This document shows, one piece after another, positions 1-64,000 of a stretch of 64,000 nt of DNA; position 1 is the first letter of the stretch, and every line of letters starts with the position of its first letter. A program made the position numbers and the translations under genes. Source of the stretch: Alphaproteobacteria bacterium (lineage in GTDB: Bacteria > Pseudomonadota > Alphaproteobacteria > SP197); NCBI GenBank assembly GCA_965213815.1, contig OZ243917.1, positions 3,609,150 to 3,673,149 on the forward strand. The letters run 5' to 3'. The notes under the pieces are model-generated. The model had not been told where the DNA came from. It worked only from the letters and a program-made list of their open reading frames with translations, and did not search any database.

Positions 1-834
1 AAAGAGGAGGCCGAAGGGCACTCCCTTGCGCAGCAGCCACCCCGTCGCCAGGCAGCTTGCCAGAACGCCCACCACGGACACCGCGTTGATCGCTGCGGCC
101 TCATCGGCGCCCACCTGGAAATGTCCGACCACGTAGTCGGGCAACCAGGTCATGAAGGCGATGTACTGGCCCGCCCAGGCGGCAAAGACGCCCGCCGCCA
201 GCCACAGGGAGAACCTCTGACGAAACTGGCCGGGCCGGGCGTCACGGACCTCGACGCGCAGTGCCCCTTCCACGGCGGCCCGACGCGCAAGGAGCCACAG
301 GGCGAGGACGAAGGAAAGAAAGAGTGACAACCACCACAGCGGTTGCCAACCCAGGGAATCGAAGAAGAGATAACCGGTTACAAGAGCCAGGATCTGGCCG
401 ACCGGCACCCAGACAGCAACAATCCCGGCGACCACGGAGAGGTCATCGGGCGCTGCCGAACGGTTGGCAATGGCGGCGCCGGCGATGGCGAACACGGTAT
501 AGGCAACCCCCTCGATCGTGCGTGCCACGAGATTGAGCCAGGCAACCTCCGGAAAGCAGAGAGTCACCGCGTTGCCAAGGAAGAAGCAGCCAAGCGATCC
601 TGCAAGCACGTGAGCCGGATACCGCCCGGTCAGGGTGCCGGCGGTCATCGAAAGGAAGATCCCGGCAAGGGCATAGACCGAAACGAGAGCGCCGGCGATC
701 ACCCGTCCGTAACCATAGGCCTCGATAAAGAGGGGCAGGGACGGCGGCAGTTTCAGCATCTGGAATGCCGCAAAGCTCGATATCGCCAGACCGAGCCAGA
801 TACCTCCCCAGTCACTCTTCCCGGGAGAACTCAT
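1..834 (-). CDS. MFS transporter (CynX/NimT-like), truncated by the window edge
   Basis: Not in the ORF track. The minus strand from ATG at 834 reads MSSPGKSDWGGIWLGLAISSFAAFQMLKLPPSLPLFIEAYGYGRVIAGALVSVYAL..., hydrophobic and MFS-like. ATGA overlap with the pyrE stop. Confidence 0.75.
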   Translation of the reverse strand, partial: MSSPGKSDWGGIWLGLAISSFAAFQMLKLPPSLPLFIEAYGYGRVIAGALVSVYALAGIFLSMTAGTLTGRYPAHVLAGSLGCFFLGNAVTLCFPEVAWLNLVARTIEGVAYTVFAIAGAAIANRSAAPDDLSVVAGIVAVWVPVGQILALVTGYLFFDSLGWQPLWWLSLFLSFVLALWLLARRAAVEGALRVEVRDARPGQFRQRFSLWLAAGVFAAWAGQYIAFMTWLPDYVVGHFQVGADEAAAINAVSVVGVLASCLATGWLLRKGVPFGLLF

Positions 835-1388
835 GGACGCCCGGCGCCTGTGATCCCGTCGAGCGTGAAGAGAGCCTCGAATGTAATCCCTGACCCGGCA
901 AACAGCGCCGCGCCACCCCTGAGACGGTCAACCACCGTGATCACACGCACCACCTTTGCTCCCGCCTCGTGAACCGCATCGACGGCGGCCATGGTCGATT
1001 GTCCCGTCGTCATCGTGTCCTCGAGGAGGGCCACCTTGTCCCCTTCCTCGAGCAGACCCTCGATACGACGTTGCGTGCCGCGGGTCTTTGCCTTGTCGCG
1101 CACGTAGAATCCCCTCAACGGAACGCTTCGCCGCTGGCTCTCGCAGACCACAGCCGTAACGACCGGTATGGCCGCGGTCGCCATGCCTCCCACGGAATCG
1201 ACACCCGACTCGACCAGGCGGTCGTGGATCATGTGCCCAATGGCGCTGGCGCCGAGCGGGTGCATGGTCACCCGGCGAAGGTCAATGTAGACGGCAGACC
1301 GTTCGCCGGACGCGAGTTCGAAGTCGCCACCATTCATTACGGCGAGTTCGCGGATCAGCCGCAGAACAGTCTCCCGGTTCCCGGACAT
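831..1388 (-). CDS. pyrE: orotate phosphoribosyltransferase
   Basis: FELASGERSAVYIDLR and PRPP-binding motif LLEDTMTTGQS; 185 aa. Confidence 0.93.
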   Translation of the reverse strand: MSGNRETVLRLIRELAVMNGGDFELASGERSAVYIDLRRVTMHPLGASAIGHMIHDRLVESGVDSVGGMATAAIPVVTAVVCESQRRSVPLRGFYVRDKAKTRGTQRRIEGLLEEGDKVALLEDTMTTGQSTMAAVDAVHEAGAKVVRVITVVDRLRGGAALFAGSGITFEALFTLDGITGAGRP

Positions 1389-1480
1389 GTCCCATTTCTC
1401 CCGGCGTGGTCAAGGCGACCGCGACCATATACCCTTGGCAGGGACCATGAAATGACCGTCCATACCAACGTGAGACAGCC

Positions 1481-2311
1481 ATGCCTTCGGCACCCGAGTT
1501 CCTGGTCAGGTTCCGTGGAGTGCGCGGCAGCATCGCCTGCAGCGATCCCGGGACCCGGCGCTACGGCGGCAACACCTCCTGCCTCGAGGTCCGCTGCGCC
1601 AGTCGGCTCCTCATCTTCGATGCCGGAACCGGACTTGGTTCGCTCTCCGATTCACTTGGGGGAGGGCCCGTCGATGCGGATCTTTTCCTCACTCACACCC
1701 ATCTCGACCATGTCTGTGGCATGGCCCTCTTCAATGCCCTCAATCACCCCGACTCACGCCTGACGGTGTGGGCCGGTCACATCGAGTCGCCCCGGGTTCT
1801 CGAGAACGTGGTACGCCACTTTCTGGAAGATCCGCAAACACCGGTCACCCGGGACTCCCTGCGTGCCACCATCACATGGAGGACCTTCCGCGCCGGTGAC
1901 TGCCTGGAACCCCACGCAGGAATGAGGATCGTGACCGCACCGCTCAACCATCCCAACGGCGCCTGCGGCTACCGCGTCGAGCATGACGGCAGGGCGCTGT
2001 GCTACGTCACCGACACCGAACATGTGGTGGGGACGCCGGACCGGAACATTCTCGACCTGATCGCCGGCAGCGACCTGATGATCTACGATTCGTCCTACAC
2101 CGACGAGGAGTTTCCGGCCTTTGTGAATTGGGGGCACTCGACGTGGCAGGAAGGCGTCCGACTCGCCGATGCCGCCTCGGTGAAGACCTTCGTTGCCTTC
2201 CACCACGACCCCTCGCACGACGATGACCGCATGGATGCGATTGCTGCGGAGATCGAGCAGCAACGCCCAGGATCCGTCGTTGCGCGCGAAGGTCTGGTGC
2301 TCATCCCTTGA
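1481..2311 (+). CDS. MBL-fold metallo-hydrolase (RNase Z/cyclic-nucleotide phosphodiesterase-like)
   Basis: GVRGSIAC, YGGNTSC, DAGTG, THTHLDH, WGHS and FHHDP motifs. Confidence 0.85.
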   Translation: MPSAPEFLVRFRGVRGSIACSDPGTRRYGGNTSCLEVRCASRLLIFDAGTGLGSLSDSLGGGPVDADLFLTHTHLDHVCGMALFNALNHPDSRLTVWAGHIESPRVLENVVRHFLEDPQTPVTRDSLRATITWRTFRAGDCLEPHAGMRIVTAPLNHPNGACGYRVEHDGRALCYVTDTEHVVGTPDRNILDLIAGSDLMIYDSSYTDEEFPAFVNWGHSTWQEGVRLADAASVKTFVAFHHDPSHDDDRMDAIAAEIEQQRPGSVVAREGLVLIP

Positions 2312-3144
2312 CCGGCCTTGCCCGGCGCCTGGGAATGGCGTTTGCGACGGTGACGGGACTGGACCGTCGGGGCTACTTTATTCCATGCCGCCATGCCGGA
2401 GCCTTTCCCGCCACCTCCGGCTATCAGGTGGTGGATCGGCTGTTTGCCTCACATCTCGATTCCTTTTGCGACATCATCACCCGTCTCGAAGAGTTCCGTG
2501 ACGACCTCATGGCAATCGGACAGGACGATCCCGCTCCCGGGCCGCGCTGGAACCAGGACTGGTTTCCGCGGCTGGACGCCGCCGTTCTCTATGCCATGGT
2601 GCGCATGTGGCGGCCCTCGCGCATCGTCGAAGTCGGTTCCGGACACAGCACCCGTTTCATGGCCCGCGCCATGGCCGACGGCACCACGGACACCCGTCTT
2701 GTCGCCATCGACCCCGAACCGCGTGCCCGCCTTCCCGCCCACGGCATCACGTGGATGAAGACCATGCTTCACGCTGCCGATCCTGCTGTCGTGAACGATC
2801 TTGGAAAGGGCGATATGCTGTTCATCGACTCGAGCCATGTTGCCATGCCGGGAAGCGACGTGGACGAACTCTTCAACCGGATCGTGCCCGAACTCCCGGT
2901 TGGGGTCATCGTCCATGTCCACGACATCTTCCTCCCCTTCGACTATCCACGCGCCTGGGACTGGCGCGGTTACAATGAGCAGCTGGTGGTGGCGCCGATG
3001 CTGACCGGAGGTTCGTGGACACCGCTCTTTGCCAGCCACTACATGGCCCGTCGGCATCCCGACCGTCTCAATTCGGGGATCCTCGCAGAGATCCCGCTTC
3101 CCCCGGGCGCCTTCGAAACCAGCCTGTGGATGATCCGGTCGTGA
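2308..3144 (+). CDS. class I SAM-dependent methyltransferase (Methyltransf_24-like)
   Basis: IVEVGSGHST, LFIDSSH, HVHDIFLP; TTG start overlapping the upstream stop. Confidence 0.8.
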   Translation: MTGLARRLGMAFATVTGLDRRGYFIPCRHAGAFPATSGYQVVDRLFASHLDSFCDIITRLEEFRDDLMAIGQDDPAPGPRWNQDWFPRLDAAVLYAMVRMWRPSRIVEVGSGHSTRFMARAMADGTTDTRLVAIDPEPRARLPAHGITWMKTMLHAADPAVVNDLGKGDMLFIDSSHVAMPGSDVDELFNRIVPELPVGVIVHVHDIFLPFDYPRAWDWRGYNEQLVVAPMLTGGSWTPLFASHYMARRHPDRLNSGILAEIPLPPGAFETSLWMIRS

Positions 3145-4496
3145 GGGCCACTGCCACCAGACTCCGGATCCTGCTCTTCGGCGAACCGGTGGACGGTCAC
3201 CTGCCCGAGCGTGTCAGGAACCAGATCGCCCGCGACCAGGCCGACAGCGAGGTGCTGATCGGCTGGGTCCAGATGATCGGCATCATCCTGTTCGCCGTGC
3301 TCTACACGCTCTCGCCCAAGACATTCCCCGACGACACCATGCTCGAGCCGGTGCCCTGGGCGCTTGGCACCTATTTCATTTTCACGGTGATACGCCTTGT
3401 CCTCGCACATGCCAGGCGCCTGCCCCACTGGATGATCGTCGCCTCGATCGTGGTCGATATCACCGTGCTGCTGGTGACGATCTGGAGTTTCCACCTGCAG
3501 TACGCCCAGCCCCCGGGCTTCTCGCTCCAGGTGCCGACCATGCTCTATCTCTTCGTTCTGATCGCGTTGCGCACCCTGCGCTTCGATCCGAGATACGTCC
3601 TGATGGCGGGCGGTACGGCGATTGCCGGGTGGCTGGCCCTGCTCGTCTATGCGCTCTACGTGGCGCCGGCTCCCAGCGAGATCACGCGCGACTACGTCCA
3701 CTACCTCTACACCAGCGATATCCTGATCGGCGGGGAGGTCGACAAGATCCTGACCTTCCTCCTCGTCACCGGCATTCTCGTCATCGCACTGACCCGGGCG
3801 CACAAGCAGCTCATTCGTTCGGTGGCGGTCAGTGAGGCGGCGAAGGATCTCACCCGCTTCTTCGCTCCGGAAGTCGCTGACCGGATCACCCATTCCGAGG
3901 ATGTGATGGCCGCCGGCGAGGGTGTGCTGCGGGATGCTGCGATCCTGTTCGTGGACTTGAGGGGATTCACCGCGTTGTCCGGACGGGTCGGCCCGGGCCA
4001 GACACTTGCCATGCTGTCGCGCTACCAGCATCTCGTCGTGTCGACGGCCCAGAACCATGGCGGCACCATCGACAAGTTCATGGGCGACGGAGTGATGATC
4101 ACCTTCGGCGCCACAGCGCCAAGCAAGAGCTTCGCAGCCGATGCCGTCGTCGCGGCTCTCGACATCGATCGCCAGATGAACGCCTGGAACCAGCGCCGGC
4201 AATCGCGCGGTCAGCGCCTGCTTGCGTGGGGCATGGGCCTGGCCACGGGCACCGTCATCTTTGGCACCGTCGGTGACGAAACCCGTCTTGAGTACACGGT
4301 GATCGGCGAAGCGGTCAATCTCGCCGCCAAACTCGAAAAACACTGCAAGACACAGGGCTCATCCCTCGTTGTGACCAGCGCCGCCCTCGATCTGGCGCGG
4401 CAACAGGGGTGGGCCGGAAATTCACTGGAGATGATCACGGCGTGCGATGTCGAAGGGGTGGCTGCACCAATGGATATCGCCGCCCTCAACACGTGA
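3141..4496 (+). CDS. membrane-bound class III adenylate/guanylate cyclase
   Basis: About 6 N-terminal TM helices; ILFVDLRGFT, IDKFMGDG, YTVIGEAVNLAAKLE. Start re-set to GTG 3141, overlapping the previous stop. Confidence 0.88.
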   Translation: MRATATRLRILLFGEPVDGHLPERVRNQIARDQADSEVLIGWVQMIGIILFAVLYTLSPKTFPDDTMLEPVPWALGTYFIFTVIRLVLAHARRLPHWMIVASIVVDITVLLVTIWSFHLQYAQPPGFSLQVPTMLYLFVLIALRTLRFDPRYVLMAGGTAIAGWLALLVYALYVAPAPSEITRDYVHYLYTSDILIGGEVDKILTFLLVTGILVIALTRAHKQLIRSVAVSEAAKDLTRFFAPEVADRITHSEDVMAAGEGVLRDAAILFVDLRGFTALSGRVGPGQTLAMLSRYQHLVVSTAQNHGGTIDKFMGDGVMITFGATAPSKSFAADAVVAALDIDRQMNAWNQRRQSRGQRLLAWGMGLATGTVIFGTVGDETRLEYTVIGEAVNLAAKLEKHCKTQGSSLVVTSAALDLARQQGWAGNSLEMITACDVEGVAAPMDIAALNT

Positions 4497-4510
4497 AGGG
4501 GATACAGCTC

Positions 4511-5332
4511 ATGAAGGACAAGGTGGCGCTGATCACCGGAGGCAATTCGGGAATCGGCAGGGGAATCGCGAAGAGATTCGCCGCCGAGGGAGCACGGGTT
4601 GCCATAGTCGGACGCAACCGGGAAAGGGGAAGGCGCGTGCTGGGCGAGCTCGAGGCGGCAGGTGCCGAAGCCGGTTTCTGGTCGTGCGAACTTTCCTCGG
4701 AGGACGCCACCGCCGCCATGGTCGCGGAGGTGGTGGACCGGTTCGACGGCATCGATGTTGTCGTCAACAACGCCGGAGTCGGCGGCCGCCGCGCCGGGGT
4801 CGGGGACGATGATCCTCCCGGAGTGCGCTGGCAGAAACTGCGTGGCCCCAACCTCGATGCCCCCTGGTTCGTCAGTTCGCATGCTCTGCCGCATCTCGCC
4901 CGCCGGCGCGGCAGTATCGTGTGCATCAGCTCGACGGCGACCTGGCATGGAAACTGGGGGACGTACGGGATTGCGAAGGCGGGCGTGGAAGCGCTGGTGC
5001 GGAGCTTCGCGGCGGAAGGAGCCCGCCTCGGCGTGCGCTGCAATGGTGTCTCGCCAGGCTGGATCACCACCGAGCGCGACACCGAGGAACCGCCTTCGGG
5101 CGGGGACGGGTGGTTTCTCCCGCCGTCGGCCCTGGGGCGCATGGGCACCCCGGCCGAGATCGCCGCGGCAGTCCTTTTCCTTGCCAGTGACGAAGCGAGT
5201 TTTGTGACCGGACAGACGCTCATCGTCGACGGCGGCCTGATGATCCTCGACTATCCTTCCATGACGATGCTGGAGAAGGCCGGCGCCGGCATGATGTCGG
5301 GTACGGGCACCGGTGAACCGGTGGGCGCCTGA
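4511..5332 (+). CDS. SDR family oxidoreductase
   Basis: ITGGNSGIG, NNAG, YGIAK; ATG at 4511. Confidence 0.9.
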   Translation: MKDKVALITGGNSGIGRGIAKRFAAEGARVAIVGRNRERGRRVLGELEAAGAEAGFWSCELSSEDATAAMVAEVVDRFDGIDVVVNNAGVGGRRAGVGDDDPPGVRWQKLRGPNLDAPWFVSSHALPHLARRRGSIVCISSTATWHGNWGTYGIAKAGVEALVRSFAAEGARLGVRCNGVSPGWITTERDTEEPPSGGDGWFLPPSALGRMGTPAEIAAAVLFLASDEASFVTGQTLIVDGGLMILDYPSMTMLEKAGAGMMSGTGTGEPVGA

Positions 5333-5665
5333 ATGTTCTTCACCGGCGAGGTCATATCCGTTGCCGGCATGGAGGGCGACCGGCTGCAACTCTTTCTGAT
5401 GTCCCTTGGTGTGGCGGCGGTCAGCATCTGGATGCTGTTTCTCAGTCCCCGGGTGCCGGTGCCAAGGGGAGCGCCTGGCGTTGTTCGCTTTCTGCTGGAG
5501 TTCACCAATGACTGGCTGCTCATCTGGGCCACCCCGGCAGGATGCTTCTTCCTCCCCATCAGTTCCGTGCTGGCGCTGGCCTGCCTCGAGGGCGGCCTGG
5601 CCTTCTGGCACTGGCCCATTGCGGTCGCCATGTTCGCCGCTCTCCTTGTCTGGCGCCTGCGCTGA
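5333..5665 (+). CDS. small hypothetical membrane protein
   Basis: Three hydrophobic segments; sits within the operon spacing. Confidence 0.55.
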   Translation: MFFTGEVISVAGMEGDRLQLFLMSLGVAAVSIWMLFLSPRVPVPRGAPGVVRFLLEFTNDWLLIWATPAGCFFLPISSVLALACLEGGLAFWHWPIAVAMFAALLVWRLR

Positions 5666-5707
5666 CGGGCCTCGGGAGGCTCGCCTACACGTCACCATGA
5701 CGGCACA

Positions 5708-6679
5708 ATGAAAGTGGCAACCGGGCAGATCAAGGGGGAGGCATCCCTGAACGAGGACTTTGCCATACCGGGCAAGGCGCGGGTCGACTCCGACCTGTTG
5801 CGCAGCCTCATGAGAAAGTCCGACAGGGCGGGCGGTCTCCAGTTGGCAAGCCACCTCGCTGCGATCGCCTGTTCCGGAAGCGGACTGTGGCTGACCTGGG
5901 GAAGCTGGTGGGGCGTGCCCTTGTTCGCCGCCCACGGCCTGCTGGTCAACTGGCTCTATGCGGCACAGCACGAGTCGAGTCATGACACGGTCTTTCGCCG
6001 TCGGTGGATGAACGAGTGGCTCGGCCGTGTGACGGGATTCATCCTGATCTATCCGCGCGATCACGATCGCTGGCAACATCTGTGCCACCATCGGCACACC
6101 CAGGATCCCGAGCGCGACCCGGAACTCGTCTTCCAGAGCAGCGGACGCTTCTCCGGCTGGCTCAGTCTCAGCGGACTCTCGTTCTGGCCCGGCCTCGTCA
6201 CCAATCTTGTCGGCCATGCCGTGACGGGGCGCAGGCAGCCGCGATACGAGTACTATCTCGATGCAAGGATGGAGCGCCGCGTCGTCGCCGAGGCCCGATG
6301 GCATCTCGCCGGCTACGCCCTCATCGCCGCGCTGTCCGTCTGGTCCGGTTCATGGGCAGCGATCATGATGTGGCTGGCTCCGATGATGGCCATGTCCTGG
6401 GCGCACCAGATCCAGAACATCATCGAGCACACCGGCATGCCGTTCACCAGCGATATCTGGACCAACACGCGCACGGTGCGCACGAACCCGTTCATGCGCT
6501 GGCTGGCATGGCAGATGGTCTATCATACAGCCCACCACACGTATCCGGGTGTCCCGTTTCACCGGTTGGCCGCACTTCACCAGGCGATCATCGAGGCACG
6601 GGGCGAGGAACCGGTGACATCGACCTATGGCGGGCAATTCGCAAGAACTCTCGGCGAACCGTTCCGGCGCCCCGGCTGA
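5708..6679 (+). CDS. fatty-acid-desaturase-family di-iron membrane oxidase (MocD-like)
   Basis: His boxes QHESSH, HLCHHRH, YHTAHH; TM segments. Confidence 0.85.
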   Translation: MKVATGQIKGEASLNEDFAIPGKARVDSDLLRSLMRKSDRAGGLQLASHLAAIACSGSGLWLTWGSWWGVPLFAAHGLLVNWLYAAQHESSHDTVFRRRWMNEWLGRVTGFILIYPRDHDRWQHLCHHRHTQDPERDPELVFQSSGRFSGWLSLSGLSFWPGLVTNLVGHAVTGRRQPRYEYYLDARMERRVVAEARWHLAGYALIAALSVWSGSWAAIMMWLAPMMAMSWAHQIQNIIEHTGMPFTSDIWTNTRTVRTNPFMRWLAWQMVYHTAHHTYPGVPFHRLAALHQAIIEARGEEPVTSTYGGQFARTLGEPFRRPG

Positions 6680-7224
6680 TGGTCCCTGTGAGCCCGGGAA
6701 CACTCTTCCTCGTTGTCGGCCCGAGCGGAGCGGGCAAGGATACGCTTATCAATGGCGCCCGGCGCTGCCTGGAAGGCGATGCACGATTCGTCTTTGCCCG
6801 ACGCGCCGTCACCCGCCCGAACCATGCCCCGGGTGAAGTCACGATGACTCCCGACCACTTCGAGGCAGCGCGGCGACGCGGCACCTTTGCCCTCTCATGG
6901 TATGCCCATGGCCTCGCCTATGGCGTCCCCCGGGACATTTCGAAGGCGCTGGCAGATGGCCGCCATGTCATCGCCAGCGTTTCGCGCAGTGTCATCGCCG
7001 AGGCGCGCAGGGCCTTCCCCCAGGTCCGTGTCATCCATGTCGACGCCCCGTCCACACTGCTGAAGCAACGGCTCGCCGGCAGGCGCAGGGAACCAGCCGA
7101 CGAACAGGAAGAACGCCTCCACCGCAAGGTCCCCGTCGAGGGGGACGATATCGAATCCCTGGTCAACGACGGGCTCCCCGATCACTCCATCGCCGCCATG
7201 GTGCAGATCCTGCGCCGCGGCTGA
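6679..7224 (+). CDS. phnN: ribose 1,5-bisphosphate phosphokinase
   Basis: LVVGPSGAGKDTL, RRAVTR, WYAHGLAYG, SVSRSVI; TGATG coupling to the desaturase. Confidence 0.85.
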   Translation: MVPVSPGTLFLVVGPSGAGKDTLINGARRCLEGDARFVFARRAVTRPNHAPGEVTMTPDHFEAARRRGTFALSWYAHGLAYGVPRDISKALADGRHVIASVSRSVIAEARRAFPQVRVIHVDAPSTLLKQRLAGRRREPADEQEERLHRKVPVEGDDIESLVNDGLPDHSIAAMVQILRRG

Positions 7225-7492
7225 CATCCGCAGATCGACATCGACGCGCGGCATTCTCCTTCGGATGACCGGCTCATCCACCTCTTGTTTCAACCAACGT
7301 GCGCTCAGCATTATCAGCCTGCGCGCTCGGTACGGAACGAAACGCAGGCACTCAGAGAACTCGCGAATGTCCTGAACGCCCTCTTCGTGCCGAAGCCGGC
7401 TACCTTGAAAGACACCCTATCGTCACCGTTTCCAGACGTTGACTCCGTTCCTTCGTCCGACGATCTTGCGTGCGGCTTACTGGATGGCGGGA

Positions 7493-7939
7493 ATGCGAAT
7501 TTCGGTCACAATTTCATTGCTCGGGCTTCTGGCGCTCGCGGGATGCGCGGAGACAAGCGTCATGCCCCTTTCGGCGAACCGGGTGCAGATACTGGTCAAT
7601 GCGGACGGGGATTGTGGGCCAACTGGAGCGCAAGATGTCGCTTTCCAACGTGCAGCAGCGGTCACCATTCAACGCGGATTCGATAAGTTTATTATCGAGT
7701 CCAGCGACAGAGAGAGCCAACAGGCGAGTTCTTTCTTTGGATCAACGACCACAACTACCGGAACCCATGGGAACAGTTTCGGCAGTGCGTTCTTCTGGAG
7801 CGAACACCAGAGCATCGTCGTGCTCAAGATGTTCAAATCGTCAGAACCGGAGGCAAGTGACGCAATCGATGCGCGCGACGCCCTGGGGCCGGATTGGCAG
7901 GTTATCGCAGCGAAGGAAGGTTCTTTCTTCAGTTGTTGA
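7493..7939 (+). CDS. hypothetical lipoprotein
   Basis: Signal peptide with lipobox LAGC; visibly more AT-rich than the flanks. Confidence 0.65.
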   Translation: MRISVTISLLGLLALAGCAETSVMPLSANRVQILVNADGDCGPTGAQDVAFQRAAAVTIQRGFDKFIIESSDRESQQASSFFGSTTTTTGTHGNSFGSAFFWSEHQSIVVLKMFKSSEPEASDAIDARDALGPDWQVIAAKEGSFFSC

Positions 7940-8259
7940 ACGGCGTGTCGTGAGCCATGCAACTCCCTCATGACTCGACATCAAGACTGGGCTGCTCCAA
8001 GTGAGCCTTGGCCGTCTCCAGCAACGAGTGTCGGGGACGGGCTCGGCAGTGGGTCAGACGCGGATTGCGACAGACCACTGGGCGTTCCCTGGGCGATCGG
8101 GGCGGAAGAACACGAAGAGATTGAGGGTATCGTGGCCCACAAGGGCGCAGCTCGGCGGAGACTGAGCCAGTCTCCGCGGCATTGCCCCGAGTGACGCCCC
8201 TGATAGTATCGAGAAAGCGGCCAGGGGGAGGTGGGGCCATCGAGACATCAAGCCTGCTC

Positions 8260-8680
8260 CGGTCGGTGGGCAGCCCGGCGGTTGGGTCTCCGCTGAAACG
8301 GGGGTGTTCCTTCGTGCCATCGGCGTGGAGACTCCGCCGATCGGGGTCCTGCCTGCTGTCAGTTCCGCCGATCATGGCGAGTTCCTGGATGCTTCGGTGA
8401 CCCACCTCTGCAGCAACAACCTGTTTCCAGGGCCGGGGGTACGTTCTTCTTCAGCCGGGAACGGCCGATCCTCGCCCACGTCGAGGACCATTCGCCGGAG
8501 TTTCACGAAATGCTATGAGGGTCATGCGACTGGACTTGGTGCGAAGGCCGCGGCATGCGGCGGCGCAACAACGGCTTCGAAGCGGTGCGTGGCAGGTGTC
8601 GCCCTCGGGTTCCAGCCCGGTCCGGTCAACATCTTCCAGAACACATCACCTGGAGCGGACGACCTGTTCCCCGGATTGCT
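8260..8680 (+). pseudogene. eroded urea-carboxylase-associated (DUF1989) gene
   Basis: Read across frameshifts: LKRG/FLRAIGVETPPIG..SADHGEFLDASVTH..NLFPGPG/TFFFSRERPILAHVEDHSPEFHEML*GSCD...PGPVNIFQN. Confidence 0.55.
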
Positions 8681-8804
8681 TTCTCACAGACAGTTCCACG
8701 CCGATACGCACGGAACTCCATGCATCAGCGACACCTCGCGTCGGATCGCATCTTCGTTAAGATCGGCAAAGACCTTGGCGATGAGGCGCTGAAGGAAGGA
8801 CGCC

Positions 8805-9842
8805 GTGCACGCGCTCGACCGAATCACCATCGAAGGCTTCAAGAGCATCAAGCACCTCTGCCTGCCCCTCGGCCGGATCAACGTGCTGATCGGGCCCAAC
8901 GGTTCGGGCAAGTCGAATGTCTTCAGCGCCATGGAGATGTTGCGCGCCACCCTCCGTGGCGACAGTGAGCTGGACGTTCATGTCGCACGCCTGGGCGGAG
9001 CGGACAGGATCCTGCACTTTGGAGCCAGAAAGACGGAAAGACTTAACTTCGAGATGGAGTTTCATGCAGGCCCCGGAGTGTACAGGCAGGAACTCATCGC
9101 AAGCCCGGACGACCGGCTTCTTGCAGTCGGGCACCCTGTAGATGGAGGGGGAGAGCGAAAGTTCCGCCAATCTCAACAACAGGTTATTTGTCAGTTCCGG
9201 TGCTACCATTTTCAGGATACGGGTCAGTTGTCTCCGATGAAGAAGACGGCTGATCTGAACGACAACAGGTACTTGAGGACGGACGGATCGAACCTCGCCG
9301 CATTTCTGTATCTCCTACGCCAGATGCACCCGGACGCGTACGGCATGATCAGGCGCACGGTGCGTCTCGTCGCGCCGTTCTTCGACGACTTTCAACTGGA
9401 GCCTCTGGCGCTGAATCCGGACACCATCCGTCTTGAATGGCGGCATCGGAATTCGGATGCCTACTTCGACGAGTCGTCCTTCTCTGACGGGACCTTGAGG
9501 TTCATCGCCCTGACAACGTTGCTGCTCCAGCCCGTGGCGCTCCGCCCGTCCGTCATCCTCTTGGACGAACCGGAGCTCGGCCTGCACCCTTGTGCAGTTA
9601 CGCTCCTGGCATCGCTCGTCAAGCAGGCGGCCGTGACGACTCAGGTCATTCTCGCCACACAGTCGTCCCTGTTGCTCGATCACTTCGACCCGGAAGACGT
9701 GCTCGTGGCTGATCGGGTGGGCGGGGCGACCGAGTTGACAAGGCTGGACCCGGAGAGGCTGAAGAAGTGGCTGGACGAGTACAGCCTTGGACAGCTTTGG
9801 GAGAAAAACGAACTCGGCGGCCGTCCCGCCCCCGAGGCATGA
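8805..9842 (+). CDS. ABC-type AAA ATPase (AAA_21-like)
   Basis: IEGFKSI, Walker A GPNGSGKS, signature FSDGTLRF, Walker B ILLDEPELGLHP, ATQS. Confidence 0.88.
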   Translation: MHALDRITIEGFKSIKHLCLPLGRINVLIGPNGSGKSNVFSAMEMLRATLRGDSELDVHVARLGGADRILHFGARKTERLNFEMEFHAGPGVYRQELIASPDDRLLAVGHPVDGGGERKFRQSQQQVICQFRCYHFQDTGQLSPMKKTADLNDNRYLRTDGSNLAAFLYLLRQMHPDAYGMIRRTVRLVAPFFDDFQLEPLALNPDTIRLEWRHRNSDAYFDESSFSDGTLRFIALTTLLLQPVALRPSVILLDEPELGLHPCAVTLLASLVKQAAVTTQVILATQSSLLLDHFDPEDVLVADRVGGATELTRLDPERLKKWLDEYSLGQLWEKNELGGRPAPEA

Positions 9843-10534
9843 CCAGGCTGCTCGTCCACGTCGAGGGACAGACAGAAGAGAATTTCATCAACGAAATTCT
9901 GGCGCCGCACCTTCATGACCGCGGCTTCTCGTCGGTCGGAGTGCGACTGATGGGAACGGGGCGCCGCCGTGATCGTCGAGGTGGAGTTACGGGCTGGCCC
10001 ACGGCGCGGCGGAACATCGTGCGCCATCTCCGGGAGGACCGGGGCCTTATGCTCACCACGATGGTGGACTACTACGGTCTTCCGCAAAGCGGGGACCGAG
10101 CGTGGCCGGGGCGTGCGCAAGCGTCTCAGCGACCCTATCCCGACAAGGCCGCATTGATCCAGGATGCCCTGTTGGCGGACATCGCAAGAGAAATGGGCGA
10201 CGGCTTCGACACGCGTCGTTTCGTTCCCTACCTGATGATGCACGAGTACGAGGCGCTGCTGTTCAGCGATTGCGCAGGATTCAGCACCGGAATCGGGCGA
10301 CCGGAACTGGCCCCGCGGTTTCAGGACATCCGGAACGCCTTCCGGACACCCGAAGAGATCGACGATTCGCCGGAGGGGGCGCCGTCGAGGCGGGTCGTGG
10401 CTCTGGTGGACGGCTATCAGAAACCGCTTATGGGAGCCCTCGCCGCTCTGGAAATCGGCCTGCAGCGCATACTCAGGGAATGCCCGCACTTTTCCGGCTG
10501 GCTCGGCAGGTTGGAGAGGCTTTGCCCAACATGA
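9839..10534 (+). CDS. DUF4276 family protein (TOPRIM-like)
   Basis: LVHVEGQTEE, TMVDYYGLP, MHEYEALLFSD, PEEIDD, CPHFSGWL; ATGA overlap with the ATPase. Confidence 0.85.
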   Translation: MTRLLVHVEGQTEENFINEILAPHLHDRGFSSVGVRLMGTGRRRDRRGGVTGWPTARRNIVRHLREDRGLMLTTMVDYYGLPQSGDRAWPGRAQASQRPYPDKAALIQDALLADIAREMGDGFDTRRFVPYLMMHEYEALLFSDCAGFSTGIGRPELAPRFQDIRNAFRTPEEIDDSPEGAPSRRVVALVDGYQKPLMGALAALEIGLQRILRECPHFSGWLGRLERLCPT

Positions 10535-10714
10535 GACCAAGAAAATGAGCGAAGCCCGCCGCCTCAAGGCTCATGGTCGCGATGCCGTCACCCGGGCGAA
10601 CGCGGCAGGCTGTCGCCTTCGCCACGGGCAGCGTCGGGGCGCCGGTGAATCGCCCCATACCCGCAGTCCCGGCGGCATGGCGCATCCCTTTTGGCATGAG
10701 ATGAGGAAGACATC

Positions 10715-12247
10715 ATGAGCAGGACCCAACCCAACATCGTGATCATCATGGCCGACTTCATGAGCGCCCTGGCGCTGCCCATGTACGGCGACGAAACGAT
10801 CAGGGCGCCCCACATGAAGCGTCTCGGCGACGAGGGCGTTGTCTTCGAAAACGCGTATTGCAACGCTCCCCTGTGCGGACCGTCCCGTGCGTCGTTCCTG
10901 ACTGGGCTCCTGCCCTCGAAAGTCGGTGTCTACGACAACGGCAGCGAACTTCCGGCCAGTATTCCCACCTTTGCCCACTCCCTGCGCCTGGCGGGCTATC
11001 GGACCATTCTTTCCGGCAAGATGCACTTCGTGGGGCCCGATCAACTGCACGGCTTCGAGGAACGCCTGACAACCGACGTGGTGCCGTCGGACTTCGGCTG
11101 GGGCCCGCCGCCTGGAGGCGCGCGCTGGGAAGACGAAGGATTTCCCGACTACCCGAATCTCGACGAAGTCATCGATGCAGGCCCCTGTGTGCGCTGCCTG
11201 GGAATCGATTTTGACGACGAGGTGACCTTCACCTCCGTCAACAGGATCTACCAGCTGGCCCGCGAGGAGGCCGACCGGCCCTTCCTGATGACCGTCTCGT
11301 TTATCCAGCCCCATCCTCCCTTCGCTTCGCCCGCCAGGTACTGGGACCACTACGACGACGCGGACATCCCCATGCCGGCGGTGGCGCCGATCCCGGTCGA
11401 TGCCCACGATGAACTCAGTCGCCATCTCCATGAATACGGCGGCATGGGGCAGGCCGGTGTGACCAATGCCCATGTTCGCCGGGCGCGTCACGCCTACTAC
11501 GCGATGCTCAGTCACATCGACGACAGGATCGGACAGATCCTCGGCGCGCTCGAGGCCTCCCGCCTCGACAACAACACCATCGTCGTGCTGACCGCCGATC
11601 ACGGCAACATGCTGGGAGAACGCGGCCTGTGGGGGTTGCGCACATTCTTCGAGTGGGCCGAACGGGTGCCCCTCGTCTTCCATTGTCCCGCCGAATTTAC
11701 GCCAAGGCGGGTGCCGACACCCGTCTCGCTCGTCGATGTGCTGCCGACCCTGGTGGACCTTGCCGGCACCGGGGAGGCGAATGGCATCGCAAGTCCGGTT
11801 GACGGCAGGAGCCTCGCGCATGCCCTGCGCGCAAACGGCGCATGTGCTCCGCGCGACGTGCTGGCCGAGTACTGCGGCGAGGGTGTGCCGGCGCCGTGGT
11901 TCATGATCAGGCGCGGTCGCCACAAGTTCGTCCACTGCGAGAAGGCGGCTCCCTTGCTGTTCGATCTTGCCCGGGATCCCGAAGAACGTGTCGATCTGGC
12001 GCAGGACACCGCCCATGCCCCGACACGCGACGCCCTGCAGCAGGAGATCCTGAGGCAGTGGGATGTGGCAGGCCTGCCTTGCCTCGTGGAGGAGAGCGTC
12101 CGGCGGCGTGCGACGATCTTCGAGGCCAACAGGCACGGTCGGGCGCCGGTGTGGGACTACGCGGTCACCAGTGATCCATTCCGCGCCTACCAGCGCAGCT
12201 ACCGCGAGGCGTGGCAGAGGACAGAAGAGCGCGCCCTCCTTCGGTAG
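10715..12247 (+). CDS. betC: choline sulfatase
   Basis: Sulfatase motif LCGPSRASFLTG, GKMHFVGPDQLHGFEERLTTD, and a BetC-like C-terminal WDY motif. Confidence 0.78.
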   Translation: MSRTQPNIVIIMADFMSALALPMYGDETIRAPHMKRLGDEGVVFENAYCNAPLCGPSRASFLTGLLPSKVGVYDNGSELPASIPTFAHSLRLAGYRTILSGKMHFVGPDQLHGFEERLTTDVVPSDFGWGPPPGGARWEDEGFPDYPNLDEVIDAGPCVRCLGIDFDDEVTFTSVNRIYQLAREEADRPFLMTVSFIQPHPPFASPARYWDHYDDADIPMPAVAPIPVDAHDELSRHLHEYGGMGQAGVTNAHVRRARHAYYAMLSHIDDRIGQILGALEASRLDNNTIVVLTADHGNMLGERGLWGLRTFFEWAERVPLVFHCPAEFTPRRVPTPVSLVDVLPTLVDLAGTGEANGIASPVDGRSLAHALRANGACAPRDVLAEYCGEGVPAPWFMIRRGRHKFVHCEKAAPLLFDLARDPEERVDLAQDTAHAPTRDALQQEILRQWDVAGLPCLVEESVRRRATIFEANRHGRAPVWDYAVTSDPFRAYQRSYREAWQRTEERALLR

Positions 12248-12279
12248 CGGACCGCCGGACGCCCGCCCTGGAGCTGCCG

Positions 12280-13533
12280 TCAGACCGGAAGATGGCTGAG
12301 CCGAAGCCTGGTCTGACGCAAGCAGAGGTGAGCGATCACCGTGAAGTTCATCGCGTTGAATGCAAATCCGACAAGAAAGGCATGCATGTATGTACCGGTG
12401 ACATCATGGAGAGCCCCTCCGGTCCAGCCGCCCAACGCCATGCCTATGGCCGCGAACAGATAGGTTGTGGCCACTCTCCAGCCAATCTGATTGCCGGGAT
12501 ACCAGTGCCTGATCATCAGGGCGTAGTTGGGCATGATTCCGGCAAAGCCGATGCCGAACATGAATGCAGCAAGATAGAGACCGGTTTCGCTGGTCACAAA
12601 GGCGAAGGCCAGCAACATGACCGCCTGGGCGCCCGAAGCGATCAGCATGGATCTGACCGCTCCGATCCTGTCGGCAAGCAATCCAAATCCGATGCGGCTG
12701 AAGAACGATGCGGCAAACAGCACCGACAGCATGCTGGCGCCGGTGGAACGCGAAAACCCCATATCGGTCGCATGGCTGATGAGATGAACGATCGGCATCG
12801 CCATCGCCGTACAGCAACCCACGACTGCCAGGCACAGAAGGCTCTGCACCGTTGCCGGAGAGTATCCGAGCACGGAAAACTCACCCATGCCGGAGCCCCC
12901 TTTTGCCTCGGCGGACGCGCTCGGTGGTTTCGGCTTCAGGAACAATGCGAGCGGCACAAGTGTTGCCAGCGCAAAGAACCCGAACCAGAGGTAGGTTTCC
13001 CGCCAGCCCACGGAATCGTTCAGTAACCTGATGACCGGTGGCCATATGGCTCCGGCCACGCCCTGGCCTGACGCGATGATCGCCACGGCAAGACCCCGGC
13101 GTCGGTCAAACCATCGTGTGGCATTGGCAATGAGCGGCGCGATCATTGCCGCCTCACCAAAGGCGCCGATCAGCAACCCGTTGGCGACATAGAAATCCCA
13201 TCGTGCGCCGGCCTGGCTGGCGACCATGGCGCCGAGACCGATCATGACCGAACCAAACAGGACCGGCTCGATCACGCTTCGCCTGTCCATCCACAGGCCC
13301 ATGGCAATGCCACCTACGCCGCTGCCCATCATCAGCAGGGAAAACGCCAGGGAAGGCCCGGCACGGGGCCACCCGAAGTCGGAAGCTATGTCCTTCAGGC
13401 TGACAAAGAGAATGTTGGGCGCCGCCATGGCGATGGTCCCGATCGCCAGGGATACGGCGAGGACGACCCAGCCATAGCGGACTTCAATACTGTCAGCAGG
13501 GCGGGTCATGGCATCCCGCACTTCGAGAGCCAT
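12280..13533 (-). CDS. MFS transporter (OFA/MCT-like)
   Basis: 12-TM pattern, WFDRRRGLA, GLLADRIG; the start may be ATG 13509. Confidence 0.85.
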   Translation of the reverse strand: MALEVRDAMTRPADSIEVRYGWVVLAVSLAIGTIAMAAPNILFVSLKDIASDFGWPRAGPSLAFSLLMMGSGVGGIAMGLWMDRRSVIEPVLFGSVMIGLGAMVASQAGARWDFYVANGLLIGAFGEAAMIAPLIANATRWFDRRRGLAVAIIASGQGVAGAIWPPVIRLLNDSVGWRETYLWFGFFALATLVPLALFLKPKPPSASAEAKGGSGMGEFSVLGYSPATVQSLLCLAVVGCCTAMAMPIVHLISHATDMGFSRSTGASMLSVLFAASFFSRIGFGLLADRIGAVRSMLIASGAQAVMLLAFAFVTSETGLYLAAFMFGIGFAGIMPNYALMIRHWYPGNQIGWRVATTYLFAAIGMALGGWTGGALHDVTGTYMHAFLVGFAFNAMNFTVIAHLCLRQTRLRLSHLPV

Positions 13534-13588
13534 GAGATGTTGACCTCGCCAGGCGCCCGGGCGCGATCAAGGCGGTCCGGGACGGTCA

Positions 13589-14596
13589 TCATGCCGTCAC
13601 CGCATCTCCCATGACGTCGGCGTAGACGTCAAGATCGGCGAAGTCGTCCTTCATGTGATCGGCGTAGGTGAACGATCGCCCGTCCTCGTCAGGGACAATC
13701 TCTTCGGCAAAGCCGGGCTCCAGGAAGAAGCCCAGGGAACAGCGATCCAGTCCCGTACCGACGACCCTGTGCGGCGTACCTGCGATGCGATCGCCGGTCA
13801 TCAGGGCCAGGGCGCGCCCGGCGTGGATCGAAAGCCGTCCGTTGCCTGACGGCACCTCATGCCATGTGCCGTCGCGGCCTTCGTATTGCAGACCGCCGAT
13901 CCGGTCCTGCCAAAGCACCGACAGGACACAGGCATCGATGTGGCGGTGGGTGATGATGCGCCGTCCTGCTGCATCGATCCGTTCCGGCAGGGTCTCCCTA
14001 TTCGCGGCGACGAAGTCGTCGGGCGGTGGCGGATAGTGCAGGATGCGCAGTGTGCCGTTGCCGTCGTCGAACTTGCTCATCATGGCGCCGACATCCTCAC
14101 CGAGTGCACCGACAAGCGCGGCCATGACCGTCGAGGAAAGCGCACGCAGATCGTCAAAGAGCGCCTCGGCTCCGGTGCGCCAGCGCGCATGGGGCTCGCG
14201 CGCCGGCCACTGGTTCGTCTCTTCCAGGAATCGCGCAACCGGATGATCTTGCGGTGCGCGGGACGGCTCGTCCGGTCCGAAATCGAAGATCTCGTTGTGG
14301 GCCCAGCCCCTCTGATCGGGCAATGGGAAGAAGCCGCGGTAGCAATGTCGGGCATCGGCACGGTGCCGTCGCGTGGCCAGAGCCAGCCGTTCGGTTTCGG
14401 GCAGGTCGAAGAAGCTGAGCAGATCGCCGATCCGGGTATCGAGCGATGCCGCACCGGGCAGACCTGTGGCGACAAAGCCGTTGGATGTCTCCATGGCCGC
14501 CAGCAAGGACGCTCCTGTCCTGGCCGCATCGGCCTTGGCGCCATCGAAGAGCGCTACCAGGTCGACGGCATCGAGTGTGGGAAAGGTGCCTGGCAT
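13589..14596 (-). CDS. isopenicillin-N-synthase-family Fe(II)/2OG oxygenase
   Basis: LRILHYP, HIDAC (HxD), TPHRV, RCS; start re-set to ATG 14596. Confidence 0.85.
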   Translation of the reverse strand: MPGTFPTLDAVDLVALFDGAKADAARTGASLLAAMETSNGFVATGLPGAASLDTRIGDLLSFFDLPETERLALATRRHRADARHCYRGFFPLPDQRGWAHNEIFDFGPDEPSRAPQDHPVARFLEETNQWPAREPHARWRTGAEALFDDLRALSSTVMAALVGALGEDVGAMMSKFDDGNGTLRILHYPPPPDDFVAANRETLPERIDAAGRRIITHRHIDACVLSVLWQDRIGGLQYEGRDGTWHEVPSGNGRLSIHAGRALALMTGDRIAGTPHRVVGTGLDRCSLGFFLEPGFAEEIVPDEDGRSFTYADHMKDDFADLDVYADVMGDAVTA

Positions 14597-14624
14597 GGTC
14601 CAGTCTCCATCATTGACAGATCGT

Positions 14625-15030
14625 GGACCTGTTGAGCGAAGCGCCGTGGTTCCGGACGGCGAAGACACTGTGTGGATTTCGGCGTGACCGGTCAACAGCC
14701 ACGAGCCATGTGCCGGAACCGCCCAGGTCACGGCCCTCCACCCTCCGCTCCATGAGGGCGCAGGCGACATTCCGCAGGTTCAAGAGAGCAGGACGCATTG
14801 CAGCGGCCCGGAAAGCTGGCAGTTCGCCCGACCAGGCCACGCGACAACCAGCGCGACCGCTGAACGACCCGTAGCCGCGACGCGTGCCGATCTGGTCGCG
14901 GTGGCAACCAACGGCTCGACCGCGCACGGCCCCGGCAATACCGGACCGCGGCATGCCAATGTCCTGGTCTTTCCGGGAATGGACGCGGCCAACGCAGCGA
15001 TCCACACACTCTCGGCGTTCGGCAACGCCC
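14625..15030 (+). pseudogene. degraded phosphotransacetylase (Pta/MaeB C-terminal) fragment
   Basis: ANVLVFPGMDAANAA resembles the Pta motif ANVLIFPxLDAxN; upstream fragments in shifted frames loosely follow Pta order. Confidence 0.35.
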
Positions 15031-15308
15031 AGCCGAGCTGTGGCGGTGCGGCCCACATCGTGACGCCGGTGTCACCGCCATCGGGAGTGCGGGAAAGGTC
15101 TGAGCAGAGCACCCTGAAATCACGCCAGGGCCCGCAGGGCACCTCCGTGTGCGGTTTTCCGGAACTGCCGCAAGAACTCTTCGGCTACCGCCTCGACCGG
15201 GATTCCTGGCATCGCGAATGTCACAAGTCCCTGTGCGTCGACCCGGTGCGCCACCGCGGGTGCGAATTGGGCGCATCCGACTATACTGGGCGTGTGGACG
15301 TGCTTTCG

Positions 15309-16031
15309 ATGGAAGCTGATATCGTGAAACCTCAATGGGTCTGTCGGGTCTGCGGCTACAACATGATCGGCACGCGTCCCGATGTCTGTCCGTTCTGTGG
15401 CGAACCACACGACGTGTTTCTTGCCTGGCATGAGGCGGAGGCCACCTACAGGGTTACGGCCACCCGGGTGAGTGATCAGGTCACGCAGCTGATGTCGGTC
15501 CCACGCCTTGGTATCGAGCATGCGGCCTATCGCCTGGAGACCGCCAGCGGTCCGATCTGGATCGACTCGCCATCGGCGCTCAACCGGGACCTCCCACCGG
15601 TGGAGCACATCTTCTTCACCCACCCCGACTTCATGGGGGCGTGTAATCAGTACCGGCAAATCTGGTCGGCCCAGGTGCATCTGCATCGGCTGGACGCCGC
15701 CAACCCTCTGGTAGAGCAGTTCCCGGTGGATGATCCATTCGACGGCGACTTCGTCCACGGTGACCTCGAAGCGTTCCACATCGGTGGTCACACCCCGGGG
15801 TTCACCGTTTACGTCTTCGGGCGTGTCCTGTTCGTCTGCGACTATGTGTTCCCACCCGATGAAACAATGCATTTCAATCCCTACAGCCCCGGGCCGGATG
15901 ACATGCGAGAAGGCGGCGAGCGCATCAGGACGGTGACTGAGGGTCGCGATATCGAGGCGGTATGCGGTTACAATTATGTGGCGGAATTTGACGACTGGAT
16001 GCCGCGCTTCGAAAGCCTGTTGGCCGCCTGA
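15309..16031 (+). CDS. rubredoxin-like domain fused to an MBL-fold domain
   Basis: WVCRVCGY...CPFCG, then IWIDSP, FFTHPDF, GGHTPG, FVCDY. Confidence 0.75.
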   Translation: MEADIVKPQWVCRVCGYNMIGTRPDVCPFCGEPHDVFLAWHEAEATYRVTATRVSDQVTQLMSVPRLGIEHAAYRLETASGPIWIDSPSALNRDLPPVEHIFFTHPDFMGACNQYRQIWSAQVHLHRLDAANPLVEQFPVDDPFDGDFVHGDLEAFHIGGHTPGFTVYVFGRVLFVCDYVFPPDETMHFNPYSPGPDDMREGGERIRTVTEGRDIEAVCGYNYVAEFDDWMPRFESLLAA

Positions 16032-16136
16032 GGCGCCGCCACCCCGAACAAGGGCGCGGGAAAACCGGTATCGGGCACTGCAGGTCGGCTGTCCTTCGTG
16101 TGATGTTGTTGAAGGACGAGAAGAGAGGAGTTCAGG

Positions 16137-16784
16137 ATGTACAAGCTGTTCTATGCACAAGGCAGCGCCGCGCAGGGCGTCCGGGTGATCCTGGAGGAAA
16201 TTGGCAAACCCTACGAACTGATCCAGTCGACGATCGACATGAGCATGCCACGCCCGCCGGAACAACTGGCGGTCAATCCCAATGGCTGGGTACCGGTGCT
16301 CCTGTGGGACGACAAGGGCATGTACGAGTGTGCCGCGATCACGGTGTTCCTGTGCGATCGCCATCCCGAAGCAAACCTGGCGCCCGGGTTTGATGAGCCG
16401 GAACGCGGACGCTACCTGCAGACACTGGTGTACTTTTCCAACACCGTTCAGACCGCTTTCCAGACCTTCTATTATCCGGATCGTTTCGCCGATACGCCCG
16501 CTGATGAGCCGGGTGCCCGGCGACGCGGTATCAGGCGATTGCGCGAGTCGTGGAAGGTGATCGATGATCAGATTGGCGACAACGAATGGGTCCTGGGCGA
16601 CACGTTCAGTGCGGTCGATATCTACCTCTTCATGTTGACCACCTGGCTGGCTCCGTCGAAGGGTCATCCGACCACAGCGGAGTTCCCCAACGTCAGGCGG
16701 ATTGCCGATGCTGTCATGTCCCGGCCAAGCGTTCAGCTTGTCTATGCGCAGTGGATTGCCGCCAACAAGGACCAGGGGTCGTGA
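16137..16784 (+). CDS. glutathione S-transferase family protein
   Basis: VNPNGWVPVL, YECAAI, LGDTFSAVDIYL; RBS GAGGAG upstream. Confidence 0.9.
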   Translation: MYKLFYAQGSAAQGVRVILEEIGKPYELIQSTIDMSMPRPPEQLAVNPNGWVPVLLWDDKGMYECAAITVFLCDRHPEANLAPGFDEPERGRYLQTLVYFSNTVQTAFQTFYYPDRFADTPADEPGARRRGIRRLRESWKVIDDQIGDNEWVLGDTFSAVDIYLFMLTTWLAPSKGHPTTAEFPNVRRIADAVMSRPSVQLVYAQWIAANKDQGS

Positions 16785-17336
16785 AAGCCGGTACCGGTCG
16801 TTCTGTCGCAGCAATCTTGCGCACGCGCAAGGACAGTGCTCCGGTTGACGGATTTGACTGTTTCTGCCTGCCACCCGAACCATGGTACACGGCAAGAACC
16901 GGCCCTTGCCGGGCTTGTATCCTGAGGCAAGGTCTGTCCATGACGCAGGGCGTTCCGCGTGCCCGCAGTTGACACGGCGAACGTCGCCGATGCGCCCGGT
17001 CCCCGGGGCAAACGCAGGCTCCTGCGCCTGGCACCGCATCGATAGCAGGTTCAACGTGCAGATTCCTGGTTCTGCTTCTCAGGGCCATGTGTATCTCGCG
17101 CCTGCCGATCCCGGACATGGCGTAGACGGCGAGTGCGTCTTGCAACCCCGGTGCACTGTGATATCCGTGCAAGCGGCATCCCGTGGTGCGGGCGACGTCA
17201 CGAGTCACCAAGGCCCGGCATCTGAGCGCTCTCGCTGTTGCCGGGAGCAAGAACAGCCCACGCAACGATGTGGAGGCGCGAATCCGCCCTGCAGACTGGT
17301 TCTTGCGGTAGAACCACGCGGAAGAAAGGTGCTGTC

Positions 17337-18230
17337 ATGACATCCGATACGAGCTTGCCGGCGGTTGCGGTTCTCGGTCTCGGCAAGATGGGGAGCGCGC
17401 TTGCCGACCGGCTGATCGTGAAGGGGGTTGACGTGACCGTGTGGAACCGCCGCCCCGACCGGACGCGGCCCTACGGCGACCGCGCGGCGCCGACCGTCAC
17501 CGAAGCGGTCCATCGCGGAGAGGTCATCCTGACATGTCTGCGCGATCATGCCGCCACTGCCGTCACAGTGAAGAACGCGGCAGCAGCCCGGGCGCTCCAC
17601 GGGCGCACACTGGTCGTTCTTTCGAGCATGGCCACGGAAGAATCGCGCGATCTTGGCGCGTGGGCTGAACGGCATGGCATTGCCTATATGGAAGCGCAGA
17701 TCCAGGACTATCCCGCGACTGTACGCGCGGGCAACGCCACCATTTTGTGTTCCGGATCCGCGCCGACATTCGAGATCGCGCGTCTTGCATTGTGTGCGGT
17801 CTCGAAGCGCCTCCTGCATGTCACCGAAGTGCCGGGTGGCGCCACCACTCTGGTCGCGGCCCAGCTCGCCTTCGCCCTGCACGCGTATGTCGGAGTCCTG
17901 CACGGCGCTGCCATGTGCAGGGCCGCCGACATGGATCCGACAGTGTTTGTGAGGCTCATGGTATCGGACTACATGCGTGACGGCCCCTTGTCGGCGGATC
18001 TTGAGAAGATGGTGACGTCAGTCGTTGCCGGAAACTACGCCGAGAACGTCGGAGCAACGCTCGATGTCTGGAGACTCTCACTTGAACAGATCATCGGCGA
18101 GAGCAGAAAGGCAGGCCTCGATACAAGCCATCTGGAATCCATCCATGTCCTTGTTTCCCGTGCCATCGCCAACGGCCACGGCGAGCACGACTTCGAGGCC
18201 GTAACCGAAGCCCTTTCTCCGGCACCATGA
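17337..18230 (+). CDS. NAD(P)-dependent oxidoreductase, imine reductase/beta-hydroxyacid dehydrogenase superfamily
   Basis: VLGLGKMGSALA, VWNR, and an IRED-like helical C-terminus (AIANGHGEHDF). Confidence 0.8.
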   Translation: MTSDTSLPAVAVLGLGKMGSALADRLIVKGVDVTVWNRRPDRTRPYGDRAAPTVTEAVHRGEVILTCLRDHAATAVTVKNAAAARALHGRTLVVLSSMATEESRDLGAWAERHGIAYMEAQIQDYPATVRAGNATILCSGSAPTFEIARLALCAVSKRLLHVTEVPGGATTLVAAQLAFALHAYVGVLHGAAMCRAADMDPTVFVRLMVSDYMRDGPLSADLEKMVTSVVAGNYAENVGATLDVWRLSLEQIIGESRKAGLDTSHLESIHVLVSRAIANGHGEHDFEAVTEALSPAP

Positions 18231-18342
18231 CAAGCACCATTTCCGTCGGTTTCCCCTGGCTCCAGGTAACACAGTGTCGTCTCGAGCTGATCCGTTGTGC
18301 TGCCGGGTTTGCGTCCCGGAAGACAACACAGCGCCATCCGCA

Positions 18343-19107
18343 TCAGTCGATCGTTTCTCCGCCATCGACAACGTGAACGGATCCGGTGACGTAGCTTGCG
18401 AGATCCGAGCACAGGTAGAGTACCGGTCCGGCAAGTTCGCGTGGATCAGCGATTCGCTTGAGTGCCCTAGTGTCCTCGGCAAGGATCGCATAGCCCTCAT
18501 CAACCGTTTCGGCGAGGGTGAGCGCCATCTCGCGCAACATGTCGGTATCGACACTGCCGGGGCAGACAGCGTTGACGCGGACGTCTGGTGCGAGTTCCAG
18601 CGCGTGAGTCCTGGTGAGATTGATGACTCCGGCCTTTGCGGCGCCGTAGACCGAATCTCCCGGCGCGCCAATCAGACCGAAGACCGACGAGAAATTGACG
18701 ATCGAGCCTTTTGCTGCCTTGAGGTGGGGAGCGGCGAACTGGGTCATGAAGTAGACGGCCTTGAGGTTGGTATCGATGGTCCGGTTCCAGCTTTCCTCGG
18801 TCGTTGTGCCAAGCTTTGTCACGTGACCCCAGCCGGCGTTGTTGATGAGCACGTCAAGTCCGTCGAGACCCGCGACTGCCGTCTCCACGATTCGTCTGCA
18901 GTCGGCGACACAGGCAACCGAACCTGGCGCCGCGACCAGGCGGTCTCCCGCGTCGATCTCGGCAATGGCCCTGGTGGTACTCTCGAGCGTACTGCCGTTG
19001 AGGGCGACCCGCGCGCCTGACTCCAGAAACATCTCCACGATGGCACGCCCGATTCCACGCGAACCGCCTGTCACCAGGGCGCGCTTGCCGGTCAAGTCAA
19101 TCTGCAT
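18343..19107 (-). CDS. SDR family oxidoreductase
   Basis: VTGGSRGIG, NNAG, YGAAK. Confidence 0.9.
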   Translation of the reverse strand: MQIDLTGKRALVTGGSRGIGRAIVEMFLESGARVALNGSTLESTTRAIAEIDAGDRLVAAPGSVACVADCRRIVETAVAGLDGLDVLINNAGWGHVTKLGTTTEESWNRTIDTNLKAVYFMTQFAAPHLKAAKGSIVNFSSVFGLIGAPGDSVYGAAKAGVINLTRTHALELAPDVRVNAVCPGSVDTDMLREMALTLAETVDEGYAILAEDTRALKRIADPRELAGPVLYLCSDLASYVTGSVHVVDGGETID

Positions 19108-19188
19108 GAGTCCTGCACCTCAAGACTTGCGGCACGAACCTCCTCGTTGACATTGGGGCGACCGACACACGGGAGGTCGAGGGTTCCA

Positions 19189-20040
19189 TCAGGCTTCACC
19201 GGCCAGGATATCCTCATAATCCTTGACCCAGAGTCGGTCATAGCCGCCATCGCCTCCCGGCAGATAGCTGCGCCAGCCGAGCAGACGCTGGGCCCGGCGG
19301 GGAAGCCCGAGCGCGCGCTCCCGTGTCACGGCCAGAGGATGCGCCTCCTCCGGCGTGAGCCAGCCCGCGTTGAAACTCATCTGCACGGCATAGCGCCACC
19401 GGTCCTTCGTTCTGTTGTGGCCGCCACCGTGGAACGTGTAGCCGGAATAGAAGAGGACAGAGCCGGCTTCCATTTCTGCCGGCACCGTTTCGGCGGGGTC
19501 GGGCCGCCGAGTCTTCTCGTTCCAGCGATGGCTGCCTGGAACAACTCGCGTGGCACCCATCTCGTCGGTAACGGTGTGGAACGCAAAGAGCGTGTTGAAA
19601 CTCAACTCCGGCATCTTCGGCCAGGCCCACTCGCAGACGCGTTGCCAGAGGTCGTTGTCGCGGTGAAGCTCCTGTGCGGGCTCGCCAGGTCCGATGCCGA
19701 TGAACTGCGCCGTGTTCAGCCAGTAGTCGTCGCCGACCTCTTCCAGGAAGGAATCGGCGGTCTCCTTGATGAGCGGGTTCAGCATGATCTCGATGAAGGC
19801 GTCACTGTGCTGGGCGAGGCTCGCGAAACGAATCGTGTTGCGGCCCCAGAAGACCTCGTTTTCCTCTCCGGGGATGGTCGGTCCCGGCCCGTGCCTGGCC
19901 CGTTTGCCGGCAAGCTCATCCCAGCAACGACTCAACATGGAGCAATCGAAGATATCCTCGACCACGACCACACCGGCGTCTGTCAGAGTCTCGAGGATCG
20001 CACACTTGCCGGCGCTTGCCGGCAGACGTGAGAGTTCCAT
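19189..20040 (-). CDS. phytanoyl-CoA dioxygenase (PhyH) family protein
   Basis: PAQELHRD, GATRVVPGSH, FHGGG; start re-set to ATG 20040. Confidence 0.88.
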   Translation of the reverse strand: MELSRLPASAGKCAILETLTDAGVVVVEDIFDCSMLSRCWDELAGKRARHGPGPTIPGEENEVFWGRNTIRFASLAQHSDAFIEIMLNPLIKETADSFLEEVGDDYWLNTAQFIGIGPGEPAQELHRDNDLWQRVCEWAWPKMPELSFNTLFAFHTVTDEMGATRVVPGSHRWNEKTRRPDPAETVPAEMEAGSVLFYSGYTFHGGGHNRTKDRWRYAVQMSFNAGWLTPEEAHPLAVTRERALGLPRRAQRLLGWRSYLPGGDGGYDRLWVKDYEDILAGEA

Positions 20041-20072
20041 GCTCTGCCTTCCCTGGAGCGGCAGGGCGTTCG

Positions 20073-21149
20073 CTAGATGCCGGCCTGGACTTCTTCCCAC
20101 ATGGTGATCAGGCGATCACGCTCGGGAATCGCCTTGAAGAAGATGCCCTTGCTCAACAGGGAGACTGGATCGCTAAGGCCGTTGGCTGCAAGAATCCCGT
20201 CGTTGACCAGCGGGTAGGTGTTGCGGTTGGCATGCCCGTAACCATAGAGCTCGACCAGTGCCTTGCCAGCCTCGGGGTCGAGCATTGCGTTCATGTAGGC
20301 ATAGGCCAGGTCCTCGTCGCCCGCACCGTCGGAGTTCAGAACCAGACCGCACATCCAGGGCAGGACCGGATCAACGATCCTGAGTTCCACTCCCTGCTCG
20401 GCCAGAGGCGGGATCGACTGTGTCCAGATGTAGGAAGCGGCAACTTCACCGGACGCCATGGCCTGCTCGTATTCCGAAATGGTCGACCACAGGAACCGGG
20501 CATTCGTCACAATCTGACGCCAGATATCGGGCAACCGGGCGATCTCATCCTCGGTTGGCTCGAAAGGGTCCGCAAAGCCACCGATCACCCCGCCTACGGC
20601 GACCGCCTCGTCGATTTGCGAACCGCACGAGACCCTGCCCTTGAACGCCGGATCAACGAGCAAAGAGAAGCCTTGATCCCCCGGATCGATGAGCGACGGA
20701 TTGTAGGCGACCGCCGTGTAGCCGAATTCCCACGGCATGAAATAGGCTTCGCCGTCCACGACAAGCCCCTCGAACTCCAGCAGGCTGGGAATGATCTCAT
20801 CCCAACGCTCGATGCGGGAGGTATCGATCGGCTTGATCACGCCTGCATCGCGCCAACGGCCTATCGAACCAACACAGGGATGCGAGAGGTCGGGTCGGAA
20901 GCCTGCCCGAATCTTCTGCAACGCTTCCTCTTCGTCAGCAAAGAACGTGAACTCCGGGCTGCCGCCGGTTGCGGCGGTGTATTCGGGATGGAATTCGGGG
21001 AGTTCATAACCACCCCACTCGTAGAGCACCAGATCGGAAGCGCGAACCTGGCTTGCGAACATCGGCACGGCTGCAAACGACAATCCTGACGCTGCGAGCG
21101 CCTTGTTCAAGGTGCGTCGGTCACATGCGGAATTGCGAACTGGAGACAT
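20073..21149 (-). CDS. PotD/PotF-like ABC substrate-binding protein with Tat-like signal
   Basis: DRRTLNKALAASGL, YEWGGY, MPWEFG; AGGAGG upstream of ATG 21149. Confidence 0.82.
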   Translation of the reverse strand: MSPVRNSACDRRTLNKALAASGLSFAAVPMFASQVRASDLVLYEWGGYELPEFHPEYTAATGGSPEFTFFADEEEALQKIRAGFRPDLSHPCVGSIGRWRDAGVIKPIDTSRIERWDEIIPSLLEFEGLVVDGEAYFMPWEFGYTAVAYNPSLIDPGDQGFSLLVDPAFKGRVSCGSQIDEAVAVGGVIGGFADPFEPTEDEIARLPDIWRQIVTNARFLWSTISEYEQAMASGEVAASYIWTQSIPPLAEQGVELRIVDPVLPWMCGLVLNSDGAGDEDLAYAYMNAMLDPEAGKALVELYGYGHANRNTYPLVNDGILAANGLSDPVSLLSKGIFFKAIPERDRLITMWEEVQAGI

Positions 21150-21369
21150 GGACACCTCCTCTGCTCCCCTGTCAGGGCAGTTTACCCGAGGGTTGATTTA
21201 CGCACCGATTCAGAAGGGGATCAAGCAGATCGGCGTATCCGGCGCTCTCGCTAATGAGCCTGGTACCGTTGCATTGTGATCCCCGTGGAAGCGAAGTTTG
21301 CACGCGTTCATCCACGGAGATGCAGCCGAAGCGCCGGGCCGAGGTGTTGCGTTGTGAAAGGCAATCGCA

Positions 21370-22320
21370 TCACACGGGCCGTTCGCCCGCGACCACTGCG
21401 CGCCGCATGAGTCTCGGGTAGCCGCGATAGTCGTTGTGGGCGTAGTGCACGCTGCAGCGGTTATCCCAGACAACGAGTGTTCCCGGCTGCCAGCGAATGC
21501 GGCAGGTGAACTCCGGAATGCTGCCATGGGCCGCGAGTGCATTCATCAGGGGACGGCTCTCGGACTCGGTCCGTCCCTCGAAGTTCGAGGAAAAACCGGA
21601 GTTGACGTAGAGCGCCTTGTTTCCCGTGACCGGATGGGTGCGTGCGACGGGATGGACGCTCACCAGATCCTCGTGTTCCGGCGGAACGCTGACAGGCGTC
21701 GCTGTGACGGCTGCGGAACCCCTGGACCGGGAGTGGTCGCCAAAACCCCTGGCCGTGGAGTGTTCCAGGCGAAGACCGTCCAGCGCCGCACGCACGTCGT
21801 CCGGCAGCGTGCTCCAGGCCAGATACTGGTTGGCGAAGCTGGTGTCACCGCCGACCGGCGGCGCAGCCACGCAGTAGAGCACAGTGTAGGCGGGTGGTTT
21901 CGCGAAGGTGCTTGAATCGGTATGCCAGGAGCCGCCGAAGTTGTTGATGTCGCCGGCTTCACTGACGAGTTCGGTGAGTTCGGGGTAGCCATCCATTGGC
22001 CGGGCGTAAGGCCATGGTTCGACGGTGCCGAAGCGGTGGGCGAAGGTGATCTGGTGGACCGGTTCGAGTGCCTGGTCGCGAAACGCCAGCACCAGGTGAT
22101 CGGCGATGGCCCGCTCGATCTCTCGAAAGGCCGCGTTCGACAGGTTCGCAAGACTGACGCCGACAATCTCCGCGCCCAGGGCGCCGGTGAGAGGGGTCAG
22201 CCGAAAGTGTTCGTAGTGTGCCGGATCGGCCTGTGGCGGATGCAGCACGGCATCCTGCATGTCGCAAGCCAGCGGATGGCGCAGGACAGGAAGGGGGCGC
22301 AGACGGGACATTTCAGACAT
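21370..22320 (-). CDS. TauD/TfdA family dioxygenase
   Basis: LGAEIVGV, WHTDSS, GGDTSFAN, HPVARTHP, WDNRCSVH. Confidence 0.92.
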   Translation of the reverse strand: MSEMSRLRPLPVLRHPLACDMQDAVLHPPQADPAHYEHFRLTPLTGALGAEIVGVSLANLSNAAFREIERAIADHLVLAFRDQALEPVHQITFAHRFGTVEPWPYARPMDGYPELTELVSEAGDINNFGGSWHTDSSTFAKPPAYTVLYCVAAPPVGGDTSFANQYLAWSTLPDDVRAALDGLRLEHSTARGFGDHSRSRGSAAVTATPVSVPPEHEDLVSVHPVARTHPVTGNKALYVNSGFSSNFEGRTESESRPLMNALAAHGSIPEFTCRIRWQPGTLVVWDNRCSVHYAHNDYRGYPRLMRRAVVAGERPV

Positions 22321-22574
22321 GGAACCCGGTTGATCGTTTACCTTCCATCACCGCGCCTTGCAGAAGAACTGGAACGCGTGCGTCGGGACCCGCACCGCTC
22401 GGCAAGCAGCAACAGGACAGGGAGAAGGCGGTGCAACAACTGAGCATCGTTGTCACATCCGGCTGAGGAGGTCTTTCGCCGGCACGAGAGACAAGGCCCT
22501 GCAACTCCACATGACAGCCAGGAGTCTCCGGACAATTCCTGAAGACCCGAGTATGGACGAGATTCCTGATGCCT

Positions 22575-22980
22575 GCCATCGGTCTTCACCGACTCATCCG
22601 CTCCGAATGTTCGAAGTCACTCGCCGCGGTCCTGATGAAAGCGGGCAGACAGGGACCGTGTGCTCCACAACATCCATGGTCCGTGCGAGGACTTCGGGGA
22701 ACGACGCCAGGTTCGCCTCTGTCGCACCTGGCGCGCGCCTTCGGGAACCTCGCTGACATCACGTCCTTGACCGCAGGCATCGGAGCCCAGGCCAATTCCT
22801 CCGGCTCCCTGTCGATCGAAGCGTTCAACGGTATCTGACGGAGGTTCGCGTTCACGCGGGAGATGTATCCGCGTGGTCCTTGAGCCGACCCTGCTGACGC
22901 ATCCTCGGCGGCTCGGGGATTCCATCATCTTGCTGAATCTGAGCCCCCAATACTCGCCATCGTGATCACGGTCTTGACGG
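22575..22980 (+). pseudogene. possible remnant of an alanine/glycine:cation symporter (AGCS)
   Basis: LARAFGNLADITSLTAGIGAQANS...AFNGI* and ILGG...LAESEPPILAIVITV loosely follow the AGCS QxNS and ILGG..AExxxP motifs; stops and frameshifts present. Confidence 0.3.
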
Positions 22981-23060
22981 GTTACGGACCGGCTACTTAG
23001 GTTGGCGATCATGGAAGGTCGGTGCCTTGTGAAGGCGTCACGTCCCGGAGAAGGAGCTCA

Positions 23061-23648
23061 ATGGCTGACCCGGTCTGCTGGCTTGACATTGTTGAACCGG
23101 AGGACGCCGATGGCCTTCTCGCCGAAACCTATGACCTGATCCGACGCACCGACGGATCGGTACACAATCTCTACAAGGCCATGTCCTTGCGCCCGGAACC
23201 GATCCGCTGGGCCGATGGCCATTACCGTGCCGTTCTGCACAACAGCGAAAACTCCCTGCCCGAGTGGTTTCTGGAGCTGGTCGCGACCATGGTGGCGCGG
23301 CTCGCCAGCTGCACCTACGCCCGGACTCATCATGGCGCCAATCTTCGCCATCTCGTCGGCGATGCTGTCAGGGCCGACGCCATGGTGGAGGCGGCGGCAC
23401 AAGGCAGGGAAACGGATGTCCTGGACGGCAAGCTCGCCGCACTGATCGCGTACGCCCGCAAGTTGACCAACGAACCAGACGGCATGACTCAGCAGGACGT
23501 CTCCAGGGCCCGCGATGCCGGTGCCGACGATGTCGAGATACTGGAAACCGCCCAGGTCGCTGCCTGCTTTGCCTACTGGGTCCGCATCATCAATAGCCTG
23601 GGCATTCGAATCGGCAACGAGACCATCGGTCGCAAGGGAGTGCCATGA
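23061..23648 (+). CDS. AhpD/CMD-like peroxidase-related protein 1
   Basis: VHNLYKAMSLRP, ELVATMVARLASCTYARTHH, YARKLT; AGGAG RBS. Confidence 0.82.
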   Translation: MADPVCWLDIVEPEDADGLLAETYDLIRRTDGSVHNLYKAMSLRPEPIRWADGHYRAVLHNSENSLPEWFLELVATMVARLASCTYARTHHGANLRHLVGDAVRADAMVEAAAQGRETDVLDGKLAALIAYARKLTNEPDGMTQQDVSRARDAGADDVEILETAQVAACFAYWVRIINSLGIRIGNETIGRKGVP

Positions 23649-23706
23649 CCGCTCACCACGCTGAACAGGCGCCCGGCATGCGTCGGCGCAGGCAAGGAGA
23701 CAATCC

Positions 23707-24309
23707 ATGACGGCATGGATCAACATGATCGAGGATACTGAAGCCTCGCCCGAACTGCAGGCCACGCTCGACCAGGCACGCGGCCCCTCCGGCCGGGTGG
23801 ACAACGTCATGCGTGTCCATTCGCTTCGCCCGCACACCATGACCGGTCACTGGACGCTCTACATGAGCGTCCTGCACAACGACGGGAACGAGCTTCCAAT
23901 GTGGTTTCAGGAAGTGATCGCCTCCTGGGTCAGCATTCTCAACCGTTGCGACTATTCCCTCACCAACCACTTCTCCAACGCACGCCATCTCATCGCGGAT
24001 GACGCGCGGGCCGACGCCATCCTGGCCGCACTCAAGGCCCGGCGTCCGGAGACGGCCTTCGAGACGGCCCACCTCGCCATGCTGCGCTATGCCGGGAAAC
24101 TCACCCTCGAACCCGGCACGATGGTCGAGGATGACCTTGTGGCCATGCGGGCCTGCGGCGTCGACGACGGCGCCATTCTCGAAGTCAACCAGATCTGCGG
24201 TTACTTCAACTACGTGAACCGCCTGCTGAACGGGCTTGGTGTGACCCTCGAGGGTGACGTGGTGGGGTACTACGTCTCCCCCGGGAGTACGACGACCGGA
24301 GCGACCTGA
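23707..24309 (+). CDS. AhpD/CMD-like peroxidase-related protein 2
   Basis: VDNVMRVHSLRP, EVIASWVSILNRCDYSLTNH, YFNYVNRLLNGLG; AAGGAG RBS. Confidence 0.85.
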   Translation: MTAWINMIEDTEASPELQATLDQARGPSGRVDNVMRVHSLRPHTMTGHWTLYMSVLHNDGNELPMWFQEVIASWVSILNRCDYSLTNHFSNARHLIADDARADAILAALKARRPETAFETAHLAMLRYAGKLTLEPGTMVEDDLVAMRACGVDDGAILEVNQICGYFNYVNRLLNGLGVTLEGDVVGYYVSPGSTTTGAT

Positions 24310-24310
24310 C

Positions 24311-25276
24311 ATGGGATACGCCACACACAGGGAGATCGACACCTCGGCCATACCGATCATCGATATCGGTCCGTTGCGCGATCGTTCCGCAGAGTTGGCT
24401 GTTGCCTGGGAGATCCACGAGGCAAGCCGGGATGTCGGATTTCTCTACATCAGCAATCACGGGATCGATCCCGAACTGATCGCCACGGCGCGCCGGATGG
24501 GATTGACATTCTTCCGGCAGGACGACGAGATCAAGCGGACCGTTTCCATCAGCAGGGACCATCGGGGCTACCTGAGACGCGGTGCGTCGAAAATGGATGA
24601 TGACGCCACCGCGGATCTCAAGGAGAGTTTCGTGTGGGGCCATGATTTTCCCCCGTCACAGCGGATGAGGCCCCTGGAAGGCGTCAACCAGTGGCCGGCG
24701 TCGATGCCGGGTCTGCGTCCGGTTCTGGAACGTTACATCGCTGCCGCCAGCGACGTTGCCCGCCATGTCCTGCGCGGTTGCGCCCTGGGGCTTGACCTGC
24801 CAGCCGACACCTTTGTTCGACAGACCTCAAGGCCGCTCAGCCGGGCTTCACTGACCTACTATCCGCCTCAACCGGAAGCGCTGGGCCCCGACGTCTTCGG
24901 TGTGTCGCCGCATACGGATTTCGGCGTTGTGACCGTGCTTCACCAGGACGAGGTCGGAGGTCTCCAGGTACAGGATTACAATGGCGACTGGGTCGCCGCA
25001 CCTCCCGTTCCGGGCACACTTGTCGTCAATGTGGGCGACTTGCTCGCACGGTGGAGCAACGACAAGCTGCGCTCGACACCGCACCGGGTGATCAACCGGT
25101 CGGGACGAGAGAGACTGTCGATCGTTCTGGCGTTCGACCCCGACTTCGACACCATCATCGATCCTTCGGTATCATGCACGGGCGGCGAGTCTCCAGGCCA
25201 CGACACCATCACCTGCGGCGACTATCTGACTTGGCGGCTCGCCAGGTCGTTTTCCTATGACGATGGACCGTCATGA
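24311..25276 (+). CDS. isopenicillin-N-synthase-family Fe(II)/2OG oxygenase
   Basis: IPIIDI, GFLYISNHG, PHTDFG, STPHRV, RLS. Confidence 0.9.
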   Translation: MGYATHREIDTSAIPIIDIGPLRDRSAELAVAWEIHEASRDVGFLYISNHGIDPELIATARRMGLTFFRQDDEIKRTVSISRDHRGYLRRGASKMDDDATADLKESFVWGHDFPPSQRMRPLEGVNQWPASMPGLRPVLERYIAAASDVARHVLRGCALGLDLPADTFVRQTSRPLSRASLTYYPPQPEALGPDVFGVSPHTDFGVVTVLHQDEVGGLQVQDYNGDWVAAPPVPGTLVVNVGDLLARWSNDKLRSTPHRVINRSGRERLSIVLAFDPDFDTIIDPSVSCTGGESPGHDTITCGDYLTWRLARSFSYDDGPS

Positions 25277-26352
25277 ACGATCTCCTCGACGTCGACCTGC
25301 GGGAAGGTGCGCGCAACCTGCTCGTTGACTGTGTCGGCATGCGCGATGGCGACGATGTGCTTGTCGTGGGAGAGGACCATCGTCGCGCGTTCTTCGATAC
25401 CCATGTCTGCCGGGTACTGGCCACGGCGGTCCATGGCATGGGAGGCCATCCGCACATCGTGATCGCGCCGGAAACGGACGGGCCCGAGGATATTCCCGAT
25501 GAGGTGGCTCACGCCATGAGCCAGGTGGACCACACGATCTTTGTGTCCCGACTCGGTGATCAGGTGCGGTTCCGGGAGATCGAGGGCTCCGGCACCAGAA
25601 CGATGTGCTACCTCCACGACATCGCGTACCTGCGCAACGCCTTTGCCCGCGTGCCCTACGGAGCCTTGAGCGAGGTCAACGAACTTCTGCAACGGGAGAT
25701 TGCCCGGAGCCGGCACTGCCGCATCACCTGTCCCGAGGGAACCGATCTGGCCGGCCCGGTCACGTGCGAAGCCGAAGTGCTGGAAGATTTCAGCGTCAGG
25801 CAGTTTCCCGTGATGATTGTGCCACCGATCGAGGCCCGCGGTCTGTCCGGGCGCCTGGTTCTCTCGAGATGGCTGTTGTCAACCTCCACCCATCTCTGGG
25901 AGGACAGCCTTCTGGCCTTGCCTGTTCCTCTCGTTGTCCGTCTGGAGGAGGGCAGGATCGTCGGCATCGACGGAGAGACGGAGGAAGTCAATCGTGTCCG
26001 GCGGCATTTCGAGAGCGTCGCCTCCCGCACAGGGGGCGAGCCCTTCAGGGTCCACTCCTGGCATGCCGGCATCAATCCGACGACCTTCTTCAACGGACGC
26101 GCCGAGGACGATATCGAGAAATGGGCCGACATGGTGTTCGGCAGTCCGCGCTACACGCATTTCCATGCCTGCGGGACCGCCCCCGGCGATGTCGCGATCT
26201 CTCTCTTCGATACGACGGTTTCCTTTGACGAAGAGAAATTCTGGACGTGCGGCAGGCTGGCATTCCTTGACCGCCCCGAGGTCCGTGACCTCCTCGGACG
26301 CTATCCCGGCGCCCGACGTGCCCTCGGGATGCGGTGCGATATCGGTATCTGA
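25273..26352 (+). CDS. M29/aminopeptidase-T-like fold protein (NicX-like), function unknown
   Basis: GARNLLVDC, ITCPEGTDL, HSWHAGINP, YTHFH; ATGA coupled to the oxygenase. Confidence 0.6.
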   Translation: MNDLLDVDLREGARNLLVDCVGMRDGDDVLVVGEDHRRAFFDTHVCRVLATAVHGMGGHPHIVIAPETDGPEDIPDEVAHAMSQVDHTIFVSRLGDQVRFREIEGSGTRTMCYLHDIAYLRNAFARVPYGALSEVNELLQREIARSRHCRITCPEGTDLAGPVTCEAEVLEDFSVRQFPVMIVPPIEARGLSGRLVLSRWLLSTSTHLWEDSLLALPVPLVVRLEEGRIVGIDGETEEVNRVRRHFESVASRTGGEPFRVHSWHAGINPTTFFNGRAEDDIEKWADMVFGSPRYTHFHACGTAPGDVAISLFDTTVSFDEEKFWTCGRLAFLDRPEVRDLLGRYPGARRALGMRCDIGI

Positions 26353-26407
26353 ACCCTCAAGGGGTCGTCCGGGAGTCCGCGCGAACCTTCAGATTCGGCC
26401 GGATCTC

Positions 26408-27004
26408 CTATCCCTCCCCCAGCTTTGCCGGCGGAGTCCAGTATCGAAACCGGGGCACCCAGTCGTCTTCGTCGATGCCGGCGAGTGCCAGCAGGTGCCA
26501 CAAGGGGCAGTAGAGGTCGCCGGGGCCGAAAATGACGCTGTTCCTGCGCAGCACCCTGTCTCCCGAACGCTCATAGAGGACCGCCCCTGGCATGTTGTGC
26601 TTGCCTTCGATCACGGATTGCTCGCGGATGTAGGATCCGCCGCCGTGAGAAGCGAGACGGAAACGCCAGTTCCTGGAGTTGGCGAAGTCGCGTTGGAGGC
26701 GGGGTGGATCCCGCGAGAGCAGCACCACGGACACGGCAGATTCCAGGTGCGCAAGAACACCGTTGAAACCATCTGCCCACAGGGTGCAGAACCGGCATTC
26801 CTGGCCCATGTTGTGGACGGCAAGCAGATGTTGCCTGTCTGCGAAGAGCTCGAGCAGCGTGACATCGCCACTCAGGGTCGCGAAGCGGTAGTCCGGCACG
26901 GGCTTTGGCGCTGTCGCCTTGCGCAATCTGTTGAGCCTCGCGGTGAGATCGAAGATCTCCCGTTCGAGTTCGGCAATTTCCCGCTGCGACATGATGGTCT
27001 CCAT
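26408..27004 (-). CDS. DUF899 thioredoxin-like protein
   Basis: N-terminal coiled coil, VPDYRF, LLELF, CRFCTLWADG. Confidence 0.8.
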   Translation of the reverse strand: METIMSQREIAELEREIFDLTARLNRLRKATAPKPVPDYRFATLSGDVTLLELFADRQHLLAVHNMGQECRFCTLWADGFNGVLAHLESAVSVVLLSRDPPRLQRDFANSRNWRFRLASHGGGSYIREQSVIEGKHNMPGAVLYERSGDRVLRRNSVIFGPGDLYCPLWHLLALAGIDEDDWVPRFRYWTPPAKLGEG

Positions 27005-27274
27005 TGAACGACAGGCGACGAATTCGCTCACTCGCCTTTACAGCCTCGTACTCCTTCGGCAAGCCGGTGTCTCCAGGTTGTCGCCTGGGCACACAGGGCC
27101 ACCACCAATCGTGTTGTCAGAACCGGAGAGCCCCTTCAAGAAGGGATTCCCCTGGTTCGCCGCGTGGCAAGATTTACCATGATCGCGCCGGGGACTACCA
27201 TGTCGTATCGTGCTCATTGAGGACTTTGGAGGGATCCTGATGCCCGTCCCGGAATTCCGGTCGGCCCTGTCGGC

Positions 27275-28375
27275 ATGACAGGGGCGTTTCCCCTCGTCGA
27301 GGCCTCCGGCCCACCCTTCGAGCGAGGCGTGGCAATCGGCCGTCAGTGCGGCGACAGAATCGCCCGGAGCATCGCGATCTATGCCCGCCTTCTCGAACGA
27401 CGTTCCCTTGCGTGGCCCGAAGTCCGCCTCCTTGCCGGCCGCTATCTGCCACGTCTCATTGCCTTCAATGCGCCGGTCGTCGAGGAGATTCGCGGCATCG
27501 CCGCGGGATCCGAGCGGCCAGTCGAGGATATCGTCGCTCTCAATGCGCGAACCGAACTGCTCTATGACAGGAACGGCGACACCGAGCCTCATGCCGATGG
27601 CTGCACGGGGGCCATAGCGTTGCCGGAGGCGACGGCTGATGGTCACCTTATCCATGGCCAGAACTGGGACTGGTTCGATGCCTGCAAGGATTCTGCGGTC
27701 GTCATGCGCCTTGAACAGGAGGACGGCCTGCGTCTTCTGATCTTCGTCGAGGCGGGAATCGTAGCCCGCGCCGGCATGAACAGCCACGGCATCGCCGTCA
27801 CCGGCAACTTTCTCGATTGCCCCGAACCTCCGGCTCAGGGCGCGGTGCCAATACCATTCATTCGCCGCCGGATCCTGGAATCAGCGGGTCTCGCGGAAGC
27901 TGTCGGTGGTGTTCTCAACGCCAGGCGTTCCTTCTCCGCCAACCTGATGATTTCCGACGCGGCGGGTGAAGCCATCGACCTCGAGACGACGCCGGCGGAA
28001 GTCTTCTGGGAGAAGCCGGACCGCGGAATCCTCGTTCACGCCAATCACTTTCGTACTGCCGCAGCGCGGGCACGGGTGGTCGATACCGGTCTCGCCAGCG
28101 CACCCAGCTCGATCTATCGCGACAGCCGGGTGGAAAGGCGTCTCAACCAGAGCATCGGTCACGTGACCTCGAAGGACATGGAGGATGCCTTCGCCGATAC
28201 CTACGGCACGCCGTCAGCCGTCCTCGCTTCTCCAGGGGCGGACAGCGTCGGCGACGCCGAACCATCATCGACCGTGGCTACGGTGATCATGGACACCACG
28301 GAACGCGTCATGCGTGTGGCCCGGGCACCCTACGCCGGCGACATTGCATTCAGCGAGTATCGCCTCGACGCCTGA
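27275..28375 (+). CDS. C45 family autoproteolytic acyltransferase/hydrolase
   Basis: LNARTE, G/CT autocleavage site, GQNWDW, GMNSHG, HANHF. Confidence 0.88.
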   Translation: MTGAFPLVEASGPPFERGVAIGRQCGDRIARSIAIYARLLERRSLAWPEVRLLAGRYLPRLIAFNAPVVEEIRGIAAGSERPVEDIVALNARTELLYDRNGDTEPHADGCTGAIALPEATADGHLIHGQNWDWFDACKDSAVVMRLEQEDGLRLLIFVEAGIVARAGMNSHGIAVTGNFLDCPEPPAQGAVPIPFIRRRILESAGLAEAVGGVLNARRSFSANLMISDAAGEAIDLETTPAEVFWEKPDRGILVHANHFRTAAARARVVDTGLASAPSSIYRDSRVERRLNQSIGHVTSKDMEDAFADTYGTPSAVLASPGADSVGDAEPSSTVATVIMDTTERVMRVARAPYAGDIAFSEYRLDA

Positions 28376-28380
28376 CGCCC

Positions 28381-28395
28381 GTCGGGTGACCCGAC
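28381..28395. terminator. short hairpin between convergent genes
   Basis: GTCGGG-TGA-CCCGAC just after the C45 stop; no clear U-tract. Confidence 0.3.
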
Positions 28396-28658
28396 AGGAA
28401 TCTATCGTGCGATCAGCATCGAGCTTGAAAGGCCACCCGCAGCACATCCGGAAGACGGCTTCCTGATGCATTGTCGTCACCCGTGTTGTCCTGATTGTGG
28501 TCCGCGCTCGAGGTTCCCTCTCGCCTCCATCAGACGAGTCGACAGGGCGTGGGATATCGCCGACTTTCGTGCATTGCAGAACCGTGGATCGGCACGGGCG
28601 CGTCCGACTGACATGACAATCCGACGGATGGACCGCCAGACGACAGGAAGGGTTCTTG

Positions 28659-29825
28659 TCAGCGATAGGGATCGGCGGCGTCGCGCAATCCGTCGCCGAG
28701 GAAATTGAAGGCGAGAACGACAATGATGACGGGAACGACAGGGAGCATGAGCCAGGGGTAGAGCGCCACGATGTTGATGTTCTGGGCCTCGTTCAGGAGA
28801 ACACCCCAGCTCGTGATCGGCGGCCTCAGGCCCAGCCCCAGGAAGGAGAGCGCGGTCTCGCCCAGGATCATGCCCGGAATGGACAGGGTTGCCGAGGCAA
28901 TGAGGTGGCTGGTGAAGCCGGGAAGCAGGTGACGGAAGATGACCCGTGACGGCTTCGCGCCCATGAGCACGGCGGCGGTAGCAAAATCCTCTTCGCGCAG
29001 GGCCAGAAGCTTCGAGCGCACAGCCCGCGCCAGACCGGTCCAGTCGAAGAGGCCGAGAATGATGGTGATGCCGAAGTAGACCAGGACCGGACTCCAGGTG
29101 ATCGGCAGGGACGCCGACAGCGCCATCCACAGGGGAAGTTCCGGAAAGCTGCGAATGATCTCGATCGTGCGCTGGACAAGACTGTCGACCCAGCCGCCGT
29201 AATATCCCGAGAGTCCCCCGAGGACGATCCCTAGGAGGAAGCTGATGACGATGCCGATGAGGCCCACCGTGAGCGATATCCGCGCGCCCATGAGGATTCT
29301 CGACAGGAGATCACGTCCCAGCCTGTCGGTCCCCAGGAGGAAGAGCGTGCCGTCCTCGGCCGGACAGACGACATGGAAGCGCATCTCGACCATGCCCCAG
29401 AACGTGTAGGAATCACCCAGACAGAAGAATCGCAGGCGCTCGACCTTTTCGGAATTCGGGGTGTAGACACGCTGCAGGTTGGTCATGTCGAGGTGGTAGT
29501 CGTAGCCGTAGACGAAGGGTCCGATGAACTGACCCTCGTGAAACAGCCGCACCATCTGCGGTGGCGCGTAGATGTGATCGGTGTCGCGCGTGTGGAGATT
29601 GTAGGGGGCGAGAATCTCCGATATGGCGATGGAAAAGAACGTGACCAGAAGGATGGTGCCGGAGATGACGGCCAGGCGGTGGCGGCGGAACTTCCACCAC
29701 ATCAGCGTCCACTGGTTGGCGAGATAGAAGCGCTCAAGTTCCGGCGTCAGCCTGTCGACATCATGGGGGTCCCAGGGCCCGGTATCGGTCCAGTGCTCCA
29801 TCTGGCCTGGTGGTGCGTCACGCAT
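28659..29825 (-). CDS. Opp/Dpp-type ABC permease (OppC-like)
   Basis: LGTDRLGRDLLSR, ETALSFLGLG, FNFLGDGLRDAADP; start re-set. Confidence 0.9.
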   Translation of the reverse strand: MRDAPPGQMEHWTDTGPWDPHDVDRLTPELERFYLANQWTLMWWKFRRHRLAVISGTILLVTFFSIAISEILAPYNLHTRDTDHIYAPPQMVRLFHEGQFIGPFVYGYDYHLDMTNLQRVYTPNSEKVERLRFFCLGDSYTFWGMVEMRFHVVCPAEDGTLFLLGTDRLGRDLLSRILMGARISLTVGLIGIVISFLLGIVLGGLSGYYGGWVDSLVQRTIEIIRSFPELPLWMALSASLPITWSPVLVYFGITIILGLFDWTGLARAVRSKLLALREEDFATAAVLMGAKPSRVIFRHLLPGFTSHLIASATLSIPGMILGETALSFLGLGLRPPITSWGVLLNEAQNINIVALYPWLMLPVVPVIIVVLAFNFLGDGLRDAADPYR

Positions 29826-30823
29826 CACCGGCTCCCGCTGCCGCCCAGGCGGATGCGTGGATCGAGCAGCGCCAGCAGCAGATCGGAGACCAGCACCCCG
29901 AGGACGGTGAGCAGGGCCAGGCACATCAGGAACGAGCCAGCGAGATACATGTCCTGGGTCTGCAGGGCGCGCAGCAGGATCGGTCCGGTGGTGGGGAGCG
30001 ACAGCACCACCGACACGATCACCGCGCCGGAGATGACCTGGGGAAGCAGATTGCCGATATCGGCGATGAACGGATTGAGGGCCATGCGCAGCGGATAGCG
30101 CACGAGCACTCTCACCGGATGCAGGCCCTTCGCCTTCGCCGTGACGACGTATTGTCTGTGGAGTTCGTCCAGCAGATTGGCGCGCAGGCGGCGGATCATG
30201 CCCGCCGTGCCGGACGTGCCGATCACCACCACCGGAATCCACAGGTGTTCCAGAATCGAGAGGAGTTTTCCCCAGGTCCAGGGCTGATCGATGTACACGG
30301 GATCCATGAGGCCGCCAATCGACGTCCCGAACCACACATTCCCGAGAAACAGCAGCACCAGGGCGAGAAGGAAGTTGGGCGTGGCCAGGCCCAGAAAGCC
30401 GAGAAAGGTGAGTCCGTGATCACCCCAGGAATACTGGTGGGTTGCCGAGTAGACACCGATGGAAAAGGCGACGACCCAGGTGAAGATGATGGTCGCGCCC
30501 GAGACAATGATGGTGAGCCACAGGCTTTCGCCTATGACCTCGGCCACCGGCTTGTTGTATTCGAAGCTGATTCCCATATCGCCCTGGACAAGGTCGGCGA
30601 CCCAGATCACGTATTGCTGCCACATGGGCCGGTCGAGGCCGAATTCCTGGCGGTAGATGCCGATCTGCTCCATGCAGCCCGATTCACCCTGGGCCTCGCA
30701 TTCGGCAATCATGGTCGACAGGAAGTCGCCCGGCGGAAGCTGGATGATGATGAACGTGATGAGGCTGATGCCGATCAGTGTCGGCACCATGATGATGAGC
30801 CGGTGGACGGTGAAGGCGATCAT
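29825..30823 (-). CDS. Opp/Dpp-type ABC permease (OppB-like)
   Basis: MIAFTVHRL, PPGD, YVVTAKAKGL, LLDPRIR; start re-set to 30823. Confidence 0.9.
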   Translation of the reverse strand: MIAFTVHRLIIMVPTLIGISLITFIIIQLPPGDFLSTMIAECEAQGESGCMEQIGIYRQEFGLDRPMWQQYVIWVADLVQGDMGISFEYNKPVAEVIGESLWLTIIVSGATIIFTWVVAFSIGVYSATHQYSWGDHGLTFLGFLGLATPNFLLALVLLFLGNVWFGTSIGGLMDPVYIDQPWTWGKLLSILEHLWIPVVVIGTSGTAGMIRRLRANLLDELHRQYVVTAKAKGLHPVRVLVRYPLRMALNPFIADIGNLLPQVISGAVIVSVVLSLPTTGPILLRALQTQDMYLAGSFLMCLALLTVLGVLVSDLLLALLDPRIRLGGSGSR

Positions 30824-32706
30824 GGCCGGCCGTCGTCGCCATCGACGAAGAAGAACGTGTCGGGCTGCCACACCCCGAGCTGGGCTCCGGGATCCCAGTT
30901 GTAGATGGCTTCTTCCGGCACATTCCTCATCCGGTTCGAGACCGCAAGGGGCTGGAGAATGCCGGCTACAAGGCCGATGGAATAGACGCCGTCGCAATAG
31001 AGCTCCAGCATCTCTTCCCAGATGACCCGGCGCTCGTCAGCCGTCCGGCTGTCGCGCCAGGCGAGGTAGAGATCCATGAGGCGACGGGGCGTTTCCATGT
31101 CAATGGGCTCTCCGGCGGCGCCACCGGTCTCGTGGTACTGACCCCACCGCGGCCACATCAGCAGCTGCTGGGTGGTGGGGGCGAACTCGCCGGGGCTCAT
31201 GTCGGCCGCAGGTACGCCGTTCTCGTTGCCGAACCACATGGCCATCACCGTCTGTCCGGCGAATATTCGGTTGCGCAGGACCTCGCGCTGCAGGGGCTTG
31301 GGGTAGAGCTTGATTCCGGCCGTGGCCCAGGAATCGTGGATCAGTTCGAGTATGTCGGTCTCTTCGGGGTTCTCACCGGCGGTCTCGACAATGACTTCCA
31401 GGGGTCTGCCGTCGGGAAGCAGGCGTATGCCGTCATCGATGACAAGTCCCATGTCGTCGAGCAGCCGGTTGGCCTCCTCAGGATCGAACCGGGCCCAGGC
31501 ATCGCGGAATTCGGCGCGGTAGAGGGGCGATGCCGGAAGAACGGTGTTCTGCCCTTCAAGGCCGAGACCGAAGTAGATGACCTGGTTGATCTCCCGGCGA
31601 TTGATGGCCAGCGAAAGGGCCTGCCTGAAGCGGCGGTCGCGCAACACCGTGCGCCAAACCGGATCGGCCACGTTGAGATTGGGGTAGAGGGCAAGCTGGC
31701 TTCCTCTGGCCGTCTGCCACAGACGCACCTGGTAGTCGTTGTGTTCCTCCCCTTCCTTGAGAAAGGTGTAGTCGTTGAAGGCCAGTCCCCGCACCTGAAG
31801 GTCGGCTTCCCCCGCCCACGTCTTGAGCGGGATGAGCTTGCTGTCGACAACGGTCATGACGACGCGGTCGATGTAGGGGAGTTGCCGGCCCAGGGCGTCC
31901 ACCTTGTGATAGAAGGGATTGCGCTCGGCGATGAACCGCTGGGCCGGCGCCTCGTTGGTGATGATCCATGGCTGCAGCGTGGGAAGATCGGGATTGTCAA
32001 AGCGATAGAGATTGTCGAGGGCGTTGTGGAGCGATGCCCAGCCGGGCTTGCCGGCCTCGGCGGCCTGACGCGCAATCGCTTCCGCATCGCCATGATCTGC
32101 ATGGAACCGCTTCATGTAGTGGGCAGGGCGATAGATGAAGAGAGGCGCCGCGCCGGCCAGAGCCGGCAGGAAATCGGGGTTGGGCGCGGGCCAAGTGTAG
32201 CGCACGACCATGTCGCTGACGACTTCGAAGAGCGGCAGGGCACCGCCGGCGCGCATGACCGTGGGCGGGCCTGACGGGGAGAGTTCCGGGTTACCCGCGA
32301 CATCCTCCCACCAGTAGCGAAAGTCCTCGGAGGTCAGGGGATGGCCATCCGACCATCGGTGGCCGCGCCGCAACCGGAAGGTGAAGGTGCGCCCGTCCTC
32401 GACGGTGAAGGACTCGAGGAGGTCGGGCACCAGGGCGAAGGTCTCGTCATATCCGACCAGCCGGGCGTAACCGAAGACAGCAAGGATCCGCGTATCCTTG
32501 CTGCGGCTGATCAGCATGTTCCAGTCACCGCCGTAATCGCCGGTGGCCCGGCCATCATCGACGACGAGAGGTTCGTTGGGCAGGCGCTCGTGAAGGGGCG
32601 GCAGATCACCGGCAGCGACCCGTTCCGCGAGCCACGGCATCTCCGCCGCGAGGGCCGGCATGGCAAGAAATGCCACAAGGAGTGCCACGGCGACGCGCCC
32701 GCTCAT
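30820..32706 (-). CDS. family 5 ABC substrate-binding protein
   Basis: Signal peptide, LPPLHERLP, YGG, WSDGHPLTSEDF, RNPFYHKVD; resembles the oligosaccharide-binding subgroup. Confidence 0.88.
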   Translation of the reverse strand: MSGRVAVALLVAFLAMPALAAEMPWLAERVAAGDLPPLHERLPNEPLVVDDGRATGDYGGDWNMLISRSKDTRILAVFGYARLVGYDETFALVPDLLESFTVEDGRTFTFRLRRGHRWSDGHPLTSEDFRYWWEDVAGNPELSPSGPPTVMRAGGALPLFEVVSDMVVRYTWPAPNPDFLPALAGAAPLFIYRPAHYMKRFHADHGDAEAIARQAAEAGKPGWASLHNALDNLYRFDNPDLPTLQPWIITNEAPAQRFIAERNPFYHKVDALGRQLPYIDRVVMTVVDSKLIPLKTWAGEADLQVRGLAFNDYTFLKEGEEHNDYQVRLWQTARGSQLALYPNLNVADPVWRTVLRDRRFRQALSLAINRREINQVIYFGLGLEGQNTVLPASPLYRAEFRDAWARFDPEEANRLLDDMGLVIDDGIRLLPDGRPLEVIVETAGENPEETDILELIHDSWATAGIKLYPKPLQREVLRNRIFAGQTVMAMWFGNENGVPAADMSPGEFAPTTQQLLMWPRWGQYHETGGAAGEPIDMETPRRLMDLYLAWRDSRTADERRVIWEEMLELYCDGVYSIGLVAGILQPLAVSNRMRNVPEEAIYNWDPGAQLGVWQPDTFFFVDGDDGRP

Positions 32707-34571
32707 GACACGACGTCCCCCGGAGCGGCCGTGGCCCGCACCCAGTGATTGTCACCGACCCGCACCGTGTCAAGTCCACCGGTCTCCGTAAAGGGTTCGG
32801 GCCATTCGGACGGGACGGAGGCTCGGCCCTCCATGAGCAGCGACAGATCAAGCCGGCGTTGCGGGTCGGGCTCCGGGACAGCGGCAAGCAGGGCCCTGGT
32901 GTAGGGGTGCACCGGATTGCTGAAGAGTTCCTCGCGGCGGGCCTGCTCGACGAGGCGCCCGGCGCACATGACGGCAATGCGGTCAGCCATGTAGTCGACC
33001 ACGGCGAGATTGTGCGAGATGAAGACGTAGGTGAGACCCAGCTGATGCTGCAGGTCCTTCAGCAGGTTGAGAACCTGCGCCTGGATCGATACGTCGAGAG
33101 CCGAGACCGGTTCATCGCAGATCAGCAGTTCCGGTTCGAGGGCAAGGGCCCGGGCGATGCCGATGCGCTGGCGTTGGCCGCCGGAGAAACTGTGCGGATA
33201 GCGGCGCAAGTGACGGACATCGAGACCCACGACATTGATGAGGTCCTTGACCCTGTCGGCGCGCTCTTCGGCGCTGCCCACTCCGTGAATCAGCAACGGT
33301 TCGACGATGATGTCGAACACGGTCATGCGCGGATTGAGCGATCCGAAGGGATCCTGGAAGATGAACTGCACTTTCCTGCGGTAGGCGAAGAGATCCGTGT
33401 CCTTCAGGGCCACCACATCGCGTGGCACGCTGTCGTCTACGAAGGTGATGGTTCCAGCATCGGGTTCCAGGGCCTTGAGGATCAGCTTGCTCGTCGTGGT
33501 CTTGCCACATCCCGATTCGCCGACCAGACCAAGACACTCGCCACGTCGCACCTCGAAGCTGACATCGTTGACGGCAACATGGGGTGGCCTGGCGCGCAAC
33601 AGCACGCCGGACTTGCGGGTGGTGAAGGTCTTTGTCAGTCCCTCGACCGAAAGCAGTGTTTCACCGGTTCCGCGACGGGCCTCCGCGCGGCCCATGGCGG
33701 CAATATTGCCCGTCGGTATCTCGCGCAACGGAACCAGCCGCTCCCCGGGTTTCAGACCGAAACGTGGCACGGCCGCCAGCAGGCCCTTGAGATAGGGGTG
33801 GCGGGCCCGATGGAAGATGTCATCGAGGGAGCCCCGCTCCATGATCCTGCCGTGGTACATGACGACGATGTCCTCGGCGACGTTGGCGACAACACCGAGA
33901 TCATGGGTGATCATCAGCACGGCCATGGACAGTTCGGCCTTGAGGTCGTTCACCAGTTTGAGGATCTGAGCCTGGATGGTGACATCAAGAGCGGTGGTGG
34001 GTTCATCGGCAATCAGCAAGGCCGGACGGCAGACCAGCGCCATGGCGATCATGGCGCGCTGGCGCAGGCCGCCGGAGAGTTCGAATGGATAGCTGTCGAA
34101 GGCGGCGCGGGCATCCGGAAACCCGGCGAGACGCAGCATGTCGACGGAAAGTTCACGGCCTTCGGCCCTTGAACAGCGGCGGTGGAGGTGGAGAGCCTCG
34201 CTGACCTGATCGCCCACCGTGTGCAACGGCGACAGGGATGTCATGGGTTCCTGGAAGATCACCGATATGCGCCCACCCCGGATGGCCCTCATCGCCCGGC
34301 CGTTCTCCTCGAGAGAGACGATGTCGACCGGCGTTTCCTCGCGATTGCGCGGATCGTTGAACAGGATGCGGCCCGACGTAATCTCGGCTGTGCGCGGCAG
34401 AATGCGCATGATCGCCTGGGAAATCACGGTCTTGCCCGAGCCCGATTCGCCCACCAGTGCGAGGGTGCGCGCCGGCCACATGGTCAGCGACGCTCCCTTG
34501 ACAGCCTCGACGGCGCCATCGCCGATGCGAAAGCGGATGTGGAGATCCCTGACATCGACGAGGGGAGTCAT
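32703..34571 (-). CDS. fused double-NBD ABC ATPase (OppDF-like)
   Basis: [16 protein letters not shown] and [16 protein letters not shown]. Confidence 0.92.
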
Positions 34572-35101
34572 GACGAAGCCTCCCCCGGATCTTCCGAGGG
34601 GTGGGTGAATCCCATGGCGGCCAGGTTGGCAAGCGTGACCGGATTCAGCGTCAATCCGCGTTTCCGGGCGATCCGGGCAGCCTCGCCGACGATATCGTCG
34701 AATCCTTCAAGGGAGGAGTCGACCCTGATGGCCCGGCGCCCCTCGCGAAGGGTGAGTTCCATCCACCCCCCCGGGGAGCGTGCGATGATCTTCCGCCTCG
34801 GGCGGGTCTGGAAGTAGGCGAGATTGATGGCTGTCAGTCCCTTCCAGGAGACCGTGACGCCCAGCGGCCCGGTGGCTCTCACCCCTTCCCGAGAGAGTTC
34901 ATAGTGCGTCAGGTGGCGCAGCAGGGTTCTCAGGCCAAAGGCCACGAACAGCGTGCCCACAGCCACCAGAATCCACGCCAGCACGGCAGCCACATCCACG
35001 AGCACCGGCGGCGCGAGACACGCCACCGCACCGAACGCCGCGCGTGCGTAGTCGGCTGCGATGCTCCGGGTGTCATAGCGCAGGACCCCGGGCGTCTTCA
35101 T
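34568..35101 (-). CDS. hypothetical 2-TM membrane protein with a PH-like cytoplasmic domain
   Basis: Two TM helices; 4-bp overlaps with both neighbours. Confidence 0.65.
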   Translation of the reverse strand: MKTPGVLRYDTRSIAADYARAAFGAVACLAPPVLVDVAAVLAWILVAVGTLFVAFGLRTLLRHLTHYELSREGVRATGPLGVTVSWKGLTAINLAYFQTRPRRKIIARSPGGWMELTLREGRRAIRVDSSLEGFDDIVGEAARIARKRGLTLNPVTLANLAAMGFTHPSEDPGEASS

Positions 35102-35874
35102 GGATCCTCTCGCCCTGTGACGCCGAACACCTTGCCGGCAGAAAGCCAGCGGCCTGCCGGGTGCCGCGCAACGGTATGGACGAACCGGTCGATGAAGGCG
35201 TGGCAGGCCGCGTCATGGACGAGGTGGTGGGTCATCAGTCCGGTGGCCTCCGACGGGTCCGCGACACCGCGACGGCGGTTGGCAAGATGTCGCACCGATG
35301 CCTCCAGGCAGACCTCCTCGCCGGCAAACCGCCTTCCACCCTTCCAGTCGACGATATCGATGTGAACGTTGTTGACGACCAGACCGCGCCTCCCCGCGGC
35401 GCACCGTGGACCGAGTGTCGAGAGACCAAGAAATCCGCTCCGGGCAAGGATGGAGAGAACCGCGTCGTCGATCCTGTTCCACGGGGGCACCATGACCTCG
35501 ATCAAGGACGACGGGAAGGATGTGCGAAGCACGTGGCGCGACCGTATCAGGGCTTGCCGGAGACCGGAAGGCAGGGCCCCGGCACAGAGTTCCATTCGTC
35601 GTCCCCTGCCCCCGTTGTGATCGACATGGGCAACACCGTGCTGCAACACATGGATGTCTTTGGTTCCGGAGACGAGCGCCGTGACGTCGGGCGTCAACCA
35701 GTCCGGCACGACGGCCATGGCAAGAGGCACTCCAAGACTCTGTCTCAAACGGAGAAGTTCCTTCAGTTTCACGGCATCGGCGCCGGCATCGTCGTCACGC
35801 CACCAGAAGGTCGCCGTCTGCCCCGAGCGCGCCCACGCGTCGAGTTCCCCCGCCAGTGCCGACCAGTCAGCCAT
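35098..35874 (-). CDS. polysaccharide deacetylase-like protein
   Basis: FWWRDDDA, LQHGVAH, VPPWNR, GLMTHH; start re-set to 35874. Confidence 0.78.
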   Translation of the reverse strand: MADWSALAGELDAWARSGQTATFWWRDDDAGADAVKLKELLRLRQSLGVPLAMAVVPDWLTPDVTALVSGTKDIHVLQHGVAHVDHNGGRGRRMELCAGALPSGLRQALIRSRHVLRTSFPSSLIEVMVPPWNRIDDAVLSILARSGFLGLSTLGPRCAAGRRGLVVNNVHIDIVDWKGGRRFAGEEVCLEASVRHLANRRRGVADPSEATGLMTHHLVHDAACHAFIDRFVHTVARHPAGRWLSAGKVFGVTGREDP

Positions 35875-37000
35875 GGCGCAGCCACTCACCGACAAGCCTG
35901 GCACTCTCGCGGGCCCCGTCGAGGTTGATGTCTTCCATGTCCACGGGCTCGAGGTCGAAGGCTTCATCGACAGCCTTCGCCACGCCTCTCGGGGTCAGCG
36001 CCGTATCATCGAGAACCACGGCAAGCCGTCGCCGCTGCAGCTGCCTCGCGCGGTCACTCTGCTCGGTTTCGCCGGCCCCCGACCATGGCGCCACAACGGC
36101 CCGGGCGCCGGCTCCGAGGACTTCCGCCACCGTGTTGTAGCCGCCCTGCGATACCGAGACGGCACAGCGGCCGAGAAGCTCTGTAAAGTCGGACCGGTTG
36201 GATTCGATAACCATCCCCTGATGCTCGCATGGAGCGACGCCGCTGTCGCCGACGAGCAGACGCCATCGTCTGCGGTTCGCCCTTCGCGAGTAGGGAGGCG
36301 CCGCCATGGCTGCCTCGAAGAGCGCTTTTCCGACGGCCCCGCCACCGGCCGACACGATGATTTCCCCGCGTCCGGGACCGCGGTCACTGACGGCCGGCGG
36401 CACCTCGGCAACATAGCCCGTGTAGACAAGCCGGTGACCCAGGGCATCGGCATGGCGGAAGGTTTCCCCGAACGGCACGAAACTCTCGGATCCGTGCACC
36501 ATCACGTGATGGCAGTGCTGCAGCGCCAGATCGCGCATCGCGTCGTGGCGGCCGGACCTGGCGGGCCTTTGGAGAATGTCGCGTACCGAACTGACCACCA
36601 CCGTGTCGGGGCGAACGCGACGGGAGGCAGCGATCAGCGCCAGCACTTCCGGCGTGAACTGGCGCCGGCCAAACGGCCAGGTCTCGATCACCACAAGTCG
36701 CGCTTCAAGGCGGCCGACCAGGTCTTCGAGACGTCGGCGGCGATCATCGAGGCAGGCCGCATCCGCCGGCCGCCCGGCGTTGTCCACCAGCGACGAGAAT
36801 CCCACATCACTGGCGCGCAGCGCAGGCAGCTGGACGAGACGGGCCTTTCCCGTATCGAGAGTTGCCACAGGCATGCCTCCCGATGCGATCACCGATGTCG
36901 TGCCGTTTCCGGCCAGCGCCGATGCGATGCGCGCCACCCGCTTGAGATGGCCGCTTCCCAGAAGATGCTGAACCCAGAAGAGAACGGGTCCGTTCATCAT
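35867..37000 (-). CDS. GT-B glycosyltransferase (GT28 C-terminal-like)
   Basis: VQHLLGSGH, SAGGGAVG, SQGGYNT. Confidence 0.85.
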   Translation of the reverse strand: MMNGPVLFWVQHLLGSGHLKRVARIASALAGNGTTSVIASGGMPVATLDTGKARLVQLPALRASDVGFSSLVDNAGRPADAACLDDRRRRLEDLVGRLEARLVVIETWPFGRRQFTPEVLALIAASRRVRPDTVVVSSVRDILQRPARSGRHDAMRDLALQHCHHVMVHGSESFVPFGETFRHADALGHRLVYTGYVAEVPPAVSDRGPGRGEIIVSAGGGAVGKALFEAAMAAPPYSRRANRRRWRLLVGDSGVAPCEHQGMVIESNRSDFTELLGRCAVSVSQGGYNTVAEVLGAGARAVVAPWSGAGETEQSDRARQLQRRRLAVVLDDTALTPRGVAKAVDEAFDLEPVDMEDINLDGARESARLVGEWLRHG

Positions 37001-37587
37001 GCCCCTCCCAGCTCGATGACAAGGGGATCGTCGGGAGACAGTGTCGCGTTCTCGCCCACAGTCAGCATCAGCAGTCCATATCGCGGCATCCTGACCGGCG
37101 GTGCGCCGGTGAAATCCCAGCCGGTGGTCGCCGAGAGAGCAGCGCGCATGACGCCGCGGTGTGTCACGGCGAGCGTGTCGCGGCCATCGGCCGCAAGGTC
37201 GCGGACAAGTTCGAGGAAACGGCAGCGGACCTCCCGGGGGCTTTCGCCATCAGGGGGGCGAAAGTCGAGACCCGCTGCCTCGTTGGTGGCCATGGCCGAA
37301 GGATCGGCATGGCGCAGACTGTCGAGTGTCTTGCCCTCCCAGTGCCCCCAGTCCATTTCGCGCAGCCGCGGGTCGACTGCCGGATCCCGCAAACCTGCCA
37401 GAGCAGCCGTTTCCAGCGCTCTCAGCAGGGGACTCGAGAGCCGCCGCCAGCCGTAGAGGCGATCGGGCAACCGCCAGGCCCTGGCCGCGGCCCTGCCTGC
37501 CCTCGAGAGGTGGGTGTCGCTCAGACCCTGGAGTCGGCCCGCCGCGTTCCACGTGGTTGGCGCATGTCTCAGGAGGGCGAGTTTCAC
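36997..37587 (-). CDS. histidine phosphatase family protein
   Basis: LRHAPTTWN, SSPLLRA, LREMDWG, VTHRG. Confidence 0.88.
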   Translation of the reverse strand: MKLALLRHAPTTWNAAGRLQGLSDTHLSRAGRAAARAWRLPDRLYGWRRLSSPLLRALETAALAGLRDPAVDPRLREMDWGHWEGKTLDSLRHADPSAMATNEAAGLDFRPPDGESPREVRCRFLELVRDLAADGRDTLAVTHRGVMRAALSATTGWDFTGAPPVRMPRYGLLMLTVGENATLSPDDPLVIELGGA

Positions 37588-38687
37588 GGCCGCATCTCCA
37601 GAACCCGGGCGAGGATGCGCCGGGCAGTGTCCACCGAATGGTGCCGAAGGACATGGCGTCGTCCGGCTTCCCCCATGGAGCGGCGCAGAGCGGGATCGTC
37701 GAGCAGACGGGAGACGGCCTCCGCCAGTGATGCCGCATCCCCTGCCGGCGCCAGAAGACCGGTCACGCCATGGTTGACGATGTCGCGAACCCCCGGCACA
37801 TCACCGGCGGCCACCGGGCATCCGCAGGCCTGGGAGAGAAGAATCGCCATGCCGTAGGCCTCGTTGATGGCGGGCCAGATGAAGAGGTCGCATCCCGCCA
37901 TGATCCGGCGGATCGACTCCTCGCCGCGAATCCCGGCAAAGACGGCGCGGCCGGCAAGGAGGTGTTCGACCTCACCCCGCGACGGACCATCGCCGATGAC
38001 GAGGAACTGCATGTCCCCGCGGTCCAGCCTGGTGAGGGTCCGGGACAGGACCCGGTAGGATTCGAGCTTGTCGCCAGGGCGCATCATGGCCACGGTCAGG
38101 GCGATGGCCCGCTGCCCGTCAAGACCGAAGTTCCTGACAAGGGCGCGGCGTGCCGCCTTCCTCCCGGTGAAGACGTCGGTGGCGTCAACGAAGGGGGGCA
38201 GGCGCACGATCTTGCGGCGTGGCAGACCGGCGGCAAGGAGACCCCGTTCGTCCCTCGCCGTCATGGCCAGCAGGACATCGGCACGCTCCATGGCTGCGCG
38301 GGCATGAGCCCAGGGGCGGCGCCACCGGCCGTTTGCCCGGGCAGGGGATATCGACGGTTCGGCGACGACATAGGGAATCGCGAGGGCATCGCAGATGGTG
38401 GGCCCGAGATGATCCGGCGCCTTGTGATAGAGATGATAGGTAAACCACACGTGCGGCGGATGGTCCTGCAGGCAGGCAAGAAGACGGCCCCTCTCCCGGA
38501 CCGCCGCGTCAAGGATCGCTTCCTGACGTTCCTCGTTACCGGCCTCCCACGTGCGCAGCGTCGAGGCAACCTCGACGTCGTGTCCAAGCTCCCCGAGAAG
38601 GCGCAGGAACTGGCGCGCCATCGTTCGATCACCCGAGGGCTGTTCATGGTCCGGCGCCTTCATGGGCGCATAGAAGGCTATTCGCAT
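37584..38687 (-). CDS. glycosyltransferase family 4
   Basis: FYAPMKAPDH..PSGDR, EAYGMAILLSQA. Confidence 0.87.
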   Translation of the reverse strand: MRIAFYAPMKAPDHEQPSGDRTMARQFLRLLGELGHDVEVASTLRTWEAGNEERQEAILDAAVRERGRLLACLQDHPPHVWFTYHLYHKAPDHLGPTICDALAIPYVVAEPSISPARANGRWRRPWAHARAAMERADVLLAMTARDERGLLAAGLPRRKIVRLPPFVDATDVFTGRKAARRALVRNFGLDGQRAIALTVAMMRPGDKLESYRVLSRTLTRLDRGDMQFLVIGDGPSRGEVEHLLAGRAVFAGIRGEESIRRIMAGCDLFIWPAINEAYGMAILLSQACGCPVAAGDVPGVRDIVNHGVTGLLAPAGDAASLAEAVSRLLDDPALRRSMGEAGRRHVLRHHSVDTARRILARVLEMRP

Positions 38688-39916
38688 GCCACCCCGTTCG
38701 ATGCGAAGAGAGTGAGAAGCCTGTCAATACCGCTCTCCATGGAAAATTCGGCTCTCACGCGGTCTTCCCCGTGGCGTCCCATGCGATCACGAAGTCCGGG
38801 ATTGCGGACAAGGTGGCACAGCCCGGAGGCCAGCGCCGGAGCATCGCCCGGGGCAACCAGGCAGCCGTTGTCACCGTCGCTCACCAGTTCACCGACCGCC
38901 GAAACATCTGTGGTAACCACCGCCAGGGCCTGGCTCTGCGCCTCGAGGAGAACGTTGGGAAGTCCGTCACGGTCCCCGTCACGGGCAATGACGGGTGCCA
39001 GGACGAAGAGGTCGGCATTCTGGAGAATGTCCAGGATCTCGTCCTGACGTCTGGCGCCCAGCCACGTGATTCGCCGGTCCAGTCCCGATCGGCCCGCCGT
39101 GTCGATGAGGGCCGGGAGCAGCGGTCCATCGCCAACATGGGTGAGGTGCCAGTGGAGATCGTCAGGCAGCAGGGCCAGTGCGGCAAGAAGCGTGTCGTAC
39201 CCCTTCTTTTCGACGGCCCGCCCCACCGTGACAAGGCGCACGGGATCATCGGGATTACCGCCGTCACGGTGAGACGGGGAACGAACCGGTGATGGCCAAC
39301 GCGCCTGATCGATTCCGTGATAGACGAGAAAGACGCGTCGTTGCGGGACCAGCGCCTCGAGCCAGTCACGGTTCGTTGCAGTACAGGTCACAAGCCAGCA
39401 GCATCCGGATATCTTGTCCGCCAGATCACGACGGGGTGTGGTGTAGATATCCCTCGCGTGAGCCGACGCCGACCATGGCAGTCCGGTCATCATCGCCGCA
39501 TAGCGGGTCACCGATGCCGGGGTGTGAAGAAAATGGGCATGAAGATGGTTCACGGCGGGTGCGATCTCCGTGGCGACCACGCAGGCCTGGCCAAAGCGCC
39601 GCACCCTGTTGCGGGTCGGGTCCCGCCAGAGATCGGCAAGCCAGTGTCGCCTCGCGCAGGCATATCCGGGGAGTTTCCGGGCCCGCCGCCAGGCCCACCA
39701 GGTTCGCGCCGGTTCCTCGTGAAGATACTCCGGAAGCCAGGTAACCGGCGCCCGCACGGCATCGTGAATCGCGTGGCGGTCCGTCGTTGTCGGATGGCGC
39801 AGGGAGACAATCCGGATGTCGAGCCCGCGCTGCTCGAGGGCCAGGATCTCCTGGGCGATGAAGGTCTCCGAGAGTCGGGGCCAACCCTTGACCACGATGG
39901 CAATGGTGCCGGTCAC
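38678..39916 (-). CDS. glycosyltransferase family 4 (WcaL-like)
   Basis: KGWPRLSETFI, HAHFLH, GRAVEKKG, DGLPNVLLEA. Confidence 0.88.
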   Translation of the reverse strand: MTGTIAIVVKGWPRLSETFIAQEILALEQRGLDIRIVSLRHPTTTDRHAIHDAVRAPVTWLPEYLHEEPARTWWAWRRARKLPGYACARRHWLADLWRDPTRNRVRRFGQACVVATEIAPAVNHLHAHFLHTPASVTRYAAMMTGLPWSASAHARDIYTTPRRDLADKISGCCWLVTCTATNRDWLEALVPQRRVFLVYHGIDQARWPSPVRSPSHRDGGNPDDPVRLVTVGRAVEKKGYDTLLAALALLPDDLHWHLTHVGDGPLLPALIDTAGRSGLDRRITWLGARRQDEILDILQNADLFVLAPVIARDGDRDGLPNVLLEAQSQALAVVTTDVSAVGELVSDGDNGCLVAPGDAPALASGLCHLVRNPGLRDRMGRHGEDRVRAEFSMESGIDRLLTLFASNGVACE

Positions 39917-40007
39917 GCGTCAGTGGCACCCGGCAGGATCGCCGGTATCAGGCGCAACCCTGGCGCAGTAGTCTGTCCGGGATACCGGACATCTGGACCG
40001 TTCCGTC

Positions 40008-41222
40008 ATGAACAGCAGTTCCCCCTCGTCGCCCGGGACCATTCCCGGACGGCGCGCCATGATACGCAATCTCGTCCTGCTGTTCGCCGGCAATGCCGTG
40101 CTGGGTGCCCAGATGCCCATGCTCATCATCATGGGGGGGCTTGCCGGGGCCTACGTGGCGCCGGTGCCAAGTCTCGCCACCTTTACCATCTCCCTGCAAA
40201 TGCTGAGCGCCATGGTCACGGCCACCCCTGTGTCCCTGCTCATGGGACGTTTCGGACGCCGCGCCGGGTTTCTTGGCGGCGCTGCATGCGCCATGGCGGG
40301 AGGCTGGCTGGGCGCGGTGGCGCTCTTCGAAAGGGACTTCATCTACCTGTGCCTCGCTCACGTGTGCTTTGGCGCCATGCAGAGCAGCCTGTGGTTCTTC
40401 CGTTTCGCCGCCGCCGATGCCGTCCACGGTCCCTGGAAACCCCGGGCCATCGCCATCATCACCGGTTCGGGGCTGATCGCCGCGCTGCTCGGCCCGGAAA
40501 TCCTGATCCATACCCGGGATCACTTTTTCCCCGTGCCCTTTGCCGGCGCCTATGCGGTCATCGTGGTCATCTGCCTTGTCGGGTGTCTTCCGGTGGCCTT
40601 TCTCGATCTTGCGAAACCGCCGCCGCGTTCACGGACGACAGCCCAGCCACTGGGCCGGATTCTTGGCAGCCCGCCGGTGCTGACCGCCATTGTCTGCGCC
40701 GGCGCCGCCCATGCGATGATGGTGTTCGTGATGACGCCCACCGCCATCGCGATGGCCGATTGCGGGCTGTCGACCGATCAATCCGCCGACGTGGTGCGCT
40801 GGCACGTCGTCGCCATGTTTGGCCCGAGCTTCTTCACCGGATCGCTGATCGCACGCTGGGGATCGCGGCGCGTCATCGCCATCGGTCTTGCCCTGCTGGC
40901 GGCGGCCGCCCTGGTCGCGTGGTCGGGTGTTGCTCTGGAGAACTTCTATCTTGCCCTTGTCCTGCTCGGGGTCGGCTGGAACTTCGGCTTCATCGGGTCA
41001 ACAAGCCTGCTCGCCGAACATGTCCGGCCCGAGGATCAGTCGAGGGTCCAGGGACTCAACGAGACGTTCATCGCACTCGGGGCCACCGTGGCGTCCTTTG
41101 CCTCGGGCGCGCTGACCGTAACCCTGGGCTGGTCGACGTTCATCCTCACCTCGATACCTCTCTTTCTCATTCCGGCGCTTTGGCTCGCGCGCAGCGCGTT
41201 CGCGCACCGCCATGCCGGCTGA
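40008..41222 (+). CDS. MFS transporter, antisense within the glycosyltransferase locus
   Basis: MGRFGRRAGF, FRFAAAD, WHVVAMFGPSFFTG; 12-TM pattern. Confidence 0.85.
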   Translation: MNSSSPSSPGTIPGRRAMIRNLVLLFAGNAVLGAQMPMLIIMGGLAGAYVAPVPSLATFTISLQMLSAMVTATPVSLLMGRFGRRAGFLGGAACAMAGGWLGAVALFERDFIYLCLAHVCFGAMQSSLWFFRFAAADAVHGPWKPRAIAIITGSGLIAALLGPEILIHTRDHFFPVPFAGAYAVIVVICLVGCLPVAFLDLAKPPPRSRTTAQPLGRILGSPPVLTAIVCAGAAHAMMVFVMTPTAIAMADCGLSTDQSADVVRWHVVAMFGPSFFTGSLIARWGSRRVIAIGLALLAAAALVAWSGVALENFYLALVLLGVGWNFGFIGSTSLLAEHVRPEDQSRVQGLNETFIALGATVASFASGALTVTLGWSTFILTSIPLFLIPALWLARSAFAHRHAG

Positions 41223-41225
41223 TGC

Positions 41226-42455
41226 TCATCCCTGCCGGCGCAGGGCGTGGTGCCGGCGCGGGCTCGAGCGGTCCCGGGCGAGATGCATTCTGACCAGCCG
41301 ATTGACATTCTCCAGGCCATCGAGGAGCCCCGGAACCACAACCTGGCCCGGGCGGCGCTGTTGCGGGAGCTGGCGAATCGCCGTCGCCATCGCATCGGCC
41401 CGGGCCGCAGCTTCTTCGGTCAGCATGGAGACAAGACCGAGCTCGCGGGCGCGGCTGGCCCGGATGATCTGCTCGCGGCGCGGCTCCTGTCTTGGAACGA
41501 TGAGCGCCGGCTTGTCGAATGACAGGATCTCGCAGAACGTGTTGTAGCCCCCCATCGCCACCACTCCCGCCGCCCGCGCCATCAACGACTCGAGGTGGGT
41601 TTCGAAGGTGATGGCCGATACCCGTTCAAGACGGTCGATACGGGCCTGGAACTCGGCCTTGACCTCGGGCTGCATGAATGGTCCGAACACGACGAGGGCC
41701 GGCAGTTCGGGCGCCATGGCGCATTCATAGGCCGCCAGCACCCGGTCGACCAGGACGTCACCATCGCCTCCGCCACCCGTGGTCACGAGCACGAAGGGCT
41801 CTTCAATGGCATCGGGCAGGACCGCCTCCGGACCCAGCACGGGCACCGTGCGCTTGAGATACCCGGTGTAGATCACCTTGCGGCGCACCGAGTCCGGCAC
41901 GTCGATCTCGGCAAGAGGATCATGAATCTGGGGCAGGCCATAGACCCAGATCTCGTCGTAGAGATCGCTCAGGGCCGGCACGGCATTCTTGCGTTCCCAC
42001 TCCGGCTTGAGGAGCTCGGGGTCGTCCATGACGTCACGCAGGCCAAGGACGATCCTGGTGCCGCGCTCCTTGAGCATGTCGATCGTCTCGCGGACCTCAC
42101 CTCGCAACCCGAGTGGCTCCTTGTCGACGAGAAAGATGTCGGGATCGAAGATCTCGGCGGTGTGTCGCATGATGGAAGCGCGCAATGCCATGGTCTGCTC
42201 GATGCCGAGCATCGGATTGAGCGGTGAGTACTCCCCGTTGCGCAGCTTGATGACACCGGGAACCCGCACGAAGTCCACCCGGGCACGGAAGTCGAAGCTG
42301 CCGATGATGGGAAGGCCCGAGAGAATGAGGACAGTCAGGTTGTCGACGGCCCCCACCATGGCATGGGCAATGGCCCGGCACCGGCGCAGATGCCCCAGGC
42401 CAAAACTGTCATGACTGTAGATCAGGATGCGTGGACGCCCTGGCACCTTGCTCAT
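41226..42455 (-). CDS. GT-B glycosyltransferase
   Basis: YSHDSFGLGHLRR, TTGGGGDG, MGGYNTFCE; start re-set to 42455. Confidence 0.87.
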   Translation of the reverse strand: MSKVPGRPRILIYSHDSFGLGHLRRCRAIAHAMVGAVDNLTVLILSGLPIIGSFDFRARVDFVRVPGVIKLRNGEYSPLNPMLGIEQTMALRASIMRHTAEIFDPDIFLVDKEPLGLRGEVRETIDMLKERGTRIVLGLRDVMDDPELLKPEWERKNAVPALSDLYDEIWVYGLPQIHDPLAEIDVPDSVRRKVIYTGYLKRTVPVLGPEAVLPDAIEEPFVLVTTGGGGDGDVLVDRVLAAYECAMAPELPALVVFGPFMQPEVKAEFQARIDRLERVSAITFETHLESLMARAAGVVAMGGYNTFCEILSFDKPALIVPRQEPRREQIIRASRARELGLVSMLTEEAAARADAMATAIRQLPQQRRPGQVVVPGLLDGLENVNRLVRMHLARDRSSPRRHHALRRQG

Positions 42456-42586
42456 GACACACCCGTCTGTTTCCAAAAAAACGGCGCGCATTCTGCCACA
42501 GTCACCGTGCCGGCGTCACCGGACGAGTGTCCGGACATGCGCAGAGCCTTGATCCGTTGCCATGTGAACCTAGTATCGCCGGGACC

Positions 42587-45265
42587 ATGGACTCCACCAT
42601 CTACAAATTCATCTTCCGGTATTCGCGCAAGGAGCAGGTGTTCATCCTGCTCTTCACGCTGCTGTCCCTGCCGTTCTATTACGCCTCCCTCGACATTCCC
42701 AAGCTCATCGTCAACAACGTGCTGGCGGACCCGGAGTCCATCGCTCCCGGTTCGGCCGACATGCGCACCCTCGTCATTCTCGGCATCCCTCTGGGCGAGA
42801 TGGAGCGCATCGGTCTGCTGGCCCTCTACTGCGGTCTCTTCCTGGTCCTTGTGCTCGCCAATGGCGGCTTCAAGTACGTCATCAATGTCTACAAGGGCCT
42901 TCTCGGGGAGCGCATGCTGCGGCGGCTGCGCTACCAGCTCTACAGCCGGATCCTGCGCTTTCCCTCGCCTCATTTCCGACGCGTGAGCTCCGGCGAACTG
43001 ATCCCCATGGTGACCCAGGAGGTCGAGCCTCTCGGCGGCTTCATCGGCGATGCCCTTGCTCTTCCCATGTACCAGGGTGGCCTCCTGATCACGGCCCTCT
43101 TCTTCATTTTCATGCAGGATCCCCTGATGGGCCTTGCCTCGGTGGCACTCTACCCCATGCAGGGCTGGATCATTCCGAAACTCCAGCGCCGGGTGAATCT
43201 CCTTGGCAAGGCGCGCGTCCAGGAAGTGCGCAAGGTCTCGGAGCGCATCTCGGAAACCGTTCAGGGCGTTGAGGAGTTGCACGCCAACGGCATGGCACGC
43301 TGGGAGGCGGCCGAGTTCACCGCACGCATGGGACGGATCTTCGACATCCGCTACCAGATCTACCGCAAGAAGTTCTTCATCAAGTTTCTCAACAACTTTC
43401 TGGCGCAGATCACGCCTTTCTTCTTCTACGCCATCGGCGGCTGGTTCGTGATTGATGGCTCCCTCACCCTTGGCGGCCTGGTGGCCGTCCTTGCCGCATA
43501 CAAGGATCTGCCGCCGCCCTGGAAGGAACTGCTCAATCACTACCAGATTCGCGAGGATGCCAGGATCAAGTACGACCAGGTCGTCACCCAGTTTGCACCG
43601 GCCGGCATGAGAAGCGATGCCGTCGTCTTCGGCGATCGCGAGGTCACGCCGTTCACCGGGAGTCTGGCGGCAACCGGTGTGAAGTACGTCGAGGACGACG
43701 ACATCCTCATCGATGGTTTCAACCTCGATGTTCCGCTCGATCGCCACGTCGCCGTCACGGGCGATGCGGTGAGCGGCCGGGACAGGATCGCGCCATTGAT
43801 GGCCCGCCTCGTCGACGCCCGCCAGGGCCGACTGGCTTACGGCACCGAGGACGCCGGTGATCTTCCCGAGGCGGTCCTGGGACGGCGGATCGGCTATGTC
43901 GGCCCCTCGACGTCACTGTTTTCCGCGTCGCTTCTCGACAACCTGCTCTACGGGCTGCGCCAGACTCCGCAAACGCCCCGGCGTGTCCCGCAGGCGATGG
44001 AGGGGGCAGTCTCACGTCAGGCGCGGGAACGCCAGTTGACCGCCAACAGTCCCGACGACATCGAGGATGACTGGGTGAACCTCAACCTGGCGGGCGTGGA
44101 CACGAGATCCGGACTGATCGATGCGGTGCGCCACGCCCTGGCCGTCGCCGATTTCGAGGATGATGTCTACCGCATGGGATTGAGGCGCCAGCTTGATCCC
44201 GCACAGCGGCCCCGGGAGGCGGAACGACTCCTCGAGGCACGGCGCATTCTCGAGGAGCGCCTGGCATCCGAGGCATTCTCAGGCCTGGTCGAACCCTTTG
44301 ACCGCGATACCTACAACAGCAATGCGACGGTCGGCGAGAATCTGCTCTTCGGCACCCCTGTCGGCGACACCTTCGATCTGGATCGCCTGCCGGAAAACGA
44401 CCACATCATGTCTCTGCTCGCCGGAGCCGGATTGACGGAGGAATTCCTGGCCATAGGCTGCGAGGTGGCCCGGACCATGGTCGAGCTCTTTGCCGATCTG
44501 CCGGCGGATCACGAGTTCTTTCTCCAGTTCTCCTTCATCTCACCGGACGATCTTGGCGAGTACCGCACACTGCTCGCAAGGGTGCAGCGCAGCGGAGAGC
44601 AGAGTCTCGACGACGAGGAACGCCAGCGATTCCTGGCACTGCCCTTCCGTCTTGCCCCGGCACGTCATCGTCTCGGCCTGATCGACGACACCATGCAGGC
44701 CCGGCTGCTCGAGGTGCGCCACGCCTTTGCCGAAGGCCTGCCCGACGACCTCGCCGGCAACATCGCGTTCTTCGACCGGGCAGAATACAATTCCGCGCTG
44801 TCACTCCAGGACAACATCCTCTTTGGCAAGATCGCCTGGGGCATGGCCGGGTCCCAGCAGAAGGTGGGGCGCCTCATGGCGGATGTCATCCGCGACCTTG
44901 ATCTGCGCCCGCTGGTGATTGAACTCGGACTGGAGACCGGGGTCGGCATCGGCGGCGCCCGACTGACACCGGCGCAGCGGCAGAAGACGGCCATCGCCCG
45001 GGCCGTCCTCAAGCATCCGGCCATCATGGTGCTGTCGGAAGCGACAGCCATGTTCGACGGAGCATCCCAGACTGCGGTCATGGACAATCTTCGCAAGGAG
45101 TTTCGCGGCAGGGCCCTGATCTGGGTGGTACACAGGCCAGGCGACGCGGCCCGCTTCGACCAGGTCCTTGTCATGAAGGACGGGAAACTTGCCGAGAAGG
45201 GAACCTTCGCGGAGCTCATGGACCGCGACAATTCGGTTCTCGCCAGCCTGATAGCACGTGAATGA
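42587..45265 (+). CDS. ABC exporter-like protein (TMD plus split, degenerate NBD with a large insertion)
   Basis: 6-TM ABC membrane domain; Walker A region GDAVSGRD, signature region LTPAQRQK, Walker B region MVLSEAT. Confidence 0.82.
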   Translation: MDSTIYKFIFRYSRKEQVFILLFTLLSLPFYYASLDIPKLIVNNVLADPESIAPGSADMRTLVILGIPLGEMERIGLLALYCGLFLVLVLANGGFKYVINVYKGLLGERMLRRLRYQLYSRILRFPSPHFRRVSSGELIPMVTQEVEPLGGFIGDALALPMYQGGLLITALFFIFMQDPLMGLASVALYPMQGWIIPKLQRRVNLLGKARVQEVRKVSERISETVQGVEELHANGMARWEAAEFTARMGRIFDIRYQIYRKKFFIKFLNNFLAQITPFFFYAIGGWFVIDGSLTLGGLVAVLAAYKDLPPPWKELLNHYQIREDARIKYDQVVTQFAPAGMRSDAVVFGDREVTPFTGSLAATGVKYVEDDDILIDGFNLDVPLDRHVAVTGDAVSGRDRIAPLMARLVDARQGRLAYGTEDAGDLPEAVLGRRIGYVGPSTSLFSASLLDNLLYGLRQTPQTPRRVPQAMEGAVSRQARERQLTANSPDDIEDDWVNLNLAGVDTRSGLIDAVRHALAVADFEDDVYRMGLRRQLDPAQRPREAERLLEARRILEERLASEAFSGLVEPFDRDTYNSNATVGENLLFGTPVGDTFDLDRLPENDHIMSLLAGAGLTEEFLAIGCEVARTMVELFADLPADHEFFLQFSFISPDDLGEYRTLLARVQRSGEQSLDDEERQRFLALPFRLAPARHRLGLIDDTMQARLLEVRHAFAEGLPDDLAGNIAFFDRAEYNSALSLQDNILFGKIAWGMAGSQQKVGRLMADVIRDLDLRPLVIELGLETGVGIGGARLTPAQRQKTAIARAVLKHPAIMVLSEATAMFDGASQTAVMDNLRKEFRGRALIWVVHRPGDAARFDQVLVMKDGKLAEKGTFAELMDRDNSVLASLIARE

Positions 45266-45283
45266 CATGGGGGGCCCCGGCTC

Positions 45284-45733
45284 ATGAGTCTGCAGGAAGA
45301 AGTCGACCTGTTGCGCACCATCCCGCTGTTTTCGAGGATCGAGCCGAGCCGCCTCAAGCTCCTTGCCTTCACGGCCCAGCGCCTGACGTTCGCCCCGGGG
45401 GACCTGCTGTGCCGCCAGGGTGACGAGGGTGATGCCGCCTACATCATCATCACCGGTGACGCCGATGTCCTCGTCGAATCGGACTCCGGCGCCGTCAAGG
45501 TGGCGGCGCTGGGGCCCAACGATCTCCTGGGAGAGAATGCGATCCTGTGCGACGTGCCGCGCACGGCGACGGTGAAGGCGGTGACGAAGGTGGAGACACT
45601 GATGATCTCCAAGGAACTCTTCTTCCAGCTGGTCAACCAGTTCCCGTCGATCTCGATCGAGATCATGCGCGAACTCGCACGTCGGGTGGAAAAAACGACG
45701 ACGATGCTGCGCGACGCCATGGCGGCCCGCTGA
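45284..45733 (+). CDS. stand-alone cyclic-nucleotide-binding domain protein
   Basis: QGDEGDAAYII, LGENAIL..PRTATV phosphate-binding cassette; no HTH. Confidence 0.9.
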   Translation: MSLQEEVDLLRTIPLFSRIEPSRLKLLAFTAQRLTFAPGDLLCRQGDEGDAAYIIITGDADVLVESDSGAVKVAALGPNDLLGENAILCDVPRTATVKAVTKVETLMISKELFFQLVNQFPSISIEIMRELARRVEKTTTMLRDAMAAR

Positions 45734-45736
45734 AAC

Positions 45737-46240
45737 GTGAGCCGGCTCGACAGCGCCATCCGCCGCTTGGAGGCCCAGCGTTTGTGCCTTGACGAGGCCG
45801 CCGTCCTTGTCGCCGACCGGCCCGGCCACATCCTTGAAATCGGGCTCGGCAACGGCCGCACCTACGACCATCTGCGCTGTCTCTTTCCGCAAAGGGACAT
45901 CTACTGTTTCGACCGCCGGATCGCCGCCCATCCCGACTGCATCCCCGATGACGGCCACATGTTTCTGGGCGATCTTGCAGAGACACTCCCTCGTGCCGCA
46001 CACCGTCTCGGACCGGCGGCCATCCTTGCCCACGCCGATATCGGCTCAGGAGATCATCAGGCGAGCCTCGCCCTCGCCATCCGGCTCGCCGAAATCCTGC
46101 CGCCCCTTCTCGCTCGCGGCGCCGTCATCATCGGCGATCAGCCCCTCCCCAACACCGCCTGGAACACTCTCGGTCTCCCTGCAGGTGTCGCTGCCGGCCG
46201 CTACCACATGTACCGGAAAGCTCCCCCCGCAAGCTCATGA
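45737..46240 (+). CDS. small SAM-dependent methyltransferase-like protein
   Basis: MSRLDSAIRRL, LEIGLGNGRTYDHLR, HADIG. Confidence 0.78.
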   Translation: MSRLDSAIRRLEAQRLCLDEAAVLVADRPGHILEIGLGNGRTYDHLRCLFPQRDIYCFDRRIAAHPDCIPDDGHMFLGDLAETLPRAAHRLGPAAILAHADIGSGDHQASLALAIRLAEILPPLLARGAVIIGDQPLPNTAWNTLGLPAGVAAGRYHMYRKAPPASS

Positions 46241-46278
46241 CCTGAAGGTCGCCAGTTCAAATCCTGCCCCATATACCA
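46233..46278 (+). other. degenerate 3' half of tRNA-fMet (probable att/integration scar)
   Basis: GCTCATGACCTGAAGGTCGCCAGTTCAAATCCTGCCCCATATACCA versus the recalled alphaproteobacterial tRNA-fMet 3' half GCTCATAACCTGAAGGTCGCAGGTTCAAATCCTGCCCCCGCAACCA; no 5' half visible. Confidence 0.72.
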
Positions 46279-46331
46279 CCAGTATCTTCAACAGCGATTC
46301 CCCTGGACGTCACCCCGCCGGTCTTGTCACG

Positions 46332-46360
46332 ATATGACCGGTCAGGAATACTGGTCATAT
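46332..46360 (+). promoter_or_regulatory. probable TA autorepression operator
   Basis: Inverted repeat ATATGACCGG-N9-CTGGTCATAT (9/10 match) abutting the antitoxin ATG. Confidence 0.6.
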
Positions 46361-46598
46361 GAATTCGATCAACGCATCCGATTTCAAGGCGCGGTGCCTT
46401 GCCATCCTGGACCGCGTGCACGAGACCGGCGAACGGATGGTGATCCTGAAGCGCGGCCGGCCAGTCGCCGAGTTGTCGCCGGTCACCGGCGAGGCAAGCC
46501 TCTATCCCCAGGCCGAACTGGAGGGAACGGTCACCATCGTCGGCGACGTCACAGGACCGGTGCTCCCGGAGGACCACTGGGACAGCCTGAAGCGATGA
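46359..46598 (+). CDS. Phd/YefM family antitoxin
   Basis: INASDFKARCLAILDRV, ILKRGRPVAEL. Confidence 0.9.
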   Translation: MNSINASDFKARCLAILDRVHETGERMVILKRGRPVAELSPVTGEASLYPQAELEGTVTIVGDVTGPVLPEDHWDSLKR

Positions 46599-46993
46599 AG
46601 GCATTGCTCGACACGCACATCCTGCTCTGGTGGCACGGAGACCGGGGTCGGCTGTCCCGGGAGCAGCAGGACGTCATTGCGGCCGCCGGCGCGGACTCGC
46701 CGCTTGAGGTTTCCGACATCTCGCTCTGGGAAGTGGCCATGCTGTACAACCTGGGACGGATCCGCCTGACGATTCCCCTGCGGGAGTGGCTGGACAAGGC
46801 TGTCGCCGCGCCGCTGGTGCGGCGGCATGGCATTTCTCCGCCGGTGGCGGCCGAGGTGGCGTCGTTGCCGGATTCCTTTCATCGCGACCCGGCCGATCGC
46901 ATCCTGGTGGCGACCGCCCGCGTGCTCGGCGCGACACTTCTGACACGGGACAGGAGAATTGTCGAAGCGGAGCTGGTCGAGACACTGGGCTGA
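46595..46993 (+). CDS. vapC: PIN-domain toxin (VapC family)
   Basis: LLDTHILLW, SLWEV, HRDPADRIL, LLTRD; ATGA overlap with the antitoxin. Confidence 0.9.
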   Translation: MKALLDTHILLWWHGDRGRLSREQQDVIAAAGADSPLEVSDISLWEVAMLYNLGRIRLTIPLREWLDKAVAAPLVRRHGISPPVAAEVASLPDSFHRDPADRILVATARVLGATLLTRDRRIVEAELVETLG

Positions 46994-47172
46994 CACGGGC
47001 GCGGCTCGACCGGCAGGCGGTACCTGGGCACCGCGTTGATCCTCCGACATGACGGTTACCCCGATTACTGATGACGCGCGTGGCCAGGCGTGACATCGAC
47101 CGGCGCAAGCTTGCCCGGCCGCGGCAGCGCCCGGCGAATGACCGCTCTTCCCCCGTCTGCGGCGTCGCATGA

Positions 47173-48552
47173 TCAGGATGCGGGCTGCGGGTCCTGGCGG
47201 CGCAACCAGTTGAGGAGGTCGATGCGGGTGATGACCCCGAGAAAGGCGTCGCCATCGACAACGATGGCCGTCAGGTCACGACGGAATATAGCCATCAGCG
47301 TGTCGATGTCCGAGGACGCATCGACGGTTTCCGGGCTCACCGACATTGCTGATGCCACGTGATCCGTGAAGGCGCCATGACAACGGCGAATGGCCCACAG
47401 AACATCGGATTCATCAATGATGCCGACGACGTTGTCGTCCACCAGGACCGGCAACTGGCTGATGTCATAGAGTTTCATGCGTGACAACGCGGCGCCGAGT
47501 GTATCATCCGGCGACGTCGTGACGGAGGCCCTGTCGGCATGGGGACGGGCGATAAGATCGCGCAGGTCGCCGTGGCTCTCGCGCTCGAGAAATCCCTGAT
47601 CGAGCATCCAGTAGTCGTTGTACATCTTGGAGAGGTACTTGTTGCCGCTGTCGCAGACCAGTGTCACCACATTCCTTGGCTCATCCTGTTCGCGGCAGAA
47701 GGCCAGGGCGCCCGCCAGCAGGGTACCGGACGACGAGCCGGCCAGGATGCCTTCATCCACGAGGAGCTTGCGCGCTGCCGTGAAGGCCTCGGCATCCGTC
47801 ACCTTGTAGGCCTTCGAGACAAGGGAAAGATCGCTCACTTCGGGGATGAAATCCTCGCCGATGCCCTCGACAAGCCAGGATCCCAACGCGCCCGGGGCGC
47901 CCGTGTTGACCTGGTCGGCCAGCACCGATCCGTGGGGGTCCGCCAGGATCATGTCGACATGGGGGGCCTGCCGGCGAAAGAACCGGCCGAGCCCGGTAAT
48001 GGTGCCACCCGATCCCACACCACAGACGACGGCATCCACCTGGTGCTCCATCTGCTCCCAGATTTCCGGTCCCGTGCCCTGTTCATGAGCCAGCGGATTC
48101 GCCGGATTGCCGAACTGGTTGACAAAGAAACTGTCGGGAGTCTCGTCGGCCAGACGGCTGGCCAGATCCTGGTAGTACTCCGGGTGTCCCCTCGTGACAT
48201 CCGAGCGCGTCAGGCGAATCTCCGCTCCCATGGCCTGCAGGTTGAAGATCTTTTCCTGACTCATCTTGTCGGGTATCACGAGGAGCAGGCGATAGCCCTT
48301 CTGGCGCGCCACAAGGGCAAGGCCGATGCCGGTGTTCCCCGCAGTTGCTTCGATCAGCGTACCACCGGGGCCGATGGACCCCGATTGTTCAGCGGCCTCC
48401 ACCATGGAAAGCGCCGGGCGATCCTTGATCGATCCCCCCGGATTCTGGTTCTCCAGCTTCAGGAACAGACGGCAGGGACCGGTATCGAAGGATCTGACCT
48501 CGACCATCGGGGTGTTGCCAATGGTCTCGAGAATGTTGGTGCTTGCTGCCAT
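47173..48552 (-). CDS. cbs: cystathionine beta-synthase with C-terminal CBS domains
   Basis: NPGGSIKDR, EATAGNTG, GVGSGGT, DSGNKYLSK, CBS pair. Confidence 0.88.
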   Translation of the reverse strand: MAASTNILETIGNTPMVEVRSFDTGPCRLFLKLENQNPGGSIKDRPALSMVEAAEQSGSIGPGGTLIEATAGNTGIGLALVARQKGYRLLLVIPDKMSQEKIFNLQAMGAEIRLTRSDVTRGHPEYYQDLASRLADETPDSFFVNQFGNPANPLAHEQGTGPEIWEQMEHQVDAVVCGVGSGGTITGLGRFFRRQAPHVDMILADPHGSVLADQVNTGAPGALGSWLVEGIGEDFIPEVSDLSLVSKAYKVTDAEAFTAARKLLVDEGILAGSSSGTLLAGALAFCREQDEPRNVVTLVCDSGNKYLSKMYNDYWMLDQGFLERESHGDLRDLIARPHADRASVTTSPDDTLGAALSRMKLYDISQLPVLVDDNVVGIIDESDVLWAIRRCHGAFTDHVASAMSVSPETVDASSDIDTLMAIFRRDLTAIVVDGDAFLGVITRIDLLNWLRRQDPQPAS

Positions 48553-48635
48553 GGCGAGTCTTCCGGTAGAGCCGACAATCACTGTTTCTACAACAGGTGA
48601 TCCTTCTTGACACGAAAGCGGTCGGTGCCTGCCTC

Positions 48636-49058
48636 ATGACCCATCCCCAGAACTACCGTGTCTACGGCGTCCTGCTGCGCAACCGCCAAGTTCTCATTGC
48701 CGCCGAACACGTCGCCGGACTCTTCGTGTGGAAGTATCCAGGGGGCGGAGTCGACCAGGACGAAACGGCGTGTGCCGCACTCGCGAGGGAGTTCCGGGAA
48801 GAAGCCGGCATGGAGATCCGGGTGGTGCAGGAGATCCACGATCCGGGAACCCTGATCAGCCCGTGGACACGGGCGCCCTATACGCCGATCTACTACCTCG
48901 TCGAGTCGGACGACTGCCCGTGTGTGCCCGCTGGCGAGGACATCGACATGCGGTTCATGGACCCGGGCGCGGTGCGTGCCAGCACCCTCGTCGCCGAGCC
49001 CGAAAAGGCAGCCCTGGCCGCCGCCCTGGTGGTTCATGACGCTTCGGGATCGAGATAG
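48636..49058 (+). CDS. NUDIX hydrolase
   Basis: Nudix box GGGVDQDETACAALAREFREEAG. Confidence 0.85.
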   Translation: MTHPQNYRVYGVLLRNRQVLIAAEHVAGLFVWKYPGGGVDQDETACAALAREFREEAGMEIRVVQEIHDPGTLISPWTRAPYTPIYYLVESDDCPCVPAGEDIDMRFMDPGAVRASTLVAEPEKAALAAALVVHDASGSR

Positions 49059-49753
49059 CGCACCAGTTCTGGCAGCACCGGGGCATCAAGCACACAGTCC
49101 GTGGGGCCCGTGAGAAGAACGCGTCCGCCGTCCATGAACGCAACGGTGTCGGCAATGCGCCGGGCATCTGCCGGGTCATGGGTGACGATTACCACAGTCA
49201 GGCCGGACTCCCTCATCAGCCTGGAAACGAGATCGAGCATGGCGCGCCGCAATGCCGGCCCGAGAGCCGCGAAGGGCTCGTCGAGAAGCAGCACGGGACG
49301 TTTCATCACCAGCGCCCTGGCTATGGCGACCCGCTGGCGCTCCCCGCCGGACAGTTCGCCGGGCCGCCGGTGCGCCATGGTCTCGAGTTCCACACGGCAG
49401 AGGGCATCATGGGCCGTTCGCCGGTCGGCAGCCGTCAGTCTCAGACCGGGATCAAGACCAAGGGCGACATTGTCGAGTGCCGACAGGTGGGCAAAGAGAT
49501 TGTGTTCCTGGAAGAGCGTGGTGATCGGCCTCGATGCGGGGGGAAGATCCGTCACCACCCTGCCGTTGACGAGTACGCGCCCCGAAAGCGGCTCTTCGAA
49601 CCCGGCAGCCAGGGACAGCAGCGTACTCTTGCCGGCGCCGCTTGCGCCGATGAGAGCCAGCAACTCGCCGCGACGCACCGCAAGGTCGGCGGCGAGGGTC
49701 CAGCCTCCCTGGCCAAAGGTGATGCCATCGAGTTCAAGCCCGGGCGGCGACAC
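49034..49753 (-). CDS. thiQ: thiamine ABC transporter ATPase
   Basis: GASGAGKST, FQEHNLFAHL, LSGGERQR, DEPFAALGPALR; start approximate. Confidence 0.88.
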   Translation of the reverse strand: MSPPGLELDGITFGQGGWTLAADLAVRRGELLALIGASGAGKSTLLSLAAGFEEPLSGRVLVNGRVVTDLPPASRPITTLFQEHNLFAHLSALDNVALGLDPGLRLTAADRRTAHDALCRVELETMAHRRPGELSGGERQRVAIARALVMKRPVLLLDEPFAALGPALRRAMLDLVSRLMRESGLTVVIVTHDPADARRIADTVAFMDGGRVLLTGPTDCVLDAPVLPELVRYLDPEAS

Positions 49754-51335
49754 GGCCGAGACCCTCGATGACAACGAAGATGGCAAGACAGACCAGCACA
49801 AGAAGCAGAGCGATTACGGCGGCCTCATCCATGCGGTAACTGCCCAGCGCCCGGTAGAGAAGCAGGGCAAGGGTTGCCTCGCGTTCGGTTCCAAACAGCG
49901 CGATGGCCGTGAGATCGCCTGCGGCCAGCGCCGTCGCCAGGGCCAGCGCCGTCGCCAGTGGCCGCAGCACCATTGGTCCCTCGAGCCAGACAATACGGCG
50001 GATTCCCGCAAGACCGAGGCTGGCGCACAGCCGGTCATGGTGGGCCGCGGTCCGGCGCAGGACCGGAGAGACGAGCCGCAGCACATAGGGGATGGAGACC
50101 AGTCCATTGACCAGGGCAGCAAGCGGCAGGGCCCAGTCGAACACCCGGACATGCCCGAGAAGGAGAACGAAGAGGCCGGCGCCCAGCACCACCGGCGACA
50201 CGATGAGAGTCTGGCTGCCGGCGATCTCGAGGACATCGGCCAGGCGGCGACGGTGGCGGCGCATCGCCAGGTCGCAGCTGGTGGCAGCGAGAAGGAGGCC
50301 GACAGTGACGGCAACGAAACCGGCGCCAAGACCCACCAGCACACTGCGCAGCGCCGCAAGCCAGACATCCTGACGTCCCAGAACGTCCGCCAGGGGTCCG
50401 CTGAGGCCGGAAACTGCGACTCCAGCCAGCGGCGCGCCGACCCAGAAAATGCCGGCGGCGATCACAAGGGCATCGCCGATGCGGCCAGGAAGACCATGGG
50501 AATCGGGACGCCTCGTTATCCTGCCTGCGCTCGCCTCACTCAGGGAAAAGCGGGCGAAGCGAAAGAGGATGATGGCGACACTACCGCAGATCACCACCTG
50601 GAGCAGGGCGAGGAAGACCGCGCGGACAATGTCGAAATCCAGCCTCAGCGCCTGGTAGATCGCCACTTCAAGCGTGGCTGCCTCGGGACCGCCGCCCAGC
50701 GCCAGCACCACGGTGAAGCTGGAGAACGTGAGGAGAAAGACGAGCATGGCGATGCCAGGCAGAACCTCCGCAAGGCGGGGCCACTCGATGAGCCGGAAGA
50801 TCGGCCAGGAGGTCATGCCGAGCTGCGCTGCCAGTCTCCATGTCTCCCCTGGAATGGATTCCCAGGCCGGTAGCAACAGGCGCACGGCAAGCGGTATGTT
50901 GAAGAAGGTATGGGCAATGAGAATGCCCTCGAGGCCGTAGATCGGGCCGGGCCCCTCCAATGCGATGGTTCCCAGCGCGGCGTTGATGGCGCCGTTCTGT
51001 CCCCATACGGACACCACCCCGAACACGGCAACGATGGCCGGCAGAACCAGGGGGATGCCGAAGAGACGGATCACGATGCCGCGTCCCGGAAAGTCCGGCC
51101 GGCGGGCCAGAGCCCGGGCAAGGGGTACGGCGAACACAAGGGAGAGTACCGTGGAGAGTGTCGCCTGGATGATCGTGAAGGCGAGCACGTGGACTGCATA
51201 GCGATCCAGAAGACGTTCAGTTTCTCCTGCAGGCGCCGCATCAAGAAGCGCCACAAGCGCCAGCACCGCCAGACCCGGCGAGGCGACGAGCGCCGCCACG
51301 CCGGGCCACAGCAGGGGCCGCAGTCCGACCATCAT
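49734..51335 (-). CDS. thiP: thiamine ABC transporter permease
   Basis: FTIIQATLST, YGLEGILIAHTFFNIPL, duplicated permease; position in the operon. Confidence 0.88.
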   Translation of the reverse strand: MMVGLRPLLWPGVAALVASPGLAVLALVALLDAAPAGETERLLDRYAVHVLAFTIIQATLSTVLSLVFAVPLARALARRPDFPGRGIVIRLFGIPLVLPAIVAVFGVVSVWGQNGAINAALGTIALEGPGPIYGLEGILIAHTFFNIPLAVRLLLPAWESIPGETWRLAAQLGMTSWPIFRLIEWPRLAEVLPGIAMLVFLLTFSSFTVVLALGGGPEAATLEVAIYQALRLDFDIVRAVFLALLQVVICGSVAIILFRFARFSLSEASAGRITRRPDSHGLPGRIGDALVIAAGIFWVGAPLAGVAVSGLSGPLADVLGRQDVWLAALRSVLVGLGAGFVAVTVGLLLAATSCDLAMRRHRRRLADVLEIAGSQTLIVSPVVLGAGLFVLLLGHVRVFDWALPLAALVNGLVSIPYVLRLVSPVLRRTAAHHDRLCASLGLAGIRRIVWLEGPMVLRPLATALALATALAAGDLTAIALFGTEREATLALLLYRALGSYRMDEAAVIALLLVLVCLAIFVVIEGLGRVAARA

Positions 51336-52327
51336 TCTCCGATGGCCGCCTCCAGCCATTCATCGATCCATTGCCTGCGCATGGCGCCGGCCTCTTCCGG
51401 CGGCAGCAGCAGTGACACGTCCGGCGCCGGAAGGCTGCGAAAGACGTCCGGAAGGTCGTCACCGAGATCGATCACCGGGTACATCCAGTTCCCGGTGGGG
51501 ATGGCTCCCTGGAACTCCGGCGTGGCGATGAAGCGCAGAAAATCACGGGCGAGATCTTCCTGGTCCGTACCCTCGACCATGGCCGCCACCTCGATCTGCA
51601 TGTAGTGACCTTCCTCGAACATGGCGGCACGGTATCGCGTCTCGCCCTCGACGAGCTGGTGATAGGCAGGAGAGGTGGTGTAGCTCAGCACCATTGGTGC
51701 CTCGCCCTCCAGGAACAGCCCGTAGGCCTCGCTCCAGCCTGCAGTCACCGTGAGAACACGCGATGACAGTGTGCGCCAGGCATCGGCCGCGGAATCACCG
51801 TAGACCGCCTTCATCCACAGCATGAGACCCAGCCCCGGGGTGCTGGTGCGCGGATCCTGGATGATGAGATCGGCACCGTTGCCGCCCGACACCAGCTCAT
51901 CGAGTGACGCCGGTGGCCGGGGCAGCGCCTGGTCGTCGTAGATCACGGCGAAGTACCCGTAGTCGAAGGGCACAAAGACGGGATCATTCCATGAAACGGG
52001 GAGATCAAACTCGAGACCGGCAAGGCCGTGCTCGCGGACAAGTCCGTGATCGAGGGTTTCGGCCATCAGGTTGGTGTCGAGTCCCAGCACCACATCCGCG
52101 TCACCGCCAGAGTCCTCGAGACGCAATCGCGACAGCAGGATTGCGGCATCGTCAACCGCGGTCCAGCGGATGGTGCAGTCACAGCGGGCCTCGAAGGCCT
52201 CCTCGATCTGCGGTCCCGGGCCCCATTCACTGACAAAGGATTCGTAAGTGTAGACATCAAGCGTGTCGGCGTGCGCTGGCAGAATGGCCAGCAGGGCGGC
52301 CGACATAAAGGCCAGAATCCTTGGCAT
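51332..52327 (-). CDS. thiB: thiamine ABC transporter substrate-binding protein
   Basis: YTYESFVSEWGPGP, DPRTSTPGLG, SYTTSPAYH, NWMYP. Confidence 0.93.
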   Translation of the reverse strand: MPRILAFMSAALLAILPAHADTLDVYTYESFVSEWGPGPQIEEAFEARCDCTIRWTAVDDAAILLSRLRLEDSGGDADVVLGLDTNLMAETLDHGLVREHGLAGLEFDLPVSWNDPVFVPFDYGYFAVIYDDQALPRPPASLDELVSGGNGADLIIQDPRTSTPGLGLMLWMKAVYGDSAADAWRTLSSRVLTVTAGWSEAYGLFLEGEAPMVLSYTTSPAYHQLVEGETRYRAAMFEEGHYMQIEVAAMVEGTDQEDLARDFLRFIATPEFQGAIPTGNWMYPVIDLGDDLPDVFRSLPAPDVSLLLPPEEAGAMRRQWIDEWLEAAIGE

Positions 52328-52386
52328 GGTTCCTCCTTCGGCGCCGGCGCCGGGGAGGGGGTCTTTCGGTGAGAAAAGACTGTCGC

Positions 52387-52476
52387 CTCAATCCCTACGC
52401 CGGCATGATCCGGATCAGGTTCAACGGGTCGATGCCGTCCGACATCTCTCAGCTCCCAAGGAGCTCCCCGTGAGTG
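52387..52476 (-). ncRNA. TPP riboswitch
   Basis: Minus strand GGGGAGC..GCTGAGA..GACCCGTTGAACCTGATCCGGATCATGCCGGCGTAGGGA, upstream of thiB. Confidence 0.95.
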
Positions 52477-52522
52477 ACTGGAACCAGCCTAGATCATGAA
52501 GTCACAGGCCGCAAGACATGGA

Positions 52523-52744
52523 TCAGCGGCGGCGGATTTCGAACGTGTAGACGCCGGCATCCATTGACGTGGCGACCAGTGCATGGCCAGTGGTATCGGC
52601 AAAGGCCCTGAAGTCCCTGGGCGAACCGGGGTCCGTGGCATGAACGACGAGAACATCCCCGCTCACCATGTCCTTGAGGCGCTTGCGCGCCTTGAGCACG
52701 GGCAGGGGGCAGGCAAGCCCCCGCGCATCAAGTTGCTGCTTCAT
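52523..52744 (-). CDS. tusA: sulfurtransferase TusA family
   Basis: LDARGLACPLP, ATDPGS; start re-set to 52744. Confidence 0.88.
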   Translation of the reverse strand: MKQQLDARGLACPLPVLKARKRLKDMVSGDVLVVHATDPGSPRDFRAFADTTGHALVATSMDAGVYTFEIRRR

Positions 52745-52917
52745 GACGCCAACGATAGTCCCGCTTCTCCAGACCCGCCACCCGTCCGTTGCTTCTCCCG
52801 ACAACAGCGGCGTGATAGGGATCGGACCAGTGCCAACTCCAGGACCAGACATGATCGATACTCGTCATGTTCCCGGTGACTCCCGTCACGCGGGACTCCG
52901 CGACGCCTCATCGCCCG

Positions 52918-53322
52918 ATGACCGCTGATCGCCCCGCCGCCCGACGGCTGCCGGACGCCGCCGACACGCTCGCTCCCGACGGTGCGGAAGTCCGCATCCT
53001 CTGCTCCCTCACCGGCGGCAGTGCCGCGCACTTTCGTCTGGCGCCGGGTGCGGTATCGCGCGCCGGGCGCCATCGGAGCGTGGAGGAAATCTGGTACATC
53101 CTCGATGGTCGCGGCGAGATGTGGCGCTGCATGGGCGCCAACGAGGATGTTGTCACGCTGACACCCGGTCTCTGTCTGACCATCCCGCTCGGCACATCCT
53201 TTCAGTTCCGCTCCGACCCCGGAACAACGCTCTCGGCCTTCGCGGTGACCATGCCTCCATGGCCCGAGGACTCGAACGACGAGTGGACCGAAGTCGCACC
53301 GCACTGGCCGGTCCGCCTGTGA
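52918..53322 (+). CDS. cupin domain protein
   Basis: APDGAEVR, HRSVEEIWY, FQFR, TMPPWP. Confidence 0.8.
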   Translation: MTADRPAARRLPDAADTLAPDGAEVRILCSLTGGSAAHFRLAPGAVSRAGRHRSVEEIWYILDGRGEMWRCMGANEDVVTLTPGLCLTIPLGTSFQFRSDPGTTLSAFAVTMPPWPEDSNDEWTEVAPHWPVRL

Positions 53323-53443
53323 ACGACACGACGCCCGCCTCTTCGGCACACTGATCAAAACCACCGTCGCAGAACAGATCGTGTGAATCGGCACCGGACC
53401 CGGCCTTCAGACTCCTGTGCCGCCGCCTGTCCGGTTCTTGCGA

Positions 53444-53516
53444 AAAGGCAATCGGGAGATGACGCCATGCCATCTCCCGATCACGTGAAGCAGGGGGCGG
53501 CGACTCACCGCCCCTT
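53444..53516. terminator. two tandem hairpins between convergent genes
   Basis: ATCGGGAGATG-N9-CATCTCCCGAT (perfect 11 bp) and GGGGCGG-N7-CCGCCCC. Confidence 0.55.
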
Positions 53517-53535
53517 GACATTGGTGACAAGCCCG

Positions 53536-53769
53536 TCAGTCGAGCATGGCGTCGTGGCGCCCTCGATGATCGAGTGCCTTGTCCAGACCGACGGCCTTGT
53601 AATGACTGACCGCGGCATCGTACTCGGCAGTCTCCGAACGGATCTGCCAGACGTGCCAGATCACCCAGATGGCAACGCCAACCAGGACGAGGAGCCATTC
53701 AATTCCCGGGAAGGGATAGATGGCGCCCAGAGACGCAACATCGGACCAGCTTTCAACATTGGTAGACAT
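53536..53769 (-). CDS. small single-TM protein downstream of the Amt gene
   Basis: 77 aa, GAIYPFPG followed by a TM helix ending WHVWQ; AGGAG RBS. Confidence 0.75.
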   Translation of the reverse strand: MSTNVESWSDVASLGAIYPFPGIEWLLVLVGVAIWVIWHVWQIRSETAEYDAAVSHYKAVGLDKALDHRGRHDAMLD

Positions 53770-53796
53770 GATTTCCTGTCTCCTTTCCGGGACCGC

Positions 53797-55245
53797 TCAG
53801 CTCTTCGCGAGATCGCGGTCGATGTCCTCCATCGCGGTGTCCCGATAGGCGTGGTACGGGAAGGCATCCCCGTAGTCATGGGTATCGAGACCGGCAAGTT
53901 CGACTTCGCGCGGTACACGCAGCCATCCAACGCCATCGAGAACCTTGGCCAGCACCCAGCAGGGCAGGAAGCCAAGACCCCAGAACATCAGCATGGCGCC
54001 GAGGAACTGACCGAGCGGGTTGATGGATGCCACACCGTCGGTGTTGCCGAACCATCCTGTCGCTTCATAGGCGACGTTGGAGGGATAACCCCAGAGCATG
54101 AAGCCCGCGATCACTGTTCCGGCGAAACCGGCGTAACCGTGCACGGCAACGGCGCCCACCGCATCGTCGATCTTGAACTTTCTCTCCACCCAGTGGTGCA
54201 TCTTGTAGGCGATCCACACACCGACCATGGCGATGATCATCGACTCGATCGGATGATAGAGATCATTGCCTGCGGACGCACAGATGACTCCTGCAAGACC
54301 GCCCGAATAACTCCAGAAGGGCTGGCCCCTCGAGACCAGATAGCCCGCCAGGAGGCCGCCCGAGAGCGACATCAGGAAGTTGAAGGTAATGGCGGAAAGC
54401 GATGTCGGTGTCAGGTAAATGTTCGTTGCCGTGAAGAAGGGTTCTCCGTCGGCTCCCATGACATCATTGGTGAAGTCGATGATGGGAATGTTGCACGCGG
54501 CATAGAACCCCCAGAACCCGGTGTAGATCAGGAACAGCCCGACCGTGACAAGCCAGGGGTTGTTCTGGGGAATGTCGCGAGGTGTGCCATCGGCCGCGAA
54601 CTTGCCGAGTCTCGGACCCAGCACGACCAGGATGCCCAGCGCCGAGCCACCGGCAATGCCGTGCACCACCGAGGATGCGTAGGCATCGTGATAACCCCAC
54701 AACTGCACCATCCAGCCATTCCAGCTCCAGCCCCAGGCAGCATCGATGATCCACGTCACCGAACCGACGAGAACGACCGCGAGCAGGAACGCCTGGGTCT
54801 TGATGCGTTCAATGACGGCGCCGGAGACAATGGACGCGGTGGTCCACGAGAACAGCAGGAACGCTGCCCAGAAGACCCCGTTGATGCGGGCCCAGAACAT
54901 GGTGTCGTCCGCCGTCAGACTCGAGGCCTGGACAGTGACCGATCCACCCATATGGGTGCCCATGACTTCGGACCACGGCACGGCGAAGGGCGCATCGAGG
55001 AGTCCGCCCATCAGCGGGAAGTGGGGGAAGGCGAAATAGATCCACCATCCAAAATAGAAGAACGTGATGGTGACCAGCGGGATCAGCATCGTGTTCTTCA
55101 TGAGCGTGTGTTGCAGATTCTTGCGCCGCGAAGCGCCAACCTCATAGACACAGAATCCCACATGGATCAGGAACATGATGACGACCGTGACCCAGTAGTA
55201 GAATTCCGTGAAGATGACCGTAAGCGACGCCAGTTGATCAGACAT
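53797..55245 (-). CDS. Amt-family channel, putative (methyl)ammonium transporter
   Basis: IVSGAVIER, VVHGIAG, LGPR, DDAVGAVAVHG. Confidence 0.88.
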   Translation of the reverse strand: MSDQLASLTVIFTEFYYWVTVVIMFLIHVGFCVYEVGASRRKNLQHTLMKNTMLIPLVTITFFYFGWWIYFAFPHFPLMGGLLDAPFAVPWSEVMGTHMGGSVTVQASSLTADDTMFWARINGVFWAAFLLFSWTTASIVSGAVIERIKTQAFLLAVVLVGSVTWIIDAAWGWSWNGWMVQLWGYHDAYASSVVHGIAGGSALGILVVLGPRLGKFAADGTPRDIPQNNPWLVTVGLFLIYTGFWGFYAACNIPIIDFTNDVMGADGEPFFTATNIYLTPTSLSAITFNFLMSLSGGLLAGYLVSRGQPFWSYSGGLAGVICASAGNDLYHPIESMIIAMVGVWIAYKMHHWVERKFKIDDAVGAVAVHGYAGFAGTVIAGFMLWGYPSNVAYEATGWFGNTDGVASINPLGQFLGAMLMFWGLGFLPCWVLAKVLDGVGWLRVPREVELAGLDTHDYGDAFPYHAYRDTAMEDIDRDLAKS

Positions 55246-55386
55246 CTCTCAGGAGCCTCCAAGAAGTGATCGCCAAGGGCGCAAAGTCCCTTGCATCAGG
55301 TCCCGGGGAGTGTAGGACAATAGTTGATGACCGCAAAGCCGGCACCCGACCGGATGGCATGTCCCATGAACCGACCGACGACAACA

Positions 55387-55899
55387 ATGCCGGGCAAGGC
55401 GACACCGGGCGATCTTGTCGCCAGGCTTGGCGAGCTCGGCATCGCGTGCACGATCCACGCACATCAACCTGTGCACACCGTGGCCGACAATCGCGCGTTG
55501 CGCGGCAGTCTCCCGGGAATTCACTGCAAGACACTGTTTTTCAAGGACAAGAAGGCACAACTGTGGCTCGTCGTGGTCGAGGAATCACGCCAACTCGACC
55601 TCAAGGCCCTTGCCGGACTCATCGGCTCGGCACGCCTGAGTTTCGCTCGCCCGGAAAGGGTGCGTGACATTCTCGGTGTCGAGCCGGGGGCTGTGACGCC
55701 CCTTGCCCTGATCAACGATACCGGTGAGAACATCGGCGTCTTCATCGACCGGGCCATCATGGAATCGGATCTCGTCAACCTGCATCCACTCGTCAACAAC
55801 CAGACGACGGCGCTCCATCCACGCGATCTGCTGCGCTTCATCGAGGCGTGCGGATACGCCCCCGGGATCATCGACATGACCCCCGCCACAAGAACCTGA
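55387..55899 (+). CDS. YbaK/ProX-type aminoacyl-tRNA editing protein
   Basis: HCKTLFFKDKK, LGVEPGAVTP, HPLVN. Confidence 0.85.
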   Translation: MPGKATPGDLVARLGELGIACTIHAHQPVHTVADNRALRGSLPGIHCKTLFFKDKKAQLWLVVVEESRQLDLKALAGLIGSARLSFARPERVRDILGVEPGAVTPLALINDTGENIGVFIDRAIMESDLVNLHPLVNNQTTALHPRDLLRFIEACGYAPGIIDMTPATRT

Positions 55900-56173
55900 C
55901 AGTGAGCTGCAGGACATCAAGAACCTTGTCCTGAGTGGCGCAGTGGTGGGATTGGGGACAACCTGCATTCGGCGATACCCTGAGGCCAGGTCCAGGCCGC
56001 CCAATGATTGACCCGGTGCCATCGGTTCACTGACGGGCTTCCCTGATTCGGATTGTTGCGACGTTGCTGTCCCTGCCGGGCTGGCGGGTCGGTCATGCCC
56101 GCAGGCGTGCTGAGCGTCGCGCTGCAGTCCCTTTGAGGCCACCTGGAATACAGGCAGAACGTTGTTTGATGCG

Positions 56174-58690
56174 TCAGTATGTGTGCCCGGCGAGAACCAG
56201 TCCGGTGGCATCGGCGGTGGCGAGTGTGAGGGCGCGCAGGTCTTCGGGTTCCAGGTTGTGGAGATTGGTCTTTCCGGTGCAACGGGCCATCATCGATGCC
56301 TCGCCCGCCGCGGACCTGAGGATGTTGGCAACCGCCCGGGAGCACTCGTCGGCAGTGATGTCGGGGGCGAACCGAACCCGGTGGGACTCATCGAACTCGG
56401 CGCCTGCCGCCAGGGCCACGGTCATGGAGAACACCAGCGACTTCGCACCCATGGCGATAAGCTTGGCGGCATCGGTTCCGGAACGCAGACCGCCGAACCA
56501 GAGGATGTCGACTTCCTCTTCCATGTTGAGTCGGCGCAGGCAGGCGATGGTGTCACGCATGAGCGTGAGATCGGGAGCGCCGGTGAGTTCCGGCCAGTCG
56601 CGCCCGGTGGCGGTGTTGCCGTTGACCAGCAGGACGTCGAGATCCTGATCGAGGGCGAAACCGATGGCATCCTCGAGAGCGCTTCCATGGGACACCGCAA
56701 CACCGAGGATCTGGTCCTCGCGGAACCGCCGGATTTTGGTTGGCGCCTCGAAGCGGGGACCGATGACATGAATGAGGCCCGCGGCGTCCTCCCGAGGCGG
56801 AATCTGTCCCTCCACCACGAGCTGTAACCACGGCACGTCGGGGGCGACCGGCTGCATGCCGATATAGCCCGCTGCGGCTTGCGCAATTCCCCGACCCACC
56901 CCTCGCTTGACATCTGCCGGCGCGTTGTCGAAGCCCGACACGAAGAAGGGCTGCGCCACGTCCATGCGCCCGGCCCCAAGATCCGTGGCCACCTTGCAGG
57001 CCTCGCGATAGGGGTCGATCACCAGTCTTGAGAGATTGGCCGGCAGAAACACGAGATCGTCGACTGTCGCCGGACGATCCCCGGGAAACGGATTGTCACG
57101 CGACCGCAGGCGCTTGGTCAGCATGCCGGCCTGACGCGGCGTGTCGTCGCGCTTCGTCCGCGCCATCAGGAAAATGTCCTCCCGGTTGGCAACGGAATAG
57201 TCGGCCGAGCCTGTCTCGGCGTCACAGCGATAGCATCGCGCCGCCTCGCTGCGCGCCTCCTCCCAGGTGTAGGTCGACTCGATTTCCGGGAACGCGACCG
57301 GATTGTCACCGACACCGTGGAACGGCGGATGGTGCAGGCCCAGAAGTTCCCACTTGAGATCCTGTGCCACCGGCACACGCCGTGTCCGCCACGGCGTACG
57401 ATAGGAAACAGGATCGTCGATGCCGTCGAGCCACGCCTTGATGTAGTAGGCCAGACGCTGGCCATGGCTCATGGCCATGACGATGGTGGACCCCCCGAAG
57501 GCGCCGTCGCCGGCGGCAAAGACCTGCGGGTCGTCGGTCCGCATGGTCTCCCAGTCGGTCCGCACGCGATCGCCGGACATGAGGCCCCGGGTGGCGGGAT
57601 CGTCGCAGTCGCCGTACTGGCCGACTGCGGCAATGACCATGCCACAGGTGATGTCGTGCTCGGATCCCTCGACCGTCACCGGTCGACGACGGCCATCTGC
57701 ATCCGGTTCACCAGCCCTGGTGTGGACACAGCGCAGTCTCAGGCAATCCGCGTTATCGGCAAGAACGGCCACCTGCTGCGTGTTGTAGGTGAACTCGATC
57801 CCTTCCTCGATGGCGCCCTCGAGCTCGATCTTGCGAGCCGGAATGTCTTCCGGACCGCGGCGATAGATGACCTTGACCTCGTCACATCCCGGCAGGCGCA
57901 GGGCGGCCCGGCAGGCATCCATGGCGACATCGCCTCCGCCAATGACAACGACGGTCGCCGGCATGGCCGGACGCTCTCCCGCATTGACCCGGCGCAGGAA
58001 CTCGACACCGTCGATGACCCGGTCATCATCCTCACCGGGAATCCCCATGGTCTTGCCCCACCATGAACCGATGGTGAGCCCTACCGCGGCGTGGCGTTCC
58101 TTGAGCCCGGCAAGCGTAATGTCCCGGCCCAGGGCCACGTTCGTGTGGATAGTGAGACCGGGACAGCGGGCCTTCAGCCTCTCCATGTCCTCGCGCAGGG
58201 TGCCCGCAGGCAGGCGAAACGCGGGAATGCCCCAGATCATCATGCCGCCCGGACGGTCCGTCATCTCATAGACGTCGACCCTGAATCCGGCCACGGCGAG
58301 GTCGTGGGCCGCCACCAGGCCGGCAGGCCCGGCTCCGACGATGCCGATACTCTCGTCACGAGTGACTGGCGCCGCCGGCGGCACCCATTCGGCTCCGAGC
58401 TTGTCCATGACAAATCGCTTGAGATTGCGGATCTGCAAAGGCCCGTCGCTTGCCGTACGCCGGCATGCCGGTTCACAGGGTGCATCGCAGACACGCCCGC
58501 AGATCGAACTGAACGGGTTGGTCGCCGTGATGGCCTCGAACGCCTCGGCAAACCTGCCTTCCCAGATATGGGCAATGTATGATGGGGCGTCCGTGCCGAC
58601 CGGACAGGCGATCTGGCAGGGAGCGGGCACGAAATGCCGGTCGGCGGTATCGTCCGCCAGCGACTCGGGCACAAGATTGGTGTCCGTCAT
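56174..58690 (-). CDS. GltD-like Fe-S flavoprotein fused to a degenerate glutamate-synthase FMN barrel
   Basis: PCQIACP, CGRVCDAPCEPAC, GAGPAG, GGGDVAMD, EAARCYRC, then DDLVFLPANLSR...FGGLRSGTDAAK...MARCTGK. Confidence 0.8.
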   Translation of the reverse strand: MTDTNLVPESLADDTADRHFVPAPCQIACPVGTDAPSYIAHIWEGRFAEAFEAITATNPFSSICGRVCDAPCEPACRRTASDGPLQIRNLKRFVMDKLGAEWVPPAAPVTRDESIGIVGAGPAGLVAAHDLAVAGFRVDVYEMTDRPGGMMIWGIPAFRLPAGTLREDMERLKARCPGLTIHTNVALGRDITLAGLKERHAAVGLTIGSWWGKTMGIPGEDDDRVIDGVEFLRRVNAGERPAMPATVVVIGGGDVAMDACRAALRLPGCDEVKVIYRRGPEDIPARKIELEGAIEEGIEFTYNTQQVAVLADNADCLRLRCVHTRAGEPDADGRRRPVTVEGSEHDITCGMVIAAVGQYGDCDDPATRGLMSGDRVRTDWETMRTDDPQVFAAGDGAFGGSTIVMAMSHGQRLAYYIKAWLDGIDDPVSYRTPWRTRRVPVAQDLKWELLGLHHPPFHGVGDNPVAFPEIESTYTWEEARSEAARCYRCDAETGSADYSVANREDIFLMARTKRDDTPRQAGMLTKRLRSRDNPFPGDRPATVDDLVFLPANLSRLVIDPYREACKVATDLGAGRMDVAQPFFVSGFDNAPADVKRGVGRGIAQAAAGYIGMQPVAPDVPWLQLVVEGQIPPREDAAGLIHVIGPRFEAPTKIRRFREDQILGVAVSHGSALEDAIGFALDQDLDVLLVNGNTATGRDWPELTGAPDLTLMRDTIACLRRLNMEEEVDILWFGGLRSGTDAAKLIAMGAKSLVFSMTVALAAGAEFDESHRVRFAPDITADECSRAVANILRSAAGEASMMARCTGKTNLHNLEPEDLRALTLATADATGLVLAGHTY

Positions 58691-60660
58691 CGAAGGGCAC
58701 GCTCCATCGCTGCATCGATTTCCGGAAGTCCCGCATTCCGGCGTTCGGGGCAAAGCGGAAGGCCGGTGATCTCGGCTGCCTCGGGGGTGAGAGCCACAAG
58801 ATCGTCGCGGCAGGGGCCCTGGACATCATCATATCCCAGTCCGCATGTGATGGCCGCTATCTGCCAGCGCACGCTTTCGAGGAAAGTGTAGATGTGCTGC
58901 GCCTCGACTTCGGGCTTGTAGCGCTTCTCGTGGTCCGGATCCTGGGTGGCAATACCGGTGACACACTGGCCGACATGGCACTGCATGCAGGCAATGCAGC
59001 CTCCGGCAATGATGGCGGCGGTCCCCAGCGCCACGGCGTCGGCTCCAAGACACATGGCCTTGACGGCATCAACCCCGTCTCTCAACCCGCCCATGAGGAC
59101 AATCTCGATGTCCTGGCGGCGGCCGATGGACTCAAGGGCGCGTTCCGCCTCGCAGATGGCAGAGATGGTCGGGATGCCGACGTACTCCATCACCTCGGCG
59201 CCACCGGCGCCGGTCGAACCCTGCATGCCGTCAAGCTCGACGAAATCGAAGCCGTCCTTGACGGCAATCTTGATGTCGTCGTGAATCCGCCCGGCGCCCA
59301 GCTTGACACTGACTGGCAGACGGTAGCCCGTTGCCTCGCGCAATTCCTCGACCTTGATGACAAGATCGTCGGCCCCGAGGATATCGGGATGGCGGGACGG
59401 CGAACGAAGGTCGATACCCGCAGGAATGCCGCGGATCTCCGCCAGTTCCTTCGTCACCTTCTTGGCCATGAGCTGGCCACCGAACCCCGGCTTGGCGCCC
59501 TGGGAGATATAGATTTCCAGGCCGTCGGCGCGGTTCATGTCGTGGATGTTCCAGCCGAGACGGCCACCGAGCATCTGGAAGATGAGCTGACCTGCCGCGT
59601 CACGCTGGGCGTCGCTCATGCCGCCTTCCCCGGTGTTCTCGGCGATTCCCGCCATGCCCGAGGCGATGGCCACCGCCTGCTTGGCGGACCGCGACAGGGC
59701 GCCGTAGCTCATCGGGGCGATGAGGACAGGCATGGTCAGGTCAAGGGCTTTGGCGCCGTTCTTGCCGCCGATCAGCGTGCGCATCGCAACCCTCGAAACC
59801 GGATCCTCACCGACAGCACCCGGCACGATGTCCCTGGCAAAGGCCAGATCGGCAAGGTGTGGCAGTTCACGCGCACCACCGTATCCCCTCACCCGGTATC
59901 GGCCGATCTGGGACTTGATGTAGACGTCTTCCTGGACCTTGTGATTCCAGTAGTTGCTGTCGCCGGAAAAATTGAAATAGGGAATCGAGCGCACCTGTCG
60001 TTCCGGTGTGCCGTAGCGCAGCTTCTTTCCGGCATTCACGATCTTGCGGAAACTGCCCCGGAAAGGAATCTCGTAACGATCGAGGAAGGCCCGGATGTCG
60101 TCGATCTCGTCTTCCCCGGCATCGATCACCATGGCGTCGGACCCCAGTGACACCAGATCGCCGCCGAGGAAGATCTCGCCTCCGGTCATGTCCTCGCCGA
60201 GGCGCTCGCCCGACTCGCCCAGAATGATCATGCGTCCGCCATACATCATGTAACCGGCCATGAAATTGGCGTTGCCGCAGCACGCCAGCGTCCCCTTCTT
60301 CATGACCTGCCCGGCCCGCGATCCCATGTTGCCCCTGATCACGACCTCGGCACCGCGGATCGCCACCCCGGCTATGGCGCCGGCGTTGCCGCCAACGACG
60401 ACGGACCCCCGGTACATGTTGTCAGCCAGCCCCCAGCCGGCGTTGCGCTCAATGTGAAAGCGGGGCATGTCGGTCAGTCCGGCGCAGAAATATCCGGCCG
60501 AGCCACGGACATGGATGTCCACCTCATGAACAACACCGACGCCGATGTGATGGCGCGCATCGGGATTGAGAACCTCGATGGACTCGCCCCGGGCCGCCGC
60601 TTCGCGAATGCCCTCGTTGGCTTCGCGGGTCGACAGGCCCTTCAGATCGATCGTGACCAT
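58687..60660 (-). CDS. fused GXGXG plus FMN-binding glutamate-synthase-like subunit (MgsB-MgsC-like)
   Basis: N-terminal GXGXG repeats; APMSYGALS, NTGEGG, QGAKPGFGG, SPSRHPD, CIACMQCHVGQC. Confidence 0.85.
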   Translation of the reverse strand: MVTIDLKGLSTREANEGIREAAARGESIEVLNPDARHHIGVGVVHEVDIHVRGSAGYFCAGLTDMPRFHIERNAGWGLADNMYRGSVVVGGNAGAIAGVAIRGAEVVIRGNMGSRAGQVMKKGTLACCGNANFMAGYMMYGGRMIILGESGERLGEDMTGGEIFLGGDLVSLGSDAMVIDAGEDEIDDIRAFLDRYEIPFRGSFRKIVNAGKKLRYGTPERQVRSIPYFNFSGDSNYWNHKVQEDVYIKSQIGRYRVRGYGGARELPHLADLAFARDIVPGAVGEDPVSRVAMRTLIGGKNGAKALDLTMPVLIAPMSYGALSRSAKQAVAIASGMAGIAENTGEGGMSDAQRDAAGQLIFQMLGGRLGWNIHDMNRADGLEIYISQGAKPGFGGQLMAKKVTKELAEIRGIPAGIDLRSPSRHPDILGADDLVIKVEELREATGYRLPVSVKLGAGRIHDDIKIAVKDGFDFVELDGMQGSTGAGGAEVMEYVGIPTISAICEAERALESIGRRQDIEIVLMGGLRDGVDAVKAMCLGADAVALGTAAIIAGGCIACMQCHVGQCVTGIATQDPDHEKRYKPEVEAQHIYTFLESVRWQIAAITCGLGYDDVQGPCRDDLVALTPEAAEITGLPLCPERRNAGLPEIDAAMERALR

Positions 60661-61553
60661 GTACGGTAACTTCCCGGTGGCGGTTCCCGGGTATCGAGCG
60701 CGCGGCCCGGGAACAGGCGATTGAGCGAGACCTCTTCCGAGGCAATGGCGATGATATCGTCGTTCTCGAACATGATCATCGGCTTGGCGGCAAGCCGGTC
60801 CTTCGCATAGCCGATCTCGTCACGGGTCGATACAAGGAAGGAGAATGTCCCGTCCATGTCGTCAATGGACGAGGCCAGGGAGTCCTCGAGGGGAATCCCC
60901 TGGTTCATCTTGTCGGCAAGATAGACGGCAATGAGTTCACTGTCGTTGTCCGTGGCAAAGGCGAACCCGCGGCGCTCGAGACGCCGGCGCATCTTCCAGT
61001 AGTTCGTGATCTGCCCGTTGTGAACGATCGCGACATCGGCAAAACCGGTCGCCCAGAACGGATGCGAGGCCTCCGGCTTGACATCCGACTCGGTCGCAAG
61101 ACGCACATGTCCGAGGCCATGCGAGCCCCTGAACAGGTGGACGTCATAGGTGTCATCGACATCATGGGCACCACCCACGTCCTTCACGATCTCCAGGCTT
61201 TCGCCGATCGACACCACCTTGGCCGCGTGTTCCACGGCATAGGAGAATTTCTGCAGATCGCCGCTGAAGCGCACCACCACACGATAGCTGCCGGCGATGC
61301 GCTCTTCGTCGATCACACGGGCGCCGTGTTCGTCGAAGACCGTCTTCAGGGCGGCGATGGCACCCCCCGCCTCGTTGTCGGAACCGACATGGAACCGAAG
61401 CTTCAGCTGGCCTTCCTCGCCACTCTCGTAAAGGGCGAATCCCGTGGAGTCCGGCCCCCGGTGCTGACAACCGTCGAGCATGTCGATCAGCGCCGTCCCG
61501 GTGTCGATACCACTGCCCTCATTCTTCAACAGGATACCGGCAATCCCGCACAT
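60642..61553 (-). CDS. class II glutamine amidotransferase (MgsA/GltB-domain-1-like)
   Basis: MCGIAG (Cys1), HRGPDSTG, GHVRLATES, HPF, HNGQITN, DNDSE. Confidence 0.88.
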   Translation of the reverse strand: MCGIAGILLKNEGSGIDTGTALIDMLDGCQHRGPDSTGFALYESGEEGQLKLRFHVGSDNEAGGAIAALKTVFDEHGARVIDEERIAGSYRVVVRFSGDLQKFSYAVEHAAKVVSIGESLEIVKDVGGAHDVDDTYDVHLFRGSHGLGHVRLATESDVKPEASHPFWATGFADVAIVHNGQITNYWKMRRRLERRGFAFATDNDSELIAVYLADKMNQGIPLEDSLASSIDDMDGTFSFLVSTRDEIGYAKDRLAAKPMIMFENDDIIAIASEEVSLNRLFPGRALDTREPPPGSYRTWSRSI

Positions 61554-61958
61554 GGCCTGTTTCCTCTGATGAAACGAAGTTTCCTGCTATTGATGTCTAT
61601 AGCCGTTTCGCGGCGCCAATGCAAATGAGAGACTCTTGCGCTGTAACGATTTTCGGCGTCGTGTCTTACGGATGGCACCGGTCCTGAGCCGACATCAGGC
61701 GACCGGATCGGTATCGGGTACCGAATTCATGCGCTGTCGAGAAATCGGCGGTGGCATCCGGGGCCAGCGGAAGCGTTTCGCGGAACAGCATGCGCAGAAC
61801 CTTGGGGTGGAACCCCGGCAGATGGGCCAGGACGCAAGTGGTGACGTGCGTCTTTTCAACGGGTTGCAGAGCACCGCTTGGGGTAAAGAATATTCGGACA
61901 CCCAACCGTCCTGTGTATTCTCAACGAGTTAGTGACACCGCAGAGGTCTCAAATGACC

Positions 61959-62480
61959 TCAACGGATCATCTGATCGACAAAGTCCGCCCCGAGACCGAC
62001 ACGGTCGAAATGCTCGCGGCACTGGCGGATCAGCCCGAGGTTGTCCTCGACATGGATGACCCGGTCATCGTCATCGACATAGAGAACCGGTCCGTCGACG
62101 AAGAAGAAGGTCTGCATCTCCTCGGCATCGTCGACCGTGAGCGTGTGCTCCTCTCCTGGCGGTTCAAAGACGTACGAGCCCTCGCGGGCCACCCAGGAAT
62201 GCTCGAGATATCGCCAGCTCCCCTTGATGACATAACCATGCACGGGCGAGGGATGACGGTGGCGTCCGAGAACGCCGCCGCGTCTGACACGCAGGATCTC
62301 GCAGTGGGAGCCCGTGGTCATGTCGAAGAAGAGCGGACGGAACCAGACATTCTCGTCGATCACCACCCACAATCGCTCGTCATCGGCCGGCAGACCGAGC
62401 AGTTCGGGCCGCATGCCAAGCTGACCGAAGGCGGGCGGGTCCCATGCAACGAGGTCCCGGTAGCGGTCGTTCACGTTCAT
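61959..62480 (-). CDS. 2,4'-dihydroxyacetophenone dioxygenase family cupin
   Basis: LGRHRHP, GSWRYLEH.W, YVFEPPGEEHTL. Confidence 0.8.
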   Translation of the reverse strand: MNVNDRYRDLVAWDPPAFGQLGMRPELLGLPADDERLWVVIDENVWFRPLFFDMTTGSHCEILRVRRGGVLGRHRHPSPVHGYVIKGSWRYLEHSWVAREGSYVFEPPGEEHTLTVDDAEEMQTFFFVDGPVLYVDDDDRVIHVEDNLGLIRQCREHFDRVGLGADFVDQMIR

Positions 62481-62495
62481 CTCAATCCTCCGTCT

Positions 62496-63905
62496 TCAAT
62501 CGGACATGTCGCGGGCGAGCCGGGCCATGATGGCGCGCTTGCCGTCATCGTCGAGCTTGTCGAGTTCGTTCATGAGCAAGGGTTCGTTGACCCTCTGGTT
62601 CCAGAAATCCGCGGCCTCGGCCCCGAGCAGTGCCCAGCGGCCGACGATCTGTCGCGTGATCTCGTTGTTGGGACCCATGATCCATCCGGCCTTGGCGTCG
62701 CGCACCAGGCGCTCGATTCCCGCCTTGCGGCTGTATCCGGAACCACCATGGAGCTGCAGCATCCTGTCGGAGACCTCCATCGCCATGCGGCAGCCCAGTT
62801 CCTTGGCCTTGAAGGGCCAGACGGTCCAGGCGGTCCGCGGCATGGCCTGCGGGTCGTCTTCGTGCAGGGTCCAGTCGTTGTTGCGGGTGTTCCGGTCGAG
62901 AAGCTCCGAGACGGCAAAGGCGTAGACCCGCGATGCCTGGACGTCGATCAGGCAGCGGCCGAAGACGTCGTGGGTGGTGGCGTAGTCGGCGATCGACTGG
63001 CCGTACTGTGCGTGGCGACGCCGTGTCGCGTGGTCCTTGGCAAGGTCCATGCAGGCCAGGGCGACGCCGTTGTAGAGAGCGCCGAACATGAGCATGGCGA
63101 GTGGATCGATGGCCTCGTCGTTGGACGCCGCACCATCACCAGGCGGGCCAATCATGCGGCCTTCGGGCAATACGGCATCGATCTCCACCGGGCCGGACTG
63201 GTTGCCGCGCATGCCCATGGCGTCCCACACGCCGGGACTGCCCTTCAACTCATCGCCATAGAGCAGGAACACGGAGAGGTCCGAATAGTCGCCGGAGAAG
63301 CCCGGGCTCACTGTCTGCGTGATCATCCACCTGGCATAGCCGCTCGAGGTGGTGAAGGCGCTCTTCTTGCGGACGTGATAGCCGCCCGGCACGGTCTCGA
63401 CACTGGAGATCTTCGGATACCAGAAATGGCCTCCGGTTTCCGGATCGGTGTAGGAGGCTGAACCGACGAAGCAATCCCGGTCGATGCGGCGCAGCACCTT
63501 GATGGCCTCCTCGTTGCCCGCTGCGCGAAACAGCAGGGCCGCCACCGAGACGAGATGCATGGTGAAGATCACCGCCGTGGAGGGACAGCCGTAGCGTGCG
63601 AGGGTTTCGGTGATCATCGTCACGCCGACGTGGTTTTCTGCCCGACCGCCATACTTCCTGGGAATGATGCAACCAAGGATGCCGAGTTCGGCGAGAGCCT
63701 CGAGACTCTTCCAGGGGTACTCCCCTGTGTCATCGGAGACGATGGCCTGGGGCCGGATCACGTCGTGACAGACCCGGATCAGCCGCTCCTGCAGGTCCAG
63801 CTGCTCTTCCGTCAGATACCACTGCGGATCAAAATCGAAGCCGAGTCCCGGGTAGGGCCTGCCACCCCACTGCTTGGTGCTGTCCAGAGATACAGCCTCC
63901 CTCAT
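62496..63905 (-). CDS. acyl-CoA dehydrogenase fold flavoprotein (non-canonical)
   Basis: LTEEQ, YTDPETG, WDAMGMRGNQS, QLHGGSGY, ERLVRDA; start 63905 or 63917. Confidence 0.82.
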   Translation of the reverse strand: MREAVSLDSTKQWGGRPYPGLGFDFDPQWYLTEEQLDLQERLIRVCHDVIRPQAIVSDDTGEYPWKSLEALAELGILGCIIPRKYGGRAENHVGVTMITETLARYGCPSTAVIFTMHLVSVAALLFRAAGNEEAIKVLRRIDRDCFVGSASYTDPETGGHFWYPKISSVETVPGGYHVRKKSAFTTSSGYARWMITQTVSPGFSGDYSDLSVFLLYGDELKGSPGVWDAMGMRGNQSGPVEIDAVLPEGRMIGPPGDGAASNDEAIDPLAMLMFGALYNGVALACMDLAKDHATRRRHAQYGQSIADYATTHDVFGRCLIDVQASRVYAFAVSELLDRNTRNNDWTLHEDDPQAMPRTAWTVWPFKAKELGCRMAMEVSDRMLQLHGGSGYSRKAGIERLVRDAKAGWIMGPNNEITRQIVGRWALLGAEAADFWNQRVNEPLLMNELDKLDDDGKRAIMARLARDMSD

Positions 63906-64000
63906 GGCGTACCCCAACCCTCGATGGCCGGCCCGGACCTGTCAACCGGCCGGATCCGTCACCCTTCGCGCTGTGCGAGTGGAAAGCGCGCCCACAGGGT

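Follow-up and report, generated by a model that had tools for sequence, protein, structure and literature searches.

A conserved alphaproteobacterial gene cluster with a probable role in cyclic nucleotide-tied glycan synthesis, export and uptake

Results

Gene content of the divergent locus

We analysed a 64,000-nt window of contig OZ243917.1 (assembly GCA_965213815.1, positions 3,609,150-3,673,149 of the forward strand; all coordinates below are window-relative) and assigned genes by Pfam and NCBIfam scans of 15 ORFs. A first-pass annotation had described a divergent locus of 13 genes at 28659-46240, and the scans found every one of them where it had been placed. The minus strand starts with a family-5 ABC importer: permC (28659-29825; OppC/DppC type, BPD_transp_1 and OppC_N), with a 1-nt overlap with the permB stop; permB (29825-30823; OppB/DppB type, BPD_transp_1 and BPD_transp_1_N), with an ATGA overlap with the SBP gene; a periplasmic SBP of 628 a.a. 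with a signal-like N-terminus (30820-32706; SBP_bac_5, E = 8e-54); and a fused double ATPase resembling GsiA/YejF (32703-34571; two ABC_tran and oligo_HPY). Next on the same strand are a 2-TM membrane protein whose C-terminal domain is soluble (34568-35101; two hydrophobic segments), a cytoplasmic deacetylase-like enzyme with a predicted CE4/NodB fold (35098-35874; AlphaFold2 and Foldseek), a GT-B glycosyltransferase that is the second COG4671/redA-like copy (35867-37000; Glyco_tran_28_C, E = 1.6e-7), a branch 1 histidine phosphatase (36997-37587; His_Phos_1, E = 2.4e-37), and the GT4 glycosyltransferases GT4a (37584-38687; Glyco_trans_1_4 and Glycos_transf_1) and GT4b (38678-39916; Glycos_transf_1), the latter a redB orthologue. 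The fourth glycosyltransferase, a GT-B enzyme of the COG4671 type and a redA orthologue (41226-42455; Glyco_tran_28_C), closes the minus-strand arm. The plus-strand arm encodes an ABC exporter-like protein with the type I/IV fold (42587-45265; ABC_membrane and a split ABC_tran match), a stand-alone cNMP-binding (CNB) protein of 149 a.a. (45284-45733; cNMP_binding, E = 6e-20, its sole domain), and a small SAM-dependent methyltransferase (45737-46240; Methyltransf_17, E = 2.6e-48).

The left arm had been described as mostly coupled by overlapping stop and start codons. This applies to all nine junctions from GT4b to permC, which overlap by 1-10 nt (the phosphatase gene and GT4a share a GTGA), but not to the whole arm, since an MFS transporter gene absent from the first-pass gene list (40008-41222, plus strand; MFS_1, E = 2e-21) separates the fourth glycosyltransferase from the other three, so that the left arm is not a single operon here. 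In the divergent intergenic region (42456-42586), an alignment of nine relatives revealed a conserved TTGATC...TAGTAT element 5' of the ABC gene, which we infer to be the promoter of this gene; the start codons of the ABC gene (42587) and the fourth glycosyltransferase (42455) are also conserved among the relatives. As the first-pass annotation had stated, Wzx, Wzy, Wzm and nucleotide-sugar gene families are missing: the locus ORFs matched none of them in Pfam or NCBIfam.

Conservation across the class and detached genes

Two sets of related loci were compared: 20 fetched around the deacetylase gene, and 20 centred on the ABC gene and taken from other families. All 13 core genes occurred together in 17 of the 20 deacetylase-centred loci; in the ABC-centred set, 6 of the 20 loci retained 13 of 13 and one gene was missing in 6 more. 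The Methyltransf_17 gene was present in 14 and 8 loci of the respective sets and the 2-TM protein in 20 and 11; the MFS gene, found in 6 and 0, appears to be a lineage-specific insertion. Among 301 genomes sampled across the class, 97 carried the ABC marker. The ABC insert accompanied the COG4671 glycosyltransferase in 95 genomes and occurred without it in 2; a further 6 genomes had the glycosyltransferase alone, and 198 had neither. When 301 genomes were sampled from the whole phylum, the ABC marker was confined to genomes of the same class. The gene cluster is kept together in about one third of the sampled alphaproteobacteria. Both the synteny (17 of 20 loci with all 13 genes) and the co-occurrence (95 genomes against 8 with a single partner) support the earlier proposal that the two arms form one functional unit, and the window locus is probably a conserved alphaproteobacterial system in a compact and nearly complete form.

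The system extends beyond 28659-46240, to three plus-strand genes at 1481-4496: an MBL-fold hydrolase (1481-2311; Lactamase_B_2, E = 5e-20), a Methyltransf_24 methyltransferase (2308-3144; Pfam E = 3e-12) and a class III adenylate/guanylate cyclase with six hydrophobic segments, taken as 6-TM (3015-4496, with the start lying anywhere from 3015 to about 3170; Guanylate_cyc, E = 2.6e-13). In 9 of the 40 related loci (L038, L044, L045, L046, L048, L052, L053, L056 and L060), an orthologue of the cyclase (42-50% identity) is the immediate neighbour of permC, and other cyclases lie by the cluster in three rhizobial plasmid records and in L058; in S. meliloti and R. phaseoli they are beside the importer. 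Orthologues of the Methyltransf_24 protein (45-62% identity) are found by the cluster in seven loci (L037, L046, L047, L048, L052, L054 and L056). The hydrolase shares 41% identity across 263 residues with an S. meliloti MBL protein whose gene adjoins the GT4a-deacetylase pair, and its orthologue adjoins the cluster in L047. These comparisons show the cyclase, the methyltransferase and the MBL hydrolase to be detached parts of the same system, a point that is new here.

Glycosyltransferases, phosphatase and deacetylase

No hydrophobic segment was found in GT4a, GT4b, GT28a, the phosphatase or the deacetylase, and GT28b has one borderline segment (residues 32-50). The redA orthologue has a mean column identity of 67% across 25 orthologues. 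The best solved matches of GT4a include BshA, sucrose-phosphate synthase, MshA and GlgM, and its gene is translationally coupled to that of the histidine phosphatase. These two observations would suit GT4-plus-phosphatase logic, in which the cluster makes a compatible solute, or else a small osmoprotective glycoside of the periplasm, and the importer salvages the released product. Glucosylglycerol and ectoine salvage systems provide a model for such uptake, a biosynthesis cluster with its own importer suits salvage, and R. etli opt mutants reportedly have lowered osmotolerance. We nevertheless regard this route as improbable, as four glycosyltransferases, a deacetylase and methyltransferases exceed any known compatible-solute pathway, and the NCBIfam equivalog scores were all far under the cut-offs (bits against cut-off: BshA 72/274, MshA 62/463, sucrose-P synthase 40/576, CobC 94/163), the phosphatase falling short of every equivalog model. 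In addition, the phosphatase had no match in the fetched rhizobial stretches, where the phenotype is still present, and the published rhizobial phenotypes concern antibiotic tolerance and nodule life.

The AlphaFold2 model of the deacetylase-like protein (pLDDT 93.5) had polysaccharide and peptidoglycan deacetylases as its top Foldseek matches (3rxz, E = 1.5e-7, TM 0.67; HP0310; Bc1960), so the protein is predicted to adopt the CE4 (beta/alpha)-barrel fold. By sequence, Pfam Polysacc_deac_1 gave no match, the only hit at E <= 10 was DUF2334 (E = 0.27), and the PDB sequence search returned no match. The CE4 active site consists of an Asp and His-x3-His metal triad and a catalytic Asp. The candidates for these residues, D29-D31, H81 and H85, do not vary in the sequence columns of any of the 19 orthologues; the invariant columns include DDD (29-31), H81, G82, H85, PPWNR (132-136), H173, D175, H218 and H219. 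The 2-TM protein matched no Pfam or NCBIfam family, and in the Atlas it fell into hypothetical clusters only, with a weak bPH_6 lead.

The ABC exporter-like protein and its cNMP-binding partner

The AlphaFold2 model of the ABC protein (pLDDT 82.8) matched ABCB1, TM287/288, TmrAB, PCAT1 and Atm1 in Foldseek, and its best NCBIfam matches, MsbA (185 bits) and HepA (158 bits), were both far below the cut-offs. Competent ABC exporters carry a Walker A motif GxxGxGK[ST], a Walker B motif hhhhD-E, a Q-loop Gln and an LSGGQ signature; the window protein has GDAVSGRD, MVLSE, VGP and LTPAQ at these places and lacks the competent set. Among 39 family members, the Walker B Asp is replaced in all 39, the canonical GK[ST] is kept in 4 and the Q-loop Gln in 7. 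The Walker A lysine is retained in 33 of the 39, so the family may still bind ATP and perhaps hydrolyse it slowly. The NBD also contains an insert of about 290 residues that holds two extra post-Q-loop elements, and the protein has a repeated FDRxxYN...NxLFG element (z = 7.2). That the ATPase site is degenerate family-wide and carries this large insert is a further new point.

The ABC and cNMP-binding genes were adjacent in all 20 loci from other families, and in two of those they were fused into single ORFs with ABC_membrane, ABC_tran and cNMP_binding domains (L061, 1052 a.a.; L058, 1027 a.a.). The cNMP-binding protein has a conserved G83-E84...R93-T94-A95 cassette. We also considered whether it is a Crp/Fnr transcription factor and rejected this candidate: at 149 a.a. 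it consists of the cNMP_binding domain, without a C-terminal helix-turn-helix, and the CRP model covers it only at model positions 21-136 of 214. Structure prediction of the CNB-ABC complex gave an ipSAE of 0.58 (runs 0.61, 0.58 and 0.57) against 0.00 for the best control. For calibration, 58 of 80 solved complexes attained the mark, as did 2 of 110 mismatches; only 7 of the 80 solved complexes, but both mismatches, did so with a value of 0.60 or below. The runs shared at least 91% of contacts, with partner pLDDT of at least 82, and the prediction weakly favours contact between the two proteins. The link to cyclic nucleotides, proposed from the window alone, is firmer than the first-pass annotation could see, resting on the adjacency in 20 of 20 loci, the two fusions and the dedicated cyclase by the cluster in 9 of 40 loci.

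Rhizobial counterparts and the importer

It had been held that no product was characterised for this architecture. None has indeed been isolated in any organism, but the orthologues are already in print, as the S. meliloti pSymB cluster SMb21252-SMb21271, provisionally named 'PPP' (phazolicin-protecting polysaccharide), and as redA/redB/opt ('opt-red') in Rhizobium. By tblastn, 11 window genes have S. meliloti orthologues: the importer components (fused ATPase 60%, SBP 49%, permeases 64% and, for permC, 66% identity), the glycosyltransferases (redA type 51%, SMb21264, annotated 'redA'; GT4b 51%, SMb21265, annotated 'redB'; second redA-like copy 40%, SMb21266 region; GT4a 40%, SMb21252), the ABC protein (37%, SMb21269), the cNMP-binding protein (51%, SMb21270) and the deacetylase (33%, SMb21253). 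The locus tags and coordinates in the PPP supplement agree with these matches. Unlike in the window, the S. meliloti genes are scattered over about 23 kb, and between them lie genes for a cyclase, a nucleotide-sugar dehydrogenase, a PF14099 lyase, a DUF3095 protein and an FkbM methyltransferase. On R. phaseoli pRphaBra5c, the order is cyclase, ATPase, SBP, two permeases, three glycosyltransferases, ABC protein and cNMP-binding protein (37-66% identical to the window proteins), with a Methyltransf_17 orthologue (41% identity) at the far end, and the 27 kb fetched contain no GT4a, phosphatase, deacetylase or 2-TM protein. In both species, tblastn placed redA, redB, the second redA-like glycosyltransferase and the four Opt genes in the same order, with alignments that cover at least 95% of each protein at 40-66% identity, and the degenerate ABC protein is followed by the stand-alone cNMP-binding protein. 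The phosphatase and the 2-TM protein had no match in the fetched stretches of S. meliloti and R. phaseoli, so neither is universal; Methyltransf_17 was likewise without a match in the S. meliloti stretches fetched.

The rhizobial counterpart is characterised by mutant phenotypes only. In the phazolicin Tn-seq study of S. meliloti, insertions in SMb21252 (GT4a), SMb21253 (deacetylase), SMb21264, SMb21265 and SMb21266 (glycosyltransferases) and SMb21269 (ABC protein) had log2 changes of -3.5 to -5.4 under phazolicin, a phenotype common to these orthologues (Travin et al., mBio 2023, PMC10128002). The SMb21270 (cNMP-binding) values of +1.1, +1.5 and +3.1 (PMC10128002), non-significant and from 5 sites only, are compatible with a negative regulator yet demonstrate nothing. 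The importer insertions SMb21260-63 were neutral under phazolicin (PMC10128002). In an R. leguminosarum INSeq preprint, insertions in the putative counterparts optAD were advantageous in rhizosphere and root, whereas the 'ABC exporter' pRL110047, also a putative counterpart, was required in nodules (Wheatley et al., 10.1101/2020.05.07.082560). The importer therefore does not share the exporter's phenotype, and the neutral SMb21260-63 insertions, the only evidence that bears on re-import, count against a role for it in the protective phenotype.

The same data also count against a reading in which the importer brings in an acceptor (a peptide, muropeptide or plant oligosaccharide), the glycosyltransferases decorate it and the ABC protein expels it: in the screen, the importer is dispensable for a phenotype that requires the glycosyltransferases and the exporter. 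Genes for all three steps are kept together and the Pfam and NCBIfam scans found no acceptor-making gene within the locus, but we consider this order of events very improbable.

A stronger competitor, although in our view still unlikely, is that the glycosyltransferases and the ABC protein make a high-molecular-weight envelope polysaccharide, and that the Opp-like importer does no more than transport oligopeptides in the ordinary way and happens to share the operon. R. etli opt mutants are said, in 2007 work by Vos and colleagues, to show reduced growth on oligopeptides; such a defect would point to an SBP that binds ordinary peptides, which the first-pass annotation had named as evidence against its own proposal. 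The opt-red genes of Rhizobium etli and R. leguminosarum have been interpreted in print as an oligopeptide transporter operon, and the neutrality of the importer under phazolicin fits this division of labour. Travin et al. read the S. meliloti genes as surface polysaccharide synthesis acting as a barrier, and assume an envelope polysaccharide rather than a small solute (PMC10128002). Also in the same fitness set are a nucleotide-sugar dehydrogenase and a polysaccharide lyase of PF14099 (PMC10128002), which hint at a uronic-acid polymer; PF14099 had no match in the window's genome.

Against a conventional polysaccharide pathway, the Pfam and NCBIfam scans found no Wzx/Wzy, ABC-2 Wzm/Wzt, KpsMT or polyprenyl-phosphate priming transferase in the locus, and the overlapping codons of the importer-glycosyltransferase operon are kept in many families, which is unlikely by chance. 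Among solved structures, the SBP is closest to 5ipw (3e-88), followed by SPH1118 (1.8e-65), which binds pectin oligosaccharides, and a protein that binds alpha-galactosides (2.4e-27). Those with a known ligand are thus sugar binders; DppA matched at only 3e-14, and SPH1118 was unresponsive to peptide mixtures. The SBP passed none of the OppA, DppA and GsiB equivalog cut-offs (best Opp4A, 75 bits against 650; DppA, 47 against 1005), and the fused ATPase scored 613 bits with the GsiA model, under the cut-off of 1077.

Discussion

On balance, we favour a cNMP-tied system for glycan synthesis, export and uptake, of which PPP and opt-red are the rhizobial versions. Gene content, synteny, co-occurrence, folds, motif decay, the fusion and the mutant phenotype common to the orthologues are established here or in print; the step order, chemistry, gating by cNMP and importer ligand are inferred. 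Four soluble GT-B enzymes, the GT4-coupled histidine phosphatase and the CE4-fold deacetylase would build up a glycan or glycoside within the cytoplasm, probably starting on a phosphorylated acceptor, with an N-acetyl-hexosamine then de-N-acetylated, and one or two small methyltransferases would modify the product. It would cross the inner membrane through a homodimer of the ABC-exporter-fold protein, in which the Walker B aspartate is missing family-wide, and the activity of this protein would be set by the CNB domain docked on, or fused to, its NBD. The cyclic nucleotide would come from the dedicated 6-TM cyclase, relocated 24 kb away in this genome, and the co-inherited SBP importer may bring in the whole product, part of it or one of its precursors.

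A bolder version, which we advance tentatively and hold to be rather unlikely, is that the ABC-fold protein is a second-messenger-gated conduit and not an ATP-driven pump: the cyclase would sense an envelope signal, the CNB protein on the decayed, enlarged NBD would open or close glycan export, and the importer loop would set the periplasmic level. If this were true, about one third of the alphaproteobacterial genomes sampled would encode a cyclic-nucleotide-controlled envelope-glycan homeostat. The cluster is a natural test case for whether a cyclic nucleotide can run an ABC-fold protein whose ATP site has decayed. The rhizobial orthologues influence antibiotic tolerance and nodule life, and the compact form in the window offers the full parts list (four glycosyltransferases, phosphatase, deacetylase, methyltransferases, exporter, cNMP sensor, cyclase and importer), which makes the chemistry tractable.

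Among known systems, the Wzm/Wzt, KpsMT and Wzx/Wzy pathways differ in that their ABC-2 permease and ATPase, flippase/polymerase and priming transferase are absent among the hits of the 15 ORFs, and the exporter here has an ABCB-type fold. In Nod-factor synthesis (NodC/NodB/NodS/NodIJ), a glycosyltransferase product likewise passes to a CE4 deacetylase in the cytoplasm, a SAM methyltransferase and an ABC exporter; the resemblance is one of analogy only, as the window has no GT2 chitin synthase or acyltransferase and a different type of ABC protein. The SPS/SPP, GpgS/GpgP and MshA/MshA2 pairs resemble GT4a and the histidine phosphatase, whose genes overlap by GTGA and are adjacent in related loci, although the window proteins score below all of the NCBIfam equivalog cut-offs. 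The homodimeric type I/IV ABC exporters MsbA, NdvA/ChvA, HepA and PglK share with the window ABC protein the six TM helices and the NBD, from which it departs by its degenerate ATPase motifs, its insert and its obligatory cNMP-binding partner.

Gene organization of the divergent locus

A six-frame ORF listing, together with third-position GC and family scans, confirmed all of the genes named in the first-pass annotation. Ten consecutive minus-strand genes run from GT4b to permC, with overlaps of 1-10 nt at all nine junctions. They encode the GT4 glycosyltransferases (GTs) GT4b (38678-39916) and GT4a (37584-38687), a histidine phosphatase (36997-37587), a Glyco_tran_28_C-type GT (35867-37000; the second redA-like GT), a 259-aa deacetylase-like protein without a family match (35098-35874), a 177-aa protein with two hydrophobic segments (34568-35101; the 2-TM protein), and an ABC importer consisting of a fused double ATPase (32703-34571), a family-5 binding protein (SBP) with a signal-like N-terminus (30820-32706), and the permeases permB (29825-30823) and permC (28659-29825). 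The fourth GT, also of the Glyco_tran_28_C type (41226-42455, minus strand; the redA-type GT), is parted from the others by a plus-strand MFS transporter gene (40008-41222), which the first-pass annotation had overlooked. Divergently from this GT, the plus strand encodes an ABC exporter-like protein (42587-45265), a single-domain cNMP-binding protein of 149 aa (45284-45733; the sensor) and a Methyltransf_17 protein (45737-46240).

Conservation in nine relatives fixes where the ABC gene and the fourth GT start. An alignment of the divergent intergenic region with relatives revealed no conserved CRP-like palindrome, and no Rfam family was found within 27000-47500. Directly after the Methyltransf_17 gene lies an ORF of 219 aa (46334-46993, plus strand) with a PIN domain at residues 91-211, and in Rhizobium phaseoli a RelE/ParE toxin-antitoxin pair is located just past the cNMP-binding gene; in both cases, this cluster end may be marked by a toxin-antitoxin-like gene.

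Both arms are conserved as one unit

The deacetylase-like protein was detected in 38 of 61 related genomes (31 of the 32 from the same family, and 6 of 28 other families). In 20-kb stretches fetched around 20 of those matches, 17 loci contained all 13 core genes (four GTs, phosphatase, deacetylase, 2-TM protein, four importer genes, ABC protein and sensor), and the three incomplete loci comprise a locus edge (L026), a rearrangement (L029) and a contig end (L038). The MFS gene was present in just the 6 closest of the 20 loci and is therefore a recent insertion. Insertions of ~3.5 kb were also observed in two related loci: the one in L028 (8873-12373) separates the phosphatase from the second redA-like GT, and the one in L026 (2191-5654) separates the redA-type GT from the ABC gene.

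A search with the ABC insert region gave matches in 97 of 301 genomes sampled from the class; among 301 genomes sampled from the phylum, all 25 matches fell within the same class. In 20 further families, 20 kb surrounding the ABC gene was fetched (presence defined as E<=1e-8 with coverage >=50%): the ABC and cNMP-binding genes were adjacent in every locus, and the core was complete in 6, lacked one gene in 6 more and was smaller in 8, although genes absent from a 20-kb stretch may sit elsewhere, as in Sinorhizobium meliloti. The redA-type GT matched 101 genomes of the same class sample: 95 genomes carried both markers, 2 just the ABC marker, 6 just the GT and 198 neither of them. We assign no probability to this co-occurrence because related genomes are not independent. 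The synteny and this co-occurrence uphold the initial proposal that the genes of both arms form one unit. In one genome (G311:C1:636035-636936), the ABC insert region is split in two and one of the pieces contains a TGA; this may be a broken copy.

A cyclase end separated by a probable insertion

Judging from gene neighborhoods, the system extends beyond the region first assigned to it, to a cyclase end at 1481-4496. Full-length orthologues (42-50% identity) of the 6-TM class III cyclase (3015-4496) adjoin permC in 9 of the 40 loci, a count in which most of the first 20 loci stop within ~600 bp of permC, where the cyclase could not appear. Orthologues of the Methyltransf_24 gene just upstream (2308-3144) are located beside the cluster in 7 loci, and the MBL-fold gene (1481-2311) is 41% identical to the MBL gene that adjoins the GT4a-deacetylase pair in S. 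meliloti. In one locus (L048, 554-1373), the alignment of the Methyltransf_24 orthologue falls into two segments that occupy different reading frames, and this too may be a broken copy.

In the window, ~24 kb of unrelated genes (4500-28650) separate the cyclase end from permC. Since the two are adjacent in 9 other loci, this segment seems to be a lineage-specific insertion or rearrangement. Among its products are a fatty-acid desaturase, an AAA_21 ATPase, a sulfatase, MFS transporters, TauD/PhyH/2OG oxygenases, SBPs, a DUF899 protein and a C45-type acyltransferase. The AAA_21 (AbiEii-like) ORF (8805-9842, plus strand; E=1e-29) may be a defence-type gene inside the inserted segment.

Synthesis enzymes and importer

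The predicted fold of the 259-aa protein (pLDDT 93.5, high confidence) matched CE4/NodB deacetylases, including 3rxz (E=1.5e-7, TM 0.67), HP0310 and Bc1960, and the residues invariant in 19 orthologues include Asp-Asp-Asp, His-x3-His, PPWNR and more than one additional His. Its N-terminus shows no signal-like sequence and a hydrophobicity scan detected no hydrophobic segment, and the protein should therefore act in the cytoplasm. Against solved structures, the two COG4671-type GTs gave no match in single-sequence searches, and a 25-row profile gave one chance match (E=0.32). The Atlas search with the 2-TM protein returned hypothetical clusters only.

The nearest solved relatives of the SBP are a Thermotoga "OppA", which has no known ligand, the pectin-oligosaccharide binder SPH1118 and an alpha-galactoside binder, so that its predicted ligand leans towards a sugar. 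A mycothiol- or bacillithiol-like thiol pathway, which would likewise combine a GT4, a phosphatase, a deacetylase and a Gsi-like importer, was rejected because family scans found no cysteine ligase in the locus.

An exporter-like protein with a decayed ATP site and its sensor

The ABC protein has an ABCB-type exporter fold (predicted model pLDDT 82.8; Foldseek). Among 39 aligned family members, the Walker B aspartate is replaced by S, N or A in all 39, a canonical GK[S/T] Walker A is present in 4 (the Lys is kept in 33 and is Arg in the window protein), the Q-loop Gln is found in 7, and the family signature reads LSxAQ, indicating, at the level of motifs, that the ATP site is decayed throughout the family. 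A mostly helical insert of ~290 residues is located between the Q-loop and the signature, with two extra copies of FDRxxYN...NxLFG. Self-comparison of the insert was significant for R2 vs R3 (z=7.2) and non-significant for R1 vs R2 (z=0.7) and R1 vs R3 (z=1.7), which rules out a clean domain triplication and leaves just a short repeated element. In a Foldseek search with the whole model, the insert had no separate match. The insert region has matches in over 3,200 database proteins, and none of the best 120 listed carries a functional name.

The cNMP-binding protein retains the Gly-Glu...Arg-Thr-Ala cassette, and Pfam and NCBIfam scans found no DNA-binding domain in it. In two related loci (L061, 1052 aa; L058, 1027 aa), ABC_membrane, ABC_tran and a C-terminal cNMP_binding domain form one polypeptide. 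Complex prediction with ABC residues 340-892 (the nucleotide-binding domain, NBD, with its insert) and the sensor gave an ipSAE of 0.58 (runs 0.61, 0.58 and 0.57; best control 0.00), with at least 91% of contacts agreeing between runs and a partner pLDDT of at least 82. Of 80 solved complexes, 58 pass the ipSAE mark, as do 2 of 110 mismatches; values up to 0.60 include just 7 of those 80 complexes and both passing mismatches. The prediction weakly supports the contact. Because the natural fusion provides a high prior, we consider it likely that the sensor binds the ABC protein.

Rhizobial counterparts and their phenotypes

A tblastn search of plasmid records located the ABC protein on S. meliloti pSymB (37% identity), together with the cNMP-binding protein (51%), the four importer genes (49-66%), the redA-type GT (51%), GT4b (51%) and the second redA-like GT (40%). 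GT4a (40%) and the deacetylase (33%), annotated as a pair with a 4-nt overlap, lie ~7 kb upstream. These matches agree with the Tn-seq coordinates of Travin et al. 2023 (PMC10128002). In that study, insertions in SMb21252, 21253, 21256, 21259, 21264 (annotated redA), 21265 (redB), 21266, 21269 and 21271 were strongly depleted under phazolicin, those in the importer genes SMb21260-63 were neutral, and the cNMP-binding gene SMb21270 had positive, non-significant values; the authors provisionally named the product phazolicin-protecting polysaccharide (PPP). Under Myxococcus attack, seven of the nine genes were up-regulated (PMC10315480). Literature searches for redA/redB and the other SMb tags yielded nothing beyond these two papers. 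The Clr/cAMP regulon (PMC5498481) was dropped as a match, as it concerns another pSymB cluster, nodP2-smb21248.

SMb21259, a member of the phazolicin fitness set, encodes a PF14099 polysaccharide lyase between the cyclase and the importer (4090-5070 of L041, the S. meliloti locus). This hints at a uronic-acid product in Sinorhizobium; PF14099 has zero matches in the window genome. In an INSeq preprint on R. leguminosarum (10.1101/2020.05.07.082560), pRL110047 ("permease of ABC exporter") and pRL110056 (UDP-GlcNAc 6-dehydrogenase), both putative orthologues, were needed in nodules, whereas insertions in optAD (pRL110053-54; putative orthologues) were advantageous in the rhizosphere and on the root.

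In R. phaseoli, the cluster is arranged as cyclase, importer, three GTs, ABC protein and cNMP-binding protein, with the Methyltransf_17 orthologue at the far end. The R. etli opt operon of Vos et al. 2007 reportedly comprises an Opt transporter, two redA genes and one redB gene, and its disruption is said to lead to less nitrogen fixation, worse oligopeptide growth, changed antibiotic sensitivity and lower osmotolerance.

Proposed working and relation to known systems

From the predicted functions, we infer a cytoplasmic chemistry in which soluble GTs, together with the phosphatase and deacetylase, would make a glycan or glycoside with modifications, to be decorated by the methyltransferases. 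The ABC-fold protein would then move the product to the periplasm or envelope, with sensor and cyclase gating this step, and the importer would handle the product, a fragment of it or a precursor, so that recapture would be one of its possible roles. The initial proposal that the locus makes, exports and re-imports a glycoconjugate holds in part: the genes form one conserved unit, and the orthologous GT, deacetylase and ABC genes share a phenotype, but the importer has a different phenotype in two screens, which is the main result against a simple loop.

As first suggested, the locus is not a standard polysaccharide locus. Its rhizobial orthologues already have names, as the PPP genes and redA/redB, and the window locus is a compact, fuller form of this rhizobial cluster, which is known from genetics. 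Its exporter-sensor pair differs from every characterised ABC exporter in the defining catalytic motifs.
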